Sequence record: MK514281.1
DNA length: 64,000 nucleotides
Strand: one strand, 5' to 3'
In this document: in pieces, positions 1 through 64,000 of the stretch
Position numbering within the stretch: the first letter of the stretch is position 1
Layout of the letters: the number at the start of each line of letters is the position of its first letter
Notes under the pieces: model-generated
The model's input: the letters and a program-made list of their open reading frames with translations, nothing else
Databases searched by the model: none
What the model was told of the DNA's origin: nothing
Made by a program: the position numbers and the translations under genes

Positions 1-147
1 TACCGGGCTTTCGTTAACAAGGATAACCCCGAGCACACCTTTACGTTGATGCAGGCGTATAACTACCTTGCCAAACAACTGGGTTATCCGGATTATCACT
101 CTATGCCCCGTCAATACCCAATCATTAACTTGCGCTACGTCGATTAA
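1..147 (+). CDS. 3' end of a hypothetical protein (partial)
   Basis: Open frame from base 1 (YRAFVNKD...INLRYVD) ends in TAA at 145-147 and is followed by the RBS of the next gene. Confidence 0.6.
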   Translation, partial: YRAFVNKDNPEHTFTLMQAYNYLAKQLGYPDYHSMPRQYPIINLRYVD

Positions 148-169
148 CCTATTGTAAGGAATAAAGAAC

Positions 170-919
170 ATGACAACGACTTTCCCGAAAGAGATGAATG
201 CTGCTTTCCATCCTGATAACGAACAAACCACCCAGCTGTGCAAAACGATCCAGCAGATCAGCGGGGTGGAGATCAAACGTGTACATGTGGTGATGGCGAT
301 CCACCATTACAAACAAAACGATGCGGCACATCAGCCTGACCACATGCTGGCGGTCTTAGCAGAAGCAGCCCACATCATCCAGTCGTTTCCTGACCTGGAG
401 AAATGGCGCACCCAGATCATGTTAGGGTGTCTGTTCCATGACACCCACTGTCACATCGATCGGGATATGCACCACCTGCTAGGCGCCGAACATGCCCAAG
501 AGGCATTACTGGAGTATGCGTGTGGTTATGGGATGTCACGTGCGGATGTCTACCTGATCAGTCAGGCCGTACTGGAGCATCGGGCTTCCTGGAAGTACCC
601 GCGTATTAACCCTGTATCCAACGCTGTGGCGTCTGCAGATCGTGGCTACCCTGATCTAAAGAAATACATCCGTCGTGCTGTACAGTACCGTTACAAGCGC
701 ATGGCAGTCATCAACATGAACACCATCATCGATGAGTCGATCGAACACATGGTAGAGAAGTTCGGTGATGGCGGTTATGCCTGGGAAAGCTACCCGACGT
801 ATGCAGCGGTGATGCACGGTGATGCGATTCAACAAGTGAAGCAACAACTGCGCAGTAAAGAAGGAAAGGCACAGCTCAAGGAGTACGCTGAACTCCACTT
901 TGATGAGTGGGTAGAATAA
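170..919 (+). CDS. HD-domain metal-dependent phosphohydrolase
   Basis: H..DH, LFHD, EH and ADRG motifs in HD-domain order; RBS AAGGA. Confidence 0.7.
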   Translation: MTTTFPKEMNAAFHPDNEQTTQLCKTIQQISGVEIKRVHVVMAIHHYKQNDAAHQPDHMLAVLAEAAHIIQSFPDLEKWRTQIMLGCLFHDTHCHIDRDMHHLLGAEHAQEALLEYACGYGMSRADVYLISQAVLEHRASWKYPRINPVSNAVASADRGYPDLKKYIRRAVQYRYKRMAVINMNTIIDESIEHMVEKFGDGGYAWESYPTYAAVMHGDAIQQVKQQLRSKEGKAQLKEYAELHFDEWVE

Positions 920-927
920 GCTACGTG

Positions 928-956
928 GCCGGAGGTAATCCTCCGGCTGTTATGCC
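928..956 (+). terminator. Intrinsic terminator with TTATGCC tail
   Basis: GCCGGAGG-TAAT-CCTCCGGC, then TTATGCC and a T-rich run. Confidence 0.85.
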
Positions 957-1079
957 TGTTCTTTCTTCTTTGTAATTCTCAACACATTCGGTCTTTGTTA
1001 TACAAAGGCTATAATCTTTGTCCCGAGCTAAGGGTAACGTGAACAGTTATGCTGGCTTACTTTTTAAAGGTATCTTTTC

Positions 1080-1610
1080 ATGGATGGTTTATTTAATCTC
1101 TCCTCATGGCAATCGATTTTACTTGTGGTAGTTGTACTCCTGCTGTGGGCGTATTACCAACGACTTCAACACCTGCGTCGTAAGTATCATCGCCGTAATG
1201 AACGCATGATGGCGCAGAGCGTGGTCATGACATCCCGGCTGTTACTGAGTACCTTCTCGGAGATTGTGGAACGCGCTAAAGAGGAGGACATCTACCAGCG
1301 TGATCCTAACTCCCCGATTGCGGCAGACCGGGCCAGTGCGATGGCCTGCTCCTCCATCTTCAGTGGGTTGTATAACCTGGTTGTGGTGCCCGTCACCACC
1401 CTTGATCCGGTGTTCAACGATTTATTGATTACCGGTACTGAGCGGGAAGATGTTGAGGAAGGGGTCTTTGTGTCGTTTTATTTGGGTGAACAGCGTAATG
1501 ATGTGGTTAGGCATTTTATACCCGACCGGTCGTTACAGGCCTTTATCACCCAAACGCGTGCCTTCAGTGCTTACCTGCGACAGGCTGCGAATACAAAACC
1601 ACCACAATGA
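1080..1610 (+). CDS. Hypothetical protein with N-terminal TM anchor
   Basis: Hydrophobic SILLVVVVLLLWAYY followed by a basic stretch; RBS AAAGGT. Confidence 0.75.
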   Translation: MDGLFNLSSWQSILLVVVVLLLWAYYQRLQHLRRKYHRRNERMMAQSVVMTSRLLLSTFSEIVERAKEEDIYQRDPNSPIAADRASAMACSSIFSGLYNLVVVPVTTLDPVFNDLLITGTEREDVEEGVFVSFYLGEQRNDVVRHFIPDRSLQAFITQTRAFSAYLRQAANTKPPQ

Positions 1611-1618
1611 GGTGACAC

Positions 1619-2149
1619 ATGACCAATTATGGTTTTCTGCTGAACACAGTACTTCTGGCTTTTCTTATTTGGTTTGGTTACCGACTGCACACGTTGGTAA
1701 ACAACAGCGAGAAAGCCACCCTCGCCGCTGATCATAACGCCAAGCTGCGCTTCCTGACCTATGCAGCCCGGCAGATAATGAGTGACTTGTATACGTCGCT
1801 CAATCTTCCGACGCTCACCGGGTGTGCGAAGATGTATCTACGTGATGACAGCAAGCTTGATAATATTGAAGTCATTATGCGACTCTTCATGAAAACCCAT
1901 AATGAGATTATTACCAAGCTCTCCGAGGGATTGGTGTCGGATCATTTGAAGATCACCGATGTTAAAGTTACCCATGATCTGGTGACCAACGAAGTGCTCA
2001 TCACACTCTTGTATCCGAATAAAGTCACTGACATCCTGGTCTTCCATCATAACCACCTGGCGCAGGCGATCTACCAGCTGGATCGATTGCAGCATCGGCT
2101 CTCAACGTTCCACAAAGCGGTGCCGAACCGCGACCTGTACCAACTCTAA
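1619..2149 (+). CDS. Hypothetical protein with N-terminal TM anchor
   Basis: FLLNTVLLAFLIWFGY helix; RBS GAGGT; same length as the upstream ORF (176 aa). Confidence 0.75.
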   Translation: MTNYGFLLNTVLLAFLIWFGYRLHTLVNNSEKATLAADHNAKLRFLTYAARQIMSDLYTSLNLPTLTGCAKMYLRDDSKLDNIEVIMRLFMKTHNEIITKLSEGLVSDHLKITDVKVTHDLVTNEVLITLLYPNKVTDILVFHHNHLAQAIYQLDRLQHRLSTFHKAVPNRDLYQL

Positions 2150-2154
2150 ACCAA

Positions 2155-2181
2155 GGGAGGGCTTCGGCTCTCCCTTATGCC
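2155..2181 (+). terminator. Intrinsic terminator (TTCG loop) with TTATGCC tail
   Basis: GGGAGGGC-TTCG-GCTCTCCC-TTATGCC. Confidence 0.85.
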
Positions 2182-2269
2182 ACCCGTTCTTCTTTTTTGG
2201 TTATTACTATGAATTGCAAGATTCACCACGTAGTTCGTTTCACTTATTAACCCCTAAAGAGGAATAGTC

Positions 2270-4192
2270 ATGACAGATAGCACTACAGCGCAGAGCCCGA
2301 CCGTGACGTTAGACCAAGTCATTGCGTCAGGCGGCCAGATTGTCTTCCTGGACAATGGGCAACTGAAAAGCTTTCCTGTCTCTCAGATCACTGACTTACT
2401 GAAAAGCGGCATGTCTACTGACGTGTTGGGTCAGGCTGATTCTCTGAGTATGTTTGGTCAGGTGGAGTCGTTCGAGGCTCTACGTAAGCTTAAGCCACAG
2501 AAAGAAGGTGCACGCATCTCTCTTCGTGGCTGGAACAAAGGCAGTTGTCTGGGTGGCGGTGAGTTCATTGGTCATCTCGTCACCAAAGAGCTTAAAGCCC
2601 GCCCAGATGATGGCGGTATGATTGCAGCCGGCAGCGGGTTCTTCTGGGAACGTGTGTGCTCAGATTGCGGGCAAATGAATGTCACTCACTTCGGTGCGCT
2701 TCCTGGCGCAACTGCAGCGACTGATTGCGTGCCAGCAATGACCGCCATGCTGAACTGGAGTAATGCCAACGCTGTTGGTTTAGGAATTCAATTCCCAGCC
2801 GGTACTTTCTTCGCTTCCAGTTTAAAGTTCACCAAAGAGATCGGGTATTTCCGTATCGCCGGTAACCACATCAACTTTGGTTATTTTGCTAACACGGTAT
2901 TGGTGAGTGACGCTACTGAAAACTTTATGTTGGATGTTGCGGCCCGTCGGGTTGAGTTGGCAAACATCATCTTCCGCGGTGTGAGTACTACTGAGAAGCC
3001 GAATAAGAAAGGGATCTTTAATAACATCGTCATTGGTGGTCAGTACTTCAACATGACCTGTGTGCGGTTTGAGAAAATCGGCGGGACCTGTGTTAATCTG
3101 ATCGATACTCTCGATACCAAGATGACACAATGGTACGCGTCACAATGTACTGGTGATGTGATCGTTAACAAATGGTCCGATCGTCAGGCAGGTGGCTGGA
3201 ACCATACCACTGCTGTTGAAATGACCAACTTTAACATCCAGAAGTGTGTTGGTGGTAAAGTGTTTGACATGCAGCGCTGCGCTCAGTCGTTTATCACTAA
3301 TGGCTGGATCGAGCACTGTGATGACCCAGGTGACCTGTCTAATGGTCAATGGACGGTAAATGGCCTGAGTATCGAAGATTGTAAGAAACCATTGAAGGCC
3401 TCTTACGCTCGCTTTATTGAAATTCAGCGTAACCTGCAGTCCGGGTCACGGATCGACTACTCCATTGACCCAGAGCTCGAAGAGTGGCTGAGTGAATGGG
3501 AACGCGGTCGTCTGGATATCGCCAACCACGGTATCTTCATCGACGGTACCTTAGAGCCGGGTACGATCATGTCTCGCAACAAGCTGAGCAACAGCAGCGA
3601 CAAAGCGAAATGGTTCCGGGTCGGCACCTGGTACAGCCCATCTGAAGGCGACTCCATTGACATCAACTTGGTCGGTACTGGTAACTTCCTGTCGGTCGCA
3701 CCAAAGCTTGATGATATCGATGGCGTGCGTCAAGGTGGCGGTAACACTCTGATCCGTGTGCAGTTGAAGAAAGACTCCGTAGGTGCGACCTTAGAACCAC
3801 ATGGTTCAAGCCCCCTGCAAGCGGCGAAGATTGCCAAAGTCGGTGCCGGTAAGTTTGTGATCTACGCCCAGCTGAAACCGTATACCCGTAATGTGATCCC
3901 GGTGATTGTTGCAACCGGTGCCACGCACTACGAAGCCGGTGTCTCTTATTACTTCCGTCCGGCGATTGCCTCGATGAGTGATGAAGAGATCGCAGCAGTG
4001 CCGGATGCGGTAGTGATTGCTGAACAGTGGTCGCTCGGTCAAATGGCCGGTGTGGGCGCCACTAACGAAGGTAACCTGATGCTGAAGAGTAAGATCGTTA
4101 ACGATCACTTGCAGGTACAGGTCATGGTTAGCCAAGCACAATGGGCGAAACCAGAACTTCGTTATATCGAGCTGAAGAAAGAAGCCAAGTAA
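2270..4192 (+). CDS. amsF: AmsF-like (amylovoran biosynthesis family) beta-helical protein; possible virion EPS-binding or depolymerising protein
   Basis: Motifs GGTCVNLIDTLDTKMTQWYAS, WNHTTAVEMTNFNIQ, GWIEH and DDGG..HFGA match my recollection of Erwinia AmsF; no Tat signal; TATG upstream at about 2209. Confidence 0.8.
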   Translation: MTDSTTAQSPTVTLDQVIASGGQIVFLDNGQLKSFPVSQITDLLKSGMSTDVLGQADSLSMFGQVESFEALRKLKPQKEGARISLRGWNKGSCLGGGEFIGHLVTKELKARPDDGGMIAAGSGFFWERVCSDCGQMNVTHFGALPGATAATDCVPAMTAMLNWSNANAVGLGIQFPAGTFFASSLKFTKEIGYFRIAGNHINFGYFANTVLVSDATENFMLDVAARRVELANIIFRGVSTTEKPNKKGIFNNIVIGGQYFNMTCVRFEKIGGTCVNLIDTLDTKMTQWYASQCTGDVIVNKWSDRQAGGWNHTTAVEMTNFNIQKCVGGKVFDMQRCAQSFITNGWIEHCDDPGDLSNGQWTVNGLSIEDCKKPLKASYARFIEIQRNLQSGSRIDYSIDPELEEWLSEWERGRLDIANHGIFIDGTLEPGTIMSRNKLSNSSDKAKWFRVGTWYSPSEGDSIDINLVGTGNFLSVAPKLDDIDGVRQGGGNTLIRVQLKKDSVGATLEPHGSSPLQAAKIAKVGAGKFVIYAQLKPYTRNVIPVIVATGATHYEAGVSYYFRPAIASMSDEEIAAVPDAVVIAEQWSLGQMAGVGATNEGNLMLKSKIVNDHLQVQVMVSQAQWAKPELRYIELKKEAK

Positions 4193-4217
4193 GGCAAGCG
4201 CGTTATACCGCTAACTG

Positions 4218-4246
4218 GAGGAGGGGATTCCCCTCCTCTTTATGCC
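4218..4246 (+). terminator. Intrinsic terminator with TTATGCC tail
   Basis: GAGGAGGGG-ATT-CCCCTCCTC-TTTATGCC. Confidence 0.85.
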
Positions 4247-4264
4247 GCCCTAGATTTTACCAGA

Positions 4265-4283
4265 CCTATATTACCCTTGTGAT
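4265..4283 (+). promoter_or_regulatory. Putative early (virion RNAP) promoter
   Basis: CCTATATTAC-CCTT-GTGAT; contains the phiKZ early consensus TATATTAC. Confidence 0.7.
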
Positions 4284-4366
4284 CTCTGTAGAAATAAACG
4301 GAATCACCCAGTCTTATAACCCGCTGACCAAACCGAGTGTCGGCTAAACAAAGAAGAGGAAATACC

Positions 4367-5068
4367 ATGACTACCCGTAAGATTGCCCGCTTAGACAAAC
4401 TCGCTAAATTTGTAAACGACAATTTTGATCGTGATTACAACCTGCCCTTTGCGATCGAGATCGAACAGCATGAAGATAAATGGCACGGTACTCGATACAG
4501 TCTCAGCCTGACTCAGCCAGAGTGTGACGGCAGTCCAGTAAAAACGTTATTCCGTTCGAAGGTGTTAACGGCTGAATTCGTTGGTGATCGGTTTACACGG
4601 CTAGAAGGTAGTGTGGCCGGGATGGCGCCTGGGATTGAACTCCTGGGACAAGTTGCCTGGTACTGGATGTTATCAGAGGCAAACGACACTGATCGCGAAT
4701 TGGGTGTGCAGGTAGCGTTGATGGCCTGGGATGCCTGGACACTGGCAACCGCCATATTTGATGGCTCTAAGGCCCGTGATCTCTTCGAGCGTGACGATTT
4801 CCTTTGCCCTGGCGTAACACTGAATCAGCACGTCCTGTGCGAAAAGTTTGTCAGAATGGATCGTGAAGTATGGCTAAAGCGTCGCACTAAACTGCTCGAT
4901 GATGTTGTGGTTATTGAAAGTCGCTGGACCTTCGTAAAACAATATATCGGGGCAGGTGGCCTGGGTCATGAAGAGAAACACACTGTCGCCGAGGTTACCA
5001 AACGCAGGCAAGCACCGGCGCCTTTTGAAATTATCTTTAAGGCCAAATCGTCTCCTTTTAATCCATGA
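4367..5068 (+). CDS. Hypothetical early protein
   Basis: ORF with GAGGA RBS before ATG at 4367; followed by a hairpin terminator at about 5076-5097. Confidence 0.75.
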   Translation: MTTRKIARLDKLAKFVNDNFDRDYNLPFAIEIEQHEDKWHGTRYSLSLTQPECDGSPVKTLFRSKVLTAEFVGDRFTRLEGSVAGMAPGIELLGQVAWYWMLSEANDTDRELGVQVALMAWDAWTLATAIFDGSKARDLFERDDFLCPGVTLNQHVLCEKFVRMDREVWLKRRTKLLDDVVVIESRWTFVKQYIGAGGLGHEEKHTVAEVTKRRQAPAPFEIIFKAKSSPFNP

Positions 5069-5130
5069 GAATGAGGAGGGGGTTTCGACCTCCTCCATTA
5101 TTGCTATTTTAAGTTGCAGAAAATCTAACG

Positions 5131-5149
5131 CCTACATTACTAATGGGAT
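5131..5149 (+). promoter_or_regulatory. Putative early promoter
   Basis: CCTACATTAC-TAAT-GGGAT with upstream TGCAGAAAAT. Confidence 0.7.
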
Positions 5150-5185
5150 AGGCCTGATCAACAATTCTAATTAAGGGAATTTGTA

Positions 5186-5656
5186 ATGAGTGAAATCACG
5201 TTTAAAGACGCGCGGTATTACGACCTGATTACCAAAGAACAATTGCAGCCTGGACACACCATTCTGTTGAGCCTCAAAGGGCAACCAGCGGGCGTCATGA
5301 CCCCAGCAGTACAGTGGACTAAAGACAACCTGGAAAACGCGGTCGTGGTGTACGGTACGGTTGACGATCTGCAATCAATCCGTAAAGAGATCAGTACTTG
5401 CGATCAACCGGTAGCTGTGGTCCTTACCGGCGGCTACCACGCAACGTATGAACTTACTCACTGGGCGCGGGAAAACCACGTAGTCGTGTTCCTGGCTTCA
5501 GATGCCGATGCACCGCGTCCACGTTATGCAGTGCTGCTCGGTACCTGTCTGATCCAGCTGACTTATGACCAGACTGGTCGGGTGAGCTCTGCTACCGCCA
5601 TTCGTAATCAAGCAACCGCATCAGGCTGGGTGATCGACTTCACCGCTGACGCATAA
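5186..5656 (+). CDS. Hypothetical protein
   Basis: ORF with RBS AAGGGA. Confidence 0.7.
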   Translation: MSEITFKDARYYDLITKEQLQPGHTILLSLKGQPAGVMTPAVQWTKDNLENAVVVYGTVDDLQSIRKEISTCDQPVAVVLTGGYHATYELTHWARENHVVVFLASDADAPRPRYAVLLGTCLIQLTYDQTGRVSSATAIRNQATASGWVIDFTADA

Positions 5657-5695
5657 TCCTTTATTCATCCAATTAATTTAACCTGAGGTAATATC

Positions 5696-6301
5696 ATGCA
5701 ACTTCATCAATACGTCGCCCTCTTACTCGGTGTGGGTTTAATCACGATCATTCTCGTTATGCTGGTCGGCTGGCTCGTGCTTGAGAACCAACGCAAATAC
5801 GCTGCATTCCAACGGGTGCGTTACGAAAACATGCTGCGCTATCGCCTGACCGATTTCAGCAACCAGGTGACGGCAGATCTCTCCGCCATGTTCTTGCGCT
5901 ATTTACTCTCTCCGCGGGTTGGTGGTGCTGAGCGGGTGAGTGTGGAGGCAATTGCCGGCACCATCCAAGGCATGCTGCAAGCGATCGCCGCTCACCACAA
6001 CCATGAGTTTAAAAGCTCAGAGGTTGGTGATACGTTACTGGGTCTGTTGATTAAAGAGGTCTCTTATGAAACACAGAGCGACCGGATCATCTTTACCTTG
6101 ACACGTCCAGGTGCCACGAACCTCACTTATACCTTGACACACCCCGAAGCGTACGGCGCGATGCTCTGCTGTGAGCTGGAAGACTATCGCATGCGTCTGC
6201 GTGACCGCGCAACCCTGCAGATCAAGCGTGAGCTCGATCAGGCACCGCAAACGTATAAAGCCGTCTTCCCTAACTCGGAGCGGATTAATACCACCGCGTA
6301 A
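5696..6301 (+). CDS. Hypothetical protein with N-terminal TM anchor
   Basis: VALLLGVGLITIILVMLVGWLVL helix; RBS GAGGT; terminator at 6306-6322. Confidence 0.75.
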   Translation: MQLHQYVALLLGVGLITIILVMLVGWLVLENQRKYAAFQRVRYENMLRYRLTDFSNQVTADLSAMFLRYLLSPRVGGAERVSVEAIAGTIQGMLQAIAAHHNHEFKSSEVGDTLLGLLIKEVSYETQSDRIIFTLTRPGATNLTYTLTHPEAYGAMLCCELEDYRMRLRDRATLQIKRELDQAPQTYKAVFPNSERINTTA

Positions 6302-6400
6302 TAAATGGGAGGCCTTGCCTCCCTTTATTTTTTGTCATTGTAGTAAATGTGTACAACTTAACTAAATCATTTAGTAAACGTAAAAAGGAAAGTCAGCATC

Positions 6401-6697
6401 ATGTCAAACGAAGCCATTCTGAAAGCCCTGGAAACCATTGCCACTACATACCCAAAAGTTGAGGTGGTGTCGATTGGTGGGATTATCGCCTGCTTCGGCA
6501 CGATGAAAGATGGAAAGGTAGAAACCACGGTGTTTGGCAATCTGCCCGAGTTCACTGTCGCCAATGTGAAGAAGCTTTACAACGCGAAGTGGTCACAACG
6601 TCAATTGGGTTATATGTACGGTACATCACAGGCCCAGATCGCTAACTTCATGAAGAACCGTGAGGTTAACGTTCCCAATACGGTAAAAGGTTATTAG
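6401..6697 (+). CDS. Small protein with C-terminal helix-turn-helix
   Basis: VKKLYNAKWSQRQLGYMYGTSQAQIANFM fits an HTH pattern; RBS AAGGA. Confidence 0.6.
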   Translation: MSNEAILKALETIATTYPKVEVVSIGGIIACFGTMKDGKVETTVFGNLPEFTVANVKKLYNAKWSQRQLGYMYGTSQAQIANFMKNREVNVPNTVKGY

Positions 6698-6698
6698 C

Positions 6699-6989
6699 AT
6701 GAAATGGTACGAACGACTGGTCGAGAGCACGGTGCTGCGGTTTATGGCAACCTTCCTCTTAGCCTGCTTGTGGTCCCTGCTCCTTTTAAGCCAATGCTCG
6801 TTAGCGCTCGATCTCACCTTAAGCGTGATCTCTCTGGTGATCGTGTATAACCTGCGGGATTTCTTAAAGGACTTGCACCACGGTGTTTCAACCCGTCATG
6901 ACTTTGCAGGGTGGTTTGTGCTGAACGCTGCTGGTATGGCACTGCTTTCGGCAATCATTAACGCCCTGTTCATCTTACATAGACTCTAG
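6699..6989 (+). CDS. Small multi-TM membrane protein
   Basis: About three hydrophobic segments in 96 aa. Confidence 0.65.
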   Translation: MKWYERLVESTVLRFMATFLLACLWSLLLLSQCSLALDLTLSVISLVIVYNLRDFLKDLHHGVSTRHDFAGWFVLNAAGMALLSAIINALFILHRL

Positions 6990-6997
6990 GAGCTCTC

Positions 6998-7579
6998 ATG
7001 TCAAAGAAACTCGATACCCGTAAAAGTATGTTTCTGGCCTTGGTGTTACGTCACCGTCCTGAAGAGATCGGAATTACCCTGGATGAGAACGGCTGGGTCA
7101 AAGTCAGCGAAGTGATCACTGGGTTCACCTTTACCGGGCGTGGGCTCTCATTACCTGAGCTTGAGATCATCGTTGAGACGGATGAGAAGAAGCGTTACCA
7201 GCTCTCTGACGACAAGTGCTATATCCGGGCCGTGCAGGGGCATTCTCACGAGAGCGTGATGAACATGCAGCTGGAAGTGGCGACACCGCCAAAGTACTTG
7301 TATCACGGCACCCAACAGATCTCCTGTGAATCGATCGAGCGACAAGGGATCTTGCGCCTTAAACGTTTATATGTCCACCTAACGGATGACATCGAAGCGG
7401 CTTGGCGCGCAGCAACTCGTAAACGAACAGCCGGTGCAGTCTACCGAATCGACACCGAGAAGATGACGCGGATGGGCCATGTGTTCTATCGCGCTGAGAA
7501 CGGGGTCTGGCTGGCGAAGCGCATTCCTTTCTCAGTCATTGAGATGGTTGATGCACATGACGAAGAAACAAGTACCTGA
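6998..7579 (+). CDS. kptA: RNA 2'-phosphotransferase (KptA/Tpt1)
   Basis: LRHRPE, LDENGW, KKRY, IRAVQGHS, LYHGT, RLYVHLT and AENGVWL motifs; RBS AGGAG. Confidence 0.92.
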   Translation: MSKKLDTRKSMFLALVLRHRPEEIGITLDENGWVKVSEVITGFTFTGRGLSLPELEIIVETDEKKRYQLSDDKCYIRAVQGHSHESVMNMQLEVATPPKYLYHGTQQISCESIERQGILRLKRLYVHLTDDIEAAWRAATRKRTAGAVYRIDTEKMTRMGHVFYRAENGVWLAKRIPFSVIEMVDAHDEETST

Positions 7580-7841
7580 GTGGTGGCACGTCCCCATGTT
7601 ACCCATTGGGTTCATGATGATTTGGGTAGGATATGTAATAGGTGGGCAGTTCCTCAGTTTCTGGGGGTGTATCTGTGTCACGTTGATTTGTGGTGGGGTT
7701 TCGTACCAGCACTGCATGCGCTCAACCAAGTATCGCAAAAATTCCGTAAGCTGGTTTATCTGTTGGAATGCTTACGGTATCATCGCGTGTTTGGGTATTG
7801 GGTTTATGGTAGCGGCAATTTATCTAGGCGGAGTCAAATAA
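7551..7841 (+). CDS. Small membrane protein
   Basis: Several hydrophobic segments; start refined to ATG at 7551 or 7557. Confidence 0.6.
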   Translation: MHMTKKQVPEWWHVPMLPIGFMMIWVGYVIGGQFLSFWGCICVTLICGGVSYQHCMRSTKYRKNSVSWFICWNAYGIIACLGIGFMVAAIYLGGVK

Positions 7842-8114
7842 GTGAAAAGTAAAACAGGCAGTAAGTTAACACGCACGTTGTTGTTTTGTTTTGGTGCTTA
7901 CATCACGGGGATGTTTGCCTTGATGATGATCCTGTCATCACAAAGCACTGCAGGCATCACTGCAGGGAACTATGACAAAATGAGCGTGGATGACTCGCCT
8001 GAGTTTATTTTAACAGATCGCAGTAATGGATGTAGATACGTCTATGACTCGGTTACCAAAACAGCCCACACTGCAACAGGCTTCGATTACTGCCTGTCGC
8101 TAAGGAAAGAATAA
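7842..8114 (+). CDS. Small exported or membrane-anchored protein
   Basis: Basic N-terminus, hydrophobic helix, LTDRSNGCRYV motif. Confidence 0.6.
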   Translation: MKSKTGSKLTRTLLFCFGAYITGMFALMMILSSQSTAGITAGNYDKMSVDDSPEFILTDRSNGCRYVYDSVTKTAHTATGFDYCLSLRKE

Positions 8115-8186
8115 TGGTTCGTGCTTATCGACACTCTGAGCTGCTACGATGGCCGCATCCCGCGGCCTGCACTCGGAGTTCGTTCT

Positions 8187-8414
8187 ATGTCTATTGCAGT
8201 CAACCGTCACCACGCTAAACGTTTAAAGGCCAAACGTAAACATTACTGGAACGTTGGCGGGAAACGCCAGAACAACAAGGCCGTGGGAATTATCTTCCAT
8301 ACCCCGTGCAAATGCAGCTGCACTATGTGCGGTAACCAACGCAAGCATTGGGGTCGCCCGATCCAGGAAGTGAAACAAGCGGCCCGTTTTAGTGATACGG
8401 TCACTGACATTTAA
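8187..8414 (+). CDS. Small basic Cys-rich hypothetical protein
   Basis: HTPCKCSCTMCGNQRK motif; GGAG RBS before ATG at 8187. Confidence 0.65.
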   Translation: MSIAVNRHHAKRLKAKRKHYWNVGGKRQNNKAVGIIFHTPCKCSCTMCGNQRKHWGRPIQEVKQAARFSDTVTDI

Positions 8415-8462
8415 CCATGCAAGGGGGGTTGTTGGCTCCCCTTCTTTATTTGAGGAATCCGC

Positions 8463-8828
8463 ATGAAACGCGGCTACCCATCAGGCCAACCGATTGAAGT
8501 CGAAGTCGGTGGAGCCATGTACCAATTTAACCCCCTTGAAAACATGCTGGCTGATCTGCGTGCCAATAAGTTGATCATCGTGTGTTGCAGTAATAAGAAG
8601 CGCGCCATTACCGATATCTGGATGTGTGATAGCGAGATCGACTACTCGACGCAGGCACGCATGGAGCACATCCTGGTCAGTGATCGTTGCAAACAGTTCA
8701 CCAAAGACTACGCCTTAACGCGAGTGGTGGATGTTGATAGCCGGTCATTGACGATTGCCGGTCCAGATAAAAAGATGCTGTCGATGGTGATCATGGGGGA
8801 TACCCTCTACGCCGTTAAGCCAAGTTAA
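8463..8828 (+). CDS. Hypothetical protein
   Basis: RBS GAGGA. Confidence 0.65.
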   Translation: MKRGYPSGQPIEVEVGGAMYQFNPLENMLADLRANKLIIVCCSNKKRAITDIWMCDSEIDYSTQARMEHILVSDRCKQFTKDYALTRVVDVDSRSLTIAGPDKKMLSMVIMGDTLYAVKPS

Positions 8829-8851
8829 CAGAACAGCGGTTGGGTGCCTCT

Positions 8852-8953
8852 ATGAACAATGTTTGGCTTTTAGTAATGGCCCTTATTTATACAGCAGGGC
8901 TTATTGCCGCATGTGTGGTTGCACGCATGGCAGTCTTTCATCATGTGATCTAA
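8852..8953 (+). CDS. 33-aa hydrophobic peptide, not in the ORF track
   Basis: MNNVWLLVMALIYTAGLIAACVVARMAVFHHVI fills the gap between genes exactly. Confidence 0.5.
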   Translation: MNNVWLLVMALIYTAGLIAACVVARMAVFHHVI

Positions 8954-8962
8954 AGGGCAATT

Positions 8963-9241
8963 ATGAGTAAAGGTACTTTGAAAGGCCTTGGTGTGGTCCT
9001 GGCGTGTCTTGTGATCGGTGTGTTGCTGTTTGTTTTTGCAACCGCTGTTCAAGCTGCCGATACACCCGTTAATCCCCACTGCGTTGCCATCACTAACGAC
9101 AGTACAATTACCACCCAGTGTGATGACGGTACCGTGGTCATTACCAACACCGCAACCTCGACGGTGATGGTGTGTCATGTAAGTAAAGAAACAAAAGGTC
9201 TTCCGCAATGCGTGAAAGACCGGGTTGTCATTTCTAATTAA
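8963..9241 (+). CDS. Small secreted Cys-containing protein
   Basis: Signal-peptide-like N-terminus (AVQA/ADT) and four Cys in the mature part. Confidence 0.65.
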   Translation: MSKGTLKGLGVVLACLVIGVLLFVFATAVQAADTPVNPHCVAITNDSTITTQCDDGTVVITNTATSTVMVCHVSKETKGLPQCVKDRVVISN

Positions 9242-9256
9242 ATAAAGGAGCCAGAC

Positions 9257-10093
9257 ATGCACTTACTTGATAGTCCTGACGTTTGGATGCCCATACCTGG
9301 ATTCTCACGTTACGAGATCAATGAGGTAGGTGTAGTCAGGAATTGGAATAAACAAATCATTAGCCAATCTAAATGGGGTGATTACTTAAAGGTTGTTATT
9401 GCGGCCGATGACGGCGAACAGCGGATGATCATGGTCCATGTTGCGCTATGCCTCGCCTTCCATGGCAAGCGTCCCGATCTAGGTCCTAATGTTCTAGTAG
9501 TAACAGTAAACCATAAAGACGGTAATAAAGAAAACAATACCAAATCTAATGTCGAGTGGGTGTCTAACTCAGACAACGTGTTACATGCCTATAAGACTCG
9601 TCTTAACAAGACATCTCAGCATGTGTTGATCGATGATGAGTTAACCGGCGAGCGATTCTCGGTACATTCTTACGAAGAGCTTATGCGCTGGGTCGGTAGT
9701 CCTCATTTGAAAGGCCGAATCTTTTGTAGCATATACCGAGACAAACTTTATCAAGATAGATATCGAATCACCGAATTACCTGGTTATGAACCAGGGTCAG
9801 GTGCGGCGGCAGCTATTCAGATTAAAGTGTTCGATATTGCGGCAAAGCATAATTTACGGAAGAGCGCATATGACGGCTATGTATTTGGCAGCGTCGATGA
9901 AGCTTCCGGAATGTTAAGTTTGAGTGTGTCGCGTATAAAAACGATATTAAGGCTGGGTAACCTGATTTTATTCAACGGTTACCTTTTCATGAAAGCTAAC
10001 GATATGCGAACTATACCTGGTTTCACTAAAGAACAAGTGGAAAAGTCACTTCGCATATTTAAAGCAAAACAACGACGTAAGAACATTTACTAA
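9257..10093 (+). mobile_element. Free-standing NUMOD4-HNH homing endonuclease
   Basis: WMPIPGFSRYEI (NUMOD4), VNHKDGNKENN..SNVEW (HNH), C-terminal FGSVDEAS NUMOD1-like element; appears more AT-rich than its neighbours. Confidence 0.88.
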
Positions 10094-10106
10094 AGGTAAA
10101 CACAGC

Positions 10107-11243
10107 ATGCAGTACAGTACTTTCAACCAGAATAAAGTTGACTATCTCCAAGAACCAATGTTCTTTGGTGAAGCCGTGTCTGTTTCTCGCTACGACCAAC
10201 AGCGTTATGAAATCTTTGAAAAATTGATCGAGAAACAACACAGTTTCTTCTGGCGTGAGATTGAGGTCGATGTGTCTAAGGATCGTATTGATTTCAATAC
10301 AAAGCTCACCGACAGTGAAAAACACATCTTCATCAGCAATTTGAAATACCAAACCCTGCTGGACTCGATTCAGGGTCGCAGTCCTAACGTGGCATTCCTG
10401 CCGATCTGTTCTATCCCGGAACTCGAAACCTGGATGGAAACCTGGTCGTTCTCTGAAACGATCCACTCGCGCTCATACACCCACATCATCCGTAATGTGT
10501 TCAATGAACCAGGGGTGGTGTTTGATGATATCGTCACTAACGAACACATCAAAGCCCGCGCAGCATCAGCAACCAAATACTACGATGAGTTGATTGAACT
10601 CACGTCTTACTGGAATCTGTTGGGTGAAGGCACTCACGTGGTCAACGGTAAGAAAGTCGTGGTTAGTCTTCGTGCACTGAAACGCCTGCTATTTCTCTGT
10701 ATGGTGTCTGTTAACGCATTAGAAGCTGTTCGTTTCTATGTGTCGTTCGCCTGTTCATTTGCCTTTGCTGAACGTGAGTTGATGGAAGGCAATGCCAAGA
10801 TCATTAAACTGATCGCCCGCGATGAAGCCCTGCACCTGACCGGCACTCAGTACATGATCAATCTCTTGAAGTCTGGCGAAGATGATGCTGAGATGGCGGA
10901 GATCGTTAAAGAGTGCTGGAAGGAAGCCTGGGACATTTTTGTCGAAGTTGCCGAACAAGAGAAAGATTGGGCAGCTTACTTGTTCCAGGACGGCGGAATG
11001 ATTGGTCTGACGGAGAAGGTGATCGTTCAATATATTGAATATATCACTAACGTCCGCATGCGGGCTATCGGAATGGATATTCCATTCCCTAACGCCACCA
11101 GTAATCCAATCCCATGGATCAACTCCTGGCTGGTCTCTGACAACGTACAGGTGGCTCCACAGGAAACAGAAATTACATCCTATCTGGTCGGTCAGATCGA
11201 CTCGAAAGTGGACGCCAACGATTTCGACGATTTCCAACTGTAA
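10107..11243 (+). CDS. nrdB: Ribonucleotide reductase class Ia beta subunit
   Basis: [27 protein letters not shown] and [11 protein letters not shown] motifs; close to the E. coli type. Confidence 0.97.
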
Positions 11244-11291
11244 CTGCTAGGCACCCATGCTTCGGTGTGGGTGCTGTATAAAGGAGGATGT

Positions 11292-11888
11292 ATGGATGTA
11301 GGGCAACGCAATGTCCAGATCTCAGATCAGTATGAGATTATCGGCATGGCGGGCGTAAACTACCTGCCTTTAAAGAAGTCTTCCTCCGATACATACCGCG
11401 TGGTGTTGTGTCGGTTGGATGGGTTAGGGCGTGACAACACTAACTTGCATTATGACATCGATGATGCCTTCACTGACCACTACCGCTTTATCACCCAGCA
11501 ACTCCCCTTTGCCGAATTTGATGGCAGGGATCGTGTCACCACACTCATGCAGAACTGGCAAGGCAAAGCAACCACCGAGATCATTGACAACATCTTTAGT
11601 TCAATTGATCCCGATGCAGGTGCCTTTACGCTAGAAAGCATCAGTGTGGAAAACGGTTACCTTTATGGCGAGGTCAAATTAGCCAATAGCATTGTGGGGA
11701 CGAATCTCTCCATGATGCTGAACCATCCACGTCCCGATCAGGCTGCCTTGATCTTTGGTGTTCGCTATCTGTCCGTCAATACCCGGCTTGACGGGCTGCA
11801 GTATGCTGATGTCAAGAAGATCTGTGCGTATGACGTGAATATCGTCAGCGAAACCGAATTAACCCAACGTCGTAACGGGGTAAAATAA
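11292..11888 (+). CDS. Probable inactive paralog of the phiKZ-type prohead protease
   Basis: YRVVLCRL, LYGEVKL..L..ML.HP, FGVRY and ICAYDV align by eye with the protease pattern YEVVLGAL, GWVKP..L..L.NP, FSIRS and VTFDV; His and Ser missing. Confidence 0.55.
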   Translation: MDVGQRNVQISDQYEIIGMAGVNYLPLKKSSSDTYRVVLCRLDGLGRDNTNLHYDIDDAFTDHYRFITQQLPFAEFDGRDRVTTLMQNWQGKATTEIIDNIFSSIDPDAGAFTLESISVENGYLYGEVKLANSIVGTNLSMMLNHPRPDQAALIFGVRYLSVNTRLDGLQYADVKKICAYDVNIVSETELTQRRNGVK

Positions 11889-11922
11889 TGAACCGTTTAA
11901 AAGGTGCTGTGAGAGCCTATAA

Positions 11923-12540
11923 ATGAAAAGAACAAAAAATATAAAGCTTGATCGTTTTCGTAAGGCATGGAAATTTAAGAAGGTTACGCTGGCATTGATG
12001 GTGGTAACCGGATCGTTTTACCTGGTGGCGTGCGATGAGCCGCGTGATCAGCAAGTACAGATGTATCAGAATGCGGATGACTGTAGTCGAGCTCGCCCGC
12101 AAGACAAGCAGCGCTGTTCTGATGCGTACAATAACGCTCTGCGTGAATCTGAACGTACCGCCCCGCGTTACGGATCGAAAGGAGATTGTGATGCCGAGTT
12201 TGGCTCTGACAATTGCTACCAATCCACGGCTCATAGCCCGACCTGGATGCCGTATATGGGCGGATACATGTACGGGCGCAACGGGAGTTACGCACAGCCG
12301 TTGTATTCCTCACGGGTAACGTCAAGTCCTGCCTATCACCGCTACGTCGATGCTGGCGGACGTAACTACGGCAGTGCTATCTCTGGACGCTCGATTAATA
12401 CCACACGCAGCGCGTTAGCGCCCAAGCCTGTAGTCACTTCAACCATTACCCGTGGCGGGTTCGGTGCAAGCGTGGCACACATGAGTAGTTCTCATTCTTC
12501 GTCCAGTCACAGCAGTGGCGGACATTCATCTGGCGGTTAA
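11923..12540 (+). CDS. ygiB: YgiB/UPF0441 (DUF1190) lipoprotein
   Basis: MKRTK N-terminus, lipobox LVAC, YQNADDCS, AYNNAL.E.ERTAP.Y, WMP.M.GYM.GR and TITRGGFG motifs. Confidence 0.9.
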   Translation: MKRTKNIKLDRFRKAWKFKKVTLALMVVTGSFYLVACDEPRDQQVQMYQNADDCSRARPQDKQRCSDAYNNALRESERTAPRYGSKGDCDAEFGSDNCYQSTAHSPTWMPYMGGYMYGRNGSYAQPLYSSRVTSSPAYHRYVDAGGRNYGSAISGRSINTTRSALAPKPVVTSTITRGGFGASVAHMSSSHSSSSHSSGGHSSGG

Positions 12541-12549
12541 GGAACAGTA

Positions 12550-13071
12550 ATGCAAATCCCCGGTATGCCAACTTCATTTGAAGAGCTGTGCAGTATCATT
12601 GTTAAACTCGGGTTAGTTGATGCCTCGGTTGAAAAGACCACTGAGCTTTTGTGGCAGTCTGTCGAAGACCACGGCTACACCCATCGGTGGGACGACCCAG
12701 ATCAAGAGATGACGTCAACAGAACGTTGGTTCAACCGCGCAGAAGAGTTGAAAATGACGTTCCATGGTGATGTTGTCGCCATGCTGGTTGATTGGTCTAT
12801 TATGACGGGTCGTATGGCTCAGTACCATAATGACATTGATTATCAGCAATATTATCGCAACTGGTTGGCTTCGCAGATCAGTGTTAAGCTACAACTCGAT
12901 GAGGAAGGCGTCACCGAAACGACCTTACATCCACCAACCTATCGCTATCTTCAAGGTGGCAAGATCTTTGTCATCAATGCAGCCACTTCTGGTAACGGTG
13001 GTGGCATCAACTATTACACCATGTCATTAGAGGAGTATGTGAAGTACATTAAAACGCAACCGGCTATTTAA
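12550..13071 (+). CDS. Hypothetical protein
   Basis: ORF with RBS AAGGA. Confidence 0.7.
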   Translation: MQIPGMPTSFEELCSIIVKLGLVDASVEKTTELLWQSVEDHGYTHRWDDPDQEMTSTERWFNRAEELKMTFHGDVVAMLVDWSIMTGRMAQYHNDIDYQQYYRNWLASQISVKLQLDEEGVTETTLHPPTYRYLQGGKIFVINAATSGNGGGINYYTMSLEEYVKYIKTQPAI

Positions 13072-13104
13072 TGTAAGAGCCCGCTATCAGTAGGAGAGTT
13101 ACGT

Positions 13105-13407
13105 ATGGCGAACAAAAGTGTTATCGGCGTGATCAAATACAGTCGGGTGGACAACAAAGACACCTGGACAGTCTACCAGCACGGTAAACACGTTGAGCTT
13201 TTCCAGAAAGCTTTCCAGCATCCCATCGAGGCGTTTAAGCTTCGGGATATTTCCAAAGTAGGTCGGCCTGAAGTCAGTCATGCCTCGGGCCATTATCCGA
13301 TCGTTGATAACCCCAGTATCCGCGTCTTCTACGAAGATGGCAGTATCGGTGTGGGTGCGGGTGCGTTAATCAACATCATGTTGCAACAGTATCAATTAAC
13401 GGAGTGA
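13105..13407 (+). CDS. Hypothetical protein, possibly a degenerate HigB/RelE-like protein
   Basis: RBS AGGAG; sits directly upstream of higA; weak GHY.I..N..IRV.YEDG likeness to HigB. Confidence 0.45.
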   Translation: MANKSVIGVIKYSRVDNKDTWTVYQHGKHVELFQKAFQHPIEAFKLRDISKVGRPEVSHASGHYPIVDNPSIRVFYEDGSIGVGAGALINIMLQQYQLTE

Positions 13408-13411
13408 CATC

Positions 13412-13702
13412 ATGGGTAAAGTCAAAGAGATTTTGTATGGTCGCCGCGGTAGCACGGCCGGTGAGATTCTTAAGTTAGAATACATGGAGCCGTTAAACCT
13501 CACCGTCGATGAAACAGCAAAGAAACTGAAAGTTGCAAAGTCTACCATCAGCCGGATTATTAATGGCCGTTGCCGCTTGAGCAAGCCCCTTGCCACCAAA
13601 CTTGCCAAAGCGTTCGCCACTACTCCGGAATACTGGATGAACTTTGCTGACAACTGCACCAACCCCTATCCAAACTTGCGGGCCAAGGGCTGGTACAGAT
13701 GA
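13412..13702 (+). CDS. higA: HigA-family antitoxin / HTH (XRE) regulator
   Basis: GEILK.EYMEPLNLT...AKKLKV..STISRIING...LA.KLAKAF.TTPEYWMN is the typical HigA pattern. Confidence 0.85.
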   Translation: MGKVKEILYGRRGSTAGEILKLEYMEPLNLTVDETAKKLKVAKSTISRIINGRCRLSKPLATKLAKAFATTPEYWMNFADNCTNPYPNLRAKGWYR

Positions 13703-13920
13703 ACATCGCCGAACCCATCTATGAGGTGGAAGTCGGCAAAACGTATCTGTCACCTTCGGGCTTGCCATTCGAAGTGTTGTTCTTAGCCGCGCATGGTCAG
13801 GACTGCACGGTGCCGATGGTGGTATACCGCAACCTCACCCCGACGTACGACAAACCTGCAGGGCAGATCTGGACCACATCGGAGTCACTCTTTCTAACGC
13901 AATTCCGCGTGCCTGCGTGA
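13699..13920 (+). CDS. DUF1653-like small protein
   Basis: GKTY..P.G..FEVL..A.H...VPMVVYRNL...GQIW. Confidence 0.7.
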   Translation: MNIAEPIYEVEVGKTYLSPSGLPFEVLFLAAHGQDCTVPMVVYRNLTPTYDKPAGQIWTTSESLFLTQFRVPA

Positions 13921-13964
13921 TGCTATGGCGGTAACTGACCGTCCATCACTACAGAGGCAAGCGC

Positions 13965-14270
13965 ATGTCTACGAACGAGAACTTTCATGTATCCGATCAG
14001 GCGATTATCGATGCCATCCTGGAATACACCCGTAACGGGAAAGAACCAGCTGTAGTCAAGTACGACCCCGATGGCCCTGAAGCAGAACGCATGAGTCAGG
14101 AACATCGGATTGTCACCTGGTTTCAAGACATCCGTACCATTGTTGACGCGGTATGTCAACGTCCAGGTTTCTCCGGGCTTAACGTGCTGAAGATCGCAAC
14201 CCGTGCTATGGAACAGGATATCATAGCACAGTCAGCGGGACCGGCATCGCCTATTAACCCTGAACTGTAG
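13965..14270 (+). CDS. Hypothetical protein
   Basis: ORF with GAGG RBS. Confidence 0.65.
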   Translation: MSTNENFHVSDQAIIDAILEYTRNGKEPAVVKYDPDGPEAERMSQEHRIVTWFQDIRTIVDAVCQRPGFSGLNVLKIATRAMEQDIIAQSAGPASPINPEL

Positions 14271-14291
14271 AAAATAAGAAGACTTTCACAC

Positions 14292-14549
14292 ATGCAATTA
14301 AAAGAACTGCTTACCTGCATTCGCCCGGGTGATGTTATCACCAATACCGCCTGGCCACAGGGACGGACCTTTACCGTCTCAACGGAGTTCATGAAGTTTC
14401 ATACCGGTCGTGGTACGGATGTTCATGAACGCAATTCATGCCCAGATGGTGCGTGGCACGGTTGGTCGGTAGCAAACAAATATGCCACCGTACTTAACCG
14501 TCGTGCAGTAGCGCAATCCCACAACCCGATTAAAGAGGACGTTTCATGA
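14292..14549 (+). CDS. Hypothetical protein
   Basis: Stop overlaps the next start (ATGA). Confidence 0.6.
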   Translation: MQLKELLTCIRPGDVITNTAWPQGRTFTVSTEFMKFHTGRGTDVHERNSCPDGAWHGWSVANKYATVLNRRAVAQSHNPIKEDVS

Positions 14550-14947
14550 TTACCATTACGGACATGCACGATGAAGAAGGGTTCACTGACGAAAAGAAAG
14601 ATGCGTTAGTGAAACTTCTGCCAGAAGACAACAACGGTCTTGCACACACCTATCGTTTTACTGATGGTGCTGAAGAGAACCCGTTTGAAGGCTTCCTGAT
14701 CATCGGCGCCCCAACGCTGGTTTATCACTTTATCCGCACCGGTAAGAATGACGCGGGTGAAGAAGAAGAGACCTATCTGGGCCAATACGTCCCAACGGTC
14801 GATGGCGGTGTAATGCCAGAGAACGGCCTGGGTCAGAACCTGAGCGACAACGTGGGTACTCGCGTGGCAGAGTTTGAATCTGTTATTCGTAGCTTCCACC
14901 GTAAAGTGCTCGAGCGTCTGGGTCAGCCAGTCCCTGGCGCACGGTAA
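14546..14947 (+). CDS. Hypothetical protein (paralog of 15964-16362)
   Basis: RBS GAGGA; shares Y.F.DG...F.GFL.I..P.L.Y...R with its paralog. Confidence 0.7.
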   Translation: MITITDMHDEEGFTDEKKDALVKLLPEDNNGLAHTYRFTDGAEENPFEGFLIIGAPTLVYHFIRTGKNDAGEEEETYLGQYVPTVDGGVMPENGLGQNLSDNVGTRVAEFESVIRSFHRKVLERLGQPVPGAR

Positions 14948-14954
14948 GATGACA

Positions 14955-14982
14955 CCCGGGGGTTCTCCCCGGGTTTTATGCC
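14955..14982 (+). terminator. Intrinsic terminator with TTATGCC tail
   Basis: CCCGGGG-GTTCT-CCCCGGG-TTTTATGCC followed by a T run. Confidence 0.85.
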
Positions 14983-15053
14983 GTCTTTTTATTTTTTGTT
15001 ACAGATTACATAGATGGTACTTATTATACACCACTACTGAAAAGGAATACATC

Positions 15054-15959
15054 ATGTCTGAGCAAGCCGCTGTAAAACCGAAGAATTATACCAACCTGAC
15101 TGTCACCATCGCCGGTAATGACCCAGTTGCTGCCACTGCCGTTGCCAGTGTGTTATCAACGTACCTGAACGAAAAGGGTCTGGCCGGTCGTCGTCTGGGT
15201 GAGAATGCTATCGCCCCTGACTTCGCCGTGCAATCTGTTGAAGGCCTGGCTGCTGACCAGAACAACAGTGTAAACGTTTCTGTTGACACCCTGACTATGG
15301 AATCCCTGCAGGGCAGAACGCAGGTTTGGGATTGGCCAACCTGGGGTGACAGCGAACAACCCTGGACCGCGCTGGTCGGTGACGAACTGCGTAACCTCTG
15401 GTCAACGTTATCCGGTGTGCAGAAACGCGCTATCTATAAAAGCCTGGCTGCACTGAACATCGTGGTGGAAGACGATGAGATGACTGAAGAGAAAGCACAG
15501 GAGATCATCAACAACTCCGAAGTTTATGTTGATCTGCGTGATGTGCGTAACGACGGCAGTTATAACCGTGTGCTGATTGACGGCGCTGCGACCATTGAAG
15601 AACTCGACGCCATCAAGTTCATCTTCCAGACCGCGCGTGAAGGCAACCCGGTCACCCACGAAGACATCACACTGCAACAGCAGCAGGATGCCAGCAACGG
15701 CGCGCATGCAGCACCTGAATTACCGGATGGTCGTGAGACACCAGAGCTGCCGGACACTCTCGAACCGCTGGCCAGTCCGGAATACAACCCGGAAGATTTA
15801 GAGCCGGGTACAGGCATTCCCGCGGTAAACCCAACCGACCCTTCGCTGGCACCACAAACCAAACAGCAGGCTGTGTCGTTTGACAACAGCGATAAAGCTA
15901 CCCTGGCTGCTGCACCTACTTCAGGAACCGTCCGTCCATCCGACGACATGGGAGACTAA
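15054..15959 (+). CDS. Hypothetical protein with acidic, Pro-rich disordered C-terminus
   Basis: AAGGA RBS before ATG at 15054. Confidence 0.75.
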   Translation: MSEQAAVKPKNYTNLTVTIAGNDPVAATAVASVLSTYLNEKGLAGRRLGENAIAPDFAVQSVEGLAADQNNSVNVSVDTLTMESLQGRTQVWDWPTWGDSEQPWTALVGDELRNLWSTLSGVQKRAIYKSLAALNIVVEDDEMTEEKAQEIINNSEVYVDLRDVRNDGSYNRVLIDGAATIEELDAIKFIFQTAREGNPVTHEDITLQQQQDASNGAHAAPELPDGRETPELPDTLEPLASPEYNPEDLEPGTGIPAVNPTDPSLAPQTKQQAVSFDNSDKATLAAAPTSGTVRPSDDMGD

Positions 15960-15963
15960 GTCA

Positions 15964-16362
15964 ATGCTACCGAAGTCTGAACCAATCTCCATCTTCAGCG
16001 TCTCGAGTGTTCAACTGACCGAAACGTCAGAAGCGCACTTTCGTAAAGAGCTGAACGAGGCAGATGCCATTCACTCTGTCTACGCCTTTAAAGATGGCTC
16101 GCAATTCGGTGCCCGCTTTAATGGCTTTCTGGTGATCACCGGCCCTATCCTGGCGTACCAGTTATTCCGGGGCAGTGAACTGGAGTCGTCTGAGTTCGTC
16201 GGCACCTTTATGTACGGTGAAGGCGGGGAAGCGATTATCCCAGAGAACGTTAAAACGGTGTTCAGTCAATATGACCGTAACCGAGTGACCCAGTTTAAGG
16301 CATTAGCCCAAGCACTGCACTCAGCGGTCACTGACCACATCAAAGGGGTACGGCGTGACTGA
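15964..16362 (+). CDS. Hypothetical protein (paralog of 14546-14947)
   Basis: GGAG RBS before ATG at 15964; visible alignment to 14546-14947. Confidence 0.7.
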   Translation: MLPKSEPISIFSVSSVQLTETSEAHFRKELNEADAIHSVYAFKDGSQFGARFNGFLVITGPILAYQLFRGSELESSEFVGTFMYGEGGEAIIPENVKTVFSQYDRNRVTQFKALAQALHSAVTDHIKGVRRD

Positions 16363-17059
16363 CATCACTTCAACACCAGAAGCAGCGGCGGCCCTGCCGG
16401 CGTTTAAAGGGGTGTTGGGTGAACAGGTAAAAGGCTTCGGAGCAAGCCAGCTCACCGGCTGGCATATTGTGGTCGCTGATCCGACTGACCTGCCAAAGGG
16501 GGTGCAAGAAGGTCTCAGTGCTTTGGTGGGTCGCTCCAGCATCTTTACCTATCTCGGTGCCCGCTGGGTATTTGACAGCATCGGTACCGGTTACCTGCAA
16601 CGCACCCGTATGGTCATTGACCCTGACACGGTTAACATCGAACAGATTGAAGACCGGTCTGCTCAACACGGTATCGTCCGGGGAAGTGAAGATCGTCGAG
16701 AGTGGAACCTGGGTAACTGGGTCGCACACCTCGGGGGTCGCATCAACCGGGATAGCTACCTGGAGTTCGGTAGTCTGTATGCATTAGATCAGATGATCAA
16801 TCAGATGCATAAATTGATGTTTCGCACCAAAGATGATGAGCTGAAAATTCACATCGTGGGTGGATCACCTGATGATCAAAAAGTTATTGCCCTGCTGATT
16901 GGCGGTGTTTTGGACGACTACGATGTCACCCCGAGCACCAGTCTTGGTAAACTCATTGAAGAGGCGTCAGTTAATCCCCCTTCAATGGATAGTCTGAATG
17001 ACACAGCGGATCATTCGTTGCGTCTTAAAATTGAAATTAATATCGTGCCTCGTAACTGA
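16355..17059 (+). CDS. Hypothetical protein
   Basis: GTG start with GGGG RBS overlapping the upstream stop. Confidence 0.7.
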   Translation: MTDITSTPEAAAALPAFKGVLGEQVKGFGASQLTGWHIVVADPTDLPKGVQEGLSALVGRSSIFTYLGARWVFDSIGTGYLQRTRMVIDPDTVNIEQIEDRSAQHGIVRGSEDRREWNLGNWVAHLGGRINRDSYLEFGSLYALDQMINQMHKLMFRTKDDELKIHIVGGSPDDQKVIALLIGGVLDDYDVTPSTSLGKLIEEASVNPPSMDSLNDTADHSLRLKIEINIVPRN

Positions 17060-17088
17060 GGCCTTATTTCTCGTCGAAGGAAAAAGAG

Positions 17089-17736
17089 ATGGCTGACATT
17101 AACTATTACGAACTGATTCGCAACTGGGGTAAAGCCCGTAACATCATCGGTGGTGGCTCTACCCCGATCGATCAGTTTATCAAAGGCACCACGGAAGCGG
17201 CAGAGCTCTGGGCTAATGTTCTGGGTAAAGAACCCGCTAAGCTGAAAGATGACATCGGCGACACCCTGGTCTGTCTGACGCAGTCTTACGGTATTGCTGG
17301 TAGTGTGGTGATTGAAGACGCAGCATCTCATGCTGACCAGTACCTGGCATCACTGCGTAAAGATTACGAAGCCTACGGCGAATGGGCGCTGAAACGCTTT
17401 GCCCTGAAAGTGCTGCGTAGCATGTCTGACATCTCGACGCAGATTGAACACGCCCAGTTCGACCCTGACCGCCATTGCCCGGACCGTCTGTCTGATGAAA
17501 CTGCAGAGCTGGTAGCCGTCCTGACGGTGATTGCAGAGAACCAGGGCTGGACGCTGGAAGAGTGTCTGGAAGAAGCGTACAACGACATCAAAGACCGTAA
17601 AGGTGTGATGTTCAACGGTGGCTTTGTAAAAGAAGCGAGCCTGTCAGTTGAGCGCGCACAAGAGATGCTGGCTTCTGGTACCGTCGGTGGCGTGGGTGCT
17701 GAATACCTGAATGACTACATCAGCGCAAACAGCTAA
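17089..17736 (+). CDS. MazG-like nucleotide pyrophosphohydrolase
   Basis: IRNWGKARNI, E.AEL, LKDDIGDTLVCL and LEECLEEAYNDIKDRKG motifs. Confidence 0.8.
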   Translation: MADINYYELIRNWGKARNIIGGGSTPIDQFIKGTTEAAELWANVLGKEPAKLKDDIGDTLVCLTQSYGIAGSVVIEDAASHADQYLASLRKDYEAYGEWALKRFALKVLRSMSDISTQIEHAQFDPDRHCPDRLSDETAELVAVLTVIAENQGWTLEECLEEAYNDIKDRKGVMFNGGFVKEASLSVERAQEMLASGTVGGVGAEYLNDYISANS

Positions 17737-17753
17737 CTGTAAATAAAGCTAAA

Positions 17754-17796
17754 CCTACATTACCTAAGGGATAGTGAAAGCTATCCCTTTTATGCC
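17754..17796 (+). promoter_or_regulatory. Early promoter motif overlapping an intrinsic terminator
   Basis: CCTACATTAC-CTAA-GGGAT, where AAGGGATAG is also the 5' arm of AAGGGATAG-TGAAAG-CTATCCCTT-TTATGCC. Confidence 0.65.
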
Positions 17797-17817
17797 AATT
17801 ATAATTGAGGAGTAAAA

Positions 17818-17907
17818 ATGAAACAGATTGCTGCTAACGTAAATGTTCTTTCTGCCGTCAAAGGTCATGATGCGCTGATTGTTGAATGCAACGAAGTGGT
17901 GGCGTGA
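17818..17907 (+). CDS. 29-aa peptide, not in the ORF track
   Basis: MKQIAANVNVLSAVKGHDALIVECNEVVA; strong GAGGAG RBS; TGATG overlap with the next gene. Confidence 0.6.
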   Translation: MKQIAANVNVLSAVKGHDALIVECNEVVA

Positions 17908-18257
17908 TGTCAAAGGCTAAAGCAGTCTGGGATGACCTCTCATACACCCTGCTCATTCTGGGCGCATGGCTTCTGTATATTGTCTTTGTTGGCTGGTGTG
18001 CCTATTTCTTCCCAGAGAAAACTATCATCAAGAACGACGAGGATTTGCTGGCGTACCAGGAAGGCGATGGGCGTTTCAATCGGTTTGTTAACGAAGCATT
18101 AGAAACGGTGATTGCTGACACGGAATGTTTATACCCCATCACAATCACTAAACGCGGGCATTGGTTCTTTGCCGCAGATATGTTTACTGTTCAGAATGCC
18201 AAGTGCATAAGTCAGGTTGGTCTCAATAATAACGTGACGACCACCCCGATCAGTTAA
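17907..18257 (+). CDS. Membrane-anchored hypothetical protein
   Basis: TM helix LLILGAWLLYIVFVGWCAYFF; start refined to ATG at 17907. Confidence 0.7.
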   Translation: MSKAKAVWDDLSYTLLILGAWLLYIVFVGWCAYFFPEKTIIKNDEDLLAYQEGDGRFNRFVNEALETVIADTECLYPITITKRGHWFFAADMFTVQNAKCISQVGLNNNVTTTPIS

Positions 18258-18314
18258 GCCTCAAGGGAGGTAATCCCTCCCTATCACTCATTAACCTACT
18301 TGTGGAGATTTGCC

Positions 18315-18731
18315 ATGACAACGTCGCGTACTGACTTGATTACTAGCCGGATCAAAGAAGCATTGAATGGGGTCCGGGTACAAACCAGTGAGTTGTATCA
18401 TGAATCGACTGATGTCGCATCGTTCGGTGCGGTAAAAACGGTGATGTTCTTTTGGAATGTAGCTGACAATGATTTAACTGCTGAGATGGTTGAGCGTGAA
18501 ATCCTGGTCCGACTACAGACCGAGAATATTTACGTGGCCTTTCACAAAACCCGCCGGCGTGAAGGGGAGCGCTTAATCGCGGCCAGTATTGCCTGTAATC
18601 CGACTAACCCGAATTACACCTACGGCAACCTGCGGGGCTTCACCCAGATGTGGCTACAGAAAAGCTTCGGGGCAACGAAAGAACGTCTGCAGCAAAAACA
18701 ACGTGACAGTAATTTGTTTATTCGTCGTTAA
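18315..18731 (+). CDS. Hypothetical protein
   Basis: GGAG RBS before ATG at 18315. Confidence 0.7.
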   Translation: MTTSRTDLITSRIKEALNGVRVQTSELYHESTDVASFGAVKTVMFFWNVADNDLTAEMVEREILVRLQTENIYVAFHKTRRREGERLIAASIACNPTNPNYTYGNLRGFTQMWLQKSFGATKERLQQKQRDSNLFIRR

Positions 18732-18742
18732 TTAAGGAACGC

Positions 18743-19471
18743 GTGATGGATATTGAGAATAAAAAGATCTTGGGTTTGGTGTTGAATGACTTTGTGGACA
18801 TGTGCATGCTACAGCTCAACAACAAGAACCGTGATGTCTGCATCAATGAGTTAAACTCGGGGCTGTGTGGTGTAGCGGCCATGTGCGTTGGGAATGTCAT
18901 GCGTGAGCGCTACGGGGCAACTGACATCGACTGGGAGTCACACTGTTTGCACATGTGGCTGGTATTGGATGGCAAACGCTACGACACTCTTTATCCGGAA
19001 GGTTATGACGTCCCGGTGGTAGATGCCTGGTTACTGAAAGAGCAGAAATACAACAGCCATGTCATGGCCGGGGAAAGTGTCATCGATATTGAAGATAACA
19101 GTGGCTATGTGGCGGGTGGTTGGTGGGATTGTCTTTATCTCATCAAAGGCTGGTATGAACGCTACGGTATGGCGCCTCCTGCTTACGTTAAACGCATGAT
19201 GACCAATCTACGCGGTAATCATCTCCATCGCCGAGAGCGTCGTGCAGCGCGTCGTTACCAGCTCGTGTTGAAAGCCCCACTTCCCTCTTTTACCGATGAA
19301 GTGCGCACCAACACCGTATTGCCGATGACCCACTATTGGCACGGTGAGTTCGAAGGTAGCCAAGAGCGTGTTCTGGCGCGTAAGCCGGGCATGCCGTCCG
19401 TGAAGACCTATAAAAGCTTATTGAAGTATTACCGTGAGAAAGGTGTGCCTGTCACGCAGTACTTCTGTTAA
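18743..19471 (+). CDS. Putative papain/transglutaminase-like Cys-His-Asp protein
   Basis: NSGLCG..A / HMW / RYD motifs; paralog of 26905-27444. Confidence 0.5.
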   Translation: MMDIENKKILGLVLNDFVDMCMLQLNNKNRDVCINELNSGLCGVAAMCVGNVMRERYGATDIDWESHCLHMWLVLDGKRYDTLYPEGYDVPVVDAWLLKEQKYNSHVMAGESVIDIEDNSGYVAGGWWDCLYLIKGWYERYGMAPPAYVKRMMTNLRGNHLHRRERRAARRYQLVLKAPLPSFTDEVRTNTVLPMTHYWHGEFEGSQERVLARKPGMPSVKTYKSLLKYYREKGVPVTQYFC

Positions 19472-19620
19472 TCAATCATATACGTAAAGGGGTCTGGCGA
19501 AAGCCATATCCCTTTTGGTTATGCTGTCTTTTTTTTGGTTAAGAAATACTAGCCTTCTCCATTATATGCAATTTACACGATACACTTTTCTATTTATTAC
19601 ATCAGCAAGAGAGATAAGAC

Positions 19621-19764
19621 ATGAGCGCACCTGAAGAATTTGATATGGACGGCCTGGAATCACTGGATCTGGAAGGCGCTGAGAAAGCGGCAGAAGAGAA
19701 AGCAGCCGGCGGTGGCGAAGCCCTGTCTGATGGCGAAGCAGATTGCGAAGGTTGCAAGATCTAA
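19621..19764 (+). CDS. 47-aa acidic peptide ending in CxxCKI (NrdA C-terminal tail-like), not in the ORF track
   Basis: MSAPEEFDMDGLESLDLEGAEKAAEEKAAGGGEALSDGEADCEGCKI; purine-rich RBS AAGAGAG; upstream terminator and TATG. Confidence 0.8.
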   Translation: MSAPEEFDMDGLESLDLEGAEKAAEEKAAGGGEALSDGEADCEGCKI

Positions 19765-19817
19765 ATGCTGTGATGTGAATCGGGTCTGATATGGGATCAG
19801 TTAACCGAGGAAACATC

Positions 19818-20117
19818 ATGAACATCTATCTTGTCCAACGCAAATCAGAGCCCCGTTACACACCGGATTCATTTATCGCTGTTGCAACATCGACCGAAGA
19901 GGTGCTGATGATTCACCCTAGCTACTTTCAGGGAAAGAACACACCTGTGAAGTTTGACGAGGCAATGGCCGCCCTCTGGGCGAATGAGTTATCCGATCAG
20001 CCAATGGATCATCAATGGGTTACCGATAAGAACGAGCTCGAGGTCACCTATCTGGGTCAGGCTGCGATGGAGTTGACCGGCCCCACGATCATTGAGATGT
20101 GGTACGGGTACGCCTGA
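19818..20117 (+). CDS. Hypothetical protein
   Basis: GAGGA RBS before ATG at 19818; MNIYLV...DSFIAVA start; terminator at 20125-20150. Confidence 0.7.
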   Translation: MNIYLVQRKSEPRYTPDSFIAVATSTEEVLMIHPSYFQGKNTPVKFDEAMAALWANELSDQPMDHQWVTDKNELEVTYLGQAAMELTGPTIIEMWYGYA

Positions 20118-20257
20118 TCATACGGGGAGGCTTCGGCCTCCCTTTATGCCGGTCGTTATCCTATGACTTGTATTTGGCAGGTCTGAGGTGACGTATGTTT
20201 AAACGTTTCATGTTCTATCTGTTCAGTAAGTTATTTGACCATAAAGGGGAGTACACC

Positions 20258-20806
20258 ATGTCCGAAGCAGTGAAAGATCAGCAAAGCAATGATGTTAATG
20301 CAACCAACGATGTTGAGGTGCAGCCAACACCTGCTGAGACCTCTGCACCGGAACTGGCATCTAACGATGTGGTTGCCGCACCGGAAGCCGCAGGCGATGC
20401 CCGTCCTGAAGTCCAGGATACGGTAGAGTCGACGCCAGTGGTGATTGAGCCGGTTGCAGTTGCTGAACCATCCGCACCTGTCGTGGCACCTGCTCCTGTT
20501 GTTGTACCTGCGGCTGAGCCAGCTCCCGCACCTGTAGCACCGACCACCCCGACCGACAGCGATAAGACTGAAGGCGAACCCGATACCAATCGCTTCGACC
20601 ATCTGGCCAGTACTCTGAAGAGTTTACTTCAGGTAGCCGGTCATGAGCTCGACGAAGCATTTGACGATGCAGTACCTTTGGCAAAACAGATCGCTTCCAG
20701 TGACGAAGAGTTCGGTGACAAGCTGAAAGACATCCTTGTGGTTGTTGGTTGTGAATACGGCGAAGCTTTCCATCATTTCTTCAGCTATGCGAAGAAGCAC
20801 ATCTAA
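20258..20806 (+). CDS. Pro/Ala/Val-rich disordered protein with two C-terminal helical repeats
   Basis: GGGGAG RBS before ATG at 20258; LKSLLQVAGHELDEAFDDAVPLAK and LKDILVVVGCEYGEAFHHFFSYAK; terminator at 20815-20843. Confidence 0.7.
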   Translation: MSEAVKDQQSNDVNATNDVEVQPTPAETSAPELASNDVVAAPEAAGDARPEVQDTVESTPVVIEPVAVAEPSAPVVAPAPVVVPAAEPAPAPVAPTTPTDSDKTEGEPDTNRFDHLASTLKSLLQVAGHELDEAFDDAVPLAKQIASSDEEFGDKLKDILVVVGCEYGEAFHHFFSYAKKHI

Positions 20807-20884
20807 GAAAACAGGGGGCGGGATTTCCTGCCCCTTTTATGCCGATTATCTTATAACTGACTTACATCATTAAAGGGTTTTACC

Positions 20885-21850
20885 ATGACAGTTATTCAGC
20901 ACGAGGCTATTGGTTATTGTGGGCATGCTATGGTTGTGCACCAAATGGAAAAAGATCAAGTAACCATTAAGCATTACGCAAAGCAGATGGAAGGTGCCGG
21001 GTTGGAGGCGTTTGATACTCCTTCGCACAAACTGGTACTGCAGGGTATGTCAGCTCGCTACGGCGACTACATGAAACTTGGTTCTGGCCAGGAAGGCTTG
21101 GGAACAATGGTTCTGTTGGGGGTGGCTATCGGTGGTGGAGTAGCGGCATACAAGAAATTGATGCTGGCGAAAAACTCCCCGATTACAAAAGATATCAGTG
21201 ATGTATTGAGTAAGGTCACTGAAACCTATACCCCGAAATGGCTCGAAGGTAAAGCCTCGGTTAATAAAGATGTAACTTGCGGAAAACTGAATAAGTTATT
21301 CGGTGGGTCTGAGTTGTCAGTACTTGATACTGCAGCCATCAAATACGCCACCCAAGCTGAACGTGAAGCAAAAGCAGCCGGCGTATATTTGACAGGTGCG
21401 TGGGATAAAATAAAACCTCTGTTGGAGCGGTGGAAGAAAGCTGGTGAAGGGGAGGAGGATGAAGTCATCGAGTTAATGACTGATCTATACCCAGAGCCAC
21501 CTTACTCTACTATGCCTGTTATTCACGCCAATACCCCTGGCGGTAAAGGTGAAAAAGTTAAAGCTCTCTCAGAGGCTGAATACCCTAAAGCAGTTGCGTT
21601 ATTGAAAGCACTCCTGAAAGCCGCCGAAGAAGTCGACGGGATGTCTTATGATATTGCCAATAGCGTTGGATTTAAAGATCACTGGTACGAGGGTATCCCG
21701 ACCGATAAACGTGGCGAGGAGCACGCATTCCAATACGGACACTACCGCTACTACCTTGACCATTATGGTGTAAAGACATGGAGTCAACACGAAGCATTGA
21801 TCAATGCTGCCCGCGGTGTCGAGGAATGGATCACCAAGTCATTTAAGTAA
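20885..21850 (+). CDS. Putative virion head (internal/ejection) protein with prohead-protease sites
   Basis: AGLE/A and SGQE/G fit the S/A/G-X-E cleavage motif, followed by a hydrophobic helix; terminator at 21859-21889. Confidence 0.65.
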   Translation: MTVIQHEAIGYCGHAMVVHQMEKDQVTIKHYAKQMEGAGLEAFDTPSHKLVLQGMSARYGDYMKLGSGQEGLGTMVLLGVAIGGGVAAYKKLMLAKNSPITKDISDVLSKVTETYTPKWLEGKASVNKDVTCGKLNKLFGGSELSVLDTAAIKYATQAEREAKAAGVYLTGAWDKIKPLLERWKKAGEGEEDEVIELMTDLYPEPPYSTMPVIHANTPGGKGEKVKALSEAEYPKAVALLKALLKAAEEVDGMSYDIANSVGFKDHWYEGIPTDKRGEEHAFQYGHYRYYLDHYGVKTWSQHEALINAARGVEEWITKSFK

Positions 21851-21934
21851 TCGCTACGAGGGGAGGTGTGATCACTCCCCTTTTATGCCGGGCGAGGAAT
21901 CGTATAGGTGCTTTTGCCAACGAGGAATCTTATC

Positions 21935-22717
21935 GTGTTTGAAATGCTTTTAGGCGGTAGTCCGAACGGGAACTTGCCATTTGGGCAGTTGTTAGCCAAA
22001 ACAACAACAGACTTTACAGTCCCTGCCGGAGTGACCGATATTTCCGGTGTTGCTATCGGTGGCGGCGGCGGGAACTCACGCGGCAATACCATTGGTGGGT
22101 CAGGGGGTGATTTGCGCTGGCGGAATCACATTGCCGTTATTCCAGGTGAAGTGCTGTCACTTATTACCGGTGTGGTAACAGCGGCTGGTAAACCGGGCAC
22201 CTCCAGTAAGATCATCCGTAAGTCAACCGGCGAAGTATTACTGATCGCTAAAGGCGGTGACTCCACCGATGTATCAACGCCGATCAATGGAGCTGATATA
22301 GGTGGAGGGAACGGCGGTGTTGGCACCAATCCATCAGGTGGTGGAGCTGGCGGGTATACCGGCAATGGCGGTAAAGGTGGTTCAGCTGCCGATGTTGACT
22401 CTGGCGGTGGTGGCGGTGGTAGCTCTTATACCTTCAGCGGAAACAGTTTTGGTTGTGGCGGTGGGGGCATCTACCCTAACGGCAAAGGCGCTGATGGTGG
22501 TGCGCCGCCTGTCAATACCGGCAGTCAGGCATTTGGTGGCAGAGGGGGTTCTGGTGGTAATCCTGGTCAAAACACGAATGGGGGCTTATACGGCGGTGGT
22601 GCTGGCGCACCCATTAGGATAACCTATGCAACAACAGGGACTGCTGGCTGCATCCGACTCATTTGGGGTTCAGGTCGCGCCTTCCCAGCTACGAAGACTG
22701 CAGATATTACAGCTTAA
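21935..22717 (+). CDS. Glycine-rich virion fibre/decoration protein (MFEML family)
   Basis: GTG start after GAGGAA; FTVPAGV..IS.VAIGGGG ... IRLIWG.GRAFP. Confidence 0.75.
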   Translation: MFEMLLGGSPNGNLPFGQLLAKTTTDFTVPAGVTDISGVAIGGGGGNSRGNTIGGSGGDLRWRNHIAVIPGEVLSLITGVVTAAGKPGTSSKIIRKSTGEVLLIAKGGDSTDVSTPINGADIGGGNGGVGTNPSGGGAGGYTGNGGKGGSAADVDSGGGGGGSSYTFSGNSFGCGGGGIYPNGKGADGGAPPVNTGSQAFGGRGGSGGNPGQNTNGGLYGGGAGAPIRITYATTGTAGCIRLIWGSGRAFPATKTADITA

Positions 22718-22726
22718 GGACTGATC

Positions 22727-23332
22727 ATGTTTGAAATGTTATTTTGCGGCAAGCCAGCATCAGTTGGCGGCCAACAACTCTTCACTACTGCCGGTACCTT
22801 TAGCTTTGTAGTCCCGGCGGGGATTACTGAGCTCGACGCCTATACTCAAGGTGGTGGCGGTGGTGGCGGTAATGGTAACCCAGGTGTATACAAAGGAGCG
22901 TCAGGCGGCTCTGGCAAAGTAGGTGCTAACGGTTATCTGAACAATATTTCAGTTACACCCGGTGAAACACTGACCGTTATTGTTGGTGCTGCAGGTGCGG
23001 CATTAAAAGCTGGGGAGGCGACCCAATTACTTCGTGGCAGTAACGTGTTACTTGCTGTAGCGGGTGGGGCCGCAGGTGTTACAGCAACTGGCACAAGCAG
23101 TTCTGAGAACAACCTAGGCACTAGCGGTACCGCGGCACCAACGATTCCAGGTAATACCACAACCTACCCTGCTGCAAACAAACGCCCTGGAAGTGGTGGT
23201 AACGGTGGTGCGGGGCGTTACAACGGCGGGGGTGGCATAGTGACCGGACCAGGTATCGCAGGTGGCTGCCGCCTGATGTGGGGTAAAGATCGCGATTACC
23301 CATCAACAGGCGTAGCTGACGTCAAGATGTAA
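22727..23332 (+). CDS. Glycine-rich virion fibre/decoration protein (MFEML family)
   Basis: FVVPAGIT...QGGGGGG ... CRLMWGKDRDYP; paralog of its neighbour. Confidence 0.75.
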   Translation: MFEMLFCGKPASVGGQQLFTTAGTFSFVVPAGITELDAYTQGGGGGGGNGNPGVYKGASGGSGKVGANGYLNNISVTPGETLTVIVGAAGAALKAGEATQLLRGSNVLLAVAGGAAGVTATGTSSSENNLGTSGTAAPTIPGNTTTYPAANKRPGSGGNGGAGRYNGGGGIVTGPGIAGGCRLMWGKDRDYPSTGVADVKM

Positions 23333-23384
23333 ATATGTAAATACTCGCTTTCTTATATAACCCTTCCCTCATTGAGATTGAATT

Positions 23385-23963
23385 ATGGCCAAGATGACTT
23401 TCTATTACGCTTCGATGAACGCCGGAAAATCCACCGCATGCATCCAAGCAGGTTACAACTATTTAGAACGCGGACTGCGGGCCTTGATGATCAAGCCTGA
23501 AGTTGATAACCGCGATGACACAGATAAAGTCAGCTCGCGTGTCGGTCTCAGTGCGAAGGCGGTTGTTTTTGACAGTGAGGTTAATCTAACCGAACTGGTA
23601 TTACACCAGATGAAGACTTCCAAGGTCTCGGTGGTATTGGTTGATGAAGCGCAGTTCCTGACACCGGATCAAGTCAAAGAGCTCAGTGACATCGCCGACT
23701 TCGAAGACATCCCCGTGGTCTGCTATGGTTTGCGTACCGATTTCCAAGGTGAACTCTTTCCTGGGTCTGCAGCCTTAATGGCTCGCTCAGATCGCCTTAA
23801 AGAACTGATCGGTGTTTGCCATTGTGGCAAGACAGCTCACTTCGTACTGCGTCGTGATGACAAAGGTCAGGTGGTGAAAGAAGGCGAGCAAATCCTGATT
23901 GGCGGGAATGACCGCTATGAAGCAGTGTGTCGCAAGCACCATCGCGTGGCCATGCTGAGTTAA
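23385..23963 (+). CDS. tdk: Thymidine kinase
   Basis: YASMNAGKST, VLVDEAQFL, YGLRTDF.GELF.GS, C.CGK.A and IGGNDRY.AVCR.H motifs. Confidence 0.97.
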   Translation: MAKMTFYYASMNAGKSTACIQAGYNYLERGLRALMIKPEVDNRDDTDKVSSRVGLSAKAVVFDSEVNLTELVLHQMKTSKVSVVLVDEAQFLTPDQVKELSDIADFEDIPVVCYGLRTDFQGELFPGSAALMARSDRLKELIGVCHCGKTAHFVLRRDDKGQVVKEGEQILIGGNDRYEAVCRKHHRVAMLS

Positions 23964-23978
23964 GCCTAAGAGGTAGGT

Positions 23979-24695
23979 ATGTTAGAAATGATAATGGCGA
24001 TGCCAAAGGCGTTGATACCTAAAGCCGGTCAGCCGCTGATGGGATTTAACTTTGACCAGGCTAAAAGTATTAGCGCACCGAGTGCAACAGCATACTCCGG
24101 CGGGACGATTGAAACACTTAGCGCCAGTAACGCCCTTGCGGGATATAACCGTAGCTTGCGTTGTAATGGTACGGTGACCAACGTTACCCCGCTGAGCGCA
24201 TTATCAACCCTCGGGCTGGGTGATTTCGCCTTAGAGTGTTACGCCTGGATGACCACAATTCCCAGTACCTATTTCCAACTCTTCCTGCTTCAGTTCGCTA
24301 ACGGCAAATATCTCACCATCCGTGTGGGTGATGGCGGGTACGGTCAGCGCATGCAGGTGGGGATCGATTTAGGCAATGGCGGTAACTACTGCAGTAGCAA
24401 GACTGGCCCTTCATTGCGTAACGGCTGGCATCATTATGCTTTTGTGCGTAAAGCCGGGAAGTGTCGCTTCTTCATTGATGGCCAGCTTCAGTTACTGGCG
24501 CTGGGTACTAGCACCACCTTTAACCTCACTGAGTTTAACGGGAACTTTGATCTGTCGGGTAATTTGAGTTCGTTCGCTATTGGTAAAGCCAACTCCGGCG
24601 CGGGTGATATGTATATGCCGGAATTCCTCTTGTCCAATACCGCACGCTATCAAGAAACCTTTACACCACCTCCCGGCCCTATCTACCGCCCGTGA
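23979..24695 (+). CDS. LamG/concanavalin A-like lectin-domain virion protein (MLEM family)
   Basis: DFALECYAW, WHHYAFVRK.G..RFFIDG and EFLLSNTARY..TFTPP motifs; terminator at 24702-24728. Confidence 0.75.
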   Translation: MLEMIMAMPKALIPKAGQPLMGFNFDQAKSISAPSATAYSGGTIETLSASNALAGYNRSLRCNGTVTNVTPLSALSTLGLGDFALECYAWMTTIPSTYFQLFLLQFANGKYLTIRVGDGGYGQRMQVGIDLGNGGNYCSSKTGPSLRNGWHHYAFVRKAGKCRFFIDGQLQLLALGTSTTFNLTEFNGNFDLSGNLSSFAIGKANSGAGDMYMPEFLLSNTARYQETFTPPPGPIYRP

Positions 24696-24745
24696 CATTC
24701 TGCCAGGGTTTGTCCCTGGCTTTATGCCGTCCAAAGTATCTCAGT

Positions 24746-24764
24746 CCTACATTACCCTTGTGTA
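24746..24764 (+). promoter_or_regulatory. Putative early promoter
   Basis: CCTACATTAC-CCTT-GTGTA. Confidence 0.7.
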
Positions 24765-24817
24765 GAAAACAACATTGTTAACTTAACCTATAGTGTTTTA
24801 GCTGGGAGGTTTTTAAG

Positions 24818-25180
24818 ATGAATCACTTATTATTGGATGTGACAGAGAACGTCGCACCGATCACTCGCCAGTTTACCAACACTGATTGGGATGGCATCTT
24901 GCGTGATGTTAGCTTGTACATCATGCGCCTTTACTGTGCCTCCCAAGTACTTGGCGAACATATTCCTCATAACCCTGCGGCGCACTTAAAGGACATTCAG
25001 TGGCGCTATGGCTTTGACCCGAATGACGGGTCGGTCTCGGTAGAGTTTGTGAAACTGTATAAATGCCTGAGTGATACCATCGGGCTTTATGTGACACAGA
25101 CCAACCCCACTAAACTGTTAACCGTAGTACGTGTTTCAACGGCTAACAATATTTTTCAACTGCACTTAGGATATGCCTGA
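24818..25180 (+). CDS. Hypothetical protein translationally coupled to HslU
   Basis: GGAGG RBS; TGATG overlap with hslU. Confidence 0.7.
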   Translation: MNHLLLDVTENVAPITRQFTNTDWDGILRDVSLYIMRLYCASQVLGEHIPHNPAAHLKDIQWRYGFDPNDGSVSVEFVKLYKCLSDTIGLYVTQTNPTKLLTVVRVSTANNIFQLHLGYA

Positions 25181-26889
25181 TGTCATCATTAACCACCAAT
25201 GAAGTTGTTGAGCATTTAGACCAGTATGTTATTGGTCAGCTGGATGCCAAACGGGCGATCGCACTGGCGTATCGTGAACGAAGCTTGAAAGCGGAAAACA
25301 GCGGAGAAGGCTGGCGTTACATTACCCCCTCTAACATCATGATGGTCGGGCCGTCAGGCAGCGGTAAGACGGAACTGGCTAAGCAGTTAGCGGACATGAC
25401 CAACTCACCTTTTGTGAAGTGCGAAATCACCGAGTTCACACAAGTCGGTTACTACGGGCGTGACGTTAAAACCATTCTGACTGATCTGTTGAAAGAGGCC
25501 ATTCGGATTGCCCCGGAGATCTGGCGGAAAGAAAACAAACCAAAACTCAGTAAAGCGAACCGCGACCTGTTGGCACTGATGCTCAAAGACCCGGAAACGT
25601 TGGATGCCTTTGCTAAAGCGTTGAACATCACTGCTGATAAATGCACCGTGCCGTTTGTGGAAGAGAAACTCCTCAACGGCACCACCCTGCGTAAGCTCAA
25701 TGTGCGTTATGGTTGGCGGGCAAATCCTTTATTGGCAGCCATCGATAAACGGGCGGATAAACCGGAGAAGGGAGAAGAAGAGCCACCAATGGAAGATGCG
25801 GCGGCGTGGACACAGTGGTATGTCCGCACCAAGATGAACTTTAGCAAGCTCGGGTATTCAGGCACTGAAGACAGTCTGGTGAAAGAAGCTGCCCGCGTGT
25901 TAGAAGCGATTCCTATTAAGGATAAGATGGAGCCCGTGCTGATTGAGGTGATTGGCGAAACCCTTAATGAGAAACGCAAAAAGATCATCGCTGCCCGCGG
26001 CGCCAGTCAGCCGAAACTGATTCGTCTGCTGCTGGATGAGAAAGACTACAAAGTCCTGTGCCGTAAGCTACTGGAAACAATGGGTTCCCGACTGTGGATG
26101 AAGCTTGACACTATCATCGATATCGGTGATGCGCTGAATCAAAGCAAGAACCCACCGCCGGACTTCATTGTTAAACTGGTTGAAGAACGTGGCATTGTCT
26201 TCATTGATGAGTTCGACAAGATCTTCCTCGACAGCCGGGGCGAGAACGTCGGTAACATGGGTGTAGTGCGTGACCTGATGCCTTACCTTGATGGGGTCGT
26301 GACTGAAGTCTCTACGGTCAATGAACGTGAGCGGGGTGGTGGGTTATTTGGTGAACGGAACGAGAAGTACATCATCAATACCGCTAATATCCTCTGGATC
26401 GCATCAGGTGCGTTTCATCTCGCTAAGGTGAGTGATGTGCCCGCTGAGATCTTAGGACGTCTCCCAGTGCATGTGAAGCTCAATCGCTTGACTGCAGACG
26501 ATCTGGAAAAGGTACTCATCAAACCCCACGGGTCGATCATTGCGGGTGTCACGCTGCTGATGTCAGCGGAAGGAGCTGAGTTCGTTATTGATGCTGCTGC
26601 GATTCGTGCCATTGCTGATCTGGCGTATGAGTGCAATACCGTCGGTGAGGATACCGGGGCACGTCGTCTGAAAGGCGTCTGCTTCGAGTTGTTCCGCGAC
26701 ATGCTCTATGGCGCATCCAACCTATTACCTGACCAAAAGAAAGTGCACTTCACCGCAGAGCAAGTAATGGCTGAGCGTGAACGCATTCTGGCGACTGTTG
26801 AACGCCGTAAAGAAAAACCCAAAGAAACCGACCCTGCTCAGCGCTTTGCAAAAGCCATGAAAGAGCTTGGGGCTTTGGTTAACAATTAA
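25180..26889 (+). CDS. hslU: HslU-like AAA+ ATPase/unfoldase
   Basis: LDQYVIGQ.DAKRAIA, ITPSNIMMVGPSGSGKTE, EFTQVGYYGRDV, IVFIDEFDKI, ILWIASGAFH, GRLPVHV.L and GARRL motifs. Confidence 0.92.
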   Translation: MSSLTTNEVVEHLDQYVIGQLDAKRAIALAYRERSLKAENSGEGWRYITPSNIMMVGPSGSGKTELAKQLADMTNSPFVKCEITEFTQVGYYGRDVKTILTDLLKEAIRIAPEIWRKENKPKLSKANRDLLALMLKDPETLDAFAKALNITADKCTVPFVEEKLLNGTTLRKLNVRYGWRANPLLAAIDKRADKPEKGEEEPPMEDAAAWTQWYVRTKMNFSKLGYSGTEDSLVKEAARVLEAIPIKDKMEPVLIEVIGETLNEKRKKIIAARGASQPKLIRLLLDEKDYKVLCRKLLETMGSRLWMKLDTIIDIGDALNQSKNPPPDFIVKLVEERGIVFIDEFDKIFLDSRGENVGNMGVVRDLMPYLDGVVTEVSTVNERERGGGLFGERNEKYIINTANILWIASGAFHLAKVSDVPAEILGRLPVHVKLNRLTADDLEKVLIKPHGSIIAGVTLLMSAEGAEFVIDAAAIRAIADLAYECNTVGEDTGARRLKGVCFELFRDMLYGASNLLPDQKKVHFTAEQVMAERERILATVERRKEKPKETDPAQRFAKAMKELGALVNN

Positions 26890-26904
26890 CCCTCTGGAGT
26901 TGTC

Positions 26905-27444
26905 ATGGACCACAATACCGCTCTTTGTACGTTAAACCCGAAAGTCTTGATTCAGAATGAGTTGTATCGCTTCATTCGTCTGTACGCTTTGTTTAATGGC
27001 TTGGATGTCCACGATGTGAAAGCAATAACCAAGAAGATCAATTCTGGCGATTGTGGTCTGGCGGCAATTACCGTGCACCACCTGCTAAAAGAAAAGTACA
27101 AACTGGATACGGATATCCTGATGTGTCGTAATCACTGCTGGCTGGCTTATCACGAAGGTGAATACGACACGGCCTTTCCCAGCGGCTACACGAAACGGGT
27201 GGTGGAGGTCTGGGATGGAAGCCCGGATGAGCCTGTCCACTATTTAACCTTTCAGGAAGCGTGTGATGAATGGATGCCGATGGATGTCAAAGGGGCTTAC
27301 ATTGTGAAAGCCTTCTGTGCCATCACGTGGACACAGTTTCCCAAAGAGCTTCAGCATTGCTTAGACAATGCGGACGAATATGAGATGCCGGGTATTGCAG
27401 CGCAGTACGAGGCGAAATGTAAATTTGTCACTGACAACATGTAG
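26905..27444 (+). CDS. Putative papain/transglutaminase-like Cys-His-Asp protein
   Basis: NSGDCG.AA / HCW / EYD motifs; paralog of 18743-19471. Confidence 0.5.
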   Translation: MDHNTALCTLNPKVLIQNELYRFIRLYALFNGLDVHDVKAITKKINSGDCGLAAITVHHLLKEKYKLDTDILMCRNHCWLAYHEGEYDTAFPSGYTKRVVEVWDGSPDEPVHYLTFQEACDEWMPMDVKGAYIVKAFCAITWTQFPKELQHCLDNADEYEMPGIAAQYEAKCKFVTDNM

Positions 27445-27451
27445 GTGGATT

Positions 27452-27991
27452 ATGTCTGACGTTATCGTTATTCCTCGTTTAAGTGTAGTAAAAGGCGGAT
27501 CGTATCAGCAGGTCAGTGGCGGTGTGTTGGCGCAGCTGCGACTTATCCTTGGGCCGGATATCCGCAACGTTGTGTTGCATGGTGCCCAGCGCAGTCATGC
27601 TAAGTTGTTAGTGGATGCCCTGCGGGCAGAGTACGAGCCCTTTGGTGTGACGCTGCAGTTCAATGCCAAGCCGCTGTATGACACGCTGGACATCAGCTGG
27701 CCAGACAGTGATGCGGTGACGATCCTAACCCTTCGCCCTGAAGAGTTTGATGTCGAAGCGCCGTTACGTCTGAGTCATGATACCCATATCGTGGTTATCA
27801 GCACCAAACCGATCCTGACCACCCAATTGCTCAATCTCTACGACCATGCCGTTATGAGCGGTGTGCACGTTACACTGTTCACCACTGGGTATGTTCCAGC
27901 CGGGATCGTGTTGCTTGAGCCGTTGGAAGGGTTTGTTTATCAGCCGATGATTGACAACGTTATCAAGACACGGGCGATGGCACACGTGTAA
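27452..27991 (+). CDS. Hypothetical protein
   Basis: AGGTGG RBS before ATG at 27452. Confidence 0.7.
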   Translation: MSDVIVIPRLSVVKGGSYQQVSGGVLAQLRLILGPDIRNVVLHGAQRSHAKLLVDALRAEYEPFGVTLQFNAKPLYDTLDISWPDSDAVTILTLRPEEFDVEAPLRLSHDTHIVVISTKPILTTQLLNLYDHAVMSGVHVTLFTTGYVPAGIVLLEPLEGFVYQPMIDNVIKTRAMAHV

Positions 27992-28084
27992 TTGGCGACA
28001 TAATCTGCTGTTTATATGTTAACCGGCCTCCTGGTTATTCCGGGAGGCTTTTATAGCAGCATTCATTTTTTATCGAGGTTGGGT

Positions 28085-28435
28085 ATGGTTGGTATTGGCT
28101 TATCTGTCTGCTTTCGTTTACGTGCAGAAGAAGTCGACCCTTTCTTGGTGGGGGTGTGTAATTACGATGTCCTGATCACCGAGGAACGGGTGCCCAGTTT
28201 ATTGAAAGAGCTGGAGGGGATGTATAAGCGGGTGATGTATCGTTACGATCATCAGTGTGATTTCAAACTGGAAGGTAACCTGCTGGAGATCGTGTTGCCG
28301 TTTCACCCTAACCCGTTCGAAGGAAAGCTCGCACCGGCAATCACCGTGCGCATCCCTAAAGATGTGAACTATGCGGTGAACGGTTGTATGAAAGAAACCC
28401 ATGAAGTGTTGTATCCGCTGACCAAAGCAGCTTAA
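28085..28435 (+). CDS. Hypothetical protein
   Basis: GAGG RBS before ATG at 28085. Confidence 0.65.
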   Translation: MVGIGLSVCFRLRAEEVDPFLVGVCNYDVLITEERVPSLLKELEGMYKRVMYRYDHQCDFKLEGNLLEIVLPFHPNPFEGKLAPAITVRIPKDVNYAVNGCMKETHEVLYPLTKAA

Positions 28436-28447
28436 AGAATTTATAAA

Positions 28448-28466
28448 CCTACATTACTCTCGTGAT
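28448..28466 (+). promoter_or_regulatory. Putative early promoter
   Basis: CCTACATTAC-TCTC-GTGAT. Confidence 0.7.
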
Positions 28467-28494
28467 GTAAGATAATTAACTAAGTGGGTGCATT

Positions 28495-29112
28495 ATGGCC
28501 TGGAATGGGTATGTCCTGGAATTCTTGGGCAATGACCTCGGGAAGTATTACCTAGGAATCAGTAACATCGATGCTAAGCAGCAAGATGAGTTGATGCTTG
28601 CAGCATTGCGTGCCGGTGGTCCTGCGCTACCAGTAGAAATCCAAACAGCCTATAAACAGATGGCTGAGAAAGAAGTCTTGCTGTTTACCCATGTTCCGTT
28701 TAATGCGGAGTATGCGGTTGTGGAAGCCTGGCAGAATGATCACATTCATGCACAGTCTCTGAAAGCACGTCGGTTTCGATTCCCGAGTCATCGACGAGAG
28801 ACACTGTTCCAATGTATCAATGCCGAACAGATTGTCAGTAAGATAAAGCAATTACGCAGTCGAGTGACCGTGCAAGCCGGTATCCGTTTTGATGGCTTTT
28901 ATCATCCACAACTGATGATGACTGACCAACAATGGGTGCAGGAGCTGGAGATGCTCAATCAACTGCAATCGCTTTATTATTATCTGGGCGATTTCATTGA
29001 GTTCTTTGATGAAGAGTTCAAGGAGTTCAAAGGCACCGAAAGTGTCAAGGCGTTACCGTACCGCAATCCGTATTTCATCAACTTAGGATTGCAGTTAAGT
29101 CAGATGTGTTAA
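28495..29112 (+). CDS. Hypothetical protein
   Basis: First ORF after an early promoter motif. Confidence 0.75.
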   Translation: MAWNGYVLEFLGNDLGKYYLGISNIDAKQQDELMLAALRAGGPALPVEIQTAYKQMAEKEVLLFTHVPFNAEYAVVEAWQNDHIHAQSLKARRFRFPSHRRETLFQCINAEQIVSKIKQLRSRVTVQAGIRFDGFYHPQLMMTDQQWVQELEMLNQLQSLYYYLGDFIEFFDEEFKEFKGTESVKALPYRNPYFINLGLQLSQMC

Positions 29113-29164
29113 CCCTCCTACCTTGGCCTATCATGGCCGCTTACTAAAGCAAAGAGAGATTACC

Positions 29165-29794
29165 ATGAATATCATCAACACTGTATGTGAACTGACCAAC
29201 ATCTCCATCGCCATCAGCATCACCCATGATGAGGAGGTGAACTCCACCCTGGTGGCATTGGATATCAACAATGTCCCGTTCTTCAGCTACCAGTGGGGTC
29301 AGGTAACCAAAGGTCAGCGTAAAGTCCAGCTGGGTGCTACAAGCCATGGCCTGAGTGCGTTGTATCTGCACCTGCATCACAATGTCATCGACAGCCATAA
29401 CACCGACATCGCCCAGTGTTATCTCACCAACCGGGATGAGATCTTAGCCGTCGTGCGAGACCTGGGTGTGATCTTCAATGGCACTGAGTGGATTGAGAAA
29501 CTCGATATCTCGCATTACCGTCTGGCAATCGAAGAGCAGTTCCCAGGGGAAACCAAAGCAGTGATGGTGCTGACCAGCAAGGGTGATGAACACCGTGCGG
29601 CGTACACTTTCACTGCTAACAATTTAGGTGACCTTATGGGGACCGGGATCAAGCGGGGTGAGACGGTGGTGCTAAGCGGACATAACAGCCGGTTTGTTCA
29701 CGACTACGCATCCACTGTAGTGCCGCCTCAGATCAGCGATGTTATCAGCAGTCATGCCGATACATTGAAAGCCCGTTTTCCGGCGTTAGTTTAA
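29165..29794 (+). CDS. Hypothetical protein
   Basis: AGAGAG RBS before ATG at 29165. Confidence 0.7.
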   Translation: MNIINTVCELTNISIAISITHDEEVNSTLVALDINNVPFFSYQWGQVTKGQRKVQLGATSHGLSALYLHLHHNVIDSHNTDIAQCYLTNRDEILAVVRDLGVIFNGTEWIEKLDISHYRLAIEEQFPGETKAVMVLTSKGDEHRAAYTFTANNLGDLMGTGIKRGETVVLSGHNSRFVHDYASTVVPPQISDVISSHADTLKARFPALV

Positions 29795-29827
29795 TCTCCC
29801 CTTTTCCTTCTATTTAGAGAAACCGTT

Positions 29828-31441
29828 ATGCACATTCAAGATATGACCTTCCGCATTCACACAACTATAAGTTCGCGTGACGATCTGGATAACGTTGTTC
29901 GCCTGGTCAATCAAAATGATGAGGTGATTATTGAACACGCACTTCATGACGCCATGCTGCCTGTCATTTATCAAAACGATAAACTGGCTGCTGCGTATTT
30001 GGCGGTGGTTTACATGTACACCCGCGACATGCCAGAAGGACAAGGTGCGGCAACGTATGACTTCCATCGTACGGCTGGCATTATCCTGGATCAGTTTGTA
30101 GAAGACAGTAACCTGGGTGAGTTCGAAGCAGATGACTGGGGTCAGATTGAAGTGATGGTACCCAACCTACCAGAAGGGGTGCGGGCCTTTGTACATACCA
30201 CCGATGGGTCTGATGTGAACATCCGTATCTATCGCCAAGACCGCGGTCTGGTGAATGAGCGTCTGTTTACCTACAGCGATGAAGAGACGGTTCCTTCTAT
30301 TGAAGAGATGCTTGCGCAGTGGGATGCTGATATTGTCCCTGCCGCAGATCCGGTACAGGAAAACGCAGCCAGCATCTCGTTTGGTGACGTCTCCTTTATT
30401 TACACCCTGGACATGAGCAAGGAAGGGCGCGAGCAACGTAAAGCTATCATGCAGGTGGTAATTGGTGATCGCCTGGTGGCACAACATAAAGTCCATGAGA
30501 ACACCCAACCGCTCATGTATTACATGATGGAAGTGTTCAACATGCTGGCGCTGCGCATGACCGTGGGTCCGGTAGAAGGCATTAACGCTCAAGACCGGGT
30601 AACCTTACTGACGGCTATCAGCGGGTTTGTGGGCGGGCATTTAGCGATGCCAGATCAGGTGCAGATCGCAGAAGGTATGCAGTACATGCACGAAGGTGCG
30701 ATCAGTGATGAGGTAACCTACATGGTTTCACATCAGTTGATTGCTGACAACCATCTGCGGGCGACCTACCAGTTCAATACCGTGGTCGATGAAACGATGC
30801 GTCGTTCAATCACCATGTGTGATGAAGTGAGCTACCTGGAAAACCCGATGAGTCCACAGGCGTTCTTCAATGCGTATCAGGCAGACCTCAGCCGTGAGCT
30901 GAAACTGTCTCGGATGTTTGACATCGCAATGATTGCGGCCATCGATCGCGGTCAGGGTCTCGGTAAAGATAACGAACTGCTGTATCGTATCAAAGAAGAC
31001 ATGAAGTACTTCAAAGAGATGACACTCCATTCACCGGTGATCATGGGACGGAAAACGTATGAGTCGTTACCGAATCCGTTGGTAGATCGCCTGAACATCG
31101 TTATCACTACCGCCCCGACCAACACCTATACCACCCGCTCAGGCGTGGTGTTCGTCAACAGCAAAGAAGAAGCCCTGCTGCACGCGAAGGGTTATCTGGC
31201 TGAACATGGCGGTGATAAGATCTGGATTATCGGGGGTGCGAGTATCTATGCTGCATTCCTGCCGGATGCCAAAGAGATCCACCTGACCACCATCGGTACT
31301 GAACGTGAAGATGCTGATACGTTCTTCCCGGAAGTTGATCTGCGTCAGTTTAACGCTGCACGTCAGTTTGAAGAAGACCAGGTGTTCGAGCGTGAAGGTG
31401 AAACCTTTGGCTACAACCGTGTCATCCTGACCCGTAAGTAA
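29828..31441 (+). CDS. Fusion: about 360-aa unknown N-terminal region plus C-terminal dihydrofolate reductase
   Basis: C-terminal IAAID..QGLGKDNELLYRIKEDMKYFK, VIMGRKTYESLP, WIIGGASIY and ADTFFP motifs; continuous frame. Confidence 0.9.
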   Translation: MHIQDMTFRIHTTISSRDDLDNVVRLVNQNDEVIIEHALHDAMLPVIYQNDKLAAAYLAVVYMYTRDMPEGQGAATYDFHRTAGIILDQFVEDSNLGEFEADDWGQIEVMVPNLPEGVRAFVHTTDGSDVNIRIYRQDRGLVNERLFTYSDEETVPSIEEMLAQWDADIVPAADPVQENAASISFGDVSFIYTLDMSKEGREQRKAIMQVVIGDRLVAQHKVHENTQPLMYYMMEVFNMLALRMTVGPVEGINAQDRVTLLTAISGFVGGHLAMPDQVQIAEGMQYMHEGAISDEVTYMVSHQLIADNHLRATYQFNTVVDETMRRSITMCDEVSYLENPMSPQAFFNAYQADLSRELKLSRMFDIAMIAAIDRGQGLGKDNELLYRIKEDMKYFKEMTLHSPVIMGRKTYESLPNPLVDRLNIVITTAPTNTYTTRSGVVFVNSKEEALLHAKGYLAEHGGDKIWIIGGASIYAAFLPDAKEIHLTTIGTEREDADTFFPEVDLRQFNAARQFEEDQVFEREGETFGYNRVILTRK

Positions 31442-31495
31442 TTTAACCCCCGGGGAGGCAACTCCCCATTCTTGTTTATAAAGGAAACATTTCTC

Positions 31496-32128
31496 ATGGC
31501 GATTGAAAAAGCAGCAGTACCGGCAAACGTAGTTGAAATCACTGGCAAGACCCTGGAACAAGCTCGTGGTGATATCCCGAACGCTATCATGTTACTGGAC
31601 AGCAATACGGTCGATGTGCGCTACACCCCGGCATTCAATAAACTGCCTGCTGATCTGCAACACGTCATCCTGGTTGCACAGACCGGTAACCCGGTGATCT
31701 CATTAGAGCGCCCACTGGATGCGACCGGAAAGGTTGATGCAACCAACCCGAACATGGTGATTGCCGCGGCAGTGCAGCAAGATGGCCAGCCACTGGGGAT
31801 CTATCATCCAGCCTTGATGGGTCGTCTGCGTCAGATTCCAAATGGCTATCTGCTTTATACCCACTATCACACTAACAGCAAAGCAGACTTCTCTTATCCG
31901 GCGTTTGAGAAAGCCTTGGCGGAATATTGCATGCTGGCGTTTGCGTTAGGTACGAAAGAGCAACCGGTGGTAATTAACATGCCCGGTCTGCAATGTGCCA
32001 ATAGCTTCGTCTGGGAAGAGGTCAACGGTGAACGTGTCCCAACACTGAGCCCGCGTCATCTTGAGCGTGTGAAAGAAGTGATTGCTAACACCATGTTCGC
32101 CGGGTCAACTGTTTATCTGGTGTTGTGA
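31496..32128 (+). CDS. Hypothetical protein, possibly a degenerate macro domain
   Basis: C-terminal Y.HY....FSYPAFEKAL...INMPGLQC...WEEV resembles Poa1p-type macro motifs; AAGGA RBS. Confidence 0.4.
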   Translation: MAIEKAAVPANVVEITGKTLEQARGDIPNAIMLLDSNTVDVRYTPAFNKLPADLQHVILVAQTGNPVISLERPLDATGKVDATNPNMVIAAAVQQDGQPLGIYHPALMGRLRQIPNGYLLYTHYHTNSKADFSYPAFEKALAEYCMLAFALGTKEQPVVINMPGLQCANSFVWEEVNGERVPTLSPRHLERVKEVIANTMFAGSTVYLVL

Positions 32129-32319
32129 TGAAAGCGTGTCCGCTCTGTGCTTCATCGGCTAAGACCTACAAATACGCGTTAGTGTTCTGGGGTGTGCGTT
32201 GTACCAGTTGCATGCTGTTCCTCAAAGATATGAACACCTCTGAGGCAGCGGCTATTCGTCAGTGGGATACACGCATTACCCCCGAAGAGAAAGCAGCAAA
32301 GAAACGCAAGAAAGCTTAA
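32125..32319 (+). CDS. Lar-family (restriction alleviation-like) zinc-finger protein
   Basis: CPLC...VRCTSC....EAAAIRQWDTR. Confidence 0.65.
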   Translation: MMKACPLCASSAKTYKYALVFWGVRCTSCMLFLKDMNTSEAAAIRQWDTRITPEEKAAKKRKKA

Positions 32320-32340
32320 CCCCTGGATAAAGGAGTCGTC

Positions 32341-32655
32341 GTGCTGAAAAGAACAGTACTGAGTTTGGTCACCTGCTTTATGCTATCGGGCTGCGGAATG
32401 GCAGAATCCGAAGATGTGCCGGTCAAATCGGTTGAGGGTGTTGTGATCAGCGATGAGGTCTGTCAAGTCGGTCAAAAGTGCGAGGCAGTGATTGCCCGCG
32501 ATCAAACCGCCTGGACATACCAGATTGCAGAAGGGCCTTTTAAGAAAGGCACGGTGCTTTATAAAGCGTGTGCATATCACCGTACACACGAGCGCTGCAG
32601 TTCGGTCTGGTCACCCACTCCCGATCGGTTTATTCCGCCGGAGTCAAAGAACTAA
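32341..32655 (+). CDS. Predicted lipoprotein
   Basis: Lipobox LSGC; AAGGAG RBS. Confidence 0.7.
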   Translation: MLKRTVLSLVTCFMLSGCGMAESEDVPVKSVEGVVISDEVCQVGQKCEAVIARDQTAWTYQIAEGPFKKGTVLYKACAYHRTHERCSSVWSPTPDRFIPPESKN

Positions 32656-32715
32656 GTTGTAACCACGGCGTGTCATGCGCCGTTTTAATTTAACCCTGCT
32701 GTAAGGTAATTCACC

Positions 32716-33804
32716 ATGAAAGACTCAGAACACCAAGATACTACAATTGATAATGTCTCTCAGTATGCGGGAGAACTGGCGGACCTGATTGAAGAGTTTG
32801 TGGCAGACCGATTTACCTTAATGGATGATGCTGTTCTTGAATCCCTTTATGCCGACTTACCGGATGTCACCTATTTGAAAGGTGTGGTGAAAGGCTTACG
32901 TCGAAACCTGATGCGACAGGCAGCATCGATCAATGTCGAAGACGCATACCCGAAAGTTATGATGTTTAAAGAACAACCGTTAACTGCGGAGAATGTCAGA
33001 GAGATTATCCAGACTGATTGTCCGGATTTGCCGGCGGATGAAGTTACACAAACCGTAACAGAAGTCATGCTGGCAACTGATGAAGACGACGATGACGATA
33101 ACAGCGAAGCGCTGCGTCTACGGGAAAGCAACAAACCCGAACATATCCCAAGCCTTGATGAACTGATGCAAGCGGAGGGGAAAGGTTGGGGTTCGGTGAG
33201 TGCGGTGACCACACCCCCGCCAGTCATTGAACCTGCTCGTCCTGCAAGACCCTCACGCGCTGAACGCTTTGGTACCTCAAACGTTGAGTTAGCTGAATTA
33301 CTGAGTCAGGCCAAGCCGGGCAGTGTGTTCTCTATTGACACCATTAAATCTGCAAAAGATAAAAACCTGGTGTTGGTGAAATCGCCCGAGACAAAACACT
33401 TTGAACCCCTGCGTCTGTTAGAGCGTTCTGATCCGCAATATTACCAATACATGTGGCCAGCATTATTCGAAGCCCTGGAGGCTGTGTTGAATGACACAAG
33501 CTTAACGGTGAATCGGATGCGTCGTCTGGATGAAGAGATGCTTGCACGCTTTGGTGATACCTTAGCTGCCGCGGTCACGACTATCCTGAGTATTGGTAAT
33601 CACGATCTGTTGATTAAAGAGAACGTCAACTATTTCATGCAGCAGTGTAATGACCGTGGACTGGATATCAAACTCTATATGGGTGCTAAGGTTTATAAGC
33701 AAGGTCGCTGGATTAACACCTGGATCGACGCAACATTACAAACCCCTAAAGGCAAGTTTATCTTTGGTACCCCGGAGGTGGATGTGGTATGGCAAGCGAA
33801 ATGA
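32716..33804 (+). CDS. Hypothetical acidic protein
   Basis: 362-aa ORF, AAGGT RBS. Confidence 0.75.
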   Translation: MKDSEHQDTTIDNVSQYAGELADLIEEFVADRFTLMDDAVLESLYADLPDVTYLKGVVKGLRRNLMRQAASINVEDAYPKVMMFKEQPLTAENVREIIQTDCPDLPADEVTQTVTEVMLATDEDDDDDNSEALRLRESNKPEHIPSLDELMQAEGKGWGSVSAVTTPPPVIEPARPARPSRAERFGTSNVELAELLSQAKPGSVFSIDTIKSAKDKNLVLVKSPETKHFEPLRLLERSDPQYYQYMWPALFEALEAVLNDTSLTVNRMRRLDEEMLARFGDTLAAAVTTILSIGNHDLLIKENVNYFMQQCNDRGLDIKLYMGAKVYKQGRWINTWIDATLQTPKGKFIFGTPEVDVVWQAK

Positions 33805-34106
33805 TTGAATGGGAAAAGCTCTTTAACTCGCTAAAGGCGATTGAACAAAGCGACCAGGTCTGTGATTTACCGACGCGCAATCTGTCGGTCATGATGGCAC
33901 AGCGGCGCCTCAAGGCTGGATTGCAACGCTCAGTGAAACGGGTGGACGCGATCATGAGCGCACAGGTACAAACCGACGAAGCGTACGATGAACTGATGCA
34001 TCGACTGCAAGTGCTGGCATTGCCTGTCACTGTGACGCGCTTTACCGGTGGGAAGTGGAATCATGGAGTGATCAGAACCAAGAAAGGTACGATCATGTAT
34101 GGTTAG
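33789..34106 (+). CDS. Hypothetical protein
   Basis: Overlaps both neighbours; true start may be 33801. Confidence 0.55.
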   Translation: MASEMIEWEKLFNSLKAIEQSDQVCDLPTRNLSVMMAQRRLKAGLQRSVKRVDAIMSAQVQTDEAYDELMHRLQVLALPVTVTRFTGGKWNHGVIRTKKGTIMYG

Positions 34107-34419
34107 AAATAACGTTGTCTCTATTTATAAACCGACGTTTCGTAAACGTCTCGCTGTCGACCCGATGGTAGTCATCACCGAGTTGCAGCATGTCTTTACA
34201 GTGATTGAACTGTGTAAAGCATCTAACAAATATGACCATCGTGTGTATGGTAAATTGCTGAAAGATGAGGTACAATTAGTTCGTGACTGTGCAGCGGTGC
34301 TTGTACGACATGTGCAGACACCATCCATCGTGCAGATGTTGCAAACCGCAATTACCCACGAGAAGCCGGTTGAGTTGATTGCAGCCCGACACGGTGAGTT
34401 TTTACAATTGATAAATTAA
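34099..34419 (+). CDS. Hypothetical protein
   Basis: Overlapping ORF in an operon-like run. Confidence 0.6.
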   Translation: MVRNNVVSIYKPTFRKRLAVDPMVVITELQHVFTVIELCKASNKYDHRVYGKLLKDEVQLVRDCAAVLVRHVQTPSIVQMLQTAITHEKPVELIAARHGEFLQLIN

Positions 34420-34445
34420 CCCCTGAGTATAAGGAAAATAAAAAT

Positions 34446-34736
34446 ATGGCTAAGAAGATTACCGCAGCAGCTTTAGAGAAAGACATCTTTGATCACGAAG
34501 GCATCCGTGTCATCTTCCGTGTACCAACTGGTAAGCGCATTGCTGAACAGAAATACACTGAAGTCTTCACGAATCGTTCGCCAAAGAACTACACGTTAAA
34601 AACCTTACGCGAACGCATTGTCCGTGTGGTGGGTGAGAACATTGAGTTCTCCATCATCACAGGCGGCGGTGAGATCGCAAACGGCAATTACAAGATCGGT
34701 AACTTACGCACCACCTACGAAGTAATCGAAGAGTAA
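34446..34736 (+). CDS. Small conserved-type hypothetical protein
   Basis: AAGGA RBS; EGIRVIFR...RI...I.G.G...GNLRTTY pattern. Confidence 0.7.
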   Translation: MAKKITAAALEKDIFDHEGIRVIFRVPTGKRIAEQKYTEVFTNRSPKNYTLKTLRERIVRVVGENIEFSIITGGGEIANGNYKIGNLRTTYEVIEE

Positions 34737-34741
34737 TAGAC

Positions 34742-34782
34742 GGCATAAGAGGAGGAGCAAACGCTCCTCCTCTGTTTATGCT
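34742..34782. terminator. Bidirectional terminator with the TTATGC motif on both strands
   Basis: GGCATAA-GAGGAGGAGC-AAAC-GCTCCTCCTC-TGTTTATGCT between convergent genes. Confidence 0.88.
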
Positions 34783-34791
34783 GCTTTTTTT

Positions 34792-35631
34792 TTATCCTGC
34801 GACCACAGTCTGGTCGGCAGTTAATGCAGAAGGGAAGCTTCGACCTTTACCCCAGATGATACGAATCCCGCCTGTACCTGGCGTGTAACCAGAACCCATC
34901 CCGGCACCACCACCGTATCGTCCACCGGTGCCGCCATTTGCGGCAGTGCCTGCAGACCCGGCTTTACCAAACTGCGTAATTGTACCGCCTGCTCCGGACG
35001 TGCTACCGATTGAGATATCCCCACTGGCACCTTCACCGTAGAGGCCAACACCCCCACCACCGGCGCCATAACGGTTACCGTTATAAGACCAACCAGCACC
35101 CCCACCACCGCCACCTCCTTTACCGGCCTGACCGTCCACTGTAGGACAGCCACCCATTCCGCCATCACCGGAGTAACCACCCGCGCCACCGCCACCGTTA
35201 TTGGTGCCGGCAGTCTGTCCACCCAACCCACCGTTTCCACCACCGAGAAGAGGTAGACTAATGGGGGTACTGGTGCTGGTCGAATCACCACCCCTGGCTA
35301 GCAACAAGACCGTATTGCCCCTTAAGAGTTTACTGTCGTTGCCGGTCATGTCACCAACGACCAGGGTCAGAACTTCACCCGGGGTCACTTTCAAACGGTT
35401 GACATAACGTAGATCACCACCACGCGCACCGATATGAGGTGTACCGGTAAGTCCTTTGCCACCCGAGCCGACAGCCACAGCACAGATATCAAACACACCG
35501 GCAGGTACCGTCCAAGAGGTGGTTCCGCTGGTTGCAAATATCTGCTGACCTACCGCAGTGGTGTCACTATCCGGTAACGGACCTCCCCCGGATACTGGTC
35601 GGTAACTTGAGTTCAGTAACAGTTCAAACAC
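34792..35631 (-). CDS. Glycine-rich virion fibre/decoration protein (MFELL family)
   Basis: GTG start after GGAG; WTVPAGV..GGDLRY..TPGEVL ... GGIRIIWGKGRSFP; paralog of 21935-22717. Confidence 0.78.
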   Translation of the reverse strand: MFELLLNSSYRPVSGGGPLPDSDTTAVGQQIFATSGTTSWTVPAGVFDICAVAVGSGGKGLTGTPHIGARGGDLRYVNRLKVTPGEVLTLVVGDMTGNDSKLLRGNTVLLLARGGDSTSTSTPISLPLLGGGNGGLGGQTAGTNNGGGGAGGYSGDGGMGGCPTVDGQAGKGGGGGGGAGWSYNGNRYGAGGGGVGLYGEGASGDISIGSTSGAGGTITQFGKAGSAGTAANGGTGGRYGGGAGMGSGYTPGTGGIRIIWGKGRSFPSALTADQTVVAG

Positions 35632-35640
35632 GGTAACTCC

Positions 35641-37764
35641 TTACCAGCTAAATGCTTTATTGGCACGTGGCATAGTCACTTCCATTGGGATATCTTCCGT
35701 GACGAGCTCTTGGCTTTCCAGATCGTCTAACCACGCTTCCATTCCTGCCGAGAGGAACTGGTGCTCATGTGCACTTTCTTCAAACGATTCCAACCCTACT
35801 GCTTCAGCGATCTCTTCAACTTCAACGTTCGAACCATAACGGTCCAAGCCCATCAGTGCATCAACCTGAGACTTCGACCAAGCCATGATGTCTTCTGAGC
35901 GTGTTGAGATGTTCGGCATGGCGCCAGTATCCAATACGAAGTTAAAGATATACACTTCGTCTTCCTGACCAATACGGTGCATACGTGAGACAGCCTGTTC
36001 GTAGTGGTGGAAGCGGAAAGGTTTGTTCAACATTAATCCACAGTTCGCTTCAGTCAGGGGTACGGCCTCTGCCAGTGAGCGGAAGGTGGCGATCCCGGGG
36101 TTAACGTCTTCAGAAGCACGGAACGACTTCACCATCTCAACCAGGTCTTTGTTGGTATCGCCGTAAACCACGACGGGCTTATACCCCAGACCCCGACAGA
36201 TCAACGCCATGGTTTCCAACGCAGGCACAAAGTCAGTGAAGATCAGGGTCTTCTTCTTGGCGTTGTCAATGTAGGTACCGAACGGAATCGCCTCAGCAAG
36301 CTCTACGTGACACATGGTGCGTTCTTTACCCAACACCCTACCCAGACACTCCCCTTTGATCTTCAAGTCCACATACTTGATTACAGAGCGGGCATCTTTG
36401 AACGTCTTACGCATGTGGTCCGGGAGCACCGGGATGATACGCTTGAGTTCGTACTCGTTACAATACTGACTCATATGGGCCATCGAGTAGGGATCATAGC
36501 CCTGGGTAACAAATGTGTTCACATATTGGTTGTAGAGTTTGAAGTCCTCTTTCTCTTTGGGGGAGTGCAAGGTCTTCTCATACCAGCCCAGTGCATCGTC
36601 GTAGATTTTCTGGTAGGTCGGTTTGTTGTCGGTATAGAACTTAAACCGCTCTTGAATGAACGCTATCATGATCCGTTGGATGTTATCCAGGGTATAATGC
36701 GCACCATTCTTAATCTTGATCTTCACCGTCATCTCGATTGGTTTGGTGGTCATGAACTTCGACTTCGGTACTGAGAAGCTCACAATCCCCAATCGGTTCG
36801 CCAGGATGTCGTTGGCTTTGGTGGCAGTCTTGCCCCAGATCTTACGCATCGCTAATTCAACATCATTAGTGAAACCGGGGATCAGGGTACGGAACAACGG
36901 CACCGCCTCAGTACCCATGGCAGTCAACGCCGTACCGGAGGCCCAGACGATATCCTGCGACCCTGAGGCCTGGCAGAGTTCCACAAACAGGTTGGTACGA
37001 ATCGACTCTTTGGTTTTCTGGTTTAAGTTGTGCGACTCATCGAGGATAATCCCGACGTTGGGCAGACGCAGTTCTTTTACCATCTTCACCACTTCATCCA
37101 AACGCTCGTAGTGCGCAACGATCCATTTGGTGCCTTTGCGGTATGGTTGGTCATACTCTGCAACCCAGACCGACTCCTCTGTCGTAAGTTCTGTGGTGAT
37201 CGTGCGCTCCCAAACATCGCGTGTGGCTTTCTTGGGGGCAATGACAATCACGTAATCTTTCTTACGACAGAGCATGGTCATGATACTGCAGAGTGTCTTA
37301 CCGGCACCGGGTGCGGCAGAGAGTAAAGCACCGCGCAGACCGTAGCGTGGGATCACGGTGTTGTAGTAGTTCAACCAGTTACGCTGTTCAGGTAACGGGG
37401 TCTTTTTAACATACTTCAACTGGTTCAGGTCGATGATATCTTCATACTGCTCCTCGAGGTTGCGCATCCAGGTGTTCTTGCGCAGCAGCTCCAGGATCTT
37501 ACCCAGGCCCCGACGATCTGACCAGGTCTTATCGTGCTCGTAGAGTTGCTTTAAGATGTACTCGACTTCGATGGCAAAGAAGCTGTTAAAGCTGATCTTG
37601 TTCTGGGTTACCTCTCGAAAGAGATAGCCAGCAATTTTACTGGTCTTCCAGACCTTGAGGATGTCGCGCGTTGCCAGTGGGGCATTAAAGCCAGTGATGG
37701 TAATGATATCGTTTTTCTCTTCGACGTTAATGAACCCTAACGCCCGACGCAGGTAGTCAAACAT
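35641..37764 (-). CDS. SF2 (SNF2/DEAD-like) helicase
   Basis: AAPGAGKT (motif I), ILDESHN (II), SGTA (III), QAVSRMHRIGQ (VI). Confidence 0.9.
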   Translation of the reverse strand: MFDYLRRALGFINVEEKNDIITITGFNAPLATRDILKVWKTSKIAGYLFREVTQNKISFNSFFAIEVEYILKQLYEHDKTWSDRRGLGKILELLRKNTWMRNLEEQYEDIIDLNQLKYVKKTPLPEQRNWLNYYNTVIPRYGLRGALLSAAPGAGKTLCSIMTMLCRKKDYVIVIAPKKATRDVWERTITTELTTEESVWVAEYDQPYRKGTKWIVAHYERLDEVVKMVKELRLPNVGIILDESHNLNQKTKESIRTNLFVELCQASGSQDIVWASGTALTAMGTEAVPLFRTLIPGFTNDVELAMRKIWGKTATKANDILANRLGIVSFSVPKSKFMTTKPIEMTVKIKIKNGAHYTLDNIQRIMIAFIQERFKFYTDNKPTYQKIYDDALGWYEKTLHSPKEKEDFKLYNQYVNTFVTQGYDPYSMAHMSQYCNEYELKRIIPVLPDHMRKTFKDARSVIKYVDLKIKGECLGRVLGKERTMCHVELAEAIPFGTYIDNAKKKTLIFTDFVPALETMALICRGLGYKPVVVYGDTNKDLVEMVKSFRASEDVNPGIATFRSLAEAVPLTEANCGLMLNKPFRFHHYEQAVSRMHRIGQEDEVYIFNFVLDTGAMPNISTRSEDIMAWSKSQVDALMGLDRYGSNVEVEEIAEAVGLESFEESAHEHQFLSAGMEAWLDDLESQELVTEDIPMEVTMPRANKAFSW

Positions 37765-37843
37765 AAATGCCCCTTAGGAAAGTTAAATCATACTAATGTG
37801 ATCTATAAAATAACGTGCGATATAGAATCTATATTTTTACATA

Positions 37844-37862
37844 CCTACATTACGGTAGTGAT
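37844..37862 (+). promoter_or_regulatory. Putative early promoter, divergent from the helicase gene
   Basis: CCTACATTAC-GGTA-GTGAT. Confidence 0.7.
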
Positions 37863-37969
37863 ATGTTGTACAACATAAAACATATTAGTTGGGTATACTA
37901 AAGTTTTATTAGATCCACTACACTTTCGAATAGTGTTTTAGTATACAACCAACAACTTGGAGGTCCACT

Positions 37970-38041
37970 ATGGATCGTTTAATCATTTTCACCGGGGTAA
38001 TCGTTACATTCGTCATTAGCATTGCGATGACTGTGACGTAA
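37970..38041 (+). CDS. 23-aa hydrophobic peptide, not in the ORF track
   Basis: MDRLIIFTGVIVTFVISIAMTVT; GGAGG SD about 6 nt upstream; structured leader. Confidence 0.6.
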   Translation: MDRLIIFTGVIVTFVISIAMTVT

Positions 38042-38057
38042 CACAAAGGAGAGGGTT

Positions 38058-38471
38058 ATGAATCGCCCTACATTAACCGTTCGCGGCATGATCGATGAGC
38101 TATTAGCCGCTGCAAAAGCGCAACACCCAGATATAACTCGACTGGCAATAAAGGTCGCATATATTCAGAATGAAAAAATTAAGTACATTGTGAATATCAC
38201 CACCGCTACAGGAGTGATACCATTCACGGATGAAAGTCAGATGGATGTTATGGGAGTTGTCGAGCATGAGGTGGCAAAGATCACCGAACGCGAACGCAAT
38301 AGACCCAACGTAGGCGAATTAGACATAGCCAGTAACACCACAATAAACCTGTATACGAAGTTTAGGCGCATCTTTGGGCCTCGACCCATTATCACAGTGA
38401 AATTGGGTTATCTTGATCCCGTCACCCCTAACGTCAACAGGGTTACCGTGGAATTAGACTACACTTACTAA
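38058..38471 (+). CDS. Hypothetical protein
   Basis: AAGGAG RBS. Confidence 0.7.
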   Translation: MNRPTLTVRGMIDELLAAAKAQHPDITRLAIKVAYIQNEKIKYIVNITTATGVIPFTDESQMDVMGVVEHEVAKITERERNRPNVGELDIASNTTINLYTKFRRIFGPRPIITVKLGYLDPVTPNVNRVTVELDYTY

Positions 38472-38485
38472 AGGGTTTGACAATA

Positions 38486-39061
38486 ATGTTAAACAAAATC
38501 ATTACTGAGAATGTTGGACGCATCTCACTGAAGGTCTGGGATAACTGCGAAGATTATTTGCTTCGCGTTACTCAGGGGATTAAACGTGACATCATGCGGG
38601 AAATCAAAACGCATGGTGGTCGCACCCAATTCCGCGTCACTGTCCGTAACTCTCTCGGCTATAACAAGGCCGAGGGGATCTTTCACGATCTGCAAGTGGT
38701 GGTCACCTGCCTGGCCACTTCCAAAGAACTGAAAGAAACCGTGCGCCTGCCCGTCAGCAAAGACAATCCCCTGGCCGTTATTAAGGGTACGTTGATGCAT
38801 GCGGCGATCAAAGCCAACGCAGTGCGCAGCTATACCTCGATGAACTCACGGGCTGATGAAGTCCGTAAGACACTGAAGAGCAACCTGGATGACATGCTGA
38901 AAACGCACTCCACGGTCATCTCAGTGCATCAACACAAATCTGGCCATCCTGAAATTGCTGCGGAATTCATTCAAACTGACGGTCCTTCCATGGCCGCCTT
39001 ATTTGAGAAACTTGCGCAGCACTCCCCATTGGGTGGTCTCTCAACACAACCTTCCATGTAA
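38486..39061 (+). CDS. Hypothetical protein
   Basis: AAGGG RBS before ATG at 38486. Confidence 0.7.
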   Translation: MLNKIITENVGRISLKVWDNCEDYLLRVTQGIKRDIMREIKTHGGRTQFRVTVRNSLGYNKAEGIFHDLQVVVTCLATSKELKETVRLPVSKDNPLAVIKGTLMHAAIKANAVRSYTSMNSRADEVRKTLKSNLDDMLKTHSTVISVHQHKSGHPEIAAEFIQTDGPSMAALFEKLAQHSPLGGLSTQPSM

Positions 39062-39118
39062 GTTCTCGTAATCGGCTGGGCGGGTGAGTATCACCGCCTG
39101 GCTTTCCAGGAGTCTATT

Positions 39119-39619
39119 ATGAGCGCCTTGCTTACAGAACTCCTCTCTGGACCCGCAATTCCTTTCGGGTTGGTAATTGGTATACTCGTTTGGTTATTGC
39201 ATGTGAAGCTGTCAAACAAATCACATCAGCATGTTTACGATGTGGTCGGTCATCAATTGGTTAATGATATCGAACACCTGTGCCGGGAGCTAGCCAGCCC
39301 ATCGGATCATCGGCGTTACATCAAAACCGATCTTCCACCACAAGGTGATCAGATTAACTACCTGCGTAAGCACATCGAATCGCACCTTAAAGCGCGTGTA
39401 ACTAAATACATCGATGCTGCTTGTTATAACGACAGGGCAGCCCGTAGACCTCGGGCGAAGTTACACGTCAAGGTGGTTAACCTGGCACATATGGGGCAAG
39501 GGCTTGAGATAAGTTTTAAACTAGGCCGAGGGATCTTCACCGATCACCGTACCTATTTTAAACCATCCACCTATGCCCATGTCAGTCTCTTCTTTAAAGA
39601 TGAAGTTCTTTCCAAATAA
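39119..39619 (+). CDS. Hypothetical protein with N-terminal TM anchor
   Basis: IPFGLVIGILVWLL helix; AGGAG RBS. Confidence 0.7.
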   Translation: MSALLTELLSGPAIPFGLVIGILVWLLHVKLSNKSHQHVYDVVGHQLVNDIEHLCRELASPSDHRRYIKTDLPPQGDQINYLRKHIESHLKARVTKYIDAACYNDRAARRPRAKLHVKVVNLAHMGQGLEISFKLGRGIFTDHRTYFKPSTYAHVSLFFKDEVLSK

Positions 39620-39631
39620 AGGAATCAGTAG

Positions 39632-40948
39632 ATGTCAAGCAAAAAAGCAGCCAAAGTCAATCCAAAGAAACAACACAAACAAGCTGTTGCGCAGCAGACG
39701 CAGCAGGTTAACGGTGACCTGGAATGGGCCCGTGGTATCTTTAGCCATATCGACAGCTATTTTGTTCAGCAGGTGAATAACCTGGTGCACCGTCGTTATA
39801 AAGGCAGCGACAACTATCCGAAACATTTCGGCGCCCGTGTTGAGATCAATGAAAAGCACGGTCGCTACGACATCCTGAAATTCCTGAGCTGGGATGAAGC
39901 CGGTGTGCTCGATGACTTCGGTAACCAGACCGGTGAGTTCGAACTCGGTTATGTGCATTTCCATCGCCTGAAAGAGATCTCGCAGGATGCACACAAAAAC
40001 AACCGTCCGGTGGATATCGGCTGGGCCTATGTACCACACGTTGATTTCGAACACTCTGTTGATGCAGCCATGAAAGCGGCAGCAAAACATGATCACTTCG
40101 AAGCGGCGGTGCGCGCACATCTGCAAGGCGCGCTGGATGTCTATGCGACACTGGTCGATGAACTCAAAGCTGAATACCAGCCTGAGAACGCAGACGGCCA
40201 ATACGTTGGCGTGTGTTTCTACTTCAACCCAGAAACCAACGTATTGGAATACGTGATGCAGAAACACGGCGTAACCGATCTGATCGACGGTAAAGCCTCT
40301 GAGCGTGACTTCCGTGATCTGCCGGCTGGCGCAGAAGTTACTGGTCCAATCGTGGTGGATGGTGATACGGACTTCCGTAACTACAACTCCTGCATGTTGC
40401 GTCTGGTCAGTGAAGTGGCGCGTTGGGAACGTATCAGTAAACCAAACAAAGAGTGTATGGAAACTGCAGCAACGGATCTGGTGGGTCGCATGATCACCAA
40501 TGCCGAAGCAGCGTTTGAGAAAGCCAAAGAGAAGGCCGCTGCTGAAGGCATCACAGCAGATCTCTCTCTGCGTTACAATGGTCTGCGTGGTCTGCTGGAA
40601 GTGGTCTACAAAGATGAGCTGGGTAATACCGCGCTGGTTGATATCGGTATGGACGCAGCCGCTGTGCTATTGATCATGACCCGTATCGAACCGGATCTGC
40701 AGATGTACGTCACCCCACGTTTCAACAAAGCCTTTGTTGAGCGTTTCGGTGCAGGTGACCAGCACGTCAAAAATGACAACGGTGATGTGATTGCTACCGA
40801 AGTCCCGGCGCGTGGCCTGACTGCTGACTTCCTCGCTTTTGATGAACTCGCTGTCACTGGTCAGGCGTCACCGGTACAGGAGCTGGATGATGCGTTTGAT
40901 AAAGACGACGAACCGGCTGCTGATGAAAACTACGCCCTGAAGGCGTAA
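39632..40948 (+). CDS. Hypothetical protein
   Basis: 438-aa ORF, AAGGA RBS, terminator at about 40960-40985. Confidence 0.8.
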   Translation: MSSKKAAKVNPKKQHKQAVAQQTQQVNGDLEWARGIFSHIDSYFVQQVNNLVHRRYKGSDNYPKHFGARVEINEKHGRYDILKFLSWDEAGVLDDFGNQTGEFELGYVHFHRLKEISQDAHKNNRPVDIGWAYVPHVDFEHSVDAAMKAAAKHDHFEAAVRAHLQGALDVYATLVDELKAEYQPENADGQYVGVCFYFNPETNVLEYVMQKHGVTDLIDGKASERDFRDLPAGAEVTGPIVVDGDTDFRNYNSCMLRLVSEVARWERISKPNKECMETAATDLVGRMITNAEAAFEKAKEKAAAEGITADLSLRYNGLRGLLEVVYKDELGNTALVDIGMDAAAVLLIMTRIEPDLQMYVTPRFNKAFVERFGAGDQHVKNDNGDVIATEVPARGLTADFLAFDELAVTGQASPVQELDDAFDKDDEPAADENYALKA

Positions 40949-41036
40949 GTTCGGTTATGGGGGAGGGCTTAGGCTCTCCCTTTTAACAGTTATCTTTCTT
41001 TTTTATTTGATTTTTTACAATGCAGATTTTTTCAGA

Positions 41037-41055
41037 CCTATATGACGGAAGTGAA
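41037..41055 (+). promoter_or_regulatory. Putative early promoter (variant)
   Basis: CCTATATGAC-GGAA-GTGAA with upstream TGCAGATTTT. Confidence 0.55.
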
Positions 41056-41109
41056 TAGAGCCAGTAGTCACTGACTCGACAATCTTAATTCACTTACGAG
41101 GTATAGATT

Positions 41110-41547
41110 ATGAAACTGAATAAACTGCGTTATGTTCTTTCTAAGGGATTCATTTCTCTTTGTGCCGACAACATCGAAGCCATGGGCATGGAAAAAGTTA
41201 TCCGTATGGCCGAACGTCGTTACATGTTCGCTAACCCAAAAGCTGACGAAGTCGAAATCGACGAGTCTGATGTTAACCGTGCTCTTAGCATCGCTAAGAA
41301 CAAAGATGCACGCTATGACCGTATTGCTAACCTGTACTCTTGGTTGGCACGTAACATCTCTGGTGTTCGTAACACTGCGGCGTTAAACCGTGATGTAATG
41401 AAAAGCCTGTGGATGAGCTACCGCGGTTATATCACTGCAAACGCTCTGGAAGAACTGTGGGTGGTTACTAAGGTGTATGACAATGGTACTGACCTCGAAG
41501 TTGAGTTCAGTGAAGTTTGTGCCCTGATTGCCAACAGCGAAGTATAA
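41110..41547 (+). CDS. Hypothetical early protein
   Basis: GAGGT RBS. Confidence 0.75.
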   Translation: MKLNKLRYVLSKGFISLCADNIEAMGMEKVIRMAERRYMFANPKADEVEIDESDVNRALSIAKNKDARYDRIANLYSWLARNISGVRNTAALNRDVMKSLWMSYRGYITANALEELWVVTKVYDNGTDLEVEFSEVCALIANSEV

Positions 41548-41557
41548 GGAGCACATT

Positions 41558-42043
41558 ATGTCAAACGGGGTAATGTGGATGATGCTAGCGGCCTGTATCG
41601 CTATCGGCTTCAAGATTATCGGTACGGCCTTATCTTCCCCGGCCTCGACCGTTGCAGATCTAAAACGCTGGGCTTCTATTAAGACACCAGATTTCATTGA
41701 TGCGGCTTTCACCGGGGAAACGATGTATTGCATTACTGAGCGTACTGCTAAACGCCATTTGGAACTTTATGGTCCAGACGGTATCGTAGGTATGTACAGT
41801 GATGTGTTTGATGAACTTAGACAATGTACCACTATGGACGGGTGGTTAATCGACGGTAGGATTGTCGACAATAAAAACGGAGCAGTACAGATCGCCTTGA
41901 CCATGACCCGCAACGAAGTGGTTCTCAATAAAGCATACGTTGTCCCATACTTGCAAATCCTGCGAGTCACCGACACGTTCTCTCCTGAGATTCTCCGTCG
42001 TTCTGTTCGTGATGTTCAGGTTATTAATGCAAATGTTGTTTGA
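41558..42043 (+). CDS. Hypothetical protein with N-terminal TM helix
   Basis: AAGGAG RBS before ATG at 41558. Confidence 0.7.
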   Translation: MSNGVMWMMLAACIAIGFKIIGTALSSPASTVADLKRWASIKTPDFIDAAFTGETMYCITERTAKRHLELYGPDGIVGMYSDVFDELRQCTTMDGWLIDGRIVDNKNGAVQIALTMTRNEVVLNKAYVVPYLQILRVTDTFSPEILRRSVRDVQVINANVV

Positions 42044-42057
42044 TCCCTCCGAATTTT

Positions 42058-42086
42058 AGGCCAGGTTTACACCTGGCCTTTATGCC
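42058..42086 (+). terminator. Intrinsic terminator with TTATGCC tail
   Basis: AGGCCAGG-TTTACA-CCTGGCCT-TTATGCC. Confidence 0.85.
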
Positions 42087-42139
42087 GGCCTGGGAATGGT
42101 ACCCGTTATGCCACTATCAATTAACCAAAATGTAGAAAT

Positions 42140-42213
42140 GGTAGATTGGCCTAACCAAGGGCCAACTACCTAGCCGTCATACTGCGCTGGGGGTTCGATG
42201 TAACCCCCAGGCA
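42140..42213. ncRNA. Putative structured RNA or leader (two strong hairpins)
   Basis: GGTAG-A-TTGGCC-TAACCAAG-GGCCAA-CTACC and CTGGGGGTT-CGATGT-AACCCCCAG, neither followed by a T tract. Confidence 0.4.
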
Positions 42214-42258
42214 ACCCTTATCTATTTAACCTAATTTAACACCAGGGAATTTACTAAA

Positions 42259-42423
42259 ATGGCTTTTATCAAATCACTGTTCCATAAAGCGTCTTCTACT
42301 ACTCCTGTTAACATCAGCGTAATCGAAGCCCAGCTGGAAGAGACCCAACGTATCCTGAACCGTTTAAACAAACATCAGACATCAACCGTCCGTGGCGAAC
42401 GTACTCGCCACAATCACCACTGA
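42259..42423 (+). CDS. 54-aa protein, not in the ORF track
   Basis: MAFIKSLFHKASSTTPVNISVIEAQLEETQRILNRLNKHQTSTVRGERTRHNHH; AGGGA RBS; short coiled coil. Confidence 0.55.
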   Translation: MAFIKSLFHKASSTTPVNISVIEAQLEETQRILNRLNKHQTSTVRGERTRHNHH

Positions 42424-42469
42424 GTGGTGTGCACGAAAGCAAGAAAAGTGTAGTGCAGAAAATCTCACA

Positions 42470-42488
42470 CCTATATAACCTGGGTGAT
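42470..42488 (+). promoter_or_regulatory. Putative early promoter (variant)
   Basis: CCTATATAAC-CTGG-GTGAT with upstream TGCAGAAAAT. Confidence 0.65.
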
Positions 42489-42548
42489 ATACAGTAGTAA
42501 ATCAATTGCAGTAACCAACTTAACCTAATTGTCTTGTGAGGTATTATC

Positions 42549-43178
42549 ATGTCAAACGTACTCGAACTGAACACAACTCCTTCTAACCCGGCAATGGCTG
42601 AAGCTTTCCGTAAAGCAGCAACCAAGGATCTCTCGCCGGAACTGGGCGGTGATACCTTACAAGCCGAATTAGCAAACATGGAACGTGCAAAAACTGAGCC
42701 TGAATCAAACACTGCACGTCTGGCCAAAACCTTAGCGGGCATGACTTCTTCTGTGAAGGACATGAACGAGACGCTGCACGAAGCAGCAGGAGAGAACACC
42801 ATGCATCACACTGATGGCGCTGATAACATGTTCAGCGAAGTAGAAGAAATGATCGAACCTGAATTCACCGGCAGTCACAGTCGTGTCAAAGCCATGGCAC
42901 TGACTGCAGTGGGTTCAATGATTGCCTCGACTGCAGTTGCGGCGCTCTTCACACAGGACAGCAAGACTGTCAAGTCAGTTGCGGTAACGGGTCTGTTAAC
43001 CACCGGCATGCTGGTTGGTATGGAAGCGGTTCAGGCTAAACGTAATCCGACGATGGCGGATCGTCTGGTCATGGGCAAGAAACGTGCCGCCAAGTTACTG
43101 GGCGGTGGTCTGGCAATCGGTGCGGCAACCATGTCAATCGGTTTAACTGTAGGTCGTATCTTTAACTCCGGAGAGTAA
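42549..43178 (+). CDS. Early membrane protein with three hydrophobic C-terminal segments
   Basis: GAGGT RBS; C-half resembles 43180-43560. Confidence 0.75.
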   Translation: MSNVLELNTTPSNPAMAEAFRKAATKDLSPELGGDTLQAELANMERAKTEPESNTARLAKTLAGMTSSVKDMNETLHEAAGENTMHHTDGADNMFSEVEEMIEPEFTGSHSRVKAMALTAVGSMIASTAVAALFTQDSKTVKSVAVTGLLTTGMLVGMEAVQAKRNPTMADRLVMGKKRAAKLLGGGLAIGAATMSIGLTVGRIFNSGE

Positions 43179-43179
43179 C

Positions 43180-43560
43180 ATGAGCCAGTTATTCGAGAAC
43201 ATCGATGACGTCATTGAACCAGTAGTCGATCTGAATGTGGCGAAACGTACCCTGATGTTAGCATCCGGGGTACGAGCTGTAGCACTGGCAGTAGGTGTCG
43301 GTGTCGGCGCTGCTGCCATGAAGATCAAACCTTCAACTGCGGTGAAAGCCGCAGTGATCCCAGCAGTGATCGAACTCGGTGCAACTTACCTCGGGGTGAG
43401 TCGCGCCAGCGAAGTCGAGATCCTGGATAAAGAAGCAACCGTCAGCAACAAATCACATCTCAACGATGCAGCCGTCAATTTCATTGCCGGTGCCGTTGCC
43501 ATTGTAGGCGGTGCAGTCATTGCCCGTGTACTCAAAGGGCCGGAAACGCCGGCTGAATAA
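43180..43560 (+). CDS. Early membrane protein (Gly/Ala-rich helices)
   Basis: GGAG RBS; AKRTLM motif; three hydrophobic segments. Confidence 0.75.
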   Translation: MSQLFENIDDVIEPVVDLNVAKRTLMLASGVRAVALAVGVGVGAAAMKIKPSTAVKAAVIPAVIELGATYLGVSRASEVEILDKEATVSNKSHLNDAAVNFIAGAVAIVGGAVIARVLKGPETPAE

Positions 43561-43575
43561 TCCCAGTAAAGGAAC

Positions 43576-43770
43576 ATGACCATGTTTAACAAAACCTGCG
43601 AACAGAAAGAGCCAGCTTGTGAAGTCACCATCAATCTTAACGTACAGATCGTAGGCATGGCCGTGGGTTGTGTTCTTGCGCAGAGTGAGAACACCATGGT
43701 CAAAGCCGGTGGCGTGGGCTTGGTAGCCGCGTCCTTCCTGGGCATGATTAAGAAACTGTCTAAACTGTAA
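43576..43770 (+). CDS. Small glycine-zipper-like membrane protein
   Basis: IVGMAVGCVLA and AGGVGLVAASFLG; AAGGA RBS. Confidence 0.7.
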   Translation: MTMFNKTCEQKEPACEVTINLNVQIVGMAVGCVLAQSENTMVKAGGVGLVAASFLGMIKKLSKL

Positions 43771-43836
43771 TTCCTTGTAGTAACCAAACCCAATCAAACT
43801 CACTGTAATTAACCTAACTGTAAAAGAGAGAATATC

Positions 43837-44136
43837 ATGGAAAACATCAACGCATCTGCAATCAACGAAACTGCTAAAACTGCTGGCGCTACTGTTGAAG
43901 CTATCGTAAAAGAAACCATGTTCGCGAAAGTGGCAGACGCTGTCGAACCAACTGTTGCGAAGAAGATCGCCAAACGCACCCTGATGGCAGGCGGTGTGTT
44001 AGCGCTCTGTGGTCTGGGTTACTTCGGCTACCGGGCGCTGAAGAAAACCAAAGCAGTCGTAATCATCACCGAAGGCGATGCGGTTAACGAAACCACCGCT
44101 GACACCACCGTGGTAGCAGACGACACTGCTGCGTAA
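43837..44136 (+). CDS. Single-TM early membrane protein
   Basis: AKRTLMAGGVLALCGLGYFGYRALKK; terminator at about 44143-44164. Confidence 0.75.
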   Translation: MENINASAINETAKTAGATVEAIVKETMFAKVADAVEPTVAKKIAKRTLMAGGVLALCGLGYFGYRALKKTKAVVIITEGDAVNETTADTTVVADDTAA

Positions 44137-44207
44137 TTTTGTGAGGGCTAGGATATCCTAGCCCTTTCCTTTCTCACTCTTTTTTTTTTGTTAAAGTAGG
44201 GACGCCC

Positions 44208-44678
44208 ATGCATGCAATCACAACCGGTACCGTCGCTATTCTGATCTTCATCACCTTCTTGTTTATTTCAGAATGGCGATTAAAGGTAAGTAAGAACCTT
44301 ATCTTCAAAGAAGTCACCCGAATCGCGTACTCGATTATTCGCTACACTGACGTCAAGCAGATCACCCCGGAGATCTACCTTATTGCAGCGGAGTTACAAA
44401 ACCGCATGGTAAAAGTGGGGAACTTCAGTGTGACGGAGAAGGACCGGGAAGTCGCCATGACGATTGCCAAGTACATTTCAATCTTTGGCAACCAACGGGT
44501 ACGTGATCCGGTTATCCTGTTGCACGTGATCGCCAGACGGCTAAATGAGTTCGATGGGATATCCGCTAAATCGCTGGTCTCCACCAATGGCCGCCTGGAA
44601 CTCGTTATAGGACGTGATGACGCCACAGACTATGATCGGGTCATCTATCGCTTCAACTCCCCGCAGACGCTCTTCTAG
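44208..44678 (+). CDS. Hypothetical protein with N-terminal TM anchor
   Basis: TVAILIFITFLFI helix; AGGGA RBS. Confidence 0.7.
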   Translation: MHAITTGTVAILIFITFLFISEWRLKVSKNLIFKEVTRIAYSIIRYTDVKQITPEIYLIAAELQNRMVKVGNFSVTEKDREVAMTIAKYISIFGNQRVRDPVILLHVIARRLNEFDGISAKSLVSTNGRLELVIGRDDATDYDRVIYRFNSPQTLF

Positions 44679-44681
44679 GCC

Positions 44682-44714
44682 GGCATAAGGGGCAGGGTTT
44701 CCCCCGCCCACTTA
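44682..44714. terminator. Terminator between convergent genes with minus-strand TTATGCC
   Basis: GGCATAA followed by a GC hairpin GGGCAGGG-TTTC-CCCCGCCC. Confidence 0.7.
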
Positions 44715-45353
44715 TTAACTGGTTAACCGTGCTTCGTAATCCGCAATGATCGTGCGTAACTGGGCAATGGTGTTGTTGGCTTCCAGCAATTGTGCATGTT
44801 CCGTTGTCCGGCGCTTAATGGCGTTCAAACGGTTCTGCTCAGCCAGCCGATATTGCTCAGCCGTCACGGCATTAGTAGAAGGAGCCACCGCAATCGCAAT
44901 GGTAGGTTCTATCCCGATCAAATCACTGATCGCTGCTTTAATCACATCTTGTGTTTGTTGCAATTGATCAATGATCGCCGACGGTACCGCACCCAGCGAC
45001 ATCGACATGACAATGTACTGATATTGAATTGCCGAGTCATCAGGGAACTGGGTGATGTACGTACTGGGGATGTAGATCGGGGTACGACCTACCGCGCTTA
45101 AGGTGATGATGTTTGCCGCCACCAATACATCCGCATCCATGTCCGCTTGCTTTAACCCCACCGGGGTATAGACACGCGCTAGAATGTCCACGCCTAAAGC
45201 CTGGAGCTCCTGGAAGGTACGAATGGCTTGCACGGTATAGATCACACCTGGATCAACCCGAGCAAAATCCGTGACGTTGGCCGCACCCATATACGGGGTG
45301 GCGACTTTGAACAACCCCTTCGTTAGAATGGGTGGGGTTAATGACGTTGCCAT
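44715..45353 (-). CDS. Putative virion structural protein (phiKZ-like core)
   Basis: GGAG RBS; tandem with a structural-type gene; TATG upstream; coiled-coil C-terminus. Confidence 0.6.
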   Translation of the reverse strand: MATSLTPPILTKGLFKVATPYMGAANVTDFARVDPGVIYTVQAIRTFQELQALGVDILARVYTPVGLKQADMDADVLVAANIITLSAVGRTPIYIPSTYITQFPDDSAIQYQYIVMSMSLGAVPSAIIDQLQQTQDVIKAAISDLIGIEPTIAIAVAPSTNAVTAEQYRLAEQNRLNAIKRRTTEHAQLLEANNTIAQLRTIIADYEARLTS

Positions 45354-45363
45354 GGACTACTCC

Positions 45364-46677
45364 TTATGTATACAGTGACTCAACATAAGGTTTCGCCACG
45401 ACTAAAAACTTAATGCCATTAACAGACTTCGCTGCACAGATCACACCGTCACGCACCACGCGGGAGATCTCTGATGGCAACTCACTGAACTCTGACATGG
45501 TTTCAGCGGCAATCAGCATCTGTTGCATGGCAAAGATAAACGCCTGGGTCTCTGGTGAGATCCGGTCAAACTCCACATTGTCAGACGGCAGCAGGGCGTA
45601 ATCCGGGTAGAGCTCTTTCAGCTTGATCTGGCCACCGCGGTTAGTCGGTTTCGCCACACTGTAGAGTGCCAGGGATTTATGCAACGCCGGGAAGACCTGC
45701 AGTGACGCTTTGATGTGATCGGCCGGATACCACTTCATTACCTTGGTCGGCATCTCCAGCATTGTTTCATAATCCACAACCGGCGAGTTGGTACCCTTTT
45801 CGGTGGTTTTGTTAGGAATGCTATAGGAGCGCCAGTCAGGTGCAATGACATACTCGATCGGGTTAAAAAGATCAGGGATGACCAACGCCCACTCATCTTC
45901 ACCGAACTTTGAGTTTGCCAGGATATCGGCTTTCAGCAACTCATAGATCGCATCATCGTTGTTACCGTTCTTACCGTAACCGACGATGGTGAAATATCCC
46001 GTCTGCCATTTACTGGTATTCTCTTTGTCGTAGATCTTGAATTCAATATCACGGACAAAGGTCGGCGGATTAATGCCCATGATGGCATTAATGTTCTTGG
46101 CGATATCGCCTTTCGTTACCGAATCGATTGCAGTTTTTGCTGTTGCGTAATCTTCGTGCAACACATCAATTTGGCTCAATGGGACAGGATAGTCAGCAAA
46201 GAGTTCATAGCGCGGGTAGCTCAGCTCGAACGACTCATCAGATAACCAAATCTTGATGGTGTTGTCATCGCTGCCACTCAGTTTACCTGAGACCCATTCA
46301 GGCGCCCAGTACTTACCGTCAGTGATCATGTCACCGATTGCTAAGTTTTCCCATGACGTATCGAAGTCTGCTTTGATCTGCTGCAGCGCAATCGTCTTGT
46401 CATTGGTGAAACGACCATCAGCAATACGCACGAGCATCCACGCCTGCAAACTAAGGATTGCCAGACTGTAAGTATTTGCTAATTGGAACGCTACGTTATT
46501 CTCATCAACTGCTGTGAAAACAAGTAGAGCAGTACCTGGTTTATCCGTGTTAGTGTACGTCCCAATATCCCGTGAAAAAGACATTGAGAGTTGCGATATT
46601 TCGCCAATGGGGTTAGTAACACCTTTCTGGTTGTTATTCAGTGACGGATACACCGAAAACCCTAAGATCGTTTTCAT
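45364..46677 (-). CDS. Putative virion structural protein (phiKZ-like core)
   Basis: About 437-aa ORF from ATG at 46677; minus-strand TATG upstream. Confidence 0.6.
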   Translation of the reverse strand: MKTILGFSVYPSLNNNQKGVTNPIGEISQLSMSFSRDIGTYTNTDKPGTALLVFTAVDENNVAFQLANTYSLAILSLQAWMLVRIADGRFTNDKTIALQQIKADFDTSWENLAIGDMITDGKYWAPEWVSGKLSGSDDNTIKIWLSDESFELSYPRYELFADYPVPLSQIDVLHEDYATAKTAIDSVTKGDIAKNINAIMGINPPTFVRDIEFKIYDKENTSKWQTGYFTIVGYGKNGNNDDAIYELLKADILANSKFGEDEWALVIPDLFNPIEYVIAPDWRSYSIPNKTTEKGTNSPVVDYETMLEMPTKVMKWYPADHIKASLQVFPALHKSLALYSVAKPTNRGGQIKLKELYPDYALLPSDNVEFDRISPETQAFIFAMQQMLIAAETMSEFSELPSEISRVVRDGVICAAKSVNGIKFLVVAKPYVESLYT

Positions 46678-46755
46678 AGCTCGCCCTTTACATGGGATGG
46701 GATTAAGATACATAACATTTAACACAGTGTACGAGGGCCTGTAGGGAGACGAGAC

Positions 46756-47163
46756 GTGTTGTGGTTAAAGCTATTCTTTTGGAGTCTTCCTTTCATAAAA
46801 AAGCGGTCAAAGACTTTCATGGCCGATGGAGCGACTCGTTATAATGCATCGAAAAAAGCACGGGGTTGGTTCTACGCTATTTCGATGTCATTCTTTCTAT
46901 TCCTTGGCATCCTTACCTGGGGCTACCGCCAGTATGACTACCTGTCCAAACAGAACCGTCATATGACTGAAGAGATCTCCCAGCTTAAAGGTCGCATCAA
47001 CATCTACCCTACTCTTTCTGATACAATTGAACAGAACCGTTTGTTATTGACACAAAACCATGATCTTGCAGAGGAACTCATTAAAACTCGTCAAAACAAT
47101 AACGAGTTATATAAAGAGAACCAAAAACTGCAAAGTCAGCTTGAAAAAGCATTAGGTAAATGA
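46756..47163 (+). CDS. TM plus coiled-coil protein (spanin/holin-like candidate)
   Basis: TM segment FYAISMSFFLFLGILTWGY followed by a heptad-rich C-terminus. Confidence 0.5.
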   Translation: MLWLKLFFWSLPFIKKRSKTFMADGATRYNASKKARGWFYAISMSFFLFLGILTWGYRQYDYLSKQNRHMTEEISQLKGRINIYPTLSDTIEQNRLLLTQNHDLAEELIKTRQNNNELYKENQKLQSQLEKALGK

Positions 47164-47237
47164 TGAACACCCGTTTTGGTAATTTATTACGTAGTTGATC
47201 AATTATAAGAGAGATATTGTTTATTCGAGGGTGTTTC

Positions 47238-48758
47238 ATGGACAAGTTACCAAGTACCGCACTGCCAAAGGTGTCAATGGTTTTATACACCGATGGCGGT
47301 TGTCGTCAAAACATCGGAGGCTGGGGAATACATGGTTATTCCTGGTTGGTTGAAGACGATGACAAAAAGAAAAAGAAAAAGCCGGCGCGTGACGTTCCGT
47401 CAACGACTGGCTACATTGTAAAAGACGATCCGAAACTCGACAGTCGTGAAGTGGTCAGGCCCCACGAAGTGATTGAAGGGTTTGGTGGGATTTTACCTAA
47501 CACCACGAATAACGTTGCGGAACTCACAGCAACTATTAATGGTATTGACTTAGCACTACAGCAGAACACAGAAAAGCTCCTCGTCATCTCCGATTCCAAA
47601 TATGTCGGCGACAATGCAAAGAATCAATTGCATCGTTGGATGAAAGCCGGCTGGAAGAAAGCGGATGGCGGGGATGTTGCCAACAAAGAGCTGTGGGAAA
47701 CCCTCAGCAGCAAACTTGATGAGCTGAAGTATCGCGGCATCTCGTTTGACATCGAATGGCTGAAAGGGCATGCGGGTCACCGTGGAAATCAGTTCGCTGA
47801 CTACATGGCAACCCGTGGTGTCTTTAAAGGCCGTGTTGGTGACGCTACCCCGTATTATCAGATCCAGGATGCCGGTGAGTACGATAAGTACAAAACTGAA
47901 CGTCCGCGCTTTGTCACGCACTCGCGCTGGTACTTCACGTTACAGACTGAAAAGTTGATGAACAAGAACGAACAGGGCTTGTACGAGTATTGCTTTGGCC
48001 ACCCAAGTAAAGGGGATGCTGATCAGCAGTACTTAGGCAAAGCGTTAGCCGACACCGCCTTTAGTGTGGTGTGGTTGAAAGCACCTGAAGAGTGTTTGGA
48101 TCTGGTTTATTCACGCACCAAAGAGATCGCTACCGATGTTTACGGTAACGCCTTCATTGGTCGCTTGGATAACATTTACAACTCATTCATTCACAAAGAG
48201 ATCATGGACTACGGCGGGTCGTTATTGCAACGTGCGAATAAGTACAACAATGACATCACCAACTGTACCGATGCTCAAGTGGTGCGTGAGTGTAACCCGC
48301 CAGGTATCTCTTACCGGGCACTGTCGAATTTAGGACAGCTTAGTAAGATCCTGAATGAATTTGTCAGCGACAGTTTACCTGCGACAACCAGGGTGGTAGA
48401 GATTACTGACAAAATCTACCAGACCGTGAAAGGTAAGAAAGAAGATAAGCTGGCATTGCTCGGTTCGATTCGTCAAACCGACAAAGCGCTCAAGTTCGAT
48501 GTACCGTGTGATGTACTCGACAAAGCGATCTCCGTCGAAGTTACAGCCACGCTTGGATTGACCTTACCCAACCGTAATACGTTAAACGGTCTTACGGAAC
48601 TCAATCCAAAGGTATACCTGTTCTTGACAAAAGAGTCCGACATTGCATTTCGCTACGGATCGATTGTGGTATGCGATGAAGGGTATTGCATCATGGCCAA
48701 CGTATACGCTGACCTGCGTACGCTGTCAAAAAAGGATCTGGAGCGTTGCGGGCAGTAA
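47238..48758 (+). CDS. rnhA: Ribonuclease HI with C-terminal extension (phiKZ type)
   Basis: LYTDGGCR, TTNNVAEL, SDSKYV, W...GWKK.DG..VANKELW and KGHAGHRGNQFADYMA motifs. Confidence 0.92.
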   Translation: MDKLPSTALPKVSMVLYTDGGCRQNIGGWGIHGYSWLVEDDDKKKKKKPARDVPSTTGYIVKDDPKLDSREVVRPHEVIEGFGGILPNTTNNVAELTATINGIDLALQQNTEKLLVISDSKYVGDNAKNQLHRWMKAGWKKADGGDVANKELWETLSSKLDELKYRGISFDIEWLKGHAGHRGNQFADYMATRGVFKGRVGDATPYYQIQDAGEYDKYKTERPRFVTHSRWYFTLQTEKLMNKNEQGLYEYCFGHPSKGDADQQYLGKALADTAFSVVWLKAPEECLDLVYSRTKEIATDVYGNAFIGRLDNIYNSFIHKEIMDYGGSLLQRANKYNNDITNCTDAQVVRECNPPGISYRALSNLGQLSKILNEFVSDSLPATTRVVEITDKIYQTVKGKKEDKLALLGSIRQTDKALKFDVPCDVLDKAISVEVTATLGLTLPNRNTLNGLTELNPKVYLFLTKESDIAFRYGSIVVCDEGYCIMANVYADLRTLSKKDLERCGQ

Positions 48759-48768
48759 AGGGTGACTT

Positions 48769-49125
48769 GTGACCACGTTATTCGCCGGTGCACCAACCAA
48801 GCTTCCGATGATGGACCTGTCTGCGATCATTGATCCAGATAAGGATATCGAGTCTCGGCTTAAACGGAAACTGTTATTAACTTTCGTTTGTCATTGTCGA
48901 CGTCCTCGTGCGAGTGCAGATGAGCTTAACCGCACACATGCACTATGCGAGGACTCGGCAGACGTTGAGCAGTGTCTTGATTACATCTCGCGCATGGGTC
49001 CTGAGTTCAGTGAAGCTTACGATGGTGTTGATCTTGAATGTGTGATGGATATCATCGGGCGTACGCCTGAATGGCTCCGTTACGGATCTGCTATTGAAAT
49101 GTGGACAGACCTCAAGCAGTTGTAG
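48769..49125 (+). CDS. Hypothetical protein
   Basis: GTG start after AAGGG. Confidence 0.65.
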   Translation: MTTLFAGAPTKLPMMDLSAIIDPDKDIESRLKRKLLLTFVCHCRRPRASADELNRTHALCEDSADVEQCLDYISRMGPEFSEAYDGVDLECVMDIIGRTPEWLRYGSAIEMWTDLKQL

Positions 49126-49165
49126 GGCATAAGAGGAGGGCGTGAGCCCTCCTCTACTTTATGCT
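49126..49165. terminator. Bidirectional terminator with the TTATGC motif on both strands
   Basis: GGCATA-AGAGGAGGGC-GTGA-GCCCTCCTCT-ACTTTATGCT. Confidence 0.88.
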
Positions 49166-49176
49166 GCTTTTTTTTT

Positions 49177-49974
49177 TTATTTGACTTCTTTTGCCAACTT
49201 CACTGCAGTGTTGTTCAGTGCCGTGCCTGTTGAAATGAACAGGGTATGACAAACACTATAGAGATCAGCTGCACGGGCCGTAGACAGCAGCGTCTTCGCC
49301 AGGTTGTCGATATCGGCCTTGCTGAGTACCAGTTCACCAGACTCAATCTGACTGAAGACCAGATCAGACAGTTCCGCCACGCGTTTCACCGCCAGGTTGA
49401 AATTGTAGATCTGCCCACGCTTTAACATCGCCACGAGCTTATTAAAGTCCGTGTAGACGTTGGTGAATTCCGTCAGGTTCGGGAAGCGGGCGGCGAAGCT
49501 GATATCGGTGACATCTTTTCCACCCAGCGATTTACCCAACATCGCTTCCACTTTACCCAGGATAGCCTTGTCCACGTTCGGGGCGTAGGCCACACTGGCA
49601 TTACCCGCAGAGACACCCGCGAGCCAGGAGTGCAACTTACTGATATGGGTCGACTCCAGCATGGTACAGAAAGCCCGGGCGGTTGCCAGGTTCTCAACCC
49701 ATTCCTGATAGCTGACATTCAGACGCGCCGGTTGATAGATCATGCGATCCATGAAGTCGGTGTAGTTGTGCGATGCCAGCGCTTTGGATAACGGGCTGAG
49801 GTCAGCGGTGATCAGATCCTGTGCAGTGCCGTACGCACGATCACTGAAGAACTTCTTAATACCATCAAAGAAGTTGCGGATGGGGGCAATAATGTTTAAT
49901 GCTTCGAGGCCGGCACCGGTTGACTCACGCAGTTCCTGGTAGTCGGCTTCGAGGTTTTCAATGTTGTACGACAT
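49177..49974 (-). CDS. Putative virion head protein with N-terminal propeptide
   Basis: TGAGLE/A cleavage-like site about 25 aa from the N-terminus; GGAG RBS; minus-strand TATG upstream. Confidence 0.65.
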   Translation of the reverse strand: MSYNIENLEADYQELRESTGAGLEALNIIAPIRNFFDGIKKFFSDRAYGTAQDLITADLSPLSKALASHNYTDFMDRMIYQPARLNVSYQEWVENLATARAFCTMLESTHISKLHSWLAGVSAGNASVAYAPNVDKAILGKVEAMLGKSLGGKDVTDISFAARFPNLTEFTNVYTDFNKLVAMLKRGQIYNFNLAVKRVAELSDLVFSQIESGELVLSKADIDNLAKTLLSTARAADLYSVCHTLFISTGTALNNTAVKLAKEVK

Positions 49975-50055
49975 ATGTACTCCGTGAGATAAAAGTAATC
50001 TGTTACATAAGATGACTTATTATGAAGGTATTATTAATTAAAAGGACCGCACACA

Positions 50056-51441
50056 ATGTTGTCATTCGGTGAATTTGTTGAGAAGTCACGCCCTATTCGA
50101 CCTTTCTTGAATATCGGCGCGGGCTTTGATATCCCAACCGGTAGCTATCGTTTCGGTAAGCACGGTGAATCTATTCTTAATGGTGGTCTGGCGCCATTCA
50201 TTGCGATTGTTGGTAAAGGCAACACCTTTAAAACAGCGATCGGTTGTTTCATGATGACCCGCGTGCTGGAGCGCTACAATAACTCTAACGGCCTGCACTA
50301 CGATACCGAGTGTACGTTCAGTGCTGATCGTCTTACCAGTCTTACCAGTCGTCTGGGTCCGAATGCTGCTGCAGAGTGGCTGGCCAACGAACGTATCTAC
50401 CTGACTGATGACTCCATCATTAAAGGTAACCAGTGGTTTAAGAAATCGGTGCAGGAATACTCCGAAGCGAAGAAGAAAGCCAAAATGGGTACGCTGCCGT
50501 TTGTGGATAAAGATGGGAACCTGATTCCTTATCCATACCCGACAGTCAACTTTGGCGATTCCATGTCTGAGATGAAATTCGACGATCTGGAAAAGAACTA
50601 CGCCAAGATGGAAATCGGCCAGGGTGAAATGCAAACGGAAGCCATGCGTGTGTCGAATGCCAAACGCATGTTAATCGAAAAGACCCAGGGTTACGCCAAC
50701 GCCGGCGGCATGTATGTCATCATGACAGCGCACTTAGGTAAAGAGCTGAACATGGACGGCAAACCACAAGAGAAGAAAACCACCTTTATGAAACAAGGTG
50801 ACAAAATCTCTAAGGTGCCTTCACAGATCCTCTCTCTGCCAAACAACGCCTGGGAGATCTCTACCGGTACGGTGTTGATTGATAAGAACACCAAAGAGTG
50901 GATGTACCCGAAACAGGGTCGCAATGACGTGGATACCAACGGTAACCCGGACATGATCACTCTGGTGGCGAAGAACCTGCGCGGGAAGAATGGCCCGTCT
51001 GGCGTGCCGTGGGAATTCGTCATGTCACAGTCTGAAGGTCTGCTGCCGTCCCTGACAGAGTTCCATTACATTAAGAACAACGGCCGTTATGGCCTGGGTG
51101 GCAATGACCGTAATTATTATGTTGAATTGTGCCCAGATATCAAGCTGCAGCGCACCACCGTGCGTGATCGCATCGACGACAACCCTGAGTTACGTCGGGC
51201 ATTAGAGATCACCATGGAGATGTGTCAGATGCGTTTCCTGTGGCACACCCGCGATCCAAAGTACAACATGACTCCTCAGGAACTGCGTGAAGGCCTGGAG
51301 AAGAAAGGGTACAAATGGGATCAGCTGCTCAACACCCGTGGGTTCTGGACGTTTGAAGAAGACAACCATCCATTACCATTCTTAAGCACAATGGATCTAC
51401 TCCGCATGTATCATGATGAGTATCGCCCATACTGGCTGTAA
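50056..51441 (+). CDS. uvsX: UvsX/RecA-like recombinase (phiKZ type)
   Basis: Walker A IVGKGNTFKT, HYDTECT, FGDSMSE, VIMTAH and V.KNLRGKNGPSG motifs; terminator at 51456-51485. Confidence 0.85.
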   Translation: MLSFGEFVEKSRPIRPFLNIGAGFDIPTGSYRFGKHGESILNGGLAPFIAIVGKGNTFKTAIGCFMMTRVLERYNNSNGLHYDTECTFSADRLTSLTSRLGPNAAAEWLANERIYLTDDSIIKGNQWFKKSVQEYSEAKKKAKMGTLPFVDKDGNLIPYPYPTVNFGDSMSEMKFDDLEKNYAKMEIGQGEMQTEAMRVSNAKRMLIEKTQGYANAGGMYVIMTAHLGKELNMDGKPQEKKTTFMKQGDKISKVPSQILSLPNNAWEISTGTVLIDKNTKEWMYPKQGRNDVDTNGNPDMITLVAKNLRGKNGPSGVPWEFVMSQSEGLLPSLTEFHYIKNNGRYGLGGNDRNYYVELCPDIKLQRTTVRDRIDDNPELRRALEITMEMCQMRFLWHTRDPKYNMTPQELREGLEKKGYKWDQLLNTRGFWTFEEDNHPLPFLSTMDLLRMYHDEYRPYWL

Positions 51442-51521
51442 GTGTACCCACTGTGGGAGAGGGATAACCCTCTCCTTCTTATACCGTCAGTAGAGGGAAA
51501 TAAGCTAATAGGAAGCAGTAT

Positions 51522-51941
51522 ATGCTTAACAAAGAAATACGCATTGTCGTTGCGTCGACTAAAGGTTTCAACGACGCAGAGCGTTTAAAACTGACTATTG
51601 ACGGCCTCCTGGAAGATATCTACTACCTCAACGAAGGGGTAGGTGATGAGGACGAGGAGTTGATCACTGATGCCAAGATAGTTTTCATCACCAATGGCGA
51701 ACACAAAACAGCGGCTGAGTTGCTGCCTGGTGTGTTGGGTGATCGGAACATCGACATCGAAGTGATCAAGGTTGATTGGTCAAAAGGTAAGAAAGCGTTT
51801 TTTGATAACTGCGCTGTATTGGGTGCGAAGTCGACCCACGGCGTCATTTTTACGGACAGCAAAGATGACGGGATGCAGACACTGCTGAAAGCATGTCTCG
51901 ATGCCGGCTCACGCGTTCGTACTTATAGCTCTGCTATTTGA
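51522..51941 (+). CDS. SLOG/YspA-like protein (degenerate)
   Basis: RIVVASTKGFNDAE, VDWSKGKKAFFDNC..LG and GVIFTDSKDDGM..LL parallel the SLOG domain of 52432-53313. Confidence 0.6.
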   Translation: MLNKEIRIVVASTKGFNDAERLKLTIDGLLEDIYYLNEGVGDEDEELITDAKIVFITNGEHKTAAELLPGVLGDRNIDIEVIKVDWSKGKKAFFDNCAVLGAKSTHGVIFTDSKDDGMQTLLKACLDAGSRVRTYSSAI

Positions 51942-51955
51942 GAAAGGTAACCCCC

Positions 51956-52402
51956 ATGATAGCCTCAGAAGCTCACGTTAGTATACTTGACGTTAATGTC
52001 ACCCACGTTATATGCACAGTTAATTGCGAAGGGCATATGGGTCGTGGCATAGCCTTGTATCTGCGTAAGTGTATTCCGGGGCTATATGAGCGGTATAAAC
52101 ACCTGTGCAGTTTAGGGATCATCACGGTAGACAAACTCTGGATCTACCCATCACACCCCCGTCAGATTCTCTGCTTTCCAACCAAAGATAAAACCTGGGA
52201 AGACAGCAAGCTTGAATGGATCGAAGCCAATCTCATAAAGCTTCGTGACAACTACAAAACAAAAGGCATTGTCTCTGTGGCGATGCCTCCTCTTGGATGT
52301 GGAAACGGTAACCTAAAGTGGGATGAGGTGCGGAGCCTCATTTATGCCATCTTGGGTGATTGTGACCTTGAAGTCCACATCTGTTTAGGTAAACCGAAGT
52401 GA
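51956..52402 (+). CDS. DarG-like macro domain (ADP-ribosyl hydrolase)
   Basis: TVNCEGHMGRGIA, ILCFPTK, SKLEWIE and SVAMPPLGCGNGNLKWDEV motifs. Confidence 0.88.
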   Translation: MIASEAHVSILDVNVTHVICTVNCEGHMGRGIALYLRKCIPGLYERYKHLCSLGIITVDKLWIYPSHPRQILCFPTKDKTWEDSKLEWIEANLIKLRDNYKTKGIVSVAMPPLGCGNGNLKWDEVRSLIYAILGDCDLEVHICLGKPK

Positions 52403-52431
52403 GGGAAACACCCTGAATAGGAGCCAGTATT

Positions 52432-53313
52432 ATGTCTGATAACGCACACGTTTTACCCGATCCACGCGAAGATGGCAAGACGCACATCAACGTCTATAGC
52501 CGTGGCGCTTCCTGGTTAGGGCAGCAACTTTCTAATATGTCCTACTACGACTTCGCACATCCACGCTACGGTGTGTTCGCCTCGTTGGAGGGCTTCTGGT
52601 ATTGGTTGTCTACGGGCAAGCAACACGAGGAGTTACGGAAGCTTGCCGGGGTCAAAGCGAAAATGACCGGCCGGGAGTTCGAGACGATCCCAAATGAAAA
52701 CTTTGAAGAAGAGTTCAAAGAAGCCATGCGTCTGCGTCTGGAGCAACACCCGATCATCGCCAATGCCCTGGCTGAATCGTTACTGCCGTTAAAGCACTAC
52801 TATTGTTACGGCGGGAAAGTGGTCGACTTGTATGACCGTCACAAATGGCAGATGGACTTCTACGAGGAGTGGCGTAAAGCCAACGCCCCCGAAGACACCA
52901 CGTTGGTGCTGTTGATCTCTGGCTCGCGTAAAGAGAAAGACTACGACGCCTTTAAGCACATCGTGATGACCTACCTGCAGCCGTATATCGACAAGATAAA
53001 GGACACGTACAAAATCACCCTGCTTTCGGGGCTCGCCTGGGAAGGTCCCGATGACATGGCAATTCGTCTGTGTCGGGAAGAAGGCTTCATGTTGATTGGT
53101 CTGCCGGCTAAGTGGAAAGAGCAAGGTAAAGCCGCGGGCATGATCCGCAATGGTGCCATGGGGCGGTTGTGTAACAAGGCTCTGGTGTTCTGGGATGGCG
53201 AATCACCGGGGACAAAAGGGATGATTGATTACCTGAAGAAAAATACTATAGACCATCTTGTGTATTTACACGGTAAACATGAACCTGACTGGAAAGCCCC
53301 GGAGACATCATGA
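52432..53313 (+). CDS. NADAR (T4 gp30.3-like) domain fused to a SLOG/YspA domain
   Basis: N-half LSN...F...FASLEGFWYWL..LR.LAG..AK..GR; C-half LISGSR, SGLA.GPD, AAGMIRN and VFWDGESPGTKGMI. Confidence 0.75.
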   Translation: MSDNAHVLPDPREDGKTHINVYSRGASWLGQQLSNMSYYDFAHPRYGVFASLEGFWYWLSTGKQHEELRKLAGVKAKMTGREFETIPNENFEEEFKEAMRLRLEQHPIIANALAESLLPLKHYYCYGGKVVDLYDRHKWQMDFYEEWRKANAPEDTTLVLLISGSRKEKDYDAFKHIVMTYLQPYIDKIKDTYKITLLSGLAWEGPDDMAIRLCREEGFMLIGLPAKWKEQGKAAGMIRNGAMGRLCNKALVFWDGESPGTKGMIDYLKKNTIDHLVYLHGKHEPDWKAPETS

Positions 53314-53984
53314 CCCCAGCACGCGAACAGACCCAGCAATTTGTGATCGAGGCTATTGCTGAGATTCTACCCGGTTCTAAGAACCGGGATATCTATATCG
53401 ACTTCTTCTCGCGGTTGAGCGATGAGGCGTTTGATGCCCTGATGCAGCGGATGGATGAAGACCAGGAGATCTTCCCCTTCTACCATCCGAACTTTACCGG
53501 TACGGTAATTGATGTTGAACGTGTGATCAAGTTAATTGAAAAGCACGGCGACACCATCATGGAGCAGCTCTGGGATATCGACCCGGAAACCGGACTGCAG
53601 TACCTGACCCCATTGAAGTATCCGGTGCTGTTACTTCCGCTGCGTATTCAGCAGCAGAAGCTGCAGAAGAAGATGTCGATTCCAAAAGACAACAACCACA
53701 TCGACGATCTGACTAACCAGCCCACCACCGAATCCAAAGGTGCTTCTTTGTCTTACCCGGAAGTGCAGATCATCTATGCCATGGGTGGTGACAAGATCCT
53801 GGAAGAGACCATGAAGGTCCGTGGTGGTGATGAGAAGGCGTTTCGTGATTACAATAACGAAATCATTGCAAGCGGCGGTGTCACCATTGGTGCAATCAGC
53901 AGCAGCAAGACCAAGGTGAAGTCCACCAAAACCGTGCAAGTGATTCTTGAGGCCATGCACCTGAGCAACAACCTGGCCAGTTAA
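53310..53984 (+). CDS. Virion RNA polymerase beta subunit, C-terminal piece (phiKZ gp149-like)
   Basis: DPETG...TP..YPV..LP.R.QQQKL.KK..IP, LTNQPT.ESKG..LSYPEVQ and MKVRGGD motifs. Confidence 0.8.
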   Translation: MTPAREQTQQFVIEAIAEILPGSKNRDIYIDFFSRLSDEAFDALMQRMDEDQEIFPFYHPNFTGTVIDVERVIKLIEKHGDTIMEQLWDIDPETGLQYLTPLKYPVLLLPLRIQQQKLQKKMSIPKDNNHIDDLTNQPTTESKGASLSYPEVQIIYAMGGDKILEETMKVRGGDEKAFRDYNNEIIASGGVTIGAISSSKTKVKSTKTVQVILEAMHLSNNLAS

Positions 53985-53993
53985 GGATGCAAC

Positions 53994-54554
53994 ATGAGTA
54001 GCTTGATAAACAACCTGACCGGTAAAAACAAAGTTGAGTTCAGCCCGATTGATCTTGACAGTGAAGTCGAGCGGGTTGTCTCTGAGTATGTCGGTACATA
54101 CTTACGCAACCGTATCTTTCTGGCAGCACAATCGAAGATACCGGTGAATGAAGACCCAGGGTATCTGCAGATTGTAAACTTCTTGGCGTTGGTGAACATG
54201 GAGTTCAACCATATGCGCATGTGGTCTACGTCCGACATGACCAATACCGTCTGGCCGCAGATCGTTGAAGATGAGTATGTGTTGCGCTTTGTGTTTAAAG
54301 GCACTACCCATGTCAGTGTGCGGTGCTTTGATGGCGACGTACCCTTTCAGAAACTGGTCGACCATGTGGCCGGTTCTCTAAGCTGTATGTCACACGGCGG
54401 AAATGAAATCATCGCAGCAGCGTTAACCCAGGTCCTGCCACGCAATGACGAACTGGTTGAGCTCTTTACCGGTAACCAGTGGTCGTTGTTCATTTATTAC
54501 CTGACGCGCATTAACATCATTGAGATTGTGACCAATTCGGGAGGTAGTGTATAA
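53994..54554 (+). CDS. Conserved-type hypothetical (possibly virion) protein
   Basis: AAGGA RBS; in an operon with the RNAP subunit. Confidence 0.7.
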   Translation: MSSLINNLTGKNKVEFSPIDLDSEVERVVSEYVGTYLRNRIFLAAQSKIPVNEDPGYLQIVNFLALVNMEFNHMRMWSTSDMTNTVWPQIVEDEYVLRFVFKGTTHVSVRCFDGDVPFQKLVDHVAGSLSCMSHGGNEIIAAALTQVLPRNDELVELFTGNQWSLFIYYLTRINIIEIVTNSGGSV

Positions 54555-55282
54555 TGGTGGGCGGAGATCGTATTGGGTGTTACGTCCCCCTGGATGCTTT
54601 GTTGGATACCCGTATCGGGGTCATTGACCAAGTGGCCGGGGAAGTAGGATTGGAGTTGGTTAAGTCGTGGTACCATACTCGCACGGCTGATCGCTTTGAC
54701 CGAAAAGGCACACCGTTAACGCAGGCGGCATATCAGGCAGCCTGGGCCGCCCGCAGTGAAGAGACCTTAAAGCGTACACGCATGACCTTTGTGCCGATGT
54801 ACCTGATGAACCTGATCAGTCGCTTTAACACCTCACACGGCATGCCGATCATGGCCGCAACCTACAACATCACGGTGAACACGTATCCGTATCGGTTATC
54901 CGATGAGCGCAAAGAGCAGCTGCAGAAGATCATCGAAACGTACACGTCAGGCATTGCTGAAATCACCATTGACTATATCAGTCCAGCAGACCTGACTGTC
55001 GAGTACGTGAAGGCGAACTACTCCGTGTGCATCATGTATGAGTTTGATGAGTGGTTGATGTTGCATAAAGACGAGTTCAGCCAGACCCAGATGCCCGGGA
55101 CCGTAATCCTGGCACCTAAGTTGTATCTGGCGGATGTGGGGGAAGATGTGATTAAGCGGGCAGAGCAGACCGATGGCTTTGCAGGCCTGAGCCTGGCACT
55201 CTGTGCATTGGTGACAGTGGTGTTCCTGGATGTAAGGTTGTTCTCTTATGTCACAGACACACCACCGAATCTGGATGAGTGA
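54554..55282 (+). CDS. Hypothetical protein
   Basis: TAATG overlap; GGAGG RBS. Confidence 0.75.
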   Translation: MVGGDRIGCYVPLDALLDTRIGVIDQVAGEVGLELVKSWYHTRTADRFDRKGTPLTQAAYQAAWAARSEETLKRTRMTFVPMYLMNLISRFNTSHGMPIMAATYNITVNTYPYRLSDERKEQLQKIIETYTSGIAEITIDYISPADLTVEYVKANYSVCIMYEFDEWLMLHKDEFSQTQMPGTVILAPKLYLADVGEDVIKRAEQTDGFAGLSLALCALVTVVFLDVRLFSYVTDTPPNLDE

Positions 55283-55741
55283 TTACTTCTTTTCGCCGCC
55301 TGGGTTCATGATATCATCGTACTCGATGTGTTCACTGCCTTGACGGGTCTCACCTGCTTTAAACTCCGGGACCGGTAACTGACTGGCATCCGGGGTTGGA
55401 GCAGGGACGGCGGCAATCGAGGTGTCTGCACCTTCACCACGCAGGGCAAAACCACCGGCAGCCAACACTTGCTTAACTGCACCGATGATAACAGCACCTT
55501 GCGCTTCGTCGTTCTCTTGGGCTTTCTGCTCAAGGTCAAGACGTTGACGGTTAATGATGGATTTGTCGATATCACCCATCGCGGTCAGGGCGATCTTCAA
55601 CATCTTCGGGTCTTGTCGGGAGGCCTTGATGGGAGCACCGGACTCAGAGTCCTTCTCATCAAGGATATCTTCGACAATCCCTAACCGTCGCATTTGCATA
55701 CGACGCATCAAGGCCGCATCGTCTAATTCATAATCAGCCAT
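55283..55741 (-). CDS. Hypothetical protein
   Basis: GGAGG RBS before ATG at 55741; abuts the convergent gene with no gap. Confidence 0.7.
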   Translation of the reverse strand: MADYELDDAALMRRMQMRRLGIVEDILDEKDSESGAPIKASRQDPKMLKIALTAMGDIDKSIINRQRLDLEQKAQENDEAQGAVIIGAVKQVLAAGGFALRGEGADTSIAAVPAPTPDASQLPVPEFKAGETRQGSEHIEYDDIMNPGGEKK

Positions 55742-55763
55742 GAGGCCTCCAGAATAATTCACA

Positions 55764-55782
55764 CCTACATTATCTAGGTGAT
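55764..55782 (+). promoter_or_regulatory. Putative early promoter (variant)
   Basis: CCTACATTAT-CTAG-GTGAT. Confidence 0.65.
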
Positions 55783-55806
55783 CGTAGTGTATTAAAAGGA
55801 ATCGTT

Positions 55807-56337
55807 ATGCGCTTTTTTAAAAAGCTTGCACTCAAACGATGCATGGCGATGTTGCGTGATGCGAAGCACGATACCTTCACCGCGCAAGAAAGCATGAACG
55901 TTCTACATGTGCTTGATACCGTGATTTCCACGGACGGCATCATAAAATATTTCGATGTTCGGGTTTCGCTCTCCATATTGATGGAAACACAACTCCCCAA
56001 TGCGATGGCGATGCTGGACTTGATCACCGAAATAAACAAACACATTCAAAAGGATTTGGATGCCACGTTACCGGATCACGGGACACTATTTGCTGAGTTT
56101 CGTGATCTGCGAGTCTTAAGCTTATATGACTGGTTATCTGATAGCGCGGGTCGAGTAGTAGATGCACCACACTTTTACCAACTGTTCATTGATCAGTTGA
56201 ACCAATTAATTACCGTTATAGTGAACTGTGAAGACCAGGCAACCCAACAGTATTATCTGCGTAGATTGCAACCGCTCTACAACGAATTACTGGGAACAGT
56301 GTATGCGGCGTTACACTGCGGAATGCTGAGTCTCTAA
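55807..56337 (+). CDS. Hypothetical early protein
   Basis: AAAGGA RBS. Confidence 0.75.
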   Translation: MRFFKKLALKRCMAMLRDAKHDTFTAQESMNVLHVLDTVISTDGIIKYFDVRVSLSILMETQLPNAMAMLDLITEINKHIQKDLDATLPDHGTLFAEFRDLRVLSLYDWLSDSAGRVVDAPHFYQLFIDQLNQLITVIVNCEDQATQQYYLRRLQPLYNELLGTVYAALHCGMLSL

Positions 56338-56348
56338 GGAGTTATCAG

Positions 56349-56813
56349 GTGTCTGACAAGAAAAAACCAAGGGATCAATTGACGGAGATGTTAACCGATC
56401 CGACAAAGCGGTCACGGCAGACCGCGCATCCGTTGGTGAGGCTCTGGCGACAATTCATGGCACGGGAGCTCATCACTCCTTCCAAATGGGGTGCCTTGAT
56501 TGCCGAGCACATCACTCGATTGCGACAATACAAAGAAATGGATGTCCAGGCTGTTGGTACCGAACGGGGTAATTTAAAGAAAGCGTTTATTGAAAAGAAC
56601 ACCATGTCTTTTTCGGCGTTTCAACGTGGCTTACGTTTCCTGGGTTTTGCCAAGGTCACGATCATCGTCATTGCAGAGCGACCTAATGGTGAGAAGGTTG
56701 AAGAGCGTGTCGAGATTGAATTAATTAAGCGTATGTTTACAGCAGGAACACCGCCAGCCACACCGCCAACAGAGAAAGATAAACCCGATTCTGATAAACC
56801 GCCTGAGAAGTAA
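56349..56813 (+). CDS. Hypothetical protein, possibly DNA-binding
   Basis: GTG start after AAGGAG; basic helical pattern RGNLKK...MSF..F.RGLRFL; terminator at about 56834-56870. Confidence 0.65.
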   Translation: MSDKKKPRDQLTEMLTDPTKRSRQTAHPLVRLWRQFMARELITPSKWGALIAEHITRLRQYKEMDVQAVGTERGNLKKAFIEKNTMSFSAFQRGLRFLGFAKVTIIVIAERPNGEKVEERVEIELIKRMFTAGTPPATPPTEKDKPDSDKPPEK

Positions 56814-56885
56814 AGACGATACTATAGAAGATGGGACTTCGGTCCCATCGCTATTCCCTTCTTTTTTTTTTGTTGAGGTTTGATC

Positions 56886-57956
56886 ATGGCTGGAGTGGAT
56901 ATTGGGCAATCGATTCAAAACTCGATTAAGGCAGCAGGTTCAGTAACAACCAACGCCGTGAACAAAGTTCAATCAACTTTTGTCGGAGGCGTGAAAGAAG
57001 ACCTGGCATTAATCGATGCCAAAGCGAAGTCAGCGGTACAAACCCTGAACTCGTTTAAAGATACCCAGATTGGTGCTATCGATGGCTTTATTAAGAAAGT
57101 CTCCGGGGGTGCGCTCAGCATCTCTGAACTCTCGAGCATCATCGATGTACGTAATGGCATCAGCATTGACTACCAGCGCCTCTATCGTCGCTTAGGGGAC
57201 GCGGCGGGTTTCCCGATGGATTCAATCATTGGGATGACGGCTGATCTTAAAATGGAAGTGGCGAATCTCCTTGATGCCTATTCCAGCAAGAACTACACCT
57301 ACCTGCTTAATAAAGCCGGGGTGAAGATCGGGGTCAATGACTCGAGCTATCAAGCGGCACAGTTGATTGCTGGTGTGATCAGTAAGATGTCCAAGTCGGA
57401 CTCTGACTTTAATACCATGGTGGATGAAGCAGCGCAACTGGCGTTGTTAAATGTCATGGTGCGTAATGCGGTGCAGGTCGGACTCTGGTCGGGGATTGAT
57501 ACCTTACTGGGTCAGTACACCGATAAAGCAGCTGGGATCACCAATCTGGCGACCTGTGCCCAGATCTCAATTCGGGGTGGGGATGTCTTTACCACCAAGT
57601 ACATCATTGACACCGTCGGGATTGCGCGGGTCACTGCACTGAACACCGATTTCCTGACTGACATGTTACGCTACTTTAAGTTCAAGAGTGATGTGACTGC
57701 GGATCAGTACGCGAACTACCTGGCAACGTTGACTTACTGTTTACAGCAGGCCGAAGCGGATTGGGCGTATATGCAGTTCGGTACAGTACGGGCATTGCGG
57801 TTAAAGCCGTTCACCAATGCGTCAACGGATGCGATCACTCTGTTCCAGCATACTGACGAATACCGTCAGCACGTCATGATTGCCCGGACTTATCCACCCC
57901 GTGATCTGATGGATTTACTGAAACAGAATTACCCGTACATGGCTGTCGTGCAATAA
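56886..57956 (+). CDS. Putative virion (baseplate/tail) protein
   Basis: GAGGT RBS; adjacent to the tail module. Confidence 0.55.
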   Translation: MAGVDIGQSIQNSIKAAGSVTTNAVNKVQSTFVGGVKEDLALIDAKAKSAVQTLNSFKDTQIGAIDGFIKKVSGGALSISELSSIIDVRNGISIDYQRLYRRLGDAAGFPMDSIIGMTADLKMEVANLLDAYSSKNYTYLLNKAGVKIGVNDSSYQAAQLIAGVISKMSKSDSDFNTMVDEAAQLALLNVMVRNAVQVGLWSGIDTLLGQYTDKAAGITNLATCAQISIRGGDVFTTKYIIDTVGIARVTALNTDFLTDMLRYFKFKSDVTADQYANYLATLTYCLQQAEADWAYMQFGTVRALRLKPFTNASTDAITLFQHTDEYRQHVMIARTYPPRDLMDLLKQNYPYMAVVQ

Positions 57957-57958
57957 CC

Positions 57959-57995
57959 AACATAAGGAGAGGGCCAGCGCCCTCTCCTCTATGCC
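57959..57995. terminator. Bidirectional terminator with TATG motifs on both strands
   Basis: AACATAA-GGAGAGGGC-CAGC-GCCCTCTCC-TCTATGCC. Confidence 0.85.
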
Positions 57996-58006
57996 GTCTT
58001 TCTTTT

Positions 58007-58723
58007 TTATGCCGACCCTATTAGCTCTAACACTGGGCGCCAATGCATATTGCTAGCGGTATAATTTTTGTTAGTATTACCGCTTTTGGTAACAGCGCTG
58101 TACGGTCCAATGTTGTTACTTGTGACGTTGACTTGTGTTTCCTGACACTGTATAAGTGTCGAGGATACAGCTAAGTTGATCGAAGCCCACTTTTCCCCTG
58201 ACTCAGTTTGCGCGGCAGTAGTCTCGCTGGCAATATGGAACATGGTGCGACCCCATTCTGATGTTTTCTCAATCGCATTAGGGGGGTAGGCCAATGGGTC
58301 TGCTAAACCACATTTTGGTAATCGTACCAGAAACTTATAACCAAGAAAGGTGATGGTCTTATTCTGCGGCACTAATGGCGTTGCTGGGTATGGGTATTTG
58401 CCCGGCCCTGCGATGCCATACACCATCCCTTTGGCATACAGCTGCTCCCAACTACACGAATTTATCATAGTGGCAGTAGGAATGAACAAGATTTTACCAT
58501 CAACAACAAACTTCGCCCATGTGACGCCGCTGTTATATACGGTCCCATTGTTAAAACCGGTTAAGGAGCGTAGCGTTGCAGTATCTATAAACTGGCTAGG
58601 TGGGATCGTGCCGTAATATCCGGTTTCATACCCTGGACTGGGATTGTAATAGTTGAGTAGGGTTGCTGGACCCGGTCCAGTACCCACTAACTTTTTCCCA
58701 CCAAAAAATAACATTTCTAACAT
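58007..58723 (-). CDS. phiKZ gp131-family-like virion protein (MLEML family)
   Basis: GPGP..L, GYYG.I...FI, G..YN....WAKF..DGKILFIP and SWEQLY..G.VYG motifs. Confidence 0.65.
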   Translation of the reverse strand: MLEMLFFGGKKLVGTGPGPATLLNYYNPSPGYETGYYGTIPPSQFIDTATLRSLTGFNNGTVYNSGVTWAKFVVDGKILFIPTATMINSCSWEQLYAKGMVYGIAGPGKYPYPATPLVPQNKTITFLGYKFLVRLPKCGLADPLAYPPNAIEKTSEWGRTMFHIASETTAAQTESGEKWASINLAVSSTLIQCQETQVNVTSNNIGPYSAVTKSGNTNKNYTASNMHWRPVLELIGSA

Positions 58724-58793
58724 AGCGTTAACCTTGGTTAAAGACGTTCATAGAATCTACAGGAAGTCTAGGTCATGCACCGAGAATAAGGTG

Positions 58794-58829
58794 AGGGAGT
58801 GGCGTTTGCCACTCCCTTCCACCTATGCT
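58794..58829. terminator. Terminator hairpin
   Basis: AGGGAGTGGC-GTTT-GCCACTCCCT, then CTATGCT and a T run. Confidence 0.75.
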
Positions 58830-58848
58830 GTTTTTTTTTGTTGAAGGA

Positions 58849-60837
58849 TCAGTTGCGGTACGTACCCTCGACAAAGGCGCTGATAGCTTGCCCGACCAGC
58901 GAGGACGAGAAGGTTGCAGCCATTTGGGTTGGGGACACCCACTGTTTCACATCAAGCTGGGTCTTGGCTAACACGCGTGCCAATTTGTCTGAACGGTAGA
59001 TCTGTTCATTCAATCCCATACCAGACAGCACCGCCAGGTAGTCGGAGTAGTTGTTGTCATCGGTCATGAGCTTAGCCGCTGCACGGGCCGGGTTGGTTAA
59101 GTCACCCGGGTTCAACGCAGGATCGATCGGTGCATGCAGCATTGGTGACATATCGGCCACCGAGAACGTCACGTCAATCCCCAAAGGATGTTTGTCTTTG
59201 TTCCAGCCCACGTTACCCACACCACGTTGAATACTCATTGAGTCGATCATCCCTAAACGGGTTTGTGAGCGACCTTTTGAGTACGCTTCGACTAAGAACG
59301 GTGAGGTATAGGCCTGAGCGCCCACAGAACGCGGCAGGACCATGTTTAACAAACAAACCAAGGGAATGATCAGGTTCTGGATGCGTGCCACTGGGTGGCC
59401 GTACGGAGAGCGTAGATTGATGGTGTACGTTTCCCGGGGTAAGGATGCCGTCGACCCGGTCCAGTGCTGTGGGATCTCAATATAACCTTGGCCCAGCATC
59501 AGGTTAACAATCCCACCAAGACTGGTGCCGGATGCATAACCTTGGACTACCTGCATACTGGAGTCAATCAAGGCATCGATCGGTGCAAAGCCAGTCTTAC
59601 CGCCGCCGGCCATGAAGCGAGCATCCTGTGCTGCAGTAGACGCGCCGTTCAGTATTCCGGTTAACTGGTTCTCACCAAACGAACTCTGGAAGGATTCTCC
59701 GATCGCGCCGTTATGGTTCACCTTGAAACCAATAAAGGAACCGCCATCCCGCAACTCCGATTCCATGTGGTCGAGTACACTGTTAAAGAACCCAGTGGAT
59801 TTCTCCACATCTGTGACCGACGCAGCATCACCGGTGGCAGTTGGTGCAGTTACTCCGGTATCGCCATCAGCATCCGTGGTGTAGTTCCCCGCCCCTTCCA
59901 TCCCGGTACCAGACGGATCTTTCACCTGACCCAATCCCGAACTGAAGTAGGATTGCAGATACGTGGTCAGATTAGACTCTGGGCTGTCGCCAGCCGGATC
60001 GGTCCATTCGTTACCGTGTTTGTTAATCGCCCGGATCGCACTGTTACGTTCCGTTACCGAAGAGGACTCGATACGCTGGGCCAGTGCTTTCTGCCAACGA
60101 ATGTGTTTACGGTTTGCACGGTTAGCAAGATAGAAAAGGTCAACAGAACCATCAGCACGCCACAAACCAGGCAACATGTTCGCAAGCAGTTTACGCTCGT
60201 TCGGTGTGTAAGCAGAGAAGTCAAACGTTTGTTCCTTAGCCTGAGCATGACGTGTACGGAATGCCGGTGGGATAATCCCCATGTTGATCATGATGGCGTT
60301 CAACATATTGGTGCAGGATTTCCAATAGAGCGGCATCGCGTTTTTGGAGTAATAGAACTTGGATTTCGGAATCCCCATCAGCCAGGTAACTGTGGTATAG
60401 GTGACCGAGATGGCCTGCAGTGGCCAGTGCACAATCGCTGACGCCGCTTCGGCAAAGTGGAACAACCAACCCGGGGCACGACCAGTACGCGCCAGGTAGG
60501 CGGCATTGGCATCAAACATGTTGGCCAGGAAACTGAAGATCCCGTTGAACTCCGGCACCCCCATACGGAAATAGACCACATCGGCATTGTCATCAATGTT
60601 AGCACTATAGTCCGACCCCATTCCACCAAACTGATCATTCCACCAACGACTGGCACGAATGTCACAGCTCGGCGACCACTGAGGCGGTGGGTTAATCCAG
60701 AAGTTACCACCCGGGGTTGTGTCTGTGAATTTGTTTCGGGCCTTCTGATATTGCCTACGGTCTTTTAACCCGTCATCAATATTTACACCAGAAAGCATAA
60801 ATGCCTGTTGTAAATAATCATGGTCTTTAATGTTCAT
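58849..60837 (-). CDS. Putative baseplate/tail hub protein (phiKZ-like core, downstream of the tape measure)
   Basis: 662 aa; T...L.LRSPYG, SPFLV.AY.KG.....LGMIDSMSIQRG tube/hub-like pattern. Confidence 0.65.
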   Translation of the reverse strand: MNIKDHDYLQQAFMLSGVNIDDGLKDRRQYQKARNKFTDTTPGGNFWINPPPQWSPSCDIRASRWWNDQFGGMGSDYSANIDDNADVVYFRMGVPEFNGIFSFLANMFDANAAYLARTGRAPGWLFHFAEAASAIVHWPLQAISVTYTTVTWLMGIPKSKFYYSKNAMPLYWKSCTNMLNAIMINMGIIPPAFRTRHAQAKEQTFDFSAYTPNERKLLANMLPGLWRADGSVDLFYLANRANRKHIRWQKALAQRIESSSVTERNSAIRAINKHGNEWTDPAGDSPESNLTTYLQSYFSSGLGQVKDPSGTGMEGAGNYTTDADGDTGVTAPTATGDAASVTDVEKSTGFFNSVLDHMESELRDGGSFIGFKVNHNGAIGESFQSSFGENQLTGILNGASTAAQDARFMAGGGKTGFAPIDALIDSSMQVVQGYASGTSLGGIVNLMLGQGYIEIPQHWTGSTASLPRETYTINLRSPYGHPVARIQNLIIPLVCLLNMVLPRSVGAQAYTSPFLVEAYSKGRSQTRLGMIDSMSIQRGVGNVGWNKDKHPLGIDVTFSVADMSPMLHAPIDPALNPGDLTNPARAAAKLMTDDNNYSDYLAVLSGMGLNEQIYRSDKLARVLAKTQLDVKQWVSPTQMAATFSSSLVGQAISAFVEGTYRN

Positions 60838-60899
60838 TCACCAACTCCGAATGATTAAGAATAAGAAGGCGGGGCATGACCCCCGCCTGATGTTACTGA

Positions 60900-63800
60900 C
60901 TAGCCATTACCGTATTTGCGAGCAAAGCTCACCGGTGGTGTACCAGCACCACTGGCAGGTGCTTGCGGTGCCGCCGGTGCAGGTTTGTTCAACATCTGGG
61001 TTTGCACCGCAATGAACTGCTTCATGATCTCAACCAACGAGTTCATGTTATTGTCGATGTTCGCCAGGTGGTCTTTACTGCCAGAGATCGCCGCAGCAGA
61101 CTCTTTCGGTAAGACCGGTACGGGTGCCGGTGCAGGGGTAACTGTCGTGACCTGCGGGGCATTAGGAACCTGCCCTTGGGTCGGTTGCATGCGAGGAGGT
61201 GTGTTAAGGGTTGGGGTGGTTGGTGTTGGCGTAGACGCATCAGCGGCTGCTTGCTTATCGATAGCCGATGCCGTGGAGTCTTTGGCATTCGGTGTTGATG
61301 AACCTGCAGAAACGGCTGCTGCTACACTTGGTCCGCTTGTTGACTTCAATGCTGGCGCATCGCCTTGACCTGGAGGTGGTGCTACGGCATTAGCCGCAGA
61401 TGCACCCGGTGCAGTCAGCTCAGCTGCCGTCTTCGCACCCGACAATGCCGGAGTAGAAGGTCCGCTCTGTGCTTGACCGGATGCCAAGGTCTGCGCCTGG
61501 TTATCTTCAGCTGCATCACCTTGTGGACCAGCAGACTGATCTTTACCCGAGAGAATGTCATCAAACTTCCCAGTCCCCATTAGATCCGTATACTGTTTGA
61601 ACAACTGACCACGTTCAGCTAAACCATGTGTCCCGCCGTTGACCAATTTGGTAACAGTATTCAGATCCCCTTTCTTCGCAGCTTCCTCAATCCCATTACG
61701 CGACTTCCAATACCACAGTGCTGACTTCGCTGCCATGGTTGGGTCAGTCGAGATTTTATCGGGATCGGACACCAGGTCAACGCCAAGGCCTTTACTGGCA
61801 GCTGCGTAGTTGGCTTTACCGGTCAGCTGCATGAAGCCACGTCCACGGTACTTCCAACCATCACCCGGTTTGTCGTTCCCCATACGGCCACCGTAGATCG
61901 AGTTGGCAATCGCCACTGGACCCGCTGTCGCTAACTGCTGCGCGGCTGCCAGGGTGGGGAAGCGGTTAGGCCAGAGCCTCATCAGAGTCTCTGCTTTATA
62001 ACGCAGGTTCTCTTCGAGTTTGCTAAAGCCTCCGGACTCCAGGTGGGTCTGGGCCAAGAGCATGGCGAGTTCTTGTTTATCCGTAATGCCGGACTTCATG
62101 GCTTCACGAATCAAGATACGCGCACCCTCTTCGGCACCTGGACCTAACTTAATCGGCCCAACCTTCCCGGTGTTGTCAATCCCCCCGCCTGCACCTGCCG
62201 CACCACCTGCCGCACCGCCACCATAGGCTGTCTCGATACGTCCCGTTTCCGGGTTGTATGTGGTTACCTGACGCTGAGAGGTATAGACTTGACCGGTGCT
62301 CGTCTTCACCTGGTTGTTCACCATGTTACCGGACGAGTCCTTACGCCAATCTTTCTCAGTAGTGCCATCGGCCCGTTGTTGCACACCGCCTTTTACCGCT
62401 TCAGCAGAATACTGCGCTTGTTTGACTTGTGCCTTCAGGTTATTCAGGTGGTTTTGAACAACAGAGGCATCATCATTAAGTTCACCGGTTGACCACGGCG
62501 AGGTCTTAATGGTCCAAACAGAGATCGCATTCACGCCGTCGCTGTATTTGGCATTGGTGATCGCTGTCGCTGCAGCGAACTTCAACTCCGGCGGCATCTT
62601 CGGTACAGCAAGGGTCGGTCGACTGTCTCCGGTCTGGGTATAGACCGTACTGGCAAACGCTAAGTACGCCGGTAAGAAGCGACGAGTAAACCACGGTTCC
62701 CATGACTTGTAAGACCACTGGTTGGATGGACTCAAACCAAAGCTTGCAGCAACAACCCGGTAGATGTCTGAGGCTTTACCGTCAAACGTCGCACCGTTAT
62801 CTGCAAACTTGATCTTGTTCGCCATCACCAGTTCCAACTGCAGGAGTGTTGACACACGATCAACATCCAACGTTGGCAAGCCGTACACTTTCATCCGCAA
62901 CGCAGTGAGGTCATCCATCGGCTGACCGGCTTTAGGCAGTAAACCGCCTAAGATATCGCCGGCACTGACCACAGTACGATCACCGGTAAACCACGACGAC
63001 TCTTTATGCCCAACCGTTTTCAGCTCAGGGATATCGCCATTTGGGTTAATGGCTTTGACCATGTCACTGCTGAGTTCACGACTGGAGGCAACCTTATCCA
63101 TCCCGGTTGCAAAGACCGACGCTGATTTCCCCGTGGTCATCTTCTGAGCTTTGTTGCGCAGACGATCCAGCACATCTTTTACCAGCGCCTCGGTCTGTTT
63201 GCGATCGGTTGCATTCAGATCCGGGAAGATACGACCAGTAAACATGTACGGGTGATCAGATGACTCATCGAACTGTTGTGCACGTTTGGCGATCTCGTAC
63301 TTCGCCGCTTCATCCGTCGACTTATCCAGATCCATGAAGGCCTGGCTTGGGAGGACTTGTTTCGCCACGGCTTTGTGGGTCAGGTAAACCGGCTTGAAGC
63401 GATGCAGGAACCAGCCCGCGAATTGCTCCACTTGCTCACGGTCATTCGGGTCATCAACAAACAATGAACCGAGTTGGGCGATTGGGGCTTTCGGGTCGAG
63501 TGAGGCATAGCCATCATCGGTGGTTTTGACATACGGCTCTAACGCGGCTTCCAACTTCAGGATGGCCGAGACATGACTGGAGTCATTATCCGGAACACCA
63601 TACTGACGCAGACGCATCTGTTGCAGTAAGCCCGGGTCATTAAACCAGGTGTATAAAGAACGACCGATAGCACCGCCCCCTAATGCACCAATGGCCCCGC
63701 CCGCAATAGCGCCGATGGCTGTACCGACAACTGGCACGACTGAACCGATAGCCGCACCCATCGCCGCACCACCCAGGATACCGCCAACACCGGAGCCAGC

Positions 63801-64000
63801 GGCTTCTGCCACACCTGCGTTATCACCCGATTTGTACGAATCCCACGCCTCCAGTGCAGAGACCCCGGCTGTGACAATCCCGCCACCTTTAACCAGTAGT
63901 TTCAGGTTACCGGCAACACCACGACCCAACATACCGCCTGTACGACCGACGATGCCCCTACCCAGACCACGAACACCCCGGGCGGCTTTGCCGGCTAAGC
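60900..64000 (-). CDS. Tape-measure-like tail protein with GH19 (chitinase/lysozyme-like) domain; 5'-truncated by the window edge
   Basis: Frame is open to base 64000; Gly-rich hydrophobic segment; LAQTHLESGGF, DGWKYRGRGFMQLTGKANY, SALWYW and VNGGTHGLAER motifs. Confidence 0.82.
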   Translation of the reverse strand, partial: LAGKAARGVRGLGRGIVGRTGGMLGRGVAGNLKLLVKGGGIVTAGVSALEAWDSYKSGDNAGVAEAAGSGVGGILGGAAMGAAIGSVVPVVGTAIGAIAGGAIGALGGGAIGRSLYTWFNDPGLLQQMRLRQYGVPDNDSSHVSAILKLEAALEPYVKTTDDGYASLDPKAPIAQLGSLFVDDPNDREQVEQFAGWFLHRFKPVYLTHKAVAKQVLPSQAFMDLDKSTDEAAKYEIAKRAQQFDESSDHPYMFTGRIFPDLNATDRKQTEALVKDVLDRLRNKAQKMTTGKSASVFATGMDKVASSRELSSDMVKAINPNGDIPELKTVGHKESSWFTGDRTVVSAGDILGGLLPKAGQPMDDLTALRMKVYGLPTLDVDRVSTLLQLELVMANKIKFADNGATFDGKASDIYRVVAASFGLSPSNQWSYKSWEPWFTRRFLPAYLAFASTVYTQTGDSRPTLAVPKMPPELKFAAATAITNAKYSDGVNAISVWTIKTSPWSTGELNDDASVVQNHLNNLKAQVKQAQYSAEAVKGGVQQRADGTTEKDWRKDSSGNMVNNQVKTSTGQVYTSQRQVTTYNPETGRIETAYGGGAAGGAAGAGGGIDNTGKVGPIKLGPGAEEGARILIREAMKSGITDKQELAMLLAQTHLESGGFSKLEENLRYKAETLMRLWPNRFPTLAAAQQLATAGPVAIANSIYGGRMGNDKPGDGWKYRGRGFMQLTGKANYAAASKGLGVDLVSDPDKISTDPTMAAKSALWYWKSRNGIEEAAKKGDLNTVTKLVNGGTHGLAERGQLFKQYTDLMGTGKFDDILSGKDQSAGPQGDAAEDNQAQTLASGQAQSGPSTPALSGAKTAAELTAPGASAANAVAPPPGQGDAPALKSTSGPSVAAAVSAGSSTPNAKDSTASAIDKQAAADASTPTPTTPTLNTPPRMQPTQGQVPNAPQVTTVTPAPAPVPVLPKESAAAISGSKDHLANIDNNMNSLVEIMKQFIAVQTQMLNKPAPAAPQAPASGAGTPPVSFARKYGNG

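Follow-up and report, generated by a model that had tools for sequence, protein, structure and literature searches.

The window analysed here, the whole stretch of 64,000 nucleotides corresponding to bases 62001-126000 of MK514281.1, belongs to Erwinia phage Rebecca, an Agricanvirus in which a chimallin is encoded (Pfam Chimallin_Phikzvirus). All coordinates are given in the numbering of the window. On the plus strand, positions 19621-19764 encode a peptide of 47 residues followed by a stop codon (gp108). The ORF is real, and its translation is the one quoted in a first-pass annotation of this DNA. The gene was presented there as missed, which does not hold for the public annotation, since gp108 is already listed in the public record as REBECCA_108, a hypothetical protein with no function assigned.

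gp108 is a coding gene under purifying selection. A lack of conservation had been named as a possible weakness of the first prediction, but the gene is kept in all Agricanvirus records, with 98-100% identity, and in AH06, with 74.5% identity. The pN/pS ratio was 0.26-0.45 in comparison with AH06 and two metagenomic relatives, and in the last eight codons every change between the relatives is synonymous. A full-length match was obtained to the PHROGs family phrog_10239 (E = 9.3e-30, residues 1-47 on positions 1-47 of 47), for which no function is described and which is also matched by longer phage proteins through their C-terminal 40 residues. No model was found in Pfam (at E <= 1) or NCBIfam for either gp108 or its bacterial homologue, the search of PDB sequences with gp108 gave one chance match (E = 9.9), and Rfam returned nothing relevant for the gp108 region.

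Three parts can be distinguished in the peptide. Residues 5-18 (19633-19674, plus strand) form an acidic/hydrophobic motif, E-E-F-D-M-D-G-L-E-S-L-D-L-E, which is conserved in both phage and bacterial members of the family with the core F-D-[ILM]-D..L. By eye this motif resembles the C-terminal tail of NrdB, a loose resemblance of no statistical significance that is noted as a lead only. A central helix is predicted by AlphaFold2 for residues 17-30 (19669-19710, plus strand), and the NrdA-type tail occupies residues 39-47 (19735-19761, plus strand). The AlphaFold2 model, based on an alignment of 37 sequences, is of low confidence (mean pLDDT 65), with this single helix and the rest predicted to be flexible; pLDDT values of 52-58 were obtained for the last 17 residues. 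The acidic flexible linker that had been described ahead of D-C-x-x-C-K-I is in agreement with this prediction and with the acidic composition (15 D/E and 3 K in 47 residues). The model is compatible with a disordered peptide that becomes folded upon binding to a partner.

Upstream of gp108 and following gp107, a hairpin with a GAAA loop is located at 19486-19516 on the plus strand. Its calculated stability of -22 kcal/mol is far above that of shuffled sequence (z = -3.5), it is conserved in the relatives AH06, L043 and L055, and T runs are present at 19513-19516 and 19529-19536. The hairpin is likely the terminator of the upstream gene, in which case gp108 would form its own transcription unit. 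Simple consensus scans over the gp108 region called neither a terminator nor a promoter. The upstream terminator of the first-pass annotation is upheld as far as the stable hairpin and its T runs are concerned, but it is not called by the terminator scan. A similar result was obtained for the TATG promoter-like element proposed at about 19566: a conserved intergenic box, ATTATATGCAATTT, does lie there (19561-19574, plus strand; conserved in four relatives; the portion at 19561-19568 reads ATTATATG) and is a candidate phage promoter element, but it was not called by the promoter scan and occurs just once in the window, so that at this length it does not qualify as a recurring motif. The purine-rich ribosome-binding region could be read directly from the sequence just 5' of the ATG (19608-19619, plus strand), as had been proposed, and is conserved in relatives. 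MazG and thymidine kinase are encoded near gp108. Pfam assigned no family to its phage neighbours gp106, gp107 and gp109-gp111, and RiPP maturase genes adjoining gp108 were not found.

The only RNR gene of Rebecca is nrdB (gp91), located at 10107-11243 on the plus strand (Pfam Ribonuc_red_sm, E = 2e-48) and adjoined by an HNH endonuclease; the annotation lists NrdB alone. Its product is 74% identical to E. coli NrdB (BLASTP) and has kept the alpha-binding C-terminal tail. The earlier observation that nrdB lies upstream and that nrdA is absent from the window was correct, and tblastn searches with three NrdA queries, one from E. coli and two from phages, detected no nrdA in the whole 273.7-kb genome. 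Large hypothetical proteins were considered as a hidden NrdA and rejected, the three largest being DNA polymerase, chimallin and an internal head protein. A glutaredoxin- or thioredoxin-like ORF is also absent from the genome. In the simplest reading, the phage NrdB would pair with the NrdA of the host. gp108 itself is a 47-residue ORF with its own start codon and no Pfam match, and it lacks the catalytic barrel of NrdA (Ribonuc_red_lgC); without this barrel, and with no NrdA-like sequence in the genome, gp108 was not filed as an NrdA.

Likeness to the NrdA redox tail

The C-terminal tail of NrdA reduces the active-site disulfide in each turnover and is then re-reduced by thioredoxin or glutaredoxin (PMC4078304; PMC9669993). 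The tail of gp108, E-A-D-C-E-G-C-K-I, contains the C-x-x-C pair Cys42 and Cys45, followed by K-I at the free C-terminus. This end is identical to those of the phage NrdAs L097 and L060 over the last seven residues and the stop. Among 1810 six-frame ORFs of the Rebecca genome, one ends in the NrdA-tail motif.

Viral contigs were searched for DNA encoding D-C-E-G-C-K-I-stop, and 35 of the 92 loci found are real. The other 57, IMG/VR matches ending in L-V-F-T-Y-L-D-C-E-G-C-K-I, are antisense shadow ORFs and were discarded; the gene opposite to them is KilA-N-type antirepressor-like, as judged by eye from its translation. The real matches include genuine phage NrdAs of 752-761 residues that end in D-C-E-G-C-K-I-stop and carry Ribonuc_red_lgC/lgN, with an additional ATP-cone in L097. 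One group of them comes from RB43-like T4-type phages whose hosts are Klebsiella, Enterobacter, Citrobacter and Cronobacter. Host-type NrdA, as found in E. coli, Erwinia pyrifoliae, E. tracheiphila, E. rhapontici and Pantoea, has 761 residues and ends in ...DDGCESGACKI; common to this end and that of gp108 are the acidic run, a Cys pair split by small residues and the terminal C-K-I. The claim of the first-pass annotation that gp108 is a stand-alone peptide resembling the redox tail of class Ia NrdA is thus well founded, both in the identical heptapeptide and stop of real phage NrdAs and in the closeness to the host-type end.

The likeness extends to the way in which the tails vary. In a sample of 48 phage NrdA tails, the acidic run is followed by C, two or four small residues, C, [K/T/R], [I/L/V] and the end of the protein. 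The peptide family ends in CEGCKI, CEGGGCKI, CEGGACKI, CESGACSI, CGGACSI or CESGGCMI, and so varies like the phage NrdA tails, with CxxC or Cx4C and two variable end residues. Conservation within the family is highest at the two cysteines and at the final two residues. The pattern C-x(2-4)-C-[KSM]-[IL]-end is kept in 64 of 68 homologues, which were recovered without using the tail pattern, and the four exceptions look like miscalled ORFs; variation of the cysteines among homologues had been put forward as grounds for doubting the prediction.

Given the exact end shared with phage NrdAs and the single such ORF among 1810, the likeness of gp108 to the NrdA tail exceeds chance. The similarity is restricted to 7-16 residues. 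Pairwise, gp108 matched a phage NrdA tail with E = 2e-4, and the chromosomal homologue of Erwinia matched the E. coli NrdA tail with E = 0.12. A profile (HMM) search of 1.84 billion proteins with the peptide family gave no NrdA-length match. Because of this short span and the lack of an NrdA-length profile match, common descent of the gp108 tail with the NrdA tail is plausible but not proven, and convergence on a common partner would fit the tail data equally well. An NrdA-like protein from a metagenome-assembled genome ends in ...IFDLLDGMVEVEEEDCEGCKI, which hints that some NrdA tails may contain more of the module.

A peptide family shared by bacteria and phages

The tail pattern gave at least 120 matches in bacterial genomes. 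These were expected to be host NrdA, which proved wrong: 118 of the 120 among the matches listed are a small chromosomal peptide, and the host-type NrdA tail is Cx4C. The peptide has about 43 residues (e.g. CAY73984.1), is called hypothetical in every source, and is encoded in Erwinia, Pantoea, Serratia, Sodalis, Tatumella, Mixta, Izhakiella, Hafnia, Budvicia, Rouxiella and relatives; its presence was confirmed in E. pyrifoliae, Erwinia sp. Ejp617 and E. piriflorinigrans. It aligns end to end with gp108, with 55% identity over 42 residues (BLASTP, E = 8e-9). The F-D-[ILM]-D motif, the A-E..A..K helix and the E-A-D-C-E-G-C-K-I end are the same in both, whereas the chromosomal peptide has E-V-P-x-D-L where the gp108 form has G-G-G-E-A-L.

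The loci of the two forms differ as well. In Erwinia the peptide gene is situated between yedI (DUF808) and yodC (DUF2158), and in Serratia it follows ylaC, while the phage copies are found among nucleotide-metabolism genes. At the syntenic site in E. coli, yedI and yodC are adjacent with no peptide between them, which may be why the peptide went unnoticed. RNR genes were not found near the chromosomal peptide at the loci examined. No RiPP maturases lie beside it; its neighbours are yedI, yodC, ylaC and transporters that are not conserved across genera. The upstream regions of the bacterial genes contain ordinary -10-like elements and no obvious shared operator.

In phages the module occurs in several forms. 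As a short ORF it is present in Erwinia phages Wellington and Kwan and in Pantoea phages AAM37 and PSKM, of which AAM37 is a 50-kb myovirus with neither NrdA nor NrdB. In Erwinia phages pEa_SNUABM_5, Y3 and Yoloswag, longer acidic proteins end in the module as a stretch of 40-45 residues. The eight-residue tail by itself is attached to proteins with a Phage_gp49_66 domain, including gp049 of Erwinia phage S6 (74.7 kb) and relatives, and it also ends two other small proteins of 71 and 87 residues; the tail-bearing proteins of 127-296 residues differ in their N-terminal parts. The homologue of pEa_SNUABM_5 lies near dCMP deaminase and thymidylate synthase, that of Wellington near MazG, and S6 gp049 adjoins dUTPase. 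Phage copies thus usually sit among nucleotide-metabolism genes, a context which points to that metabolism. The first-pass annotation had recognized the tail likeness, but it missed the host homologue, the spread in unrelated phages and the conserved N-terminal motif.

Possible roles of gp108

Most likely, judging from its sequence, gp108 is a mimic of the NrdA tail that would act in trans on host NrdA or on the thioredoxin/glutaredoxin reductants of this enzyme. Since Rebecca makes neither NrdA nor a redoxin, gp108 must work on host components, and from this together with the conserved NrdA-tail features we infer that it engages host NrdA and/or thioredoxin and glutaredoxin. It is somewhat probable that the C-x-x-C-K-I-COOH end binds the partners of the NrdA tail, that is the active-site channel of NrdA and/or thioredoxin 1 and glutaredoxin 1. 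More tentatively, the specific mechanism might be that of a diffusible dithiol shuttle by which re-reduction of host NrdA is speeded up. The binding and redox steps, all of them proposed, would be the following. gp108 in the dithiol form would enter the active site of host NrdA, reduce the disulfide derived from turnover and leave as a disulfide, to be re-reduced by host thioredoxin or glutaredoxin. Abundant gp108 would add tails in trans and lead to faster regeneration of NrdA, and it would complement the extra phage NrdB so that more dNTP could be obtained from a limited host NrdA pool.

Such a shuttle is favoured by the identity of the tail with true phage NrdAs, by the matching variation in the 48 phage NrdA tails, by retention of the Cys pair and the last two residues in 64 of 68 homologues, and by the predicted flexibility of the tail. 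The gene content of Rebecca, with a host-like NrdB but no NrdA and no glutaredoxin/thioredoxin-like ORF, and the nucleotide-metabolism neighbours in several phage lineages also agree with it. Against it, host NrdA already has a tail, so that a requirement for another is argued and not observed; the cysteines are spaced CxxC in gp108 versus Cx4C in host NrdA; and the NrdA similarity covers 7-16 residues, with no HMM match of NrdA length. Further points against a shuttle are the family member in the RNR-less Pantoea phage AAM37, the bacterial copies at loci unrelated to RNR, and the presence of the bare tail on Gp49-like and other domains, which is more in keeping with a docking tag. The shuttle also gives no account of the conserved N-terminal motif, and gp108 is missing from a published lysate proteome list (PMC6690015).

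Several other explanations have to be weighed against the shuttle. If the peptide had nothing to do with RNR, it would be an acidic protein whose CxxC binds metal between two chains or senses thiol redox, and its NrdA likeness would be convergent. CxxC is a common metal-binding motif, which together with the confinement of the similarity to the last 7-16 residues and the missing RNR linkage in bacterial chromosomes would suit this explanation. It is nevertheless considered unlikely, as the whole heptapeptide and stop are identical to those of true NrdAs, the variants CESGAC-S-I, CEGGGC-K-I and CEGGAC-K-I follow those of the NrdA tail, down to the residue pair behind the second Cys, and the phage copies lie among nucleotide-metabolism genes. 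A zinc-ribbon or rubredoxin-like site, with two CxxC pairs per chain, does not match the single Cys pair of gp108. A brake or decoy, somewhat less probable still, would draw on the same tail evidence as the shuttle: gp108 would occupy the site of NrdA's own tail or tie up thioredoxin/glutaredoxin, and thereby slow or re-route regeneration, much like Sml1, a small disordered protein of yeast, with the host copy serving regulation and the phage copy manipulating host redox or dNTP supply. The location of the chromosomal homologue outside RNR operons fits a regulator, the peptide is present in a phage without any RNR gene, and the difference between CxxC and host Cx4C means that gp108 might bind without being a good shuttle. 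A phage with NrdB only, however, relies on host NrdA activity, the neighbouring genes all favour more DNA precursors and not fewer, and CxxC tails presumably work as shuttles in the phage NrdAs that bear them. To much the same degree improbable is a docking tag, in which (D/E)-D-C-E-G-C-K-I would be a short linear motif recruiting its carriers to host NrdA or a redoxin and the free peptide would be a minimal carrier or competitor. That these eight residues end unrelated proteins (those with the Phage_gp49_66 domain and those of 71, 87 and 127-296 residues) speaks for a tag, but the N-terminal motif is conserved too, so that the free form exceeds one, and two invariant cysteines would be unnecessary for tagging.

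Of two further ideas of the first-pass annotation, one is unsupported and the other is refuted. A prohead-protease substrate packaged in the virion had been suggested by a G-L-E/S site. This site is present, but [S/A/G]-x-E occurs six times in the Glu-rich gp108 as a matter of composition, so that a cleavage site is not specific, and homologues are also carried by bacterial chromosomes and by small phages of other kinds. The proteins detected when RAY and Deimos-Minion lysates were analysed by mass spectrometry do not include the peptide, although short acidic peptides are easily missed (PMC6690015), and packaging is very improbable. Least credible is the other idea, that gp108 is a detached tail completing a phage NrdA which lacks one; the same applies to a remnant exon from a split nrdA. 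Split phage RNR genes do exist, such as that of Aeh1 with an HNH homing endonuclease inside (as cited in PMC6690015), and an HNH endonuclease adjoins the nrdB of Rebecca. However, tblastn with three NrdAs found no NrdA-like sequence in the 273.7-kb genome, no redoxin-like ORF is present, and gp108 comes with a likely terminator, a ribosome-binding site and a start codon of its own. As Rebecca has no NrdA sequence and host-type NrdAs are full length with their own complete tail, this reading is refuted for Rebecca.

Overall, the best explanation, though a tentative one, is that gp108 is a free-standing NrdA redox tail with a short acidic docking segment, working on host components. In a wider proposal, for which the case for and against seems evenly poised, Enterobacterales of the Erwinia/Pantoea/Serratia type and many of their phages would encode a hitherto unrecognised trans-acting component of class Ia RNR, a free tail peptide of 40-50 residues that shuttles electrons or regulates regeneration. 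It would have been captured repeatedly by phages, with its last eight residues grafted elsewhere to control host dNTP synthesis, and in Agricanvirus it would be paired with an NrdB lacking a phage NrdA.

Comparison with known systems

The C-terminal cysteine tail of the RNR alpha subunit is textbook knowledge, but has to our knowledge been described only within the enzyme itself. In the literature searched there was no account of an RNR tail encoded as a gene of its own, and a full-text search for the tail strings yielded no paper. While the RNR alpha redox tail itself was already known, the free-standing gene family common to bacteria and phages seems to be new. The tail module occurs both on the chromosomes of bacteria and in four or more phage lineages that are unrelated, and a conserved separate tail would add a new player in the control of DNA-precursor synthesis. 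It would also help to explain how a jumbo phage with only the small subunit makes use of the host large subunit.

A known case of an RNR gene in pieces is the nrdA of Aeromonas phage Aeh1, which the mobE homing endonuclease interrupts, as cited in PMC6690015. As far as this citation describes it, the likeness to gp108 is that parts of the RNR function are placed on separate phage polypeptides; the difference is that the halves of the Aeh1 catalytic subunit are neighbouring genes, whereas Rebecca has the tail only and no catalytic alpha subunit. With the tail of class Ia NrdA (E. coli ...DDGCESGACKI; RB43-like ...EDCEGCKI), gp108 shares the acidic flexible segment, the Cys pair 2 or 4 residues apart and the K-I end. 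Unlike that tail, it is a separate gene without a catalytic domain, and it has an extra N-terminal F-D-x-D..L motif and a helix.

Yeast Sml1 and fission-yeast Spd1 are small disordered regulators of the RNR large subunit, and competition of Sml1 with the CX2C tail of Rnr1 has been reported. In sequence, gp108 is not a member of the Sml1/Spd1 families (no Pfam family at E <= 1), and Sml1 has no tail-like Cys pair, unlike gp108. A functional analogy is possible: gp108 is also small and predicted to be disordered, and by comparison with these proteins it would act on the tail-dependent regeneration of RNR alpha.

A small-subunit gene of ribonucleotide reductase and its surroundings

The small subunit of ribonucleotide reductase (RNR) is encoded by nrdB at window positions 10107-11243, and the product is a host-like NrdB. 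Its identity to E. coli NrdB is 74%, and the two proteins share the alpha-binding tail. No NrdA was found to be encoded in the whole Rebecca genome (loci L001 and L004-L009). According to a comparative study, the soft-core genes of jumbo phages include the RNR beta subunit, but not alpha (PMC11448039). Immediately 5' of nrdB, an HNH endonuclease gene is located at 9257-10093. Since the order of this gene and nrdB is reportedly reversed in some Agricanvirus genomes (PMC6690015), a mobile homing endonuclease is suggested.

Genes downstream of gp108

Starting 27 bases after gp108, gp109 (19791-20117) encodes 108 residues and has a strong ribosome-binding site of its own. These two genes are conserved together only within Agricanvirus-like contigs. 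For neither gp109 nor gp110 (20195-20806) was a Pfam family found in the Pfam scan; the latter protein carries a long low-complexity centre rich in Pro, Ala, Val and Glu. Further downstream, the product of gp112 (21908-22717) is rich in glycine and contains long G-G-x-G-G stretches.

The Cys-pair tail in other proteins

The tail D-D-C-E-G-C-K-I was also found as the C-terminus of Phage_gp49_66-domain proteins (L087, L046, L065, L077, L091 and L037). One of these is gp049 of Erwinia phage vB_EamP-S6 (L087:5055-5408), the gene of which adjoins that of dUTPase. Within the peptide family, Cx4C tails reading CEGGGCKI, CESGACSI, CESGGCMI or CEGGACKI were present (proteins P0008, P0012, P0018, P0019 and P0023-P0025), and some of the members with such tails are the ends of proteins of 160-296 residues with unrelated N-terminal parts.

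The search for the coding pattern in IMG/VR also returned a recurrent ORF of 133-134 residues ending in L-D-C-E-G-C-K-I (L068:2391-2792 and 56 other loci). This ORF was rejected as a real tail protein, being the antisense shadow of a 173-residue gene and a chance match to the pattern. Judged by eye from its translation, the 173-residue gene product looks like a KilA-N-type antirepressor.

Bacterial counterparts

A 43-residue chromosomal peptide with the gp108 module is conserved, among the matches listed, in Erwinia, Pantoea, Serratia, Sodalis, Hafnia and others (L103-L222 and L353-L358). In Erwinia, its gene is flanked by yedI and yodC; in Serratia, it follows ylaC. In E. coli, the peptide was not found in the yedI-yodC spacer (L272). 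In the metagenome-assembled genome 'Candidatus Scybalousia' (L147), an NrdA-like protein has a tail that reads ...IFDLLDGMVEVEEEDCEGCKI, in which the Cys pair is preceded by an F-D-L-L-D-G motif, reminiscent of the motif at the N-terminus of the peptide-family members.

Follow-up and report, generated by a model that had tools for sequence, protein, structure and literature searches.

A short peptide, M-[L/F]-E-[M/L/I]-[L/M/I]-[L/M]-[G/A]-G-(G/K)-(P/K), opens a set of otherwise dissimilar proteins in Erwinia phage Rebecca, and we infer that it is a portable N-terminal attachment tag by which accessory adhesins of phiKZ-like jumbo phages dock onto the virion, a reading to which we assign a probability of roughly 60%. 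The tag is under protein-level selection, is confined to N-termini and heads unrelated folds. We found no paper that describes it.

Rebecca is an Erwinia jumbo phage (Agricanvirus) of the phiKZ-like nucleus-forming group, and the window, the whole stretch of DNA analysed here, is 64,000 nucleotides long and spans bases 62001-126000 of MK514281.1. Across the complete genome, M-[L/F/M]-E-[M/L]-[L/I/F]-[L/M/F]-x-G opens 10 genes, and an 11th carries a degenerate copy. The stricter pattern M[FL]E[ML][LI] heads nine gene starts against 0.038 expected in 320 genes (Poisson ~5e-19), while none of 1,892 internal Met positions matches it. Among six-frame open reading frames of at least 80 aa, the extended motif occurs 10 times, 8 of them directly after a start codon. 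Five tagged genes, starting at 21935, 22727, 23979, 35631 and 58723, lie in the window, each with a Shine-Dalgarno-like GAGG/AGGA 6-12 nt upstream. Four more strict tags lie outside it (gp51, gp284, gp285 and gp320, the last directly after the major capsid gene), and gp70 (MMELFLGG) and gp286 (MIGLLLNK) begin with variants. The first-pass annotation had picked out the five window proteins, all of which are real, and had proposed scanning the whole genome and relatives for the motif; such scans raised the number to 10-11 and showed the tag to be far above chance and conserved across genera. Its estimate of a roughly six-residue tag was too short, as the consensus runs to about 8-10 residues, M-x-E-h-h-h-G/A-G, before a linker and a binding domain.

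The tag codons vary synonymously between copies (TTA/CTC/CTT/TTT; GAA/GAG; ATG/TTA/CTG), which argues for conservation and selection at the level of the peptide. One could instead regard these starts as an RNA or translation feature, either an initiation region rich in A and U or a seam left by recombination, with the peptide a by-product. The A/U-rich codons (as in ATG TTA GAA ATG TTA) are what such a feature would have, and whole tagged genes do act as cassettes. We find this barely credible, since the codons differ freely while the amino acids stay constant, Glu3 is kept in 50 of 51 curated tags from six genomes, the DNA upstream of tagged genes has no conservation between copies, and the tag is found on adhesin-type genes only. 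The cassettes themselves also speak against a seam at the tag. When positions 20001-40000 of the window were compared with phage RAY by blastn, the alignment broke exactly at 22717/23354, delimiting a 636-bp cassette (22718..23353) that holds gp113 in Rebecca and is absent from RAY; the gene is entirely missing in RAY-type phages. A second, self-contained cassette of 840 bp (58009..58848) comprises gp162, its own upstream region and a terminator hairpin, and is present in Rebecca, Deimos-Minion, MadMel, Desertfox, Bosolaphorus and Mortimer and absent from RAY, Simmy50, Special G and Ea35-70. Both are clean indels between phages that are 97-98% identical, and in neither does a boundary coincide with the tag, all of them falling outside the genes.

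The bodies behind the five window tags are not all alike. The gene gp112 (21935..22717, plus strand, 260 aa) starts at a GTG and reads MFEMLLGG (codons at 21935-21958), followed by a TNF-like and glycine-rich fibre-tip body that scores 24.3 bits against PF21722, exactly at the cut-off. Its neighbour gp113 (22727..23332, plus strand, 201 aa) opens with an ATG and MFEMLFCGK and has a glycine-rich body matching PF21722 at 36.6 bits and phrog_11737, 'minor tail protein'. In gp115 (23979..24695, plus strand, 238 aa), an ATG start and MLEMIMAMPK precede a LamG/concanavalin-like lectin body (PF13385, 33.9 bits against a gathering cut-off of 27.6). On the minus strand, Rebecca gp131 (34792..35631, 279 aa), which lies downstream of the virion-associated helicase gene gp132, begins with a GTG and MFELLLNS; its glycine-rich body belongs to phrog_4474 (9e-103) and is a clear paralogue of the PF21722 bodies even though its score of 17.4 bits (E 0.005) falls below the cut-off. 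Also on the minus strand, gp162 (58007..58723, 238 aa) begins with an ATG and MLEMLFFGGKK, then a linker, a GPGP junction and a probable C-type-lectin-like body that matches phrog_1062/3589, 'virion structural protein'. Its paralogues gp70 and gp320 and phiKZ gp83 are likewise tagged. It had been suggested from the letters that two of these starts were GTG and prone to being missed; both are GTG, but only gp112 is mis-annotated in the Rebecca record, where it begins 9 codons upstream of the tag, at which its RAY and metagenomic orthologues begin. Pfam upheld the earlier labels for the three glycine-rich bodies and the LamG body. The label 'gp131-like' for gp162 had to be dropped: tblastn and phmmer searches of phiKZ with gp162 and its paralogues matched only gp83, and the predicted gp162 fold looks like a C-type lectin instead of the seven-bladed propeller of phiKZ gp131.

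Taken over the genome, the tagged Rebecca bodies comprise five unrelated families, namely a TNF-like/glycine-rich tip, LamG, a probable C-type-lectin-like fold, a Kelch fold assigned by a weak match and one unknown fold, and they fall in different Pfam and PHROG families. The 51 curated tagged proteins from six genomes resolve into about nine BLAST-unrelated clusters and several singletons. In the AlphaFold model of gp112 (pLDDT 91), residues 1-9 score below 50 and the body begins at about residue 17; Foldseek matched the model to the Pam3 fibre 7ypx_A (E 8e-6) and the Bxb1 tail tip 9d93 (E 4e-4). For gp162 (pTM 0.82), residues 1-11 have a pLDDT below 50, tag residues 3-6 are modelled as a one-turn helix, and structural searches returned mostly C-type-lectin-like domains, among them that of the phage tropism determinant Mtd, with Z scores of 4-6.7 (all below 8). 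The tag is thus predicted to be unpacked and free on two different folds.

A free hydrophobic peptide might find its partner in other copies of itself, such that tags bundle with each other into mixed oligomeric fibres and no separate receptor exists. The gp131-type fibres of phiKZ offer a precedent, as hetero-hexamers in which six paralogous N-terminal segments combine with a six-helix bundle (PMC13250141), and the one-turn helix predicted in the gp162 tag would be compatible with it. We judge bundling quite improbable, as a stable bundle would need more than six hydrophobic residues, Gly/Pro-rich linkers with no heptad or helical region follow the tag, and the tagged proteins of phiKZ number only two.

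The tag recurs well beyond Rebecca. We counted 15 tagged genes in Salmonella phage SA002, 13 in pEa_SNUABM_37, 7 in AH06, 3 in Noxifer and 2 each in PhiEaH1, PCH45 and phiKZ (gp83 and gp298), and none in the genomes of Goslar and SPN3US. Metagenomic homologues of three body families carry it too; of 37 short gp115 homologues found among 1.84 billion representatives, about 25 open with M-x-E-h-h-h as judged by eye, and 10 match the strict pattern.

The same bodies also occur behind larger anchoring modules. In Goslar, DUF7941 modules assemble head to tail into filaments at the peripheral baseplate, and these bear sugar-binding domains (10.64898/2026.04.21.720040). SPN3US has three gp162-type bodies and a gp285-type body fused behind a DUF7941 N-module, and a metagenomic protein joins DUF7941 to Gly_rich_2, so that two Rebecca body families sit on this anchor in SPN3US and a third, the glycine-rich one, does so in the metagenome. 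In paralogue arrays of PhiEaH1, Noxifer and SPN3US, either the tag or an FN3-like N-domain is joined to the same GPGP junction. Tagged proteins and DUF7941 (PF25613) proteins thus share a phage group and kinds of cargo, but a module of about 150 residues is replaced by about 10 in the tagged proteins. PF25613 was found in none of the nine tagged proteins scanned with Pfam and was present in Rebecca gp8, gp9 and gp11 and in SPN3US gp145; a scoring-matrix test detected no significant resemblance between the tag and DUF7941 N-termini or linkers. Each tag-rich phage has 5 DUF7941 paralogues, compared with 7 in Goslar and 12 in SPN3US. Tagged and DUF7941 proteins are probably parts of the same host-recognition apparatus.

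These anchors also bear on whether the tag is a structural joint at all, or instead serves as the recognition signal for a chaperone or sorting factor that acts while the virion is assembled. A tagged gene stands behind a collagen-like fibre gene and a DUF4376 gene in SA002, Noxifer and PCH45; we take the DUF4376 product to be of the tail-fibre-assembly (chaperone) type. Fibre tips of the Pam3 type require a chaperone (PMC9608196). Such a role is unlikely, given that the tagged folds are very different, that LamG, Kelch and C-type-lectin domains are normally self-folding, and that most tagged genes are scattered, distant from any chaperone gene. Moreover, phages without the tag put structural anchors (DUF7941, FN3-like) at its position, not chaperone sites. 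A phyletic screen based on a single tag-less clade pointed solely to a collagen-like fibre, whose hits may have arisen through low-complexity repeats. The large Rebecca fibre gp304 is collagen-like.

Known receptor-binding systems supply partial parallels. In Pam3 gp24, receptor binding falls to the TNF-like/glycine-rich domain and attachment of the fibre to the baseplate to a distinct N-terminal one (PMC9608196). Rebecca gp112, gp113 and gp131 have the same TNF-like and glycine-rich receptor-binding architecture; unlike Pam3 gp24 or gp38 of T-even phages and S16, they have an 8-residue tag in place of the N-terminal helical docking domain, and in gp112 only the nine-residue low-confidence tag stands before the body. 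In Klebsiella podophages (KP32, K11 and KP34, and also those of the SP6/K1-5 type), a conserved N-terminal peptide of the secondary receptor-binding protein enters the T4gp10-like branching domain of the primary one (PMC6872550; PMC13352976). There, as in Rebecca, a very short N-terminal peptide stands in for a full anchor domain on an exchangeable host-binding protein encoded by swappable genes. The peptide sequences are unrelated, though, and the phages bearing our tag are jumbo myoviruses in which a single tag is shared by 10-15 proteins per genome, with five or more non-enzymatic lectin-type folds among them.

Experimental evidence on tagged proteins comes from phiKZ, whose gp83 and gp298 are both annotated as virion structural proteins. 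A preprint reports that gp298 is a low-abundance virion protein and that a phiKZ orf298::Tn mutant adsorbs normally to PAO1 but not at all to two wild isolates of P. aeruginosa (bioRxiv 10.1101/2025.11.23.690004). Were the tag an attachment label, this would explain how gp298, whose gene is remote from the tail genes, controls adsorption to wild hosts. The phiKZ capsid and whole-virion structures include no model of gp83 or gp298, and the portions covered here of the mass spectrometry table for crude RAY and Deimos-Minion lysates listed no tagged protein.

RefSeq, on the other hand, calls gp83 a 'structural head protein', not a tail protein, and this raises an alternative in which the tag directs its passengers to the head, as a targeting or packaging signal that brings them into or onto the capsid rather than to the tail. 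Phage T4 has a signal of this sort: its internal proteins IPI-III share an N-terminal capsid-targeting peptide of about 10 residues that the prohead protease cleaves, and, as with our tag, one peptide is common to unrelated passengers. The place of Rebecca gp320 directly after the major capsid gene would also fit. Yet the T4 peptide leads to the head interior, the Rebecca cargo is adhesin-type, and a lectin or fibre tip makes little sense within a head. The phiKZ head protease cleaves after S/A/G-x-E, a site that the M-[L/F]-E of the tag would not fit. With gp298 working in adsorption and gp83 missing from the modelled capsid proteins, we doubt that the tag directs proteins to the head, although tagged proteins may decorate the outer capsid surface.

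Under the attachment-tag reading that we prefer, a short flexible linker would connect the tag to a small ligand-binding domain of one of many unrelated kinds, and the exposed hydrophobic stretch of the tag, together with the near-invariant Glu3, would plug into an acceptor site common to the tagged proteins at the tail periphery, most likely on the peripheral baseplate or within its network of DUF7941 filaments and fibres. A single virion could then display mixed, easily swapped accessory adhesins that broaden or adjust its adsorption to hosts. The first-pass annotation had envisaged such a plug-in receptor-binding system, and the modular adhesin-type cargo, the predicted free tag, the presence/absence cassettes, the adsorption role of gp298 and the occurrence of the same bodies on anchors elsewhere are all consistent with it. 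More tentatively, the tag may be the plug of a hitherto undescribed display system of nucleus-forming jumbo phages, with one kind of acceptor site that recurs many times on a 'cloud' of DUF7941 filaments and fibres around the baseplate periphery and takes any M-x-E-h-h-h-G-G protein; each particle would then bear a dozen or more lectin-type adhesins in combinations that can be exchanged quickly.

Host recognition by phiKZ-like jumbo phages is largely an open question, and the peripheral baseplate is mostly unmodelled in the phiKZ and Goslar structures. A protein starting M-x-E-h-h-h-G-G can now be flagged as a candidate accessory adhesin, a rule that yields 10-15 per genome in the Erwinia and Salmonella phages and in phiKZ picks out gp83 and gp298, and the search for a docking site is reduced to a one-peptide problem. 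Among phages used for biocontrol of fire blight, the tag marks genes that differ between near-identical isolates. If docking is borne out, the 8-residue tag would be a minimal handle by which to display foreign proteins on jumbo phages.

The window corresponds to bases 62001-126000 of the record of Rebecca, a 273.7-kb jumbo myovirus of the RAY/Ea35-70 group among the nucleus-forming phiKZ-like phages, the whole record having been assembled from annotated stretches. The first-pass annotation had described five genes in the window whose products share a short N-terminal tag, and our ORF translations agreed with it at all five: gp112 (21935, plus strand, MFEMLLGG), gp113 (22727, plus, MFEMLFCG), gp115 (23979, plus, MLEMIMAM), gp131 (35631, minus, MFELLLNS) and gp162 (58723, minus, MLEMLFFGG). 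As it had also stated, two of the starts are GTG (gp112 and gp131); the other three are ATG, and a Shine-Dalgarno-like sequence lies upstream of every start. Synonymous differences among the tag codons of the individual copies (TTA/CTC/CTT/TTT, GAA/GAG and ATG/TTA/CTG, among others) indicate that conservation is at the level of the peptide and not of the DNA.

Extending the scan to the whole genome, with [FL]E[ML][LIFM] required after a start codon, recovered four further tagged genes (gp51, gp284, gp285 and gp320), and a paralogue search added gp70 (MMELFLGG) and gp286 (MIGLLLNK, degenerate). The strict pattern, M[FL]E[ML][LI], was observed nine times in 320 genes against 0.038 expected from the phage’s own amino-acid composition (Poisson about 5e-19), and at none of the 1,892 internal methionines in Rebecca. 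An extended pattern, [FL]E[MLI][MLIF][LMIVF]x[GAS], occurs 10 times in six-frame ORFs of at least 80 aa, and 8 of these lie directly after a start codon. The decayed tag of gp286, a glycine-rich paralogue (5543-6520 of L006, another stretch of the Rebecca record), lacks the otherwise invariant Glu3; a protein of phage AH06 in the same BLAST cluster has retained MIELFLNT.

In the Rebecca record three of the genes (gp112, gp51 and gp285) are annotated with starts lying a few codons ahead of the tag. Start annotation in relatives supports the tag as the N-terminus: the tag GTG is the annotated gp112 start in RAY, the tag ATG is the annotated gp51 start in MadMel, and metagenomic orthologues whose genes were called independently start at the tag as well. 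Rebecca and RAY differ at gp112 because GAGGAATC is duplicated upstream of it (21885-21934), each copy being followed by a GTG (21908 and 21935).

The bodies behind the tag are diverse. Three glycine-rich bodies and one LamG body had been proposed, and these assignments held: PF21722 is found in gp112 and gp113, with gp131 below cut-off but a clear paralogue, and gp115 has a LamG/concanavalin-type lectin body (PF13385). AlphaFold models gp112 with confidence (mean pLDDT 91, pTM 0.89), and the model matches the cyanophage Pam3 fibre (7ypx_A, E 8e-6), tail-tip chains of mycobacteriophage Bxb1 (E 4e-4) and the glycine-rich domain of ALK/LTK. In Pam3 this TNF-like and glycine-rich part recognizes the receptor, and attachment to the baseplate falls to a separate helical domain at the N-terminus (PMC9608196). 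For gp162, the gp131-like body suggested by the first-pass annotation had to be abandoned, as its sole detectable phiKZ relative is gp83. Its model (pTM 0.82) had no Foldseek match in the PDB at E <0.001, and an exhaustive structural search returned almost entirely C-type-lectin-like domains, including the Legionella Lcl C-domain (Z 6.7), CD72 (Z 5.5), a Bdellovibrio fibre-tip domain (Z 5.2), TvpA (Z 5.2) and the Bordetella-phage tropism determinant Mtd (Z 4.1), which is moderate evidence that the predicted gp162 fold is C-type-lectin-like. The PHROG families of gp162, gp320 and gp70 are annotated ‘virion structural protein’ and gp51 has a weak Kelch match; no fold was assigned to gp284 or gp285, and searching the ESM Atlas with gp284 was uninformative. 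In the models of both gp162 and gp112, the tag is the sole N-terminal stretch with pLDDT <50 (residues 1-11 and 1-9, respectively) and is unpacked on the body, which argues against an intramolecular role.

We then scanned the ORF starts of whole genomes and curated the tagged genes, as the first-pass annotation had proposed for relatives. A degenerate tag DNA pattern gave 19 matches in Salmonella phage SA002 compared to 3 for the reversed control, and after curation SA002 had 15 tagged genes, Erwinia phage pEa_SNUABM_37 13, Rebecca 11, AH06 7, Pseudomonas phage Noxifer 3 and phiKZ 2 (gp83 and gp298); in Goslar and SPN3US the same whole-genome scan found no tagged gene. PhiEaH1 and Serratia phage PCH45 have two each. 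By BLAST, the 51 curated proteins of the six tagged genomes scanned form about nine mutually unrelated clusters and several singletons, and their consensus reads M1, L/F2, E3 (50/51), M/L/I4, L/M/I5, L/M6, G/A7, G8, G/K9 and P/G/K10. Metagenomic homologues of the gp162 type carry the tag as MLECMLGG, MLEMLLLGG and MLEALASSG, and those of the glycine-rich type are also tagged. Among 37 short LamG-type homologues from 1.84 billion representative proteins, approximately 25 start by eye with M-x-E and three hydrophobic residues, and a strict pattern flags 10. Tagged genes adjoin the DNA polymerase gene at the structural-gene border in Rebecca (gp284-gp286, L006:4378-6520), phiKZ (gp83, 2348-3862 of the phiKZ stretch L120) and SA002 (1868-3684 of its stretch L007), and from gene order this site looks like a conserved insertion hotspot.

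In strain comparison, two tagged genes behave as presence/absence cassettes. Eight other Agricanvirus phages and Ea35-70 are 96-98.5% identical to window positions 20000-40000 by megablast. Three indels in the window distinguish Rebecca-type from RAY-type phages, which are 97-98% identical, and two of the three are whole tagged genes: one (22718-23353) is exactly gp113, and the other (58009-58848) comprises gp162 together with the upstream region and terminator hairpin belonging to it. Six phages encode gp162 proteins that are 100% identical, and four have none. Separately, gp123 (29828-31441), annotated as ‘dihydrofolate reductase’, encodes 537 aa, far above normal DHFR length, and contains a 150-bp indel relative to RAY (29859-30009); and gp90, coding for an HNH endonuclease, immediately precedes the ribonucleotide reductase beta gene gp91 (9257-11243), which is a typical homing-endonuclease position.

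We considered whether tagged genes are co-regulated through a late promoter, CYYYTTATGCCG, which lies upstream of gp51, gp112, gp286 and gp320. We rejected this idea since the motif is also upstream of many non-structural genes and so does not discriminate tagged ones. A motif made up of a C/T-rich run and a following TTATGC(C/T), typically CTCCTCTTATGCCG, has about 70 copies genome-wide under a loose pattern: in the window at 2174, 4239, 14975, 17789, 20143, 20836, 21882, 24721, 34749 (minus strand), 44689 (minus) and 49133 (minus), with about 60 more elsewhere in the genome. It is mostly intergenic, oriented with transcription and often directly after a GC hairpin such as GGCTTCGGCC, and it precedes gp51, gp112, gp286 and gp320 as well as many non-structural genes. 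Motif and hairpin together look like a combined terminator/promoter signal of the phage’s own RNA polymerase.

The strongest indirect argument that the tag is an anchor comes from what replaces it. Where gp162-type bodies occur in paralogue arrays (PhiEaH1, Noxifer and SPN3US), they begin at a conserved (S/T)GPG(P/N) junction, and what stands in front of it is either the tag with a short linker or a ~85-residue FN3-like domain. Three SPN3US proteins carry this body behind the N-module of DUF7941 (PF25613), and a fourth joins the DUF7941 N-module to a gp285-type body (E 2e-11). Metagenomic fusions combine DUF7941 with a glycine-rich domain in one protein and DUF7936 with a glycine-rich domain in another. 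According to the Goslar structure study, virions contain DUF7941 proteins in great abundance, these proteins assemble head to tail into filaments, some bear sugar-binding domains C-terminal to the module, and anchoring at the peripheral baseplate is that paper’s proposal (10.64898/2026.04.21.720040). The tag thus takes the position of a known virion-anchoring module in front of the same kinds of cargo, and by this analogy the baseplate periphery or the filament network is a likely site of tag anchoring. DUF7941 paralogues, counted by phmmer, number 12 in SPN3US, 7 in Goslar and 5 each in SA002, pEa_SNUABM_37, Rebecca and AH06, inverse to the number of tagged genes across the whole genomes compared. 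By-eye likenesses (SPN3US ‘SMELLCQ’ and the gp9 linker ‘GVLEMPE’) had suggested that the tag might derive from the first helix of the DUF7941 N-module or imitate its linker; scoring DUF7941 proteins against other ORFs with a matrix built from the 51 tags left this unsupported (Mann-Whitney p 0.86).

Evidence on function comes from phiKZ, where the RefSeq starts of gp83 and gp298 coincide with the tag and both are annotated virion structural proteins. A transposon-mutagenesis preprint found orf298 dispensable on PAO1 and reports that the orf298::Tn mutant failed to bind two wild isolates of P. aeruginosa in adsorption; it describes gp298 as a Kelch-domain protein present in virions at low abundance, with its gene far from the tail genes (bioRxiv 10.1101/2025.11.23.690004). 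This is the behavior expected of a plug-in accessory adhesin. Neither gp83 nor gp298 is among the proteins modelled in the phiKZ capsid and whole-virion structures, much of the outer baseplate is unassigned, and the accessible part of a RAY/Deimos-Minion mass-spectrometry table, obtained from crude lysate, lists no tagged protein.

A phyletic screen for proteins that all five tag-bearing genomes encode and that Goslar and SPN3US lack was passed only by gp304 and gp72, the latter a fragment similar to an RNA-polymerase subunit. The screen singles out gp304 as a weak acceptor lead, because collagen repeats inflate matches and one loss could account for both tag-less phages. gp304 is a large collagen-like tail-fibre gene with eight collagen stretches (L006:27953-32788; record 253953-258788), flanked by gp305 (DUF7941 N-module only), gp303 (DUF4376) and gp302 (DUF7941 C-domain only); the next gene after the gp303 homologue is a tagged one in SA002, Noxifer and PCH45.

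The plug-in system originally envisaged is partly supported: as the best explanation of the data we favor, with a probability of roughly 0.6, a short docking peptide that would attach interchangeable adhesins to a putative acceptor. A full-text literature search with the tag strings returned no relevant paper, and the tag is unmentioned in the accessible portions of the phiKZ and Goslar structure papers. Klebsiella and SP6-type podophages already provide examples of the short-docking-peptide principle (PMC6872550, PMC13352976); the tag family itself, its wide occurrence among phiKZ-like phages, and how many and how varied the cargos per genome are, appear to be undescribed.

What the first reader, a model, noticed from the sequence alone, without database searches (positions are those of the whole stretch)
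51522..53313. Three-gene ADP-ribose reversal cluster: SLOG, DarG-like macro domain, NADAR-SLOG fusion
Seen: three consecutive genes sit between uvsX and a vRNAP subunit. They encode a degenerate SLOG/YspA protein, a macro domain with the DarG-type FPTK lysine and PPLGCGNG loop, and a T4 gp30.3-like NADAR fused to an intact SLOG domain. Established: DarG macro domains remove thymidine-ADPr made by DarT2, NADARs remove guanine-ADPr made by DarT1, and SLOG domains bind nucleotides or NAD derivatives. Inference: one locus may counter both DarTG1 and DarTG2 defence. The SLOG modules could sense or recycle ADPr/NAD, and that combination is the unusual part.
Basis: partly seen in the sequence, partly recalled or inferred. 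Interest (0 to 1): 0.72.

Follow-up and report, generated by a model that had tools for sequence, protein, structure and literature searches.

The report
Phage DNA ADP-ribose eraser gene cluster

Summary
The window is Erwinia phage Rebecca/Special G, a nucleus-forming jumbo phage of the RAY/Ea35-70 group. Three co-directional genes lie between uvsX and a virion RNA polymerase beta piece.

- Gene B is a DarG-type macrodomain. It keeps the catalytic Lys (FPTK), the Asn and the Gly loop, and is 34% identical to PhiKZ gp104 (AdfM), a proven anti-DarTG2 enzyme.
- The N-half of gene C models confidently (pLDDT 96.8) as a NADAR fold. It is homologous to the T4 gp30.3/AdfN family (hhalign 97.3%) and shares the phage-type His. 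It lacks the phosphate-binding Lys of tested NADARs (Ser60 instead).
- The C-half of gene C is an intact YAcAr/DprA-like SLOG domain.
- Gene A is a diverged SLOG paralogue without the family motifs.

Relatives hold the same slot with Macro-NADAR-SLOG as one protein, with Macro-SLOG, or with Macro-NADAR plus NADAR-SLOG, so the parts work together. RAY gp153, 99% identical to C, was shown to sit in the phage nucleus but was published as "DprA".

Best reading: a nuclear DNA de-ADP-ribosylation (anti-DarT) module. Macro/NADAR/SLOG combinations in jumbo phages were catalogued in 2021-22, and AdfM and AdfN were characterised in 2025-26. Novelty is therefore modest. What the SLOG modules do remains open.

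The parts
50056..51441 (+). UvsX-like recombinase (context; upstream boundary of the conserved slot)
   Evidence: phrog_97 UvsX-like recombinase 1.8e-56; RAY gp150, nuclear-localised
51522..51941 (+). Gene A: diverged SLOG-like paralogue, 139 aa (RAY gp151). The canonical GSR, SGxAxGxD, AGxxRN and DGxSxGT motifs are replaced, but the protein is strongly conserved within its own small family.
   Evidence: hhalign A5 vs SLOG family A4 prob 97.5%, E 6.7e-12. phrog_289 1.6e-6. Orthologue in pEa_SNUABM_48 hits Pfam YAcAr at 3.4e-5. Motif comparison. AF2 model weak (pLDDT 66.8) with only generic Rossmann-like matches. Found in only 21 phage records; in the five arrangements inspected it lies directly after uvsX and before the macro gene.
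51956..52402 (+). Gene B: DarG-type macrodomain, AdfM homologue, 148 aa (the mechanical ORF call starts at TTG 51938). Key residues: Asn23 (TVN), Lys77 (FPTK), Gly loop 111-118.
   Evidence: Pfam Macro 1.2e-9 above cutoff; NCBIfam DarG 1.4e-37 over profile 8-145; PADLOC DarG 1e-40; PDB 5m3i/5m31 DarG macrodomains; 34% identity and E 2e-21 to PhiKZ gp104 with Asn23 aligned; start and RBS
52432..52896 (+). Gene C, N-terminal domain (aa 1-155): NADAR fold, gp30.3-like phage clade. Glu53, Lys77, Gly80, Arg81 and the signature His122 are present; Ser60 replaces the canonical phosphate-binding Lys.
   Evidence: AF2 pLDDT 96.8. Foldseek PDB: YbiA 2b3w TM 0.65, NADAR 8bau TM 0.61. BFVD: many viral NADAR proteins. 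hhalign to gp30.3 family 97.3%. Residue columns. phrog_652 2.1e-35. No Pfam NADAR hit.
52903..53313 (+). Gene C, C-terminal domain (about aa 158-283, plus tail): intact YAcAr/DprA-like SLOG domain with SGSR, SGLAWEGPDD, AAGMIRN and WDGESPGT motifs.
   Evidence: Pfam YAcAr 1.3e-4 (22.1 bits, below the 28.2 cutoff); phrog_289 1.1e-20; all 12 invariant family columns present; profile hits DprA structures 3uqz 2e-4 and 4ljk 4e-3; whole protein 99% identical to nuclear-localised RAY gp153
53310..53984 (+). Virion RNA polymerase beta-subunit piece (context; downstream boundary). Its ATG overlaps the stop codon of gene C (ATGA).
   Evidence: phrog_3233 1.7e-99; overlap seen

Best explanation
The cluster is a DNA de-ADP-ribosylation (anti-DarT type) counter-defence module of a nucleus-forming jumbo phage.

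- Gene B is the Agricanvirus counterpart of AdfM. It is a stand-alone DarG2-type macrodomain that removes ADP-ribose placed on thymine in single-stranded DNA by DarT2-type toxins.
- The NADAR domain of gene C belongs to a large, Pfam-invisible sister clade of T4 gp30.3/AdfN. It most likely cleaves the N-glycosidic ADP-ribose-base bond on another base: guanine as made by DarT1, or possibly cytosine.
- The SLOG domain fused to it is an accessory module. It either binds the substrate (ssDNA or the ADP-ribose moiety) or the released ADP-ribose.
- Gene A is a diverged SLOG paralogue that probably pairs with or regulates that module.
- The proteins act inside the phage nucleus on replicating phage DNA.

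What is shown: the domain identities, the conserved catalytic residues of B, the fusion of the domains in relatives, and (in RAY) the nuclear localisation of C. What is inferred: the substrates, the role of SLOG, and any A-C interaction.
For: - B is DarG-like by four independent searches and keeps the catalytic Lys, the Asn and the Gly loop.
- B aligns over 131 residues with PhiKZ gp104/AdfM. That enzyme removes DarT2 marks and protects PhiKZ from DarTG2 (PMC13309987).
- The N-half of C has a NADAR fold with high confidence. It is homologous to the gp30.3 family, with the Glu and the phage-type His aligned.
- Three unrelated phage NADARs all reverse DarT1 (PMC11825919).
- Rosetta-stone evidence: the same uvsX-to-vRNAP slot holds Macro-NADAR-SLOG as one 429-aa protein in pEa_SNUABM_48, Macro-SLOG in Proteus phage 10, and Macro-NADAR plus NADAR-SLOG in SA002.
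- RAY gp153, 99% identical to C, co-localises with phage DNA in the nucleus.
- Other fusion partners of this NADAR clade are DNA- or ADPr-related: BRCT, DUF4326, DprA-type SLOG.
- DarTG occurs in E. amylovora, though rarely.
Against: - No activity was measured for any of the three proteins.
- The NADAR clade mostly lacks the Lys (P. nicotianae K50 / E. coli C7 K95) that is essential for efficient guanine-ADPr hydrolysis. The window has Ser60.
- Neither the Pfam NADAR model nor the Phage_30_3 model detects the domain.
- DarTG is rare in the known host.
- Iyer et al. argue that most phage Macro/NADAR/SLOG proteins target soluble ADPr derivatives rather than DNA adducts.
- The SLOG role and the role of gene A are guesses. 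The model of A is low confidence.
Confidence: 0.6

Rival explanations
1. Soluble-signal interference. The Macro, NADAR and SLOG domains bind or degrade low-molecular-weight NAD-derived immune signals or toxins, such as cyclic ADPR isomers from Thoeris-type TIR systems or ADPr-1''-phosphate, rather than DNA adducts. The SLOG domains would be the ligand sensor or sponge.
For: This is the published prediction for phage Macro/NADAR/SLOG combinations (Iyer et al. 2021 and 2022). SLOG domains of ThsA bind cyclic ADPR (cited abstracts). The loss of the canonical phosphate-binding Lys in the NADAR could reflect a different ligand.
Against: The macrodomain is specifically DarG-type, and its PhiKZ homologue acts on DNA. 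The RAY orthologue of C sits with phage DNA in the nucleus, whereas such signals act in the cytoplasm. Fusion partners include BRCT and DprA-type domains.
Confidence: 0.17
2. Recombination mediator. Gene C (and perhaps A) is a DprA-like ssDNA-binding protein that helps load the neighbouring UvsX recombinase, as published for RAY gp153. The ADPr-hydrolase domains would be secondary.
For: RAY gp153 is annotated as DprA and grouped with recombination proteins. The SLOG profile's best solved relatives are DprA Rossmann domains (3uqz at 2e-4). The genes sit directly after uvsX in all five arrangements inspected. 7 of 80 relatives hit Pfam DNA_processg_A.
Against: The window protein hits YAcAr and not DNA_processg_A in Pfam. 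Half of the protein is a NADAR fold that the DprA annotation overlooked. In relatives the SLOG domain is fused to a DarG-type macrodomain. No other Pfam domain is detected in C; DprA's usual flanking domains, which I know only from memory, were not searched for by fold.
Confidence: 0.12
3. Housekeeping NAD/ADPr or RNA-repair clean-up. The enzymes process by-products such as Appr-1''-p from tRNA repair or free ADP-ribose, which is the old 'phosphatase / Appr-1-p processing' annotation.
For: Database annotations call B a 'putative phosphatase' or 'Appr-1-p processing' protein. Iyer et al. note that some phage Macro/NADAR proteins associate with RNA repair.
Against: B scores far better against DarG than against the ADP-ribose-binding/Appr-1-p type model (1.4e-37 vs 0.021). 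No RNA-ligase or Tpt1 neighbours are present in the slot. The RAY orthologue of C is nuclear.
Confidence: 0.06

Closest known systems
AdfM (PhiKZ gp104), chimallivirus DarG2-like macrodomain anti-DarTG2 factor (PMC13309987)
   Same: Gene B is a stand-alone DarG-type macrodomain in a nucleus-forming phage. It is 34% identical over 131 aa (E 2e-21), with the mutated Asn23, the FPTK Lys and the Gly loop conserved.
   Different: In this lineage the macro gene always sits beside, or is fused to, a SLOG domain and usually a NADAR. The PhiKZ gp104 neighbours show no SLOG family. Activity and localisation of B itself are untested.
DarG antitoxin macrodomain (T. aquaticus / M. tuberculosis, PDB 5m31, 5m3i)
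   Same: These are the best solved relatives, and the catalytic Lys (Taq K80) aligns with the FPTK Lys. NCBIfam DarG matches over profile positions 8-145.
   Different: B lacks the C-terminal DarT-binding domain and scores 129.7 bits against the 250-bit cutoff for the full-length equivalog. No DarT gene lies within the surveyed 48-57 kb stretch; the rest of the window was not scanned for proteins.
AdfN (T4 gp30.3, Pfam PF08010), phage NADAR anti-DarTG1 factor (PMC11825919, PMC11125620)
   Same: The two share a NADAR fold and profile-profile homology (97.3%, 134 columns). The LSN motif, the Glu and the phage-specific His in the last-strand region all align.
   Different: It is a separate clade. 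BLASTP gives only 29% over 59 aa, and there is no PF08010 or PF08719 hit. The gp30.3 Lys43 column is Ser/Ala in most members. The domain is frequently fused to SLOG or DUF4326. No member of this clade has been tested, as far as I found.
Macro / NADAR / YAcAr-SLOG / DUF4326 architectures of jumbo phages (Iyer, Burroughs, Anantharaman, Aravind 2021 and 2022)
   Same: This is exactly the domain vocabulary and the kind of fusion or neighbourhood described there.
   Different: Those papers predict action on soluble ADPr signals. Here the DarG-type identity of the macro, the AdfM/AdfN experiments and the nuclear localisation point to DNA adducts. I could not confirm that this specific locus is among their examples, because no supplement is held.
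DprA / Smf Rossmann-fold (SLOG) domain
   Same: The C-terminal domain of C shares the GSR, SGxAxGxD and RN motifs, and its profile hits DprA structures. RAY gp153 is published as DprA.
   Different: Pfam places it in YAcAr rather than DNA_processg_A. The N-terminal half is a NADAR, and no other Pfam domain is detected in C.

Membership tests
DarG-type macrodomain / AdfM | Macro fold recognised above the curated threshold | tested here: met
   Pfam PF01661 38.6 bits vs cutoff 22
DarG-type macrodomain / AdfM | Closest to DarG among macrodomain classes | tested here: met
   NCBIfam DarG 1.4e-37 vs 0.021 for the next model; PADLOC DarG 1e-40; top PDB hits are DarG macrodomains
DarG-type macrodomain / AdfM | Catalytic Lys (Taq DarG K80), the Asn mutated in PhiKZ AdfM (N23A) and the Gly-rich loop | tested here: met
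   Lys77 in FPTK, Asn23 in TVN and PPLGCGNG at 111-118, all aligned; positions; K80 role from PMC11543638
DarG antitoxin (full-length, toxin-linked) | C-terminal DarT-binding domain and adjacent darT gene | tested here: not met
   Only profile positions 8-145 of 338 match, and the score is below the 250-bit cutoff. No ART gene among the neighbours surveyed at 48-57 kb. B is an orphan macrodomain like AdfM, not a DarG.
DarG-type macrodomain / AdfM | Hydrolysis of thymine-linked ADP-ribose on ssDNA; protection from DarTG2; nuclear import | not testable with these tools
   Shown only for PhiKZ (activity, protection) and for PhiKZ, PhiPA3 and Asesino (localisation)
NADAR superfamily | NADAR (YbiA-like) alpha+beta fold | tested here: met
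   AF2 pLDDT 96.8, pTM 0.90. Foldseek: 2b3w E 6.4e-4, TM 0.65; 8bau TM 0.61; 8bat. No other fold below E 3.5. BFVD lists many NADAR proteins.
NADAR superfamily | Recognised by curated sequence models (Pfam PF08719 NADAR or PF08010 Phage_30_3) | tested here: not met
   No hit at E<=1. A profile of 73 relatives reaches NADAR 8bau only at E 0.43.
Phage NADAR clade (gp30.3 / AdfN) | Homology to the gp30.3 family with His replacing the Glu/Asp of the last-strand catalytic position | tested here: met
   hhalign 97.3%, E 2.4e-11. His122 (72/73 in its family) aligns with invariant His123 of gp30.3. The His signature is described in PMC11543638 and PMC11125620.
NADAR superfamily | Conserved Glu (Pn E43 / Ec C7 E88) and phosphate-binding Lys (Pn K50 / Ec C7 K95) | tested here: inconclusive
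   The Glu is present and invariant (E53). The Lys position is Ser60 in the window and S31/A26/K12 across 73 relatives, in two independent alignments. K95 is essential in E. coli C7 NADAR.
Phage NADAR clade (gp30.3 / AdfN) | Removal of guanine-linked ADP-ribose; protection from DarTG1 | not testable with these tools
   Shown for T4, Bas32 and Bas60 NADARs only
SLOG superfamily, YAcAr family (C-terminal half of C) | Pfam PF10686 match and the family's invariant Gly/Arg/Asp/Asn/Ser motifs | tested here: met
   Its own score is 22.1 bits, below the 28.2 cutoff. But 27 of 80 multidomain relatives match, up to 9.6e-13 (P0018 43.1 bits). All 12 invariant columns are present. DprA structures are hit at 2e-4. 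No fold model was made of this half.
SLOG superfamily (gene A) | Homology to SLOG domains, the family motifs, and a SLOG fold | tested here: inconclusive
   Homology is supported by hhalign 97.5%, phrog_289 1.6e-6 and the orthologue's YAcAr hit at 3.4e-5. The motifs are absent. The model has pLDDT 66.8 and gives only generic Rossmann-like matches; YpsA ranks 17th.
DprA recombination mediator | Pfam DNA_processg_A match | tested here: not met
   No DNA_processg_A hit for C at E<=1. The N-terminal 155 aa are a NADAR. Whether DprA's usual flanking domains are present was not tested by fold.

The most novel reading that the evidence does not exclude
The two SLOG modules (gene A plus the C-terminal domain of C) form a substrate-recognition or regulatory unit. 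This unit binds ssDNA or the ADP-ribose moiety and hands DNA adducts to two base-specific erasers inside the phage nucleus. The Lys-less NADAR clade (about 1,400 cluster representatives, unseen by Pfam) would have a substrate other than DarT1-type guanine-ADPr, for example another base or an undiscovered host DNA modification. That would define a broad-spectrum DNA ADP-ribose eraser with a new accessory mechanism.
Probability: 0.2. Interest if true: 0.7.

Novelty: new variant of a known kind. Interest (0 to 1): 0.42.

Why it matters
If the reading is right, Agricanvirus phages carry erasers for two chemically different DNA ADP-ribose marks side by side, and relatives carry them in a single polypeptide. 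This would extend the AdfM finding, that the phage nucleus needs enzymatic back-up, to a second enzyme class.

It also corrects a published annotation: RAY gp153 'DprA' is a NADAR-SLOG protein. It flags a very large NADAR clade that standard domain models miss and that no one has assayed. The constant SLOG partner gives a concrete handle on what viral YAcAr SLOG domains do, which is unresolved. These phages are also candidates for fire-blight biocontrol, so knowing which host defences they can neutralise has practical use.

Tried and rejected
- Pfam and NCBIfam gave no NADAR hit for C.
- phmmer of C and of A against PDB sequences found nothing meaningful.
- A 73-sequence profile of the N-domain reached NADAR 8bau only at E 0.43, behind chance collagen hits. 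The NADAR call therefore rests on the fold model and on hhalign.
- Direct BLASTP of the N-domain against T4 gp30.3 is marginal (E 0.003 over 59 aa).
- The word-indexed protein search found only 10 relatives. The exhaustive search was needed and found 1,419.
I rebuilt the alignment without that row. The resulting model was low confidence, and its fold matches are generic Rossmann-like proteins, so I do not use it as evidence for SLOG.
- No supplement text is held for Iyer et al. 2022, so I could not check whether this locus is one of their listed examples.
- A literature search for 'YAcAr' returned only Caiman yacare papers.
- Simple read-through joining B and C was considered and rejected. They are in different frames and are separated by 29 nt carrying an RBS.
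- No tRNA or Rfam element occurs anywhere in the window.
- The promoter-like count in the region equals the shuffled expectation.
Full report
**Identity of the window and the genes.** The 2-kb region is 100% identical to Erwinia phage Rebecca and Special G. It is 98-99% identical to RAY, Ea35-70 and the other Agricanvirus jumbo phages. These are nucleus-forming chimalliviruses (PMC10299810).

Three co-directional, tightly packed ORFs lie at the reported coordinates. I call them A (51522-51941), B (51938-52402) and C (52432-53313). A and C have clear AGGA-type ribosome-binding sites. For B, the mechanical TTG start at 51938 is probably wrong. An ATG at 51956 follows a GAAAGG site and matches the RAY gp152 annotation, giving 148 aa. 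The stop codon of C overlaps the ATG of the next gene.

**Gene B.**
- Pfam Macro is above threshold.
- NCBIfam's DarG equivalog matches at 1.4e-37, but only over its macrodomain part (profile 8-145 of 338), so the score is below the full-length cutoff.
- PADLOC DarG matches at 1e-40.
- The best solved relatives are the M. tuberculosis and T. aquaticus DarG macrodomains (1e-22 and 8.5e-21). The FPTK lysine aligns with the DarG catalytic lysine, and the PPLGxGNGGL loop is conserved (K80 role in PMC11543638).
- B is 34% identical (E 2e-21) to PhiKZ gp104, and its Asn23 aligns with the Asn23 whose mutation weakens PhiKZ AdfM.
- AdfM was shown in 2026 to remove DarT2 marks from DNA, to rescue DarT2 toxicity, to be imported into the phage nucleus and to protect PhiKZ from DarTG2. 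Macrodomains of this type were reported in about half of chimalliviruses.

B is therefore a new member of a characterised family.

**Gene C, N-terminal half.**
- An exhaustive search found a large family: 1,419 cluster representatives at E<=0.001.
- With a 73-sequence alignment, AlphaFold2 gave a very confident model (pLDDT 96.8, pTM 0.90).
- Foldseek against the PDB returned one match at E<=0.001, the NADAR protein E. coli YbiA (E 6.4e-4, TM 0.65). Phytophthora NADAR with ADP-ribose (E 2.9e-3, TM 0.61) and Geobacter NADAR (E 0.21) ranked next, and everything else had E above 3.
- The viral structure library gave dozens of annotated NADAR proteins.
- A profile-profile comparison with 49 members of the T4 gp30.3 family (Pfam PF08010) gave 97.3% probability, E 2.4e-11, over 134 columns. 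The LSN motif, the invariant Glu (E53) and the invariant His (H122 vs gp30.3 H123) are all aligned.
- That His is the published signature of phage NADARs, replacing the Glu of YbiA and the Asp of DarT1-linked NADARs.

'gp30.3-like NADAR' is therefore correct.

One difference matters. The phosphate-binding lysine (K50 in Phytophthora, K95 in E. coli C7) is essential for efficient guanine-ADPr hydrolysis and nearly invariant in gp30.3. It aligns with Ser60 here. In this clade the column is Ser 31, Ala 26 and Lys 12 of 73. Lys77, Gly80 and Arg81 are kept; they correspond to K75, G78 and R79 by my reading of the alignment together with the residue roles given. Activity is therefore likely but not assured, and the substrate could differ.

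**Gene C, C-terminal half, and gene A.**
- The C-terminal half hits Pfam YAcAr (a YpsA-related SLOG family) at 1.3e-4, which is below the curated cutoff.
- 27 of the 80 multidomain members among the top 150 NADAR-family hits carry YAcAr, up to 9.6e-13.
- In an alignment of 28 such domains the window sequence has every invariant residue, within the GSR, SGxAxGxD, W, AGxxRN and DGxSxGT motifs.
- A profile of the domain finds DprA Rossmann domains among solved structures (3uqz at 2e-4). This explains the old 'DprA-like' label.
- Gene A is homologous to this domain family (hhalign 97.5%, E 6.7e-12; phrog_289 1.6e-6; orthologue YAcAr 3.4e-5).
- A has none of those motifs. It carries its own strongly conserved set instead. 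'Degenerate' should therefore be read as 'diverged and still under selection'.
- The structure model of A was poor (pLDDT 66.8) and matched only generic Rossmann-like folds, so it adds nothing.

**Comparative context.** This is the most informative new evidence. The slot between uvsX and the RNA polymerase gene holds the same domain set in different packaging across relatives.

| Phage or sequence | Arrangement |
|---|---|
| Window / RAY | A, Macro, NADAR-SLOG |
| AH06 | the same, plus two small inserted ORFs |
| pEa_SNUABM_48 | A, then one 429-aa Macro-NADAR-SLOG protein |
| Salmonella phage SA002 | A, Macro-NADAR, NADAR-SLOG |
| Proteus phage 10 | A, Macro-SLOG, no NADAR |
| Metagenomic relative P0015 | GIY-YIG/I-TevI-type endonuclease domains between Macro and NADAR |

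Macro and SLOG are the constant partners, and NADAR is usual but optional. Gene A occurs in only 21 phage records. These belong to the five arrangements above, and in each one inspected A lies directly upstream of the macro gene. Such fusions argue strongly that the domains act in one process.

**Where it acts.** RAY gp153 is 99% identical to C. As a GFP fusion it co-localised with phage DNA in the nucleus. It was one of only two non-core proteins to do so, and it was interpreted as a DprA recombination protein. AdfM homologues of PhiKZ, PhiPA3 and Asesino are also nuclear. This favours DNA adducts over cytoplasmic small-molecule signals as the target.

**Interpretation.** I consider a nuclear DNA de-ADP-ribosylation module the best explanation (about 0.6).
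- B as a thymine-ADPr eraser is well grounded.
- C's NADAR as a guanine (or other base) ADPr eraser is plausible. It rests on homology and on the fact that three unrelated phage NADARs all reverse DarT1. The missing lysine tempers it.
- The SLOG role is open. Binding of ssDNA (DprA-like), of ADP-ribose on the adduct, or of released ADP-ribose are all compatible. A may pair with the SLOG domain.

The rivals are as follows.
- Degradation or sequestration of soluble ADPr-derived signals, as Iyer et al. predicted for such architectures.
- A genuine DprA-like recombination mediator working with UvsX.
- Housekeeping ADPr or RNA-repair clean-up.

DarTG is present but rare in E. amylovora genomes. This neither supports nor excludes the main reading.

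**Novelty.** The parts are known kinds. AdfM was described in 2026 and AdfN in 2025. The co-occurrence and fusion of Macro, NADAR, YAcAr-SLOG and DUF4326 in jumbo phages was described in 2021 and 2022.

What is new here is modest but concrete:
- the re-annotation of RAY gp153 as NADAR-SLOG;
- the recognition of a very large, untested, Pfam-invisible NADAR clade that lacks the canonical lysine;
- the series of fused and split forms in one syntenic slot;
- the pairing of an AdfM-type and an AdfN-type enzyme in a nucleus-forming phage.

I rate it a new variant of a known kind, with interest about 0.42.

Noticed in passing
window 51938-51958: The mechanical ORF call starts gene B at TTG 51938, overlapping the stop codon of gene A. 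An ATG at 51956 preceded by GAAAGG is the more likely start and matches the RAY gp152 annotation (148 aa).
   Followed up: yes
window 51459-51474: A short G+C-rich hairpin with a T-rich tail lies just after the uvsX stop and before gene A. It is terminator-like by a simple scan, and such sites are only about twice the shuffled expectation in this region.
   Followed up: no
window 53310-53313: The stop codon of gene C overlaps the start of the virion RNA polymerase beta piece (ATGA). This suggests translational coupling of an accessory counter-defence gene to a core gene.
   Followed up: no
L001 (Erwinia phage AH06) 4009-4356 and 5241-5525: AH06 has two extra small ORFs inserted into the cluster. 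One of 115 aa with no family match lies between the macro gene and NADAR-SLOG. One of 94 aa (phrog_625, annotated 'RNA binding protein') lies after NADAR-SLOG.
   Followed up: partly
L007 (Salmonella phage SA002) 3427-5303: The NADAR domain is present twice in tandem, as Macro-NADAR (290 aa) followed by NADAR-SLOG (326 aa), and the two copies are nearly the same sequence. It looks like a duplication that split a fused Macro-NADAR-SLOG gene, or an assembly artefact.
   Followed up: partly
protein P0015 (683 aa, metagenomic relative): GIY-YIG and I-TevI-type DNA-binding domains (a homing-endonuclease module) sit between the Macro and NADAR-SLOG parts of one predicted protein. Mobile endonuclease insertion may be how the fused gene gets split.
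   Followed up: no
proteins P0012, P0013 and alignment A2: Beyond SLOG, the same NADAR clade is fused to BRCT domains, to DUF4326 (26 of 80 multidomain members) and to DUF488. These are a DNA- and ADPr-oriented set of partners.
   Followed up: partly
L006 (RAY) 2533-3414; BFVD entry A0A173GE06: RAY gp153 is named 'DprA-like protein' in GenBank, UniProt and the RAY paper. The name overlooks that its N-terminal 155 residues are a NADAR domain.
   Followed up: yes
window 47217-48758: A 513-aa protein has an N-terminal RNase H domain (Pfam 3.8e-25) and a roughly 300-aa C-terminal extension of unknown function. It is conserved as phrog_3265 and sits at the same position in all relatives inspected.
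   Followed up: no
window 1-64000: No tRNA genes and no Rfam family at gathering threshold occur anywhere in the 64-kb window.
   Followed up: yes
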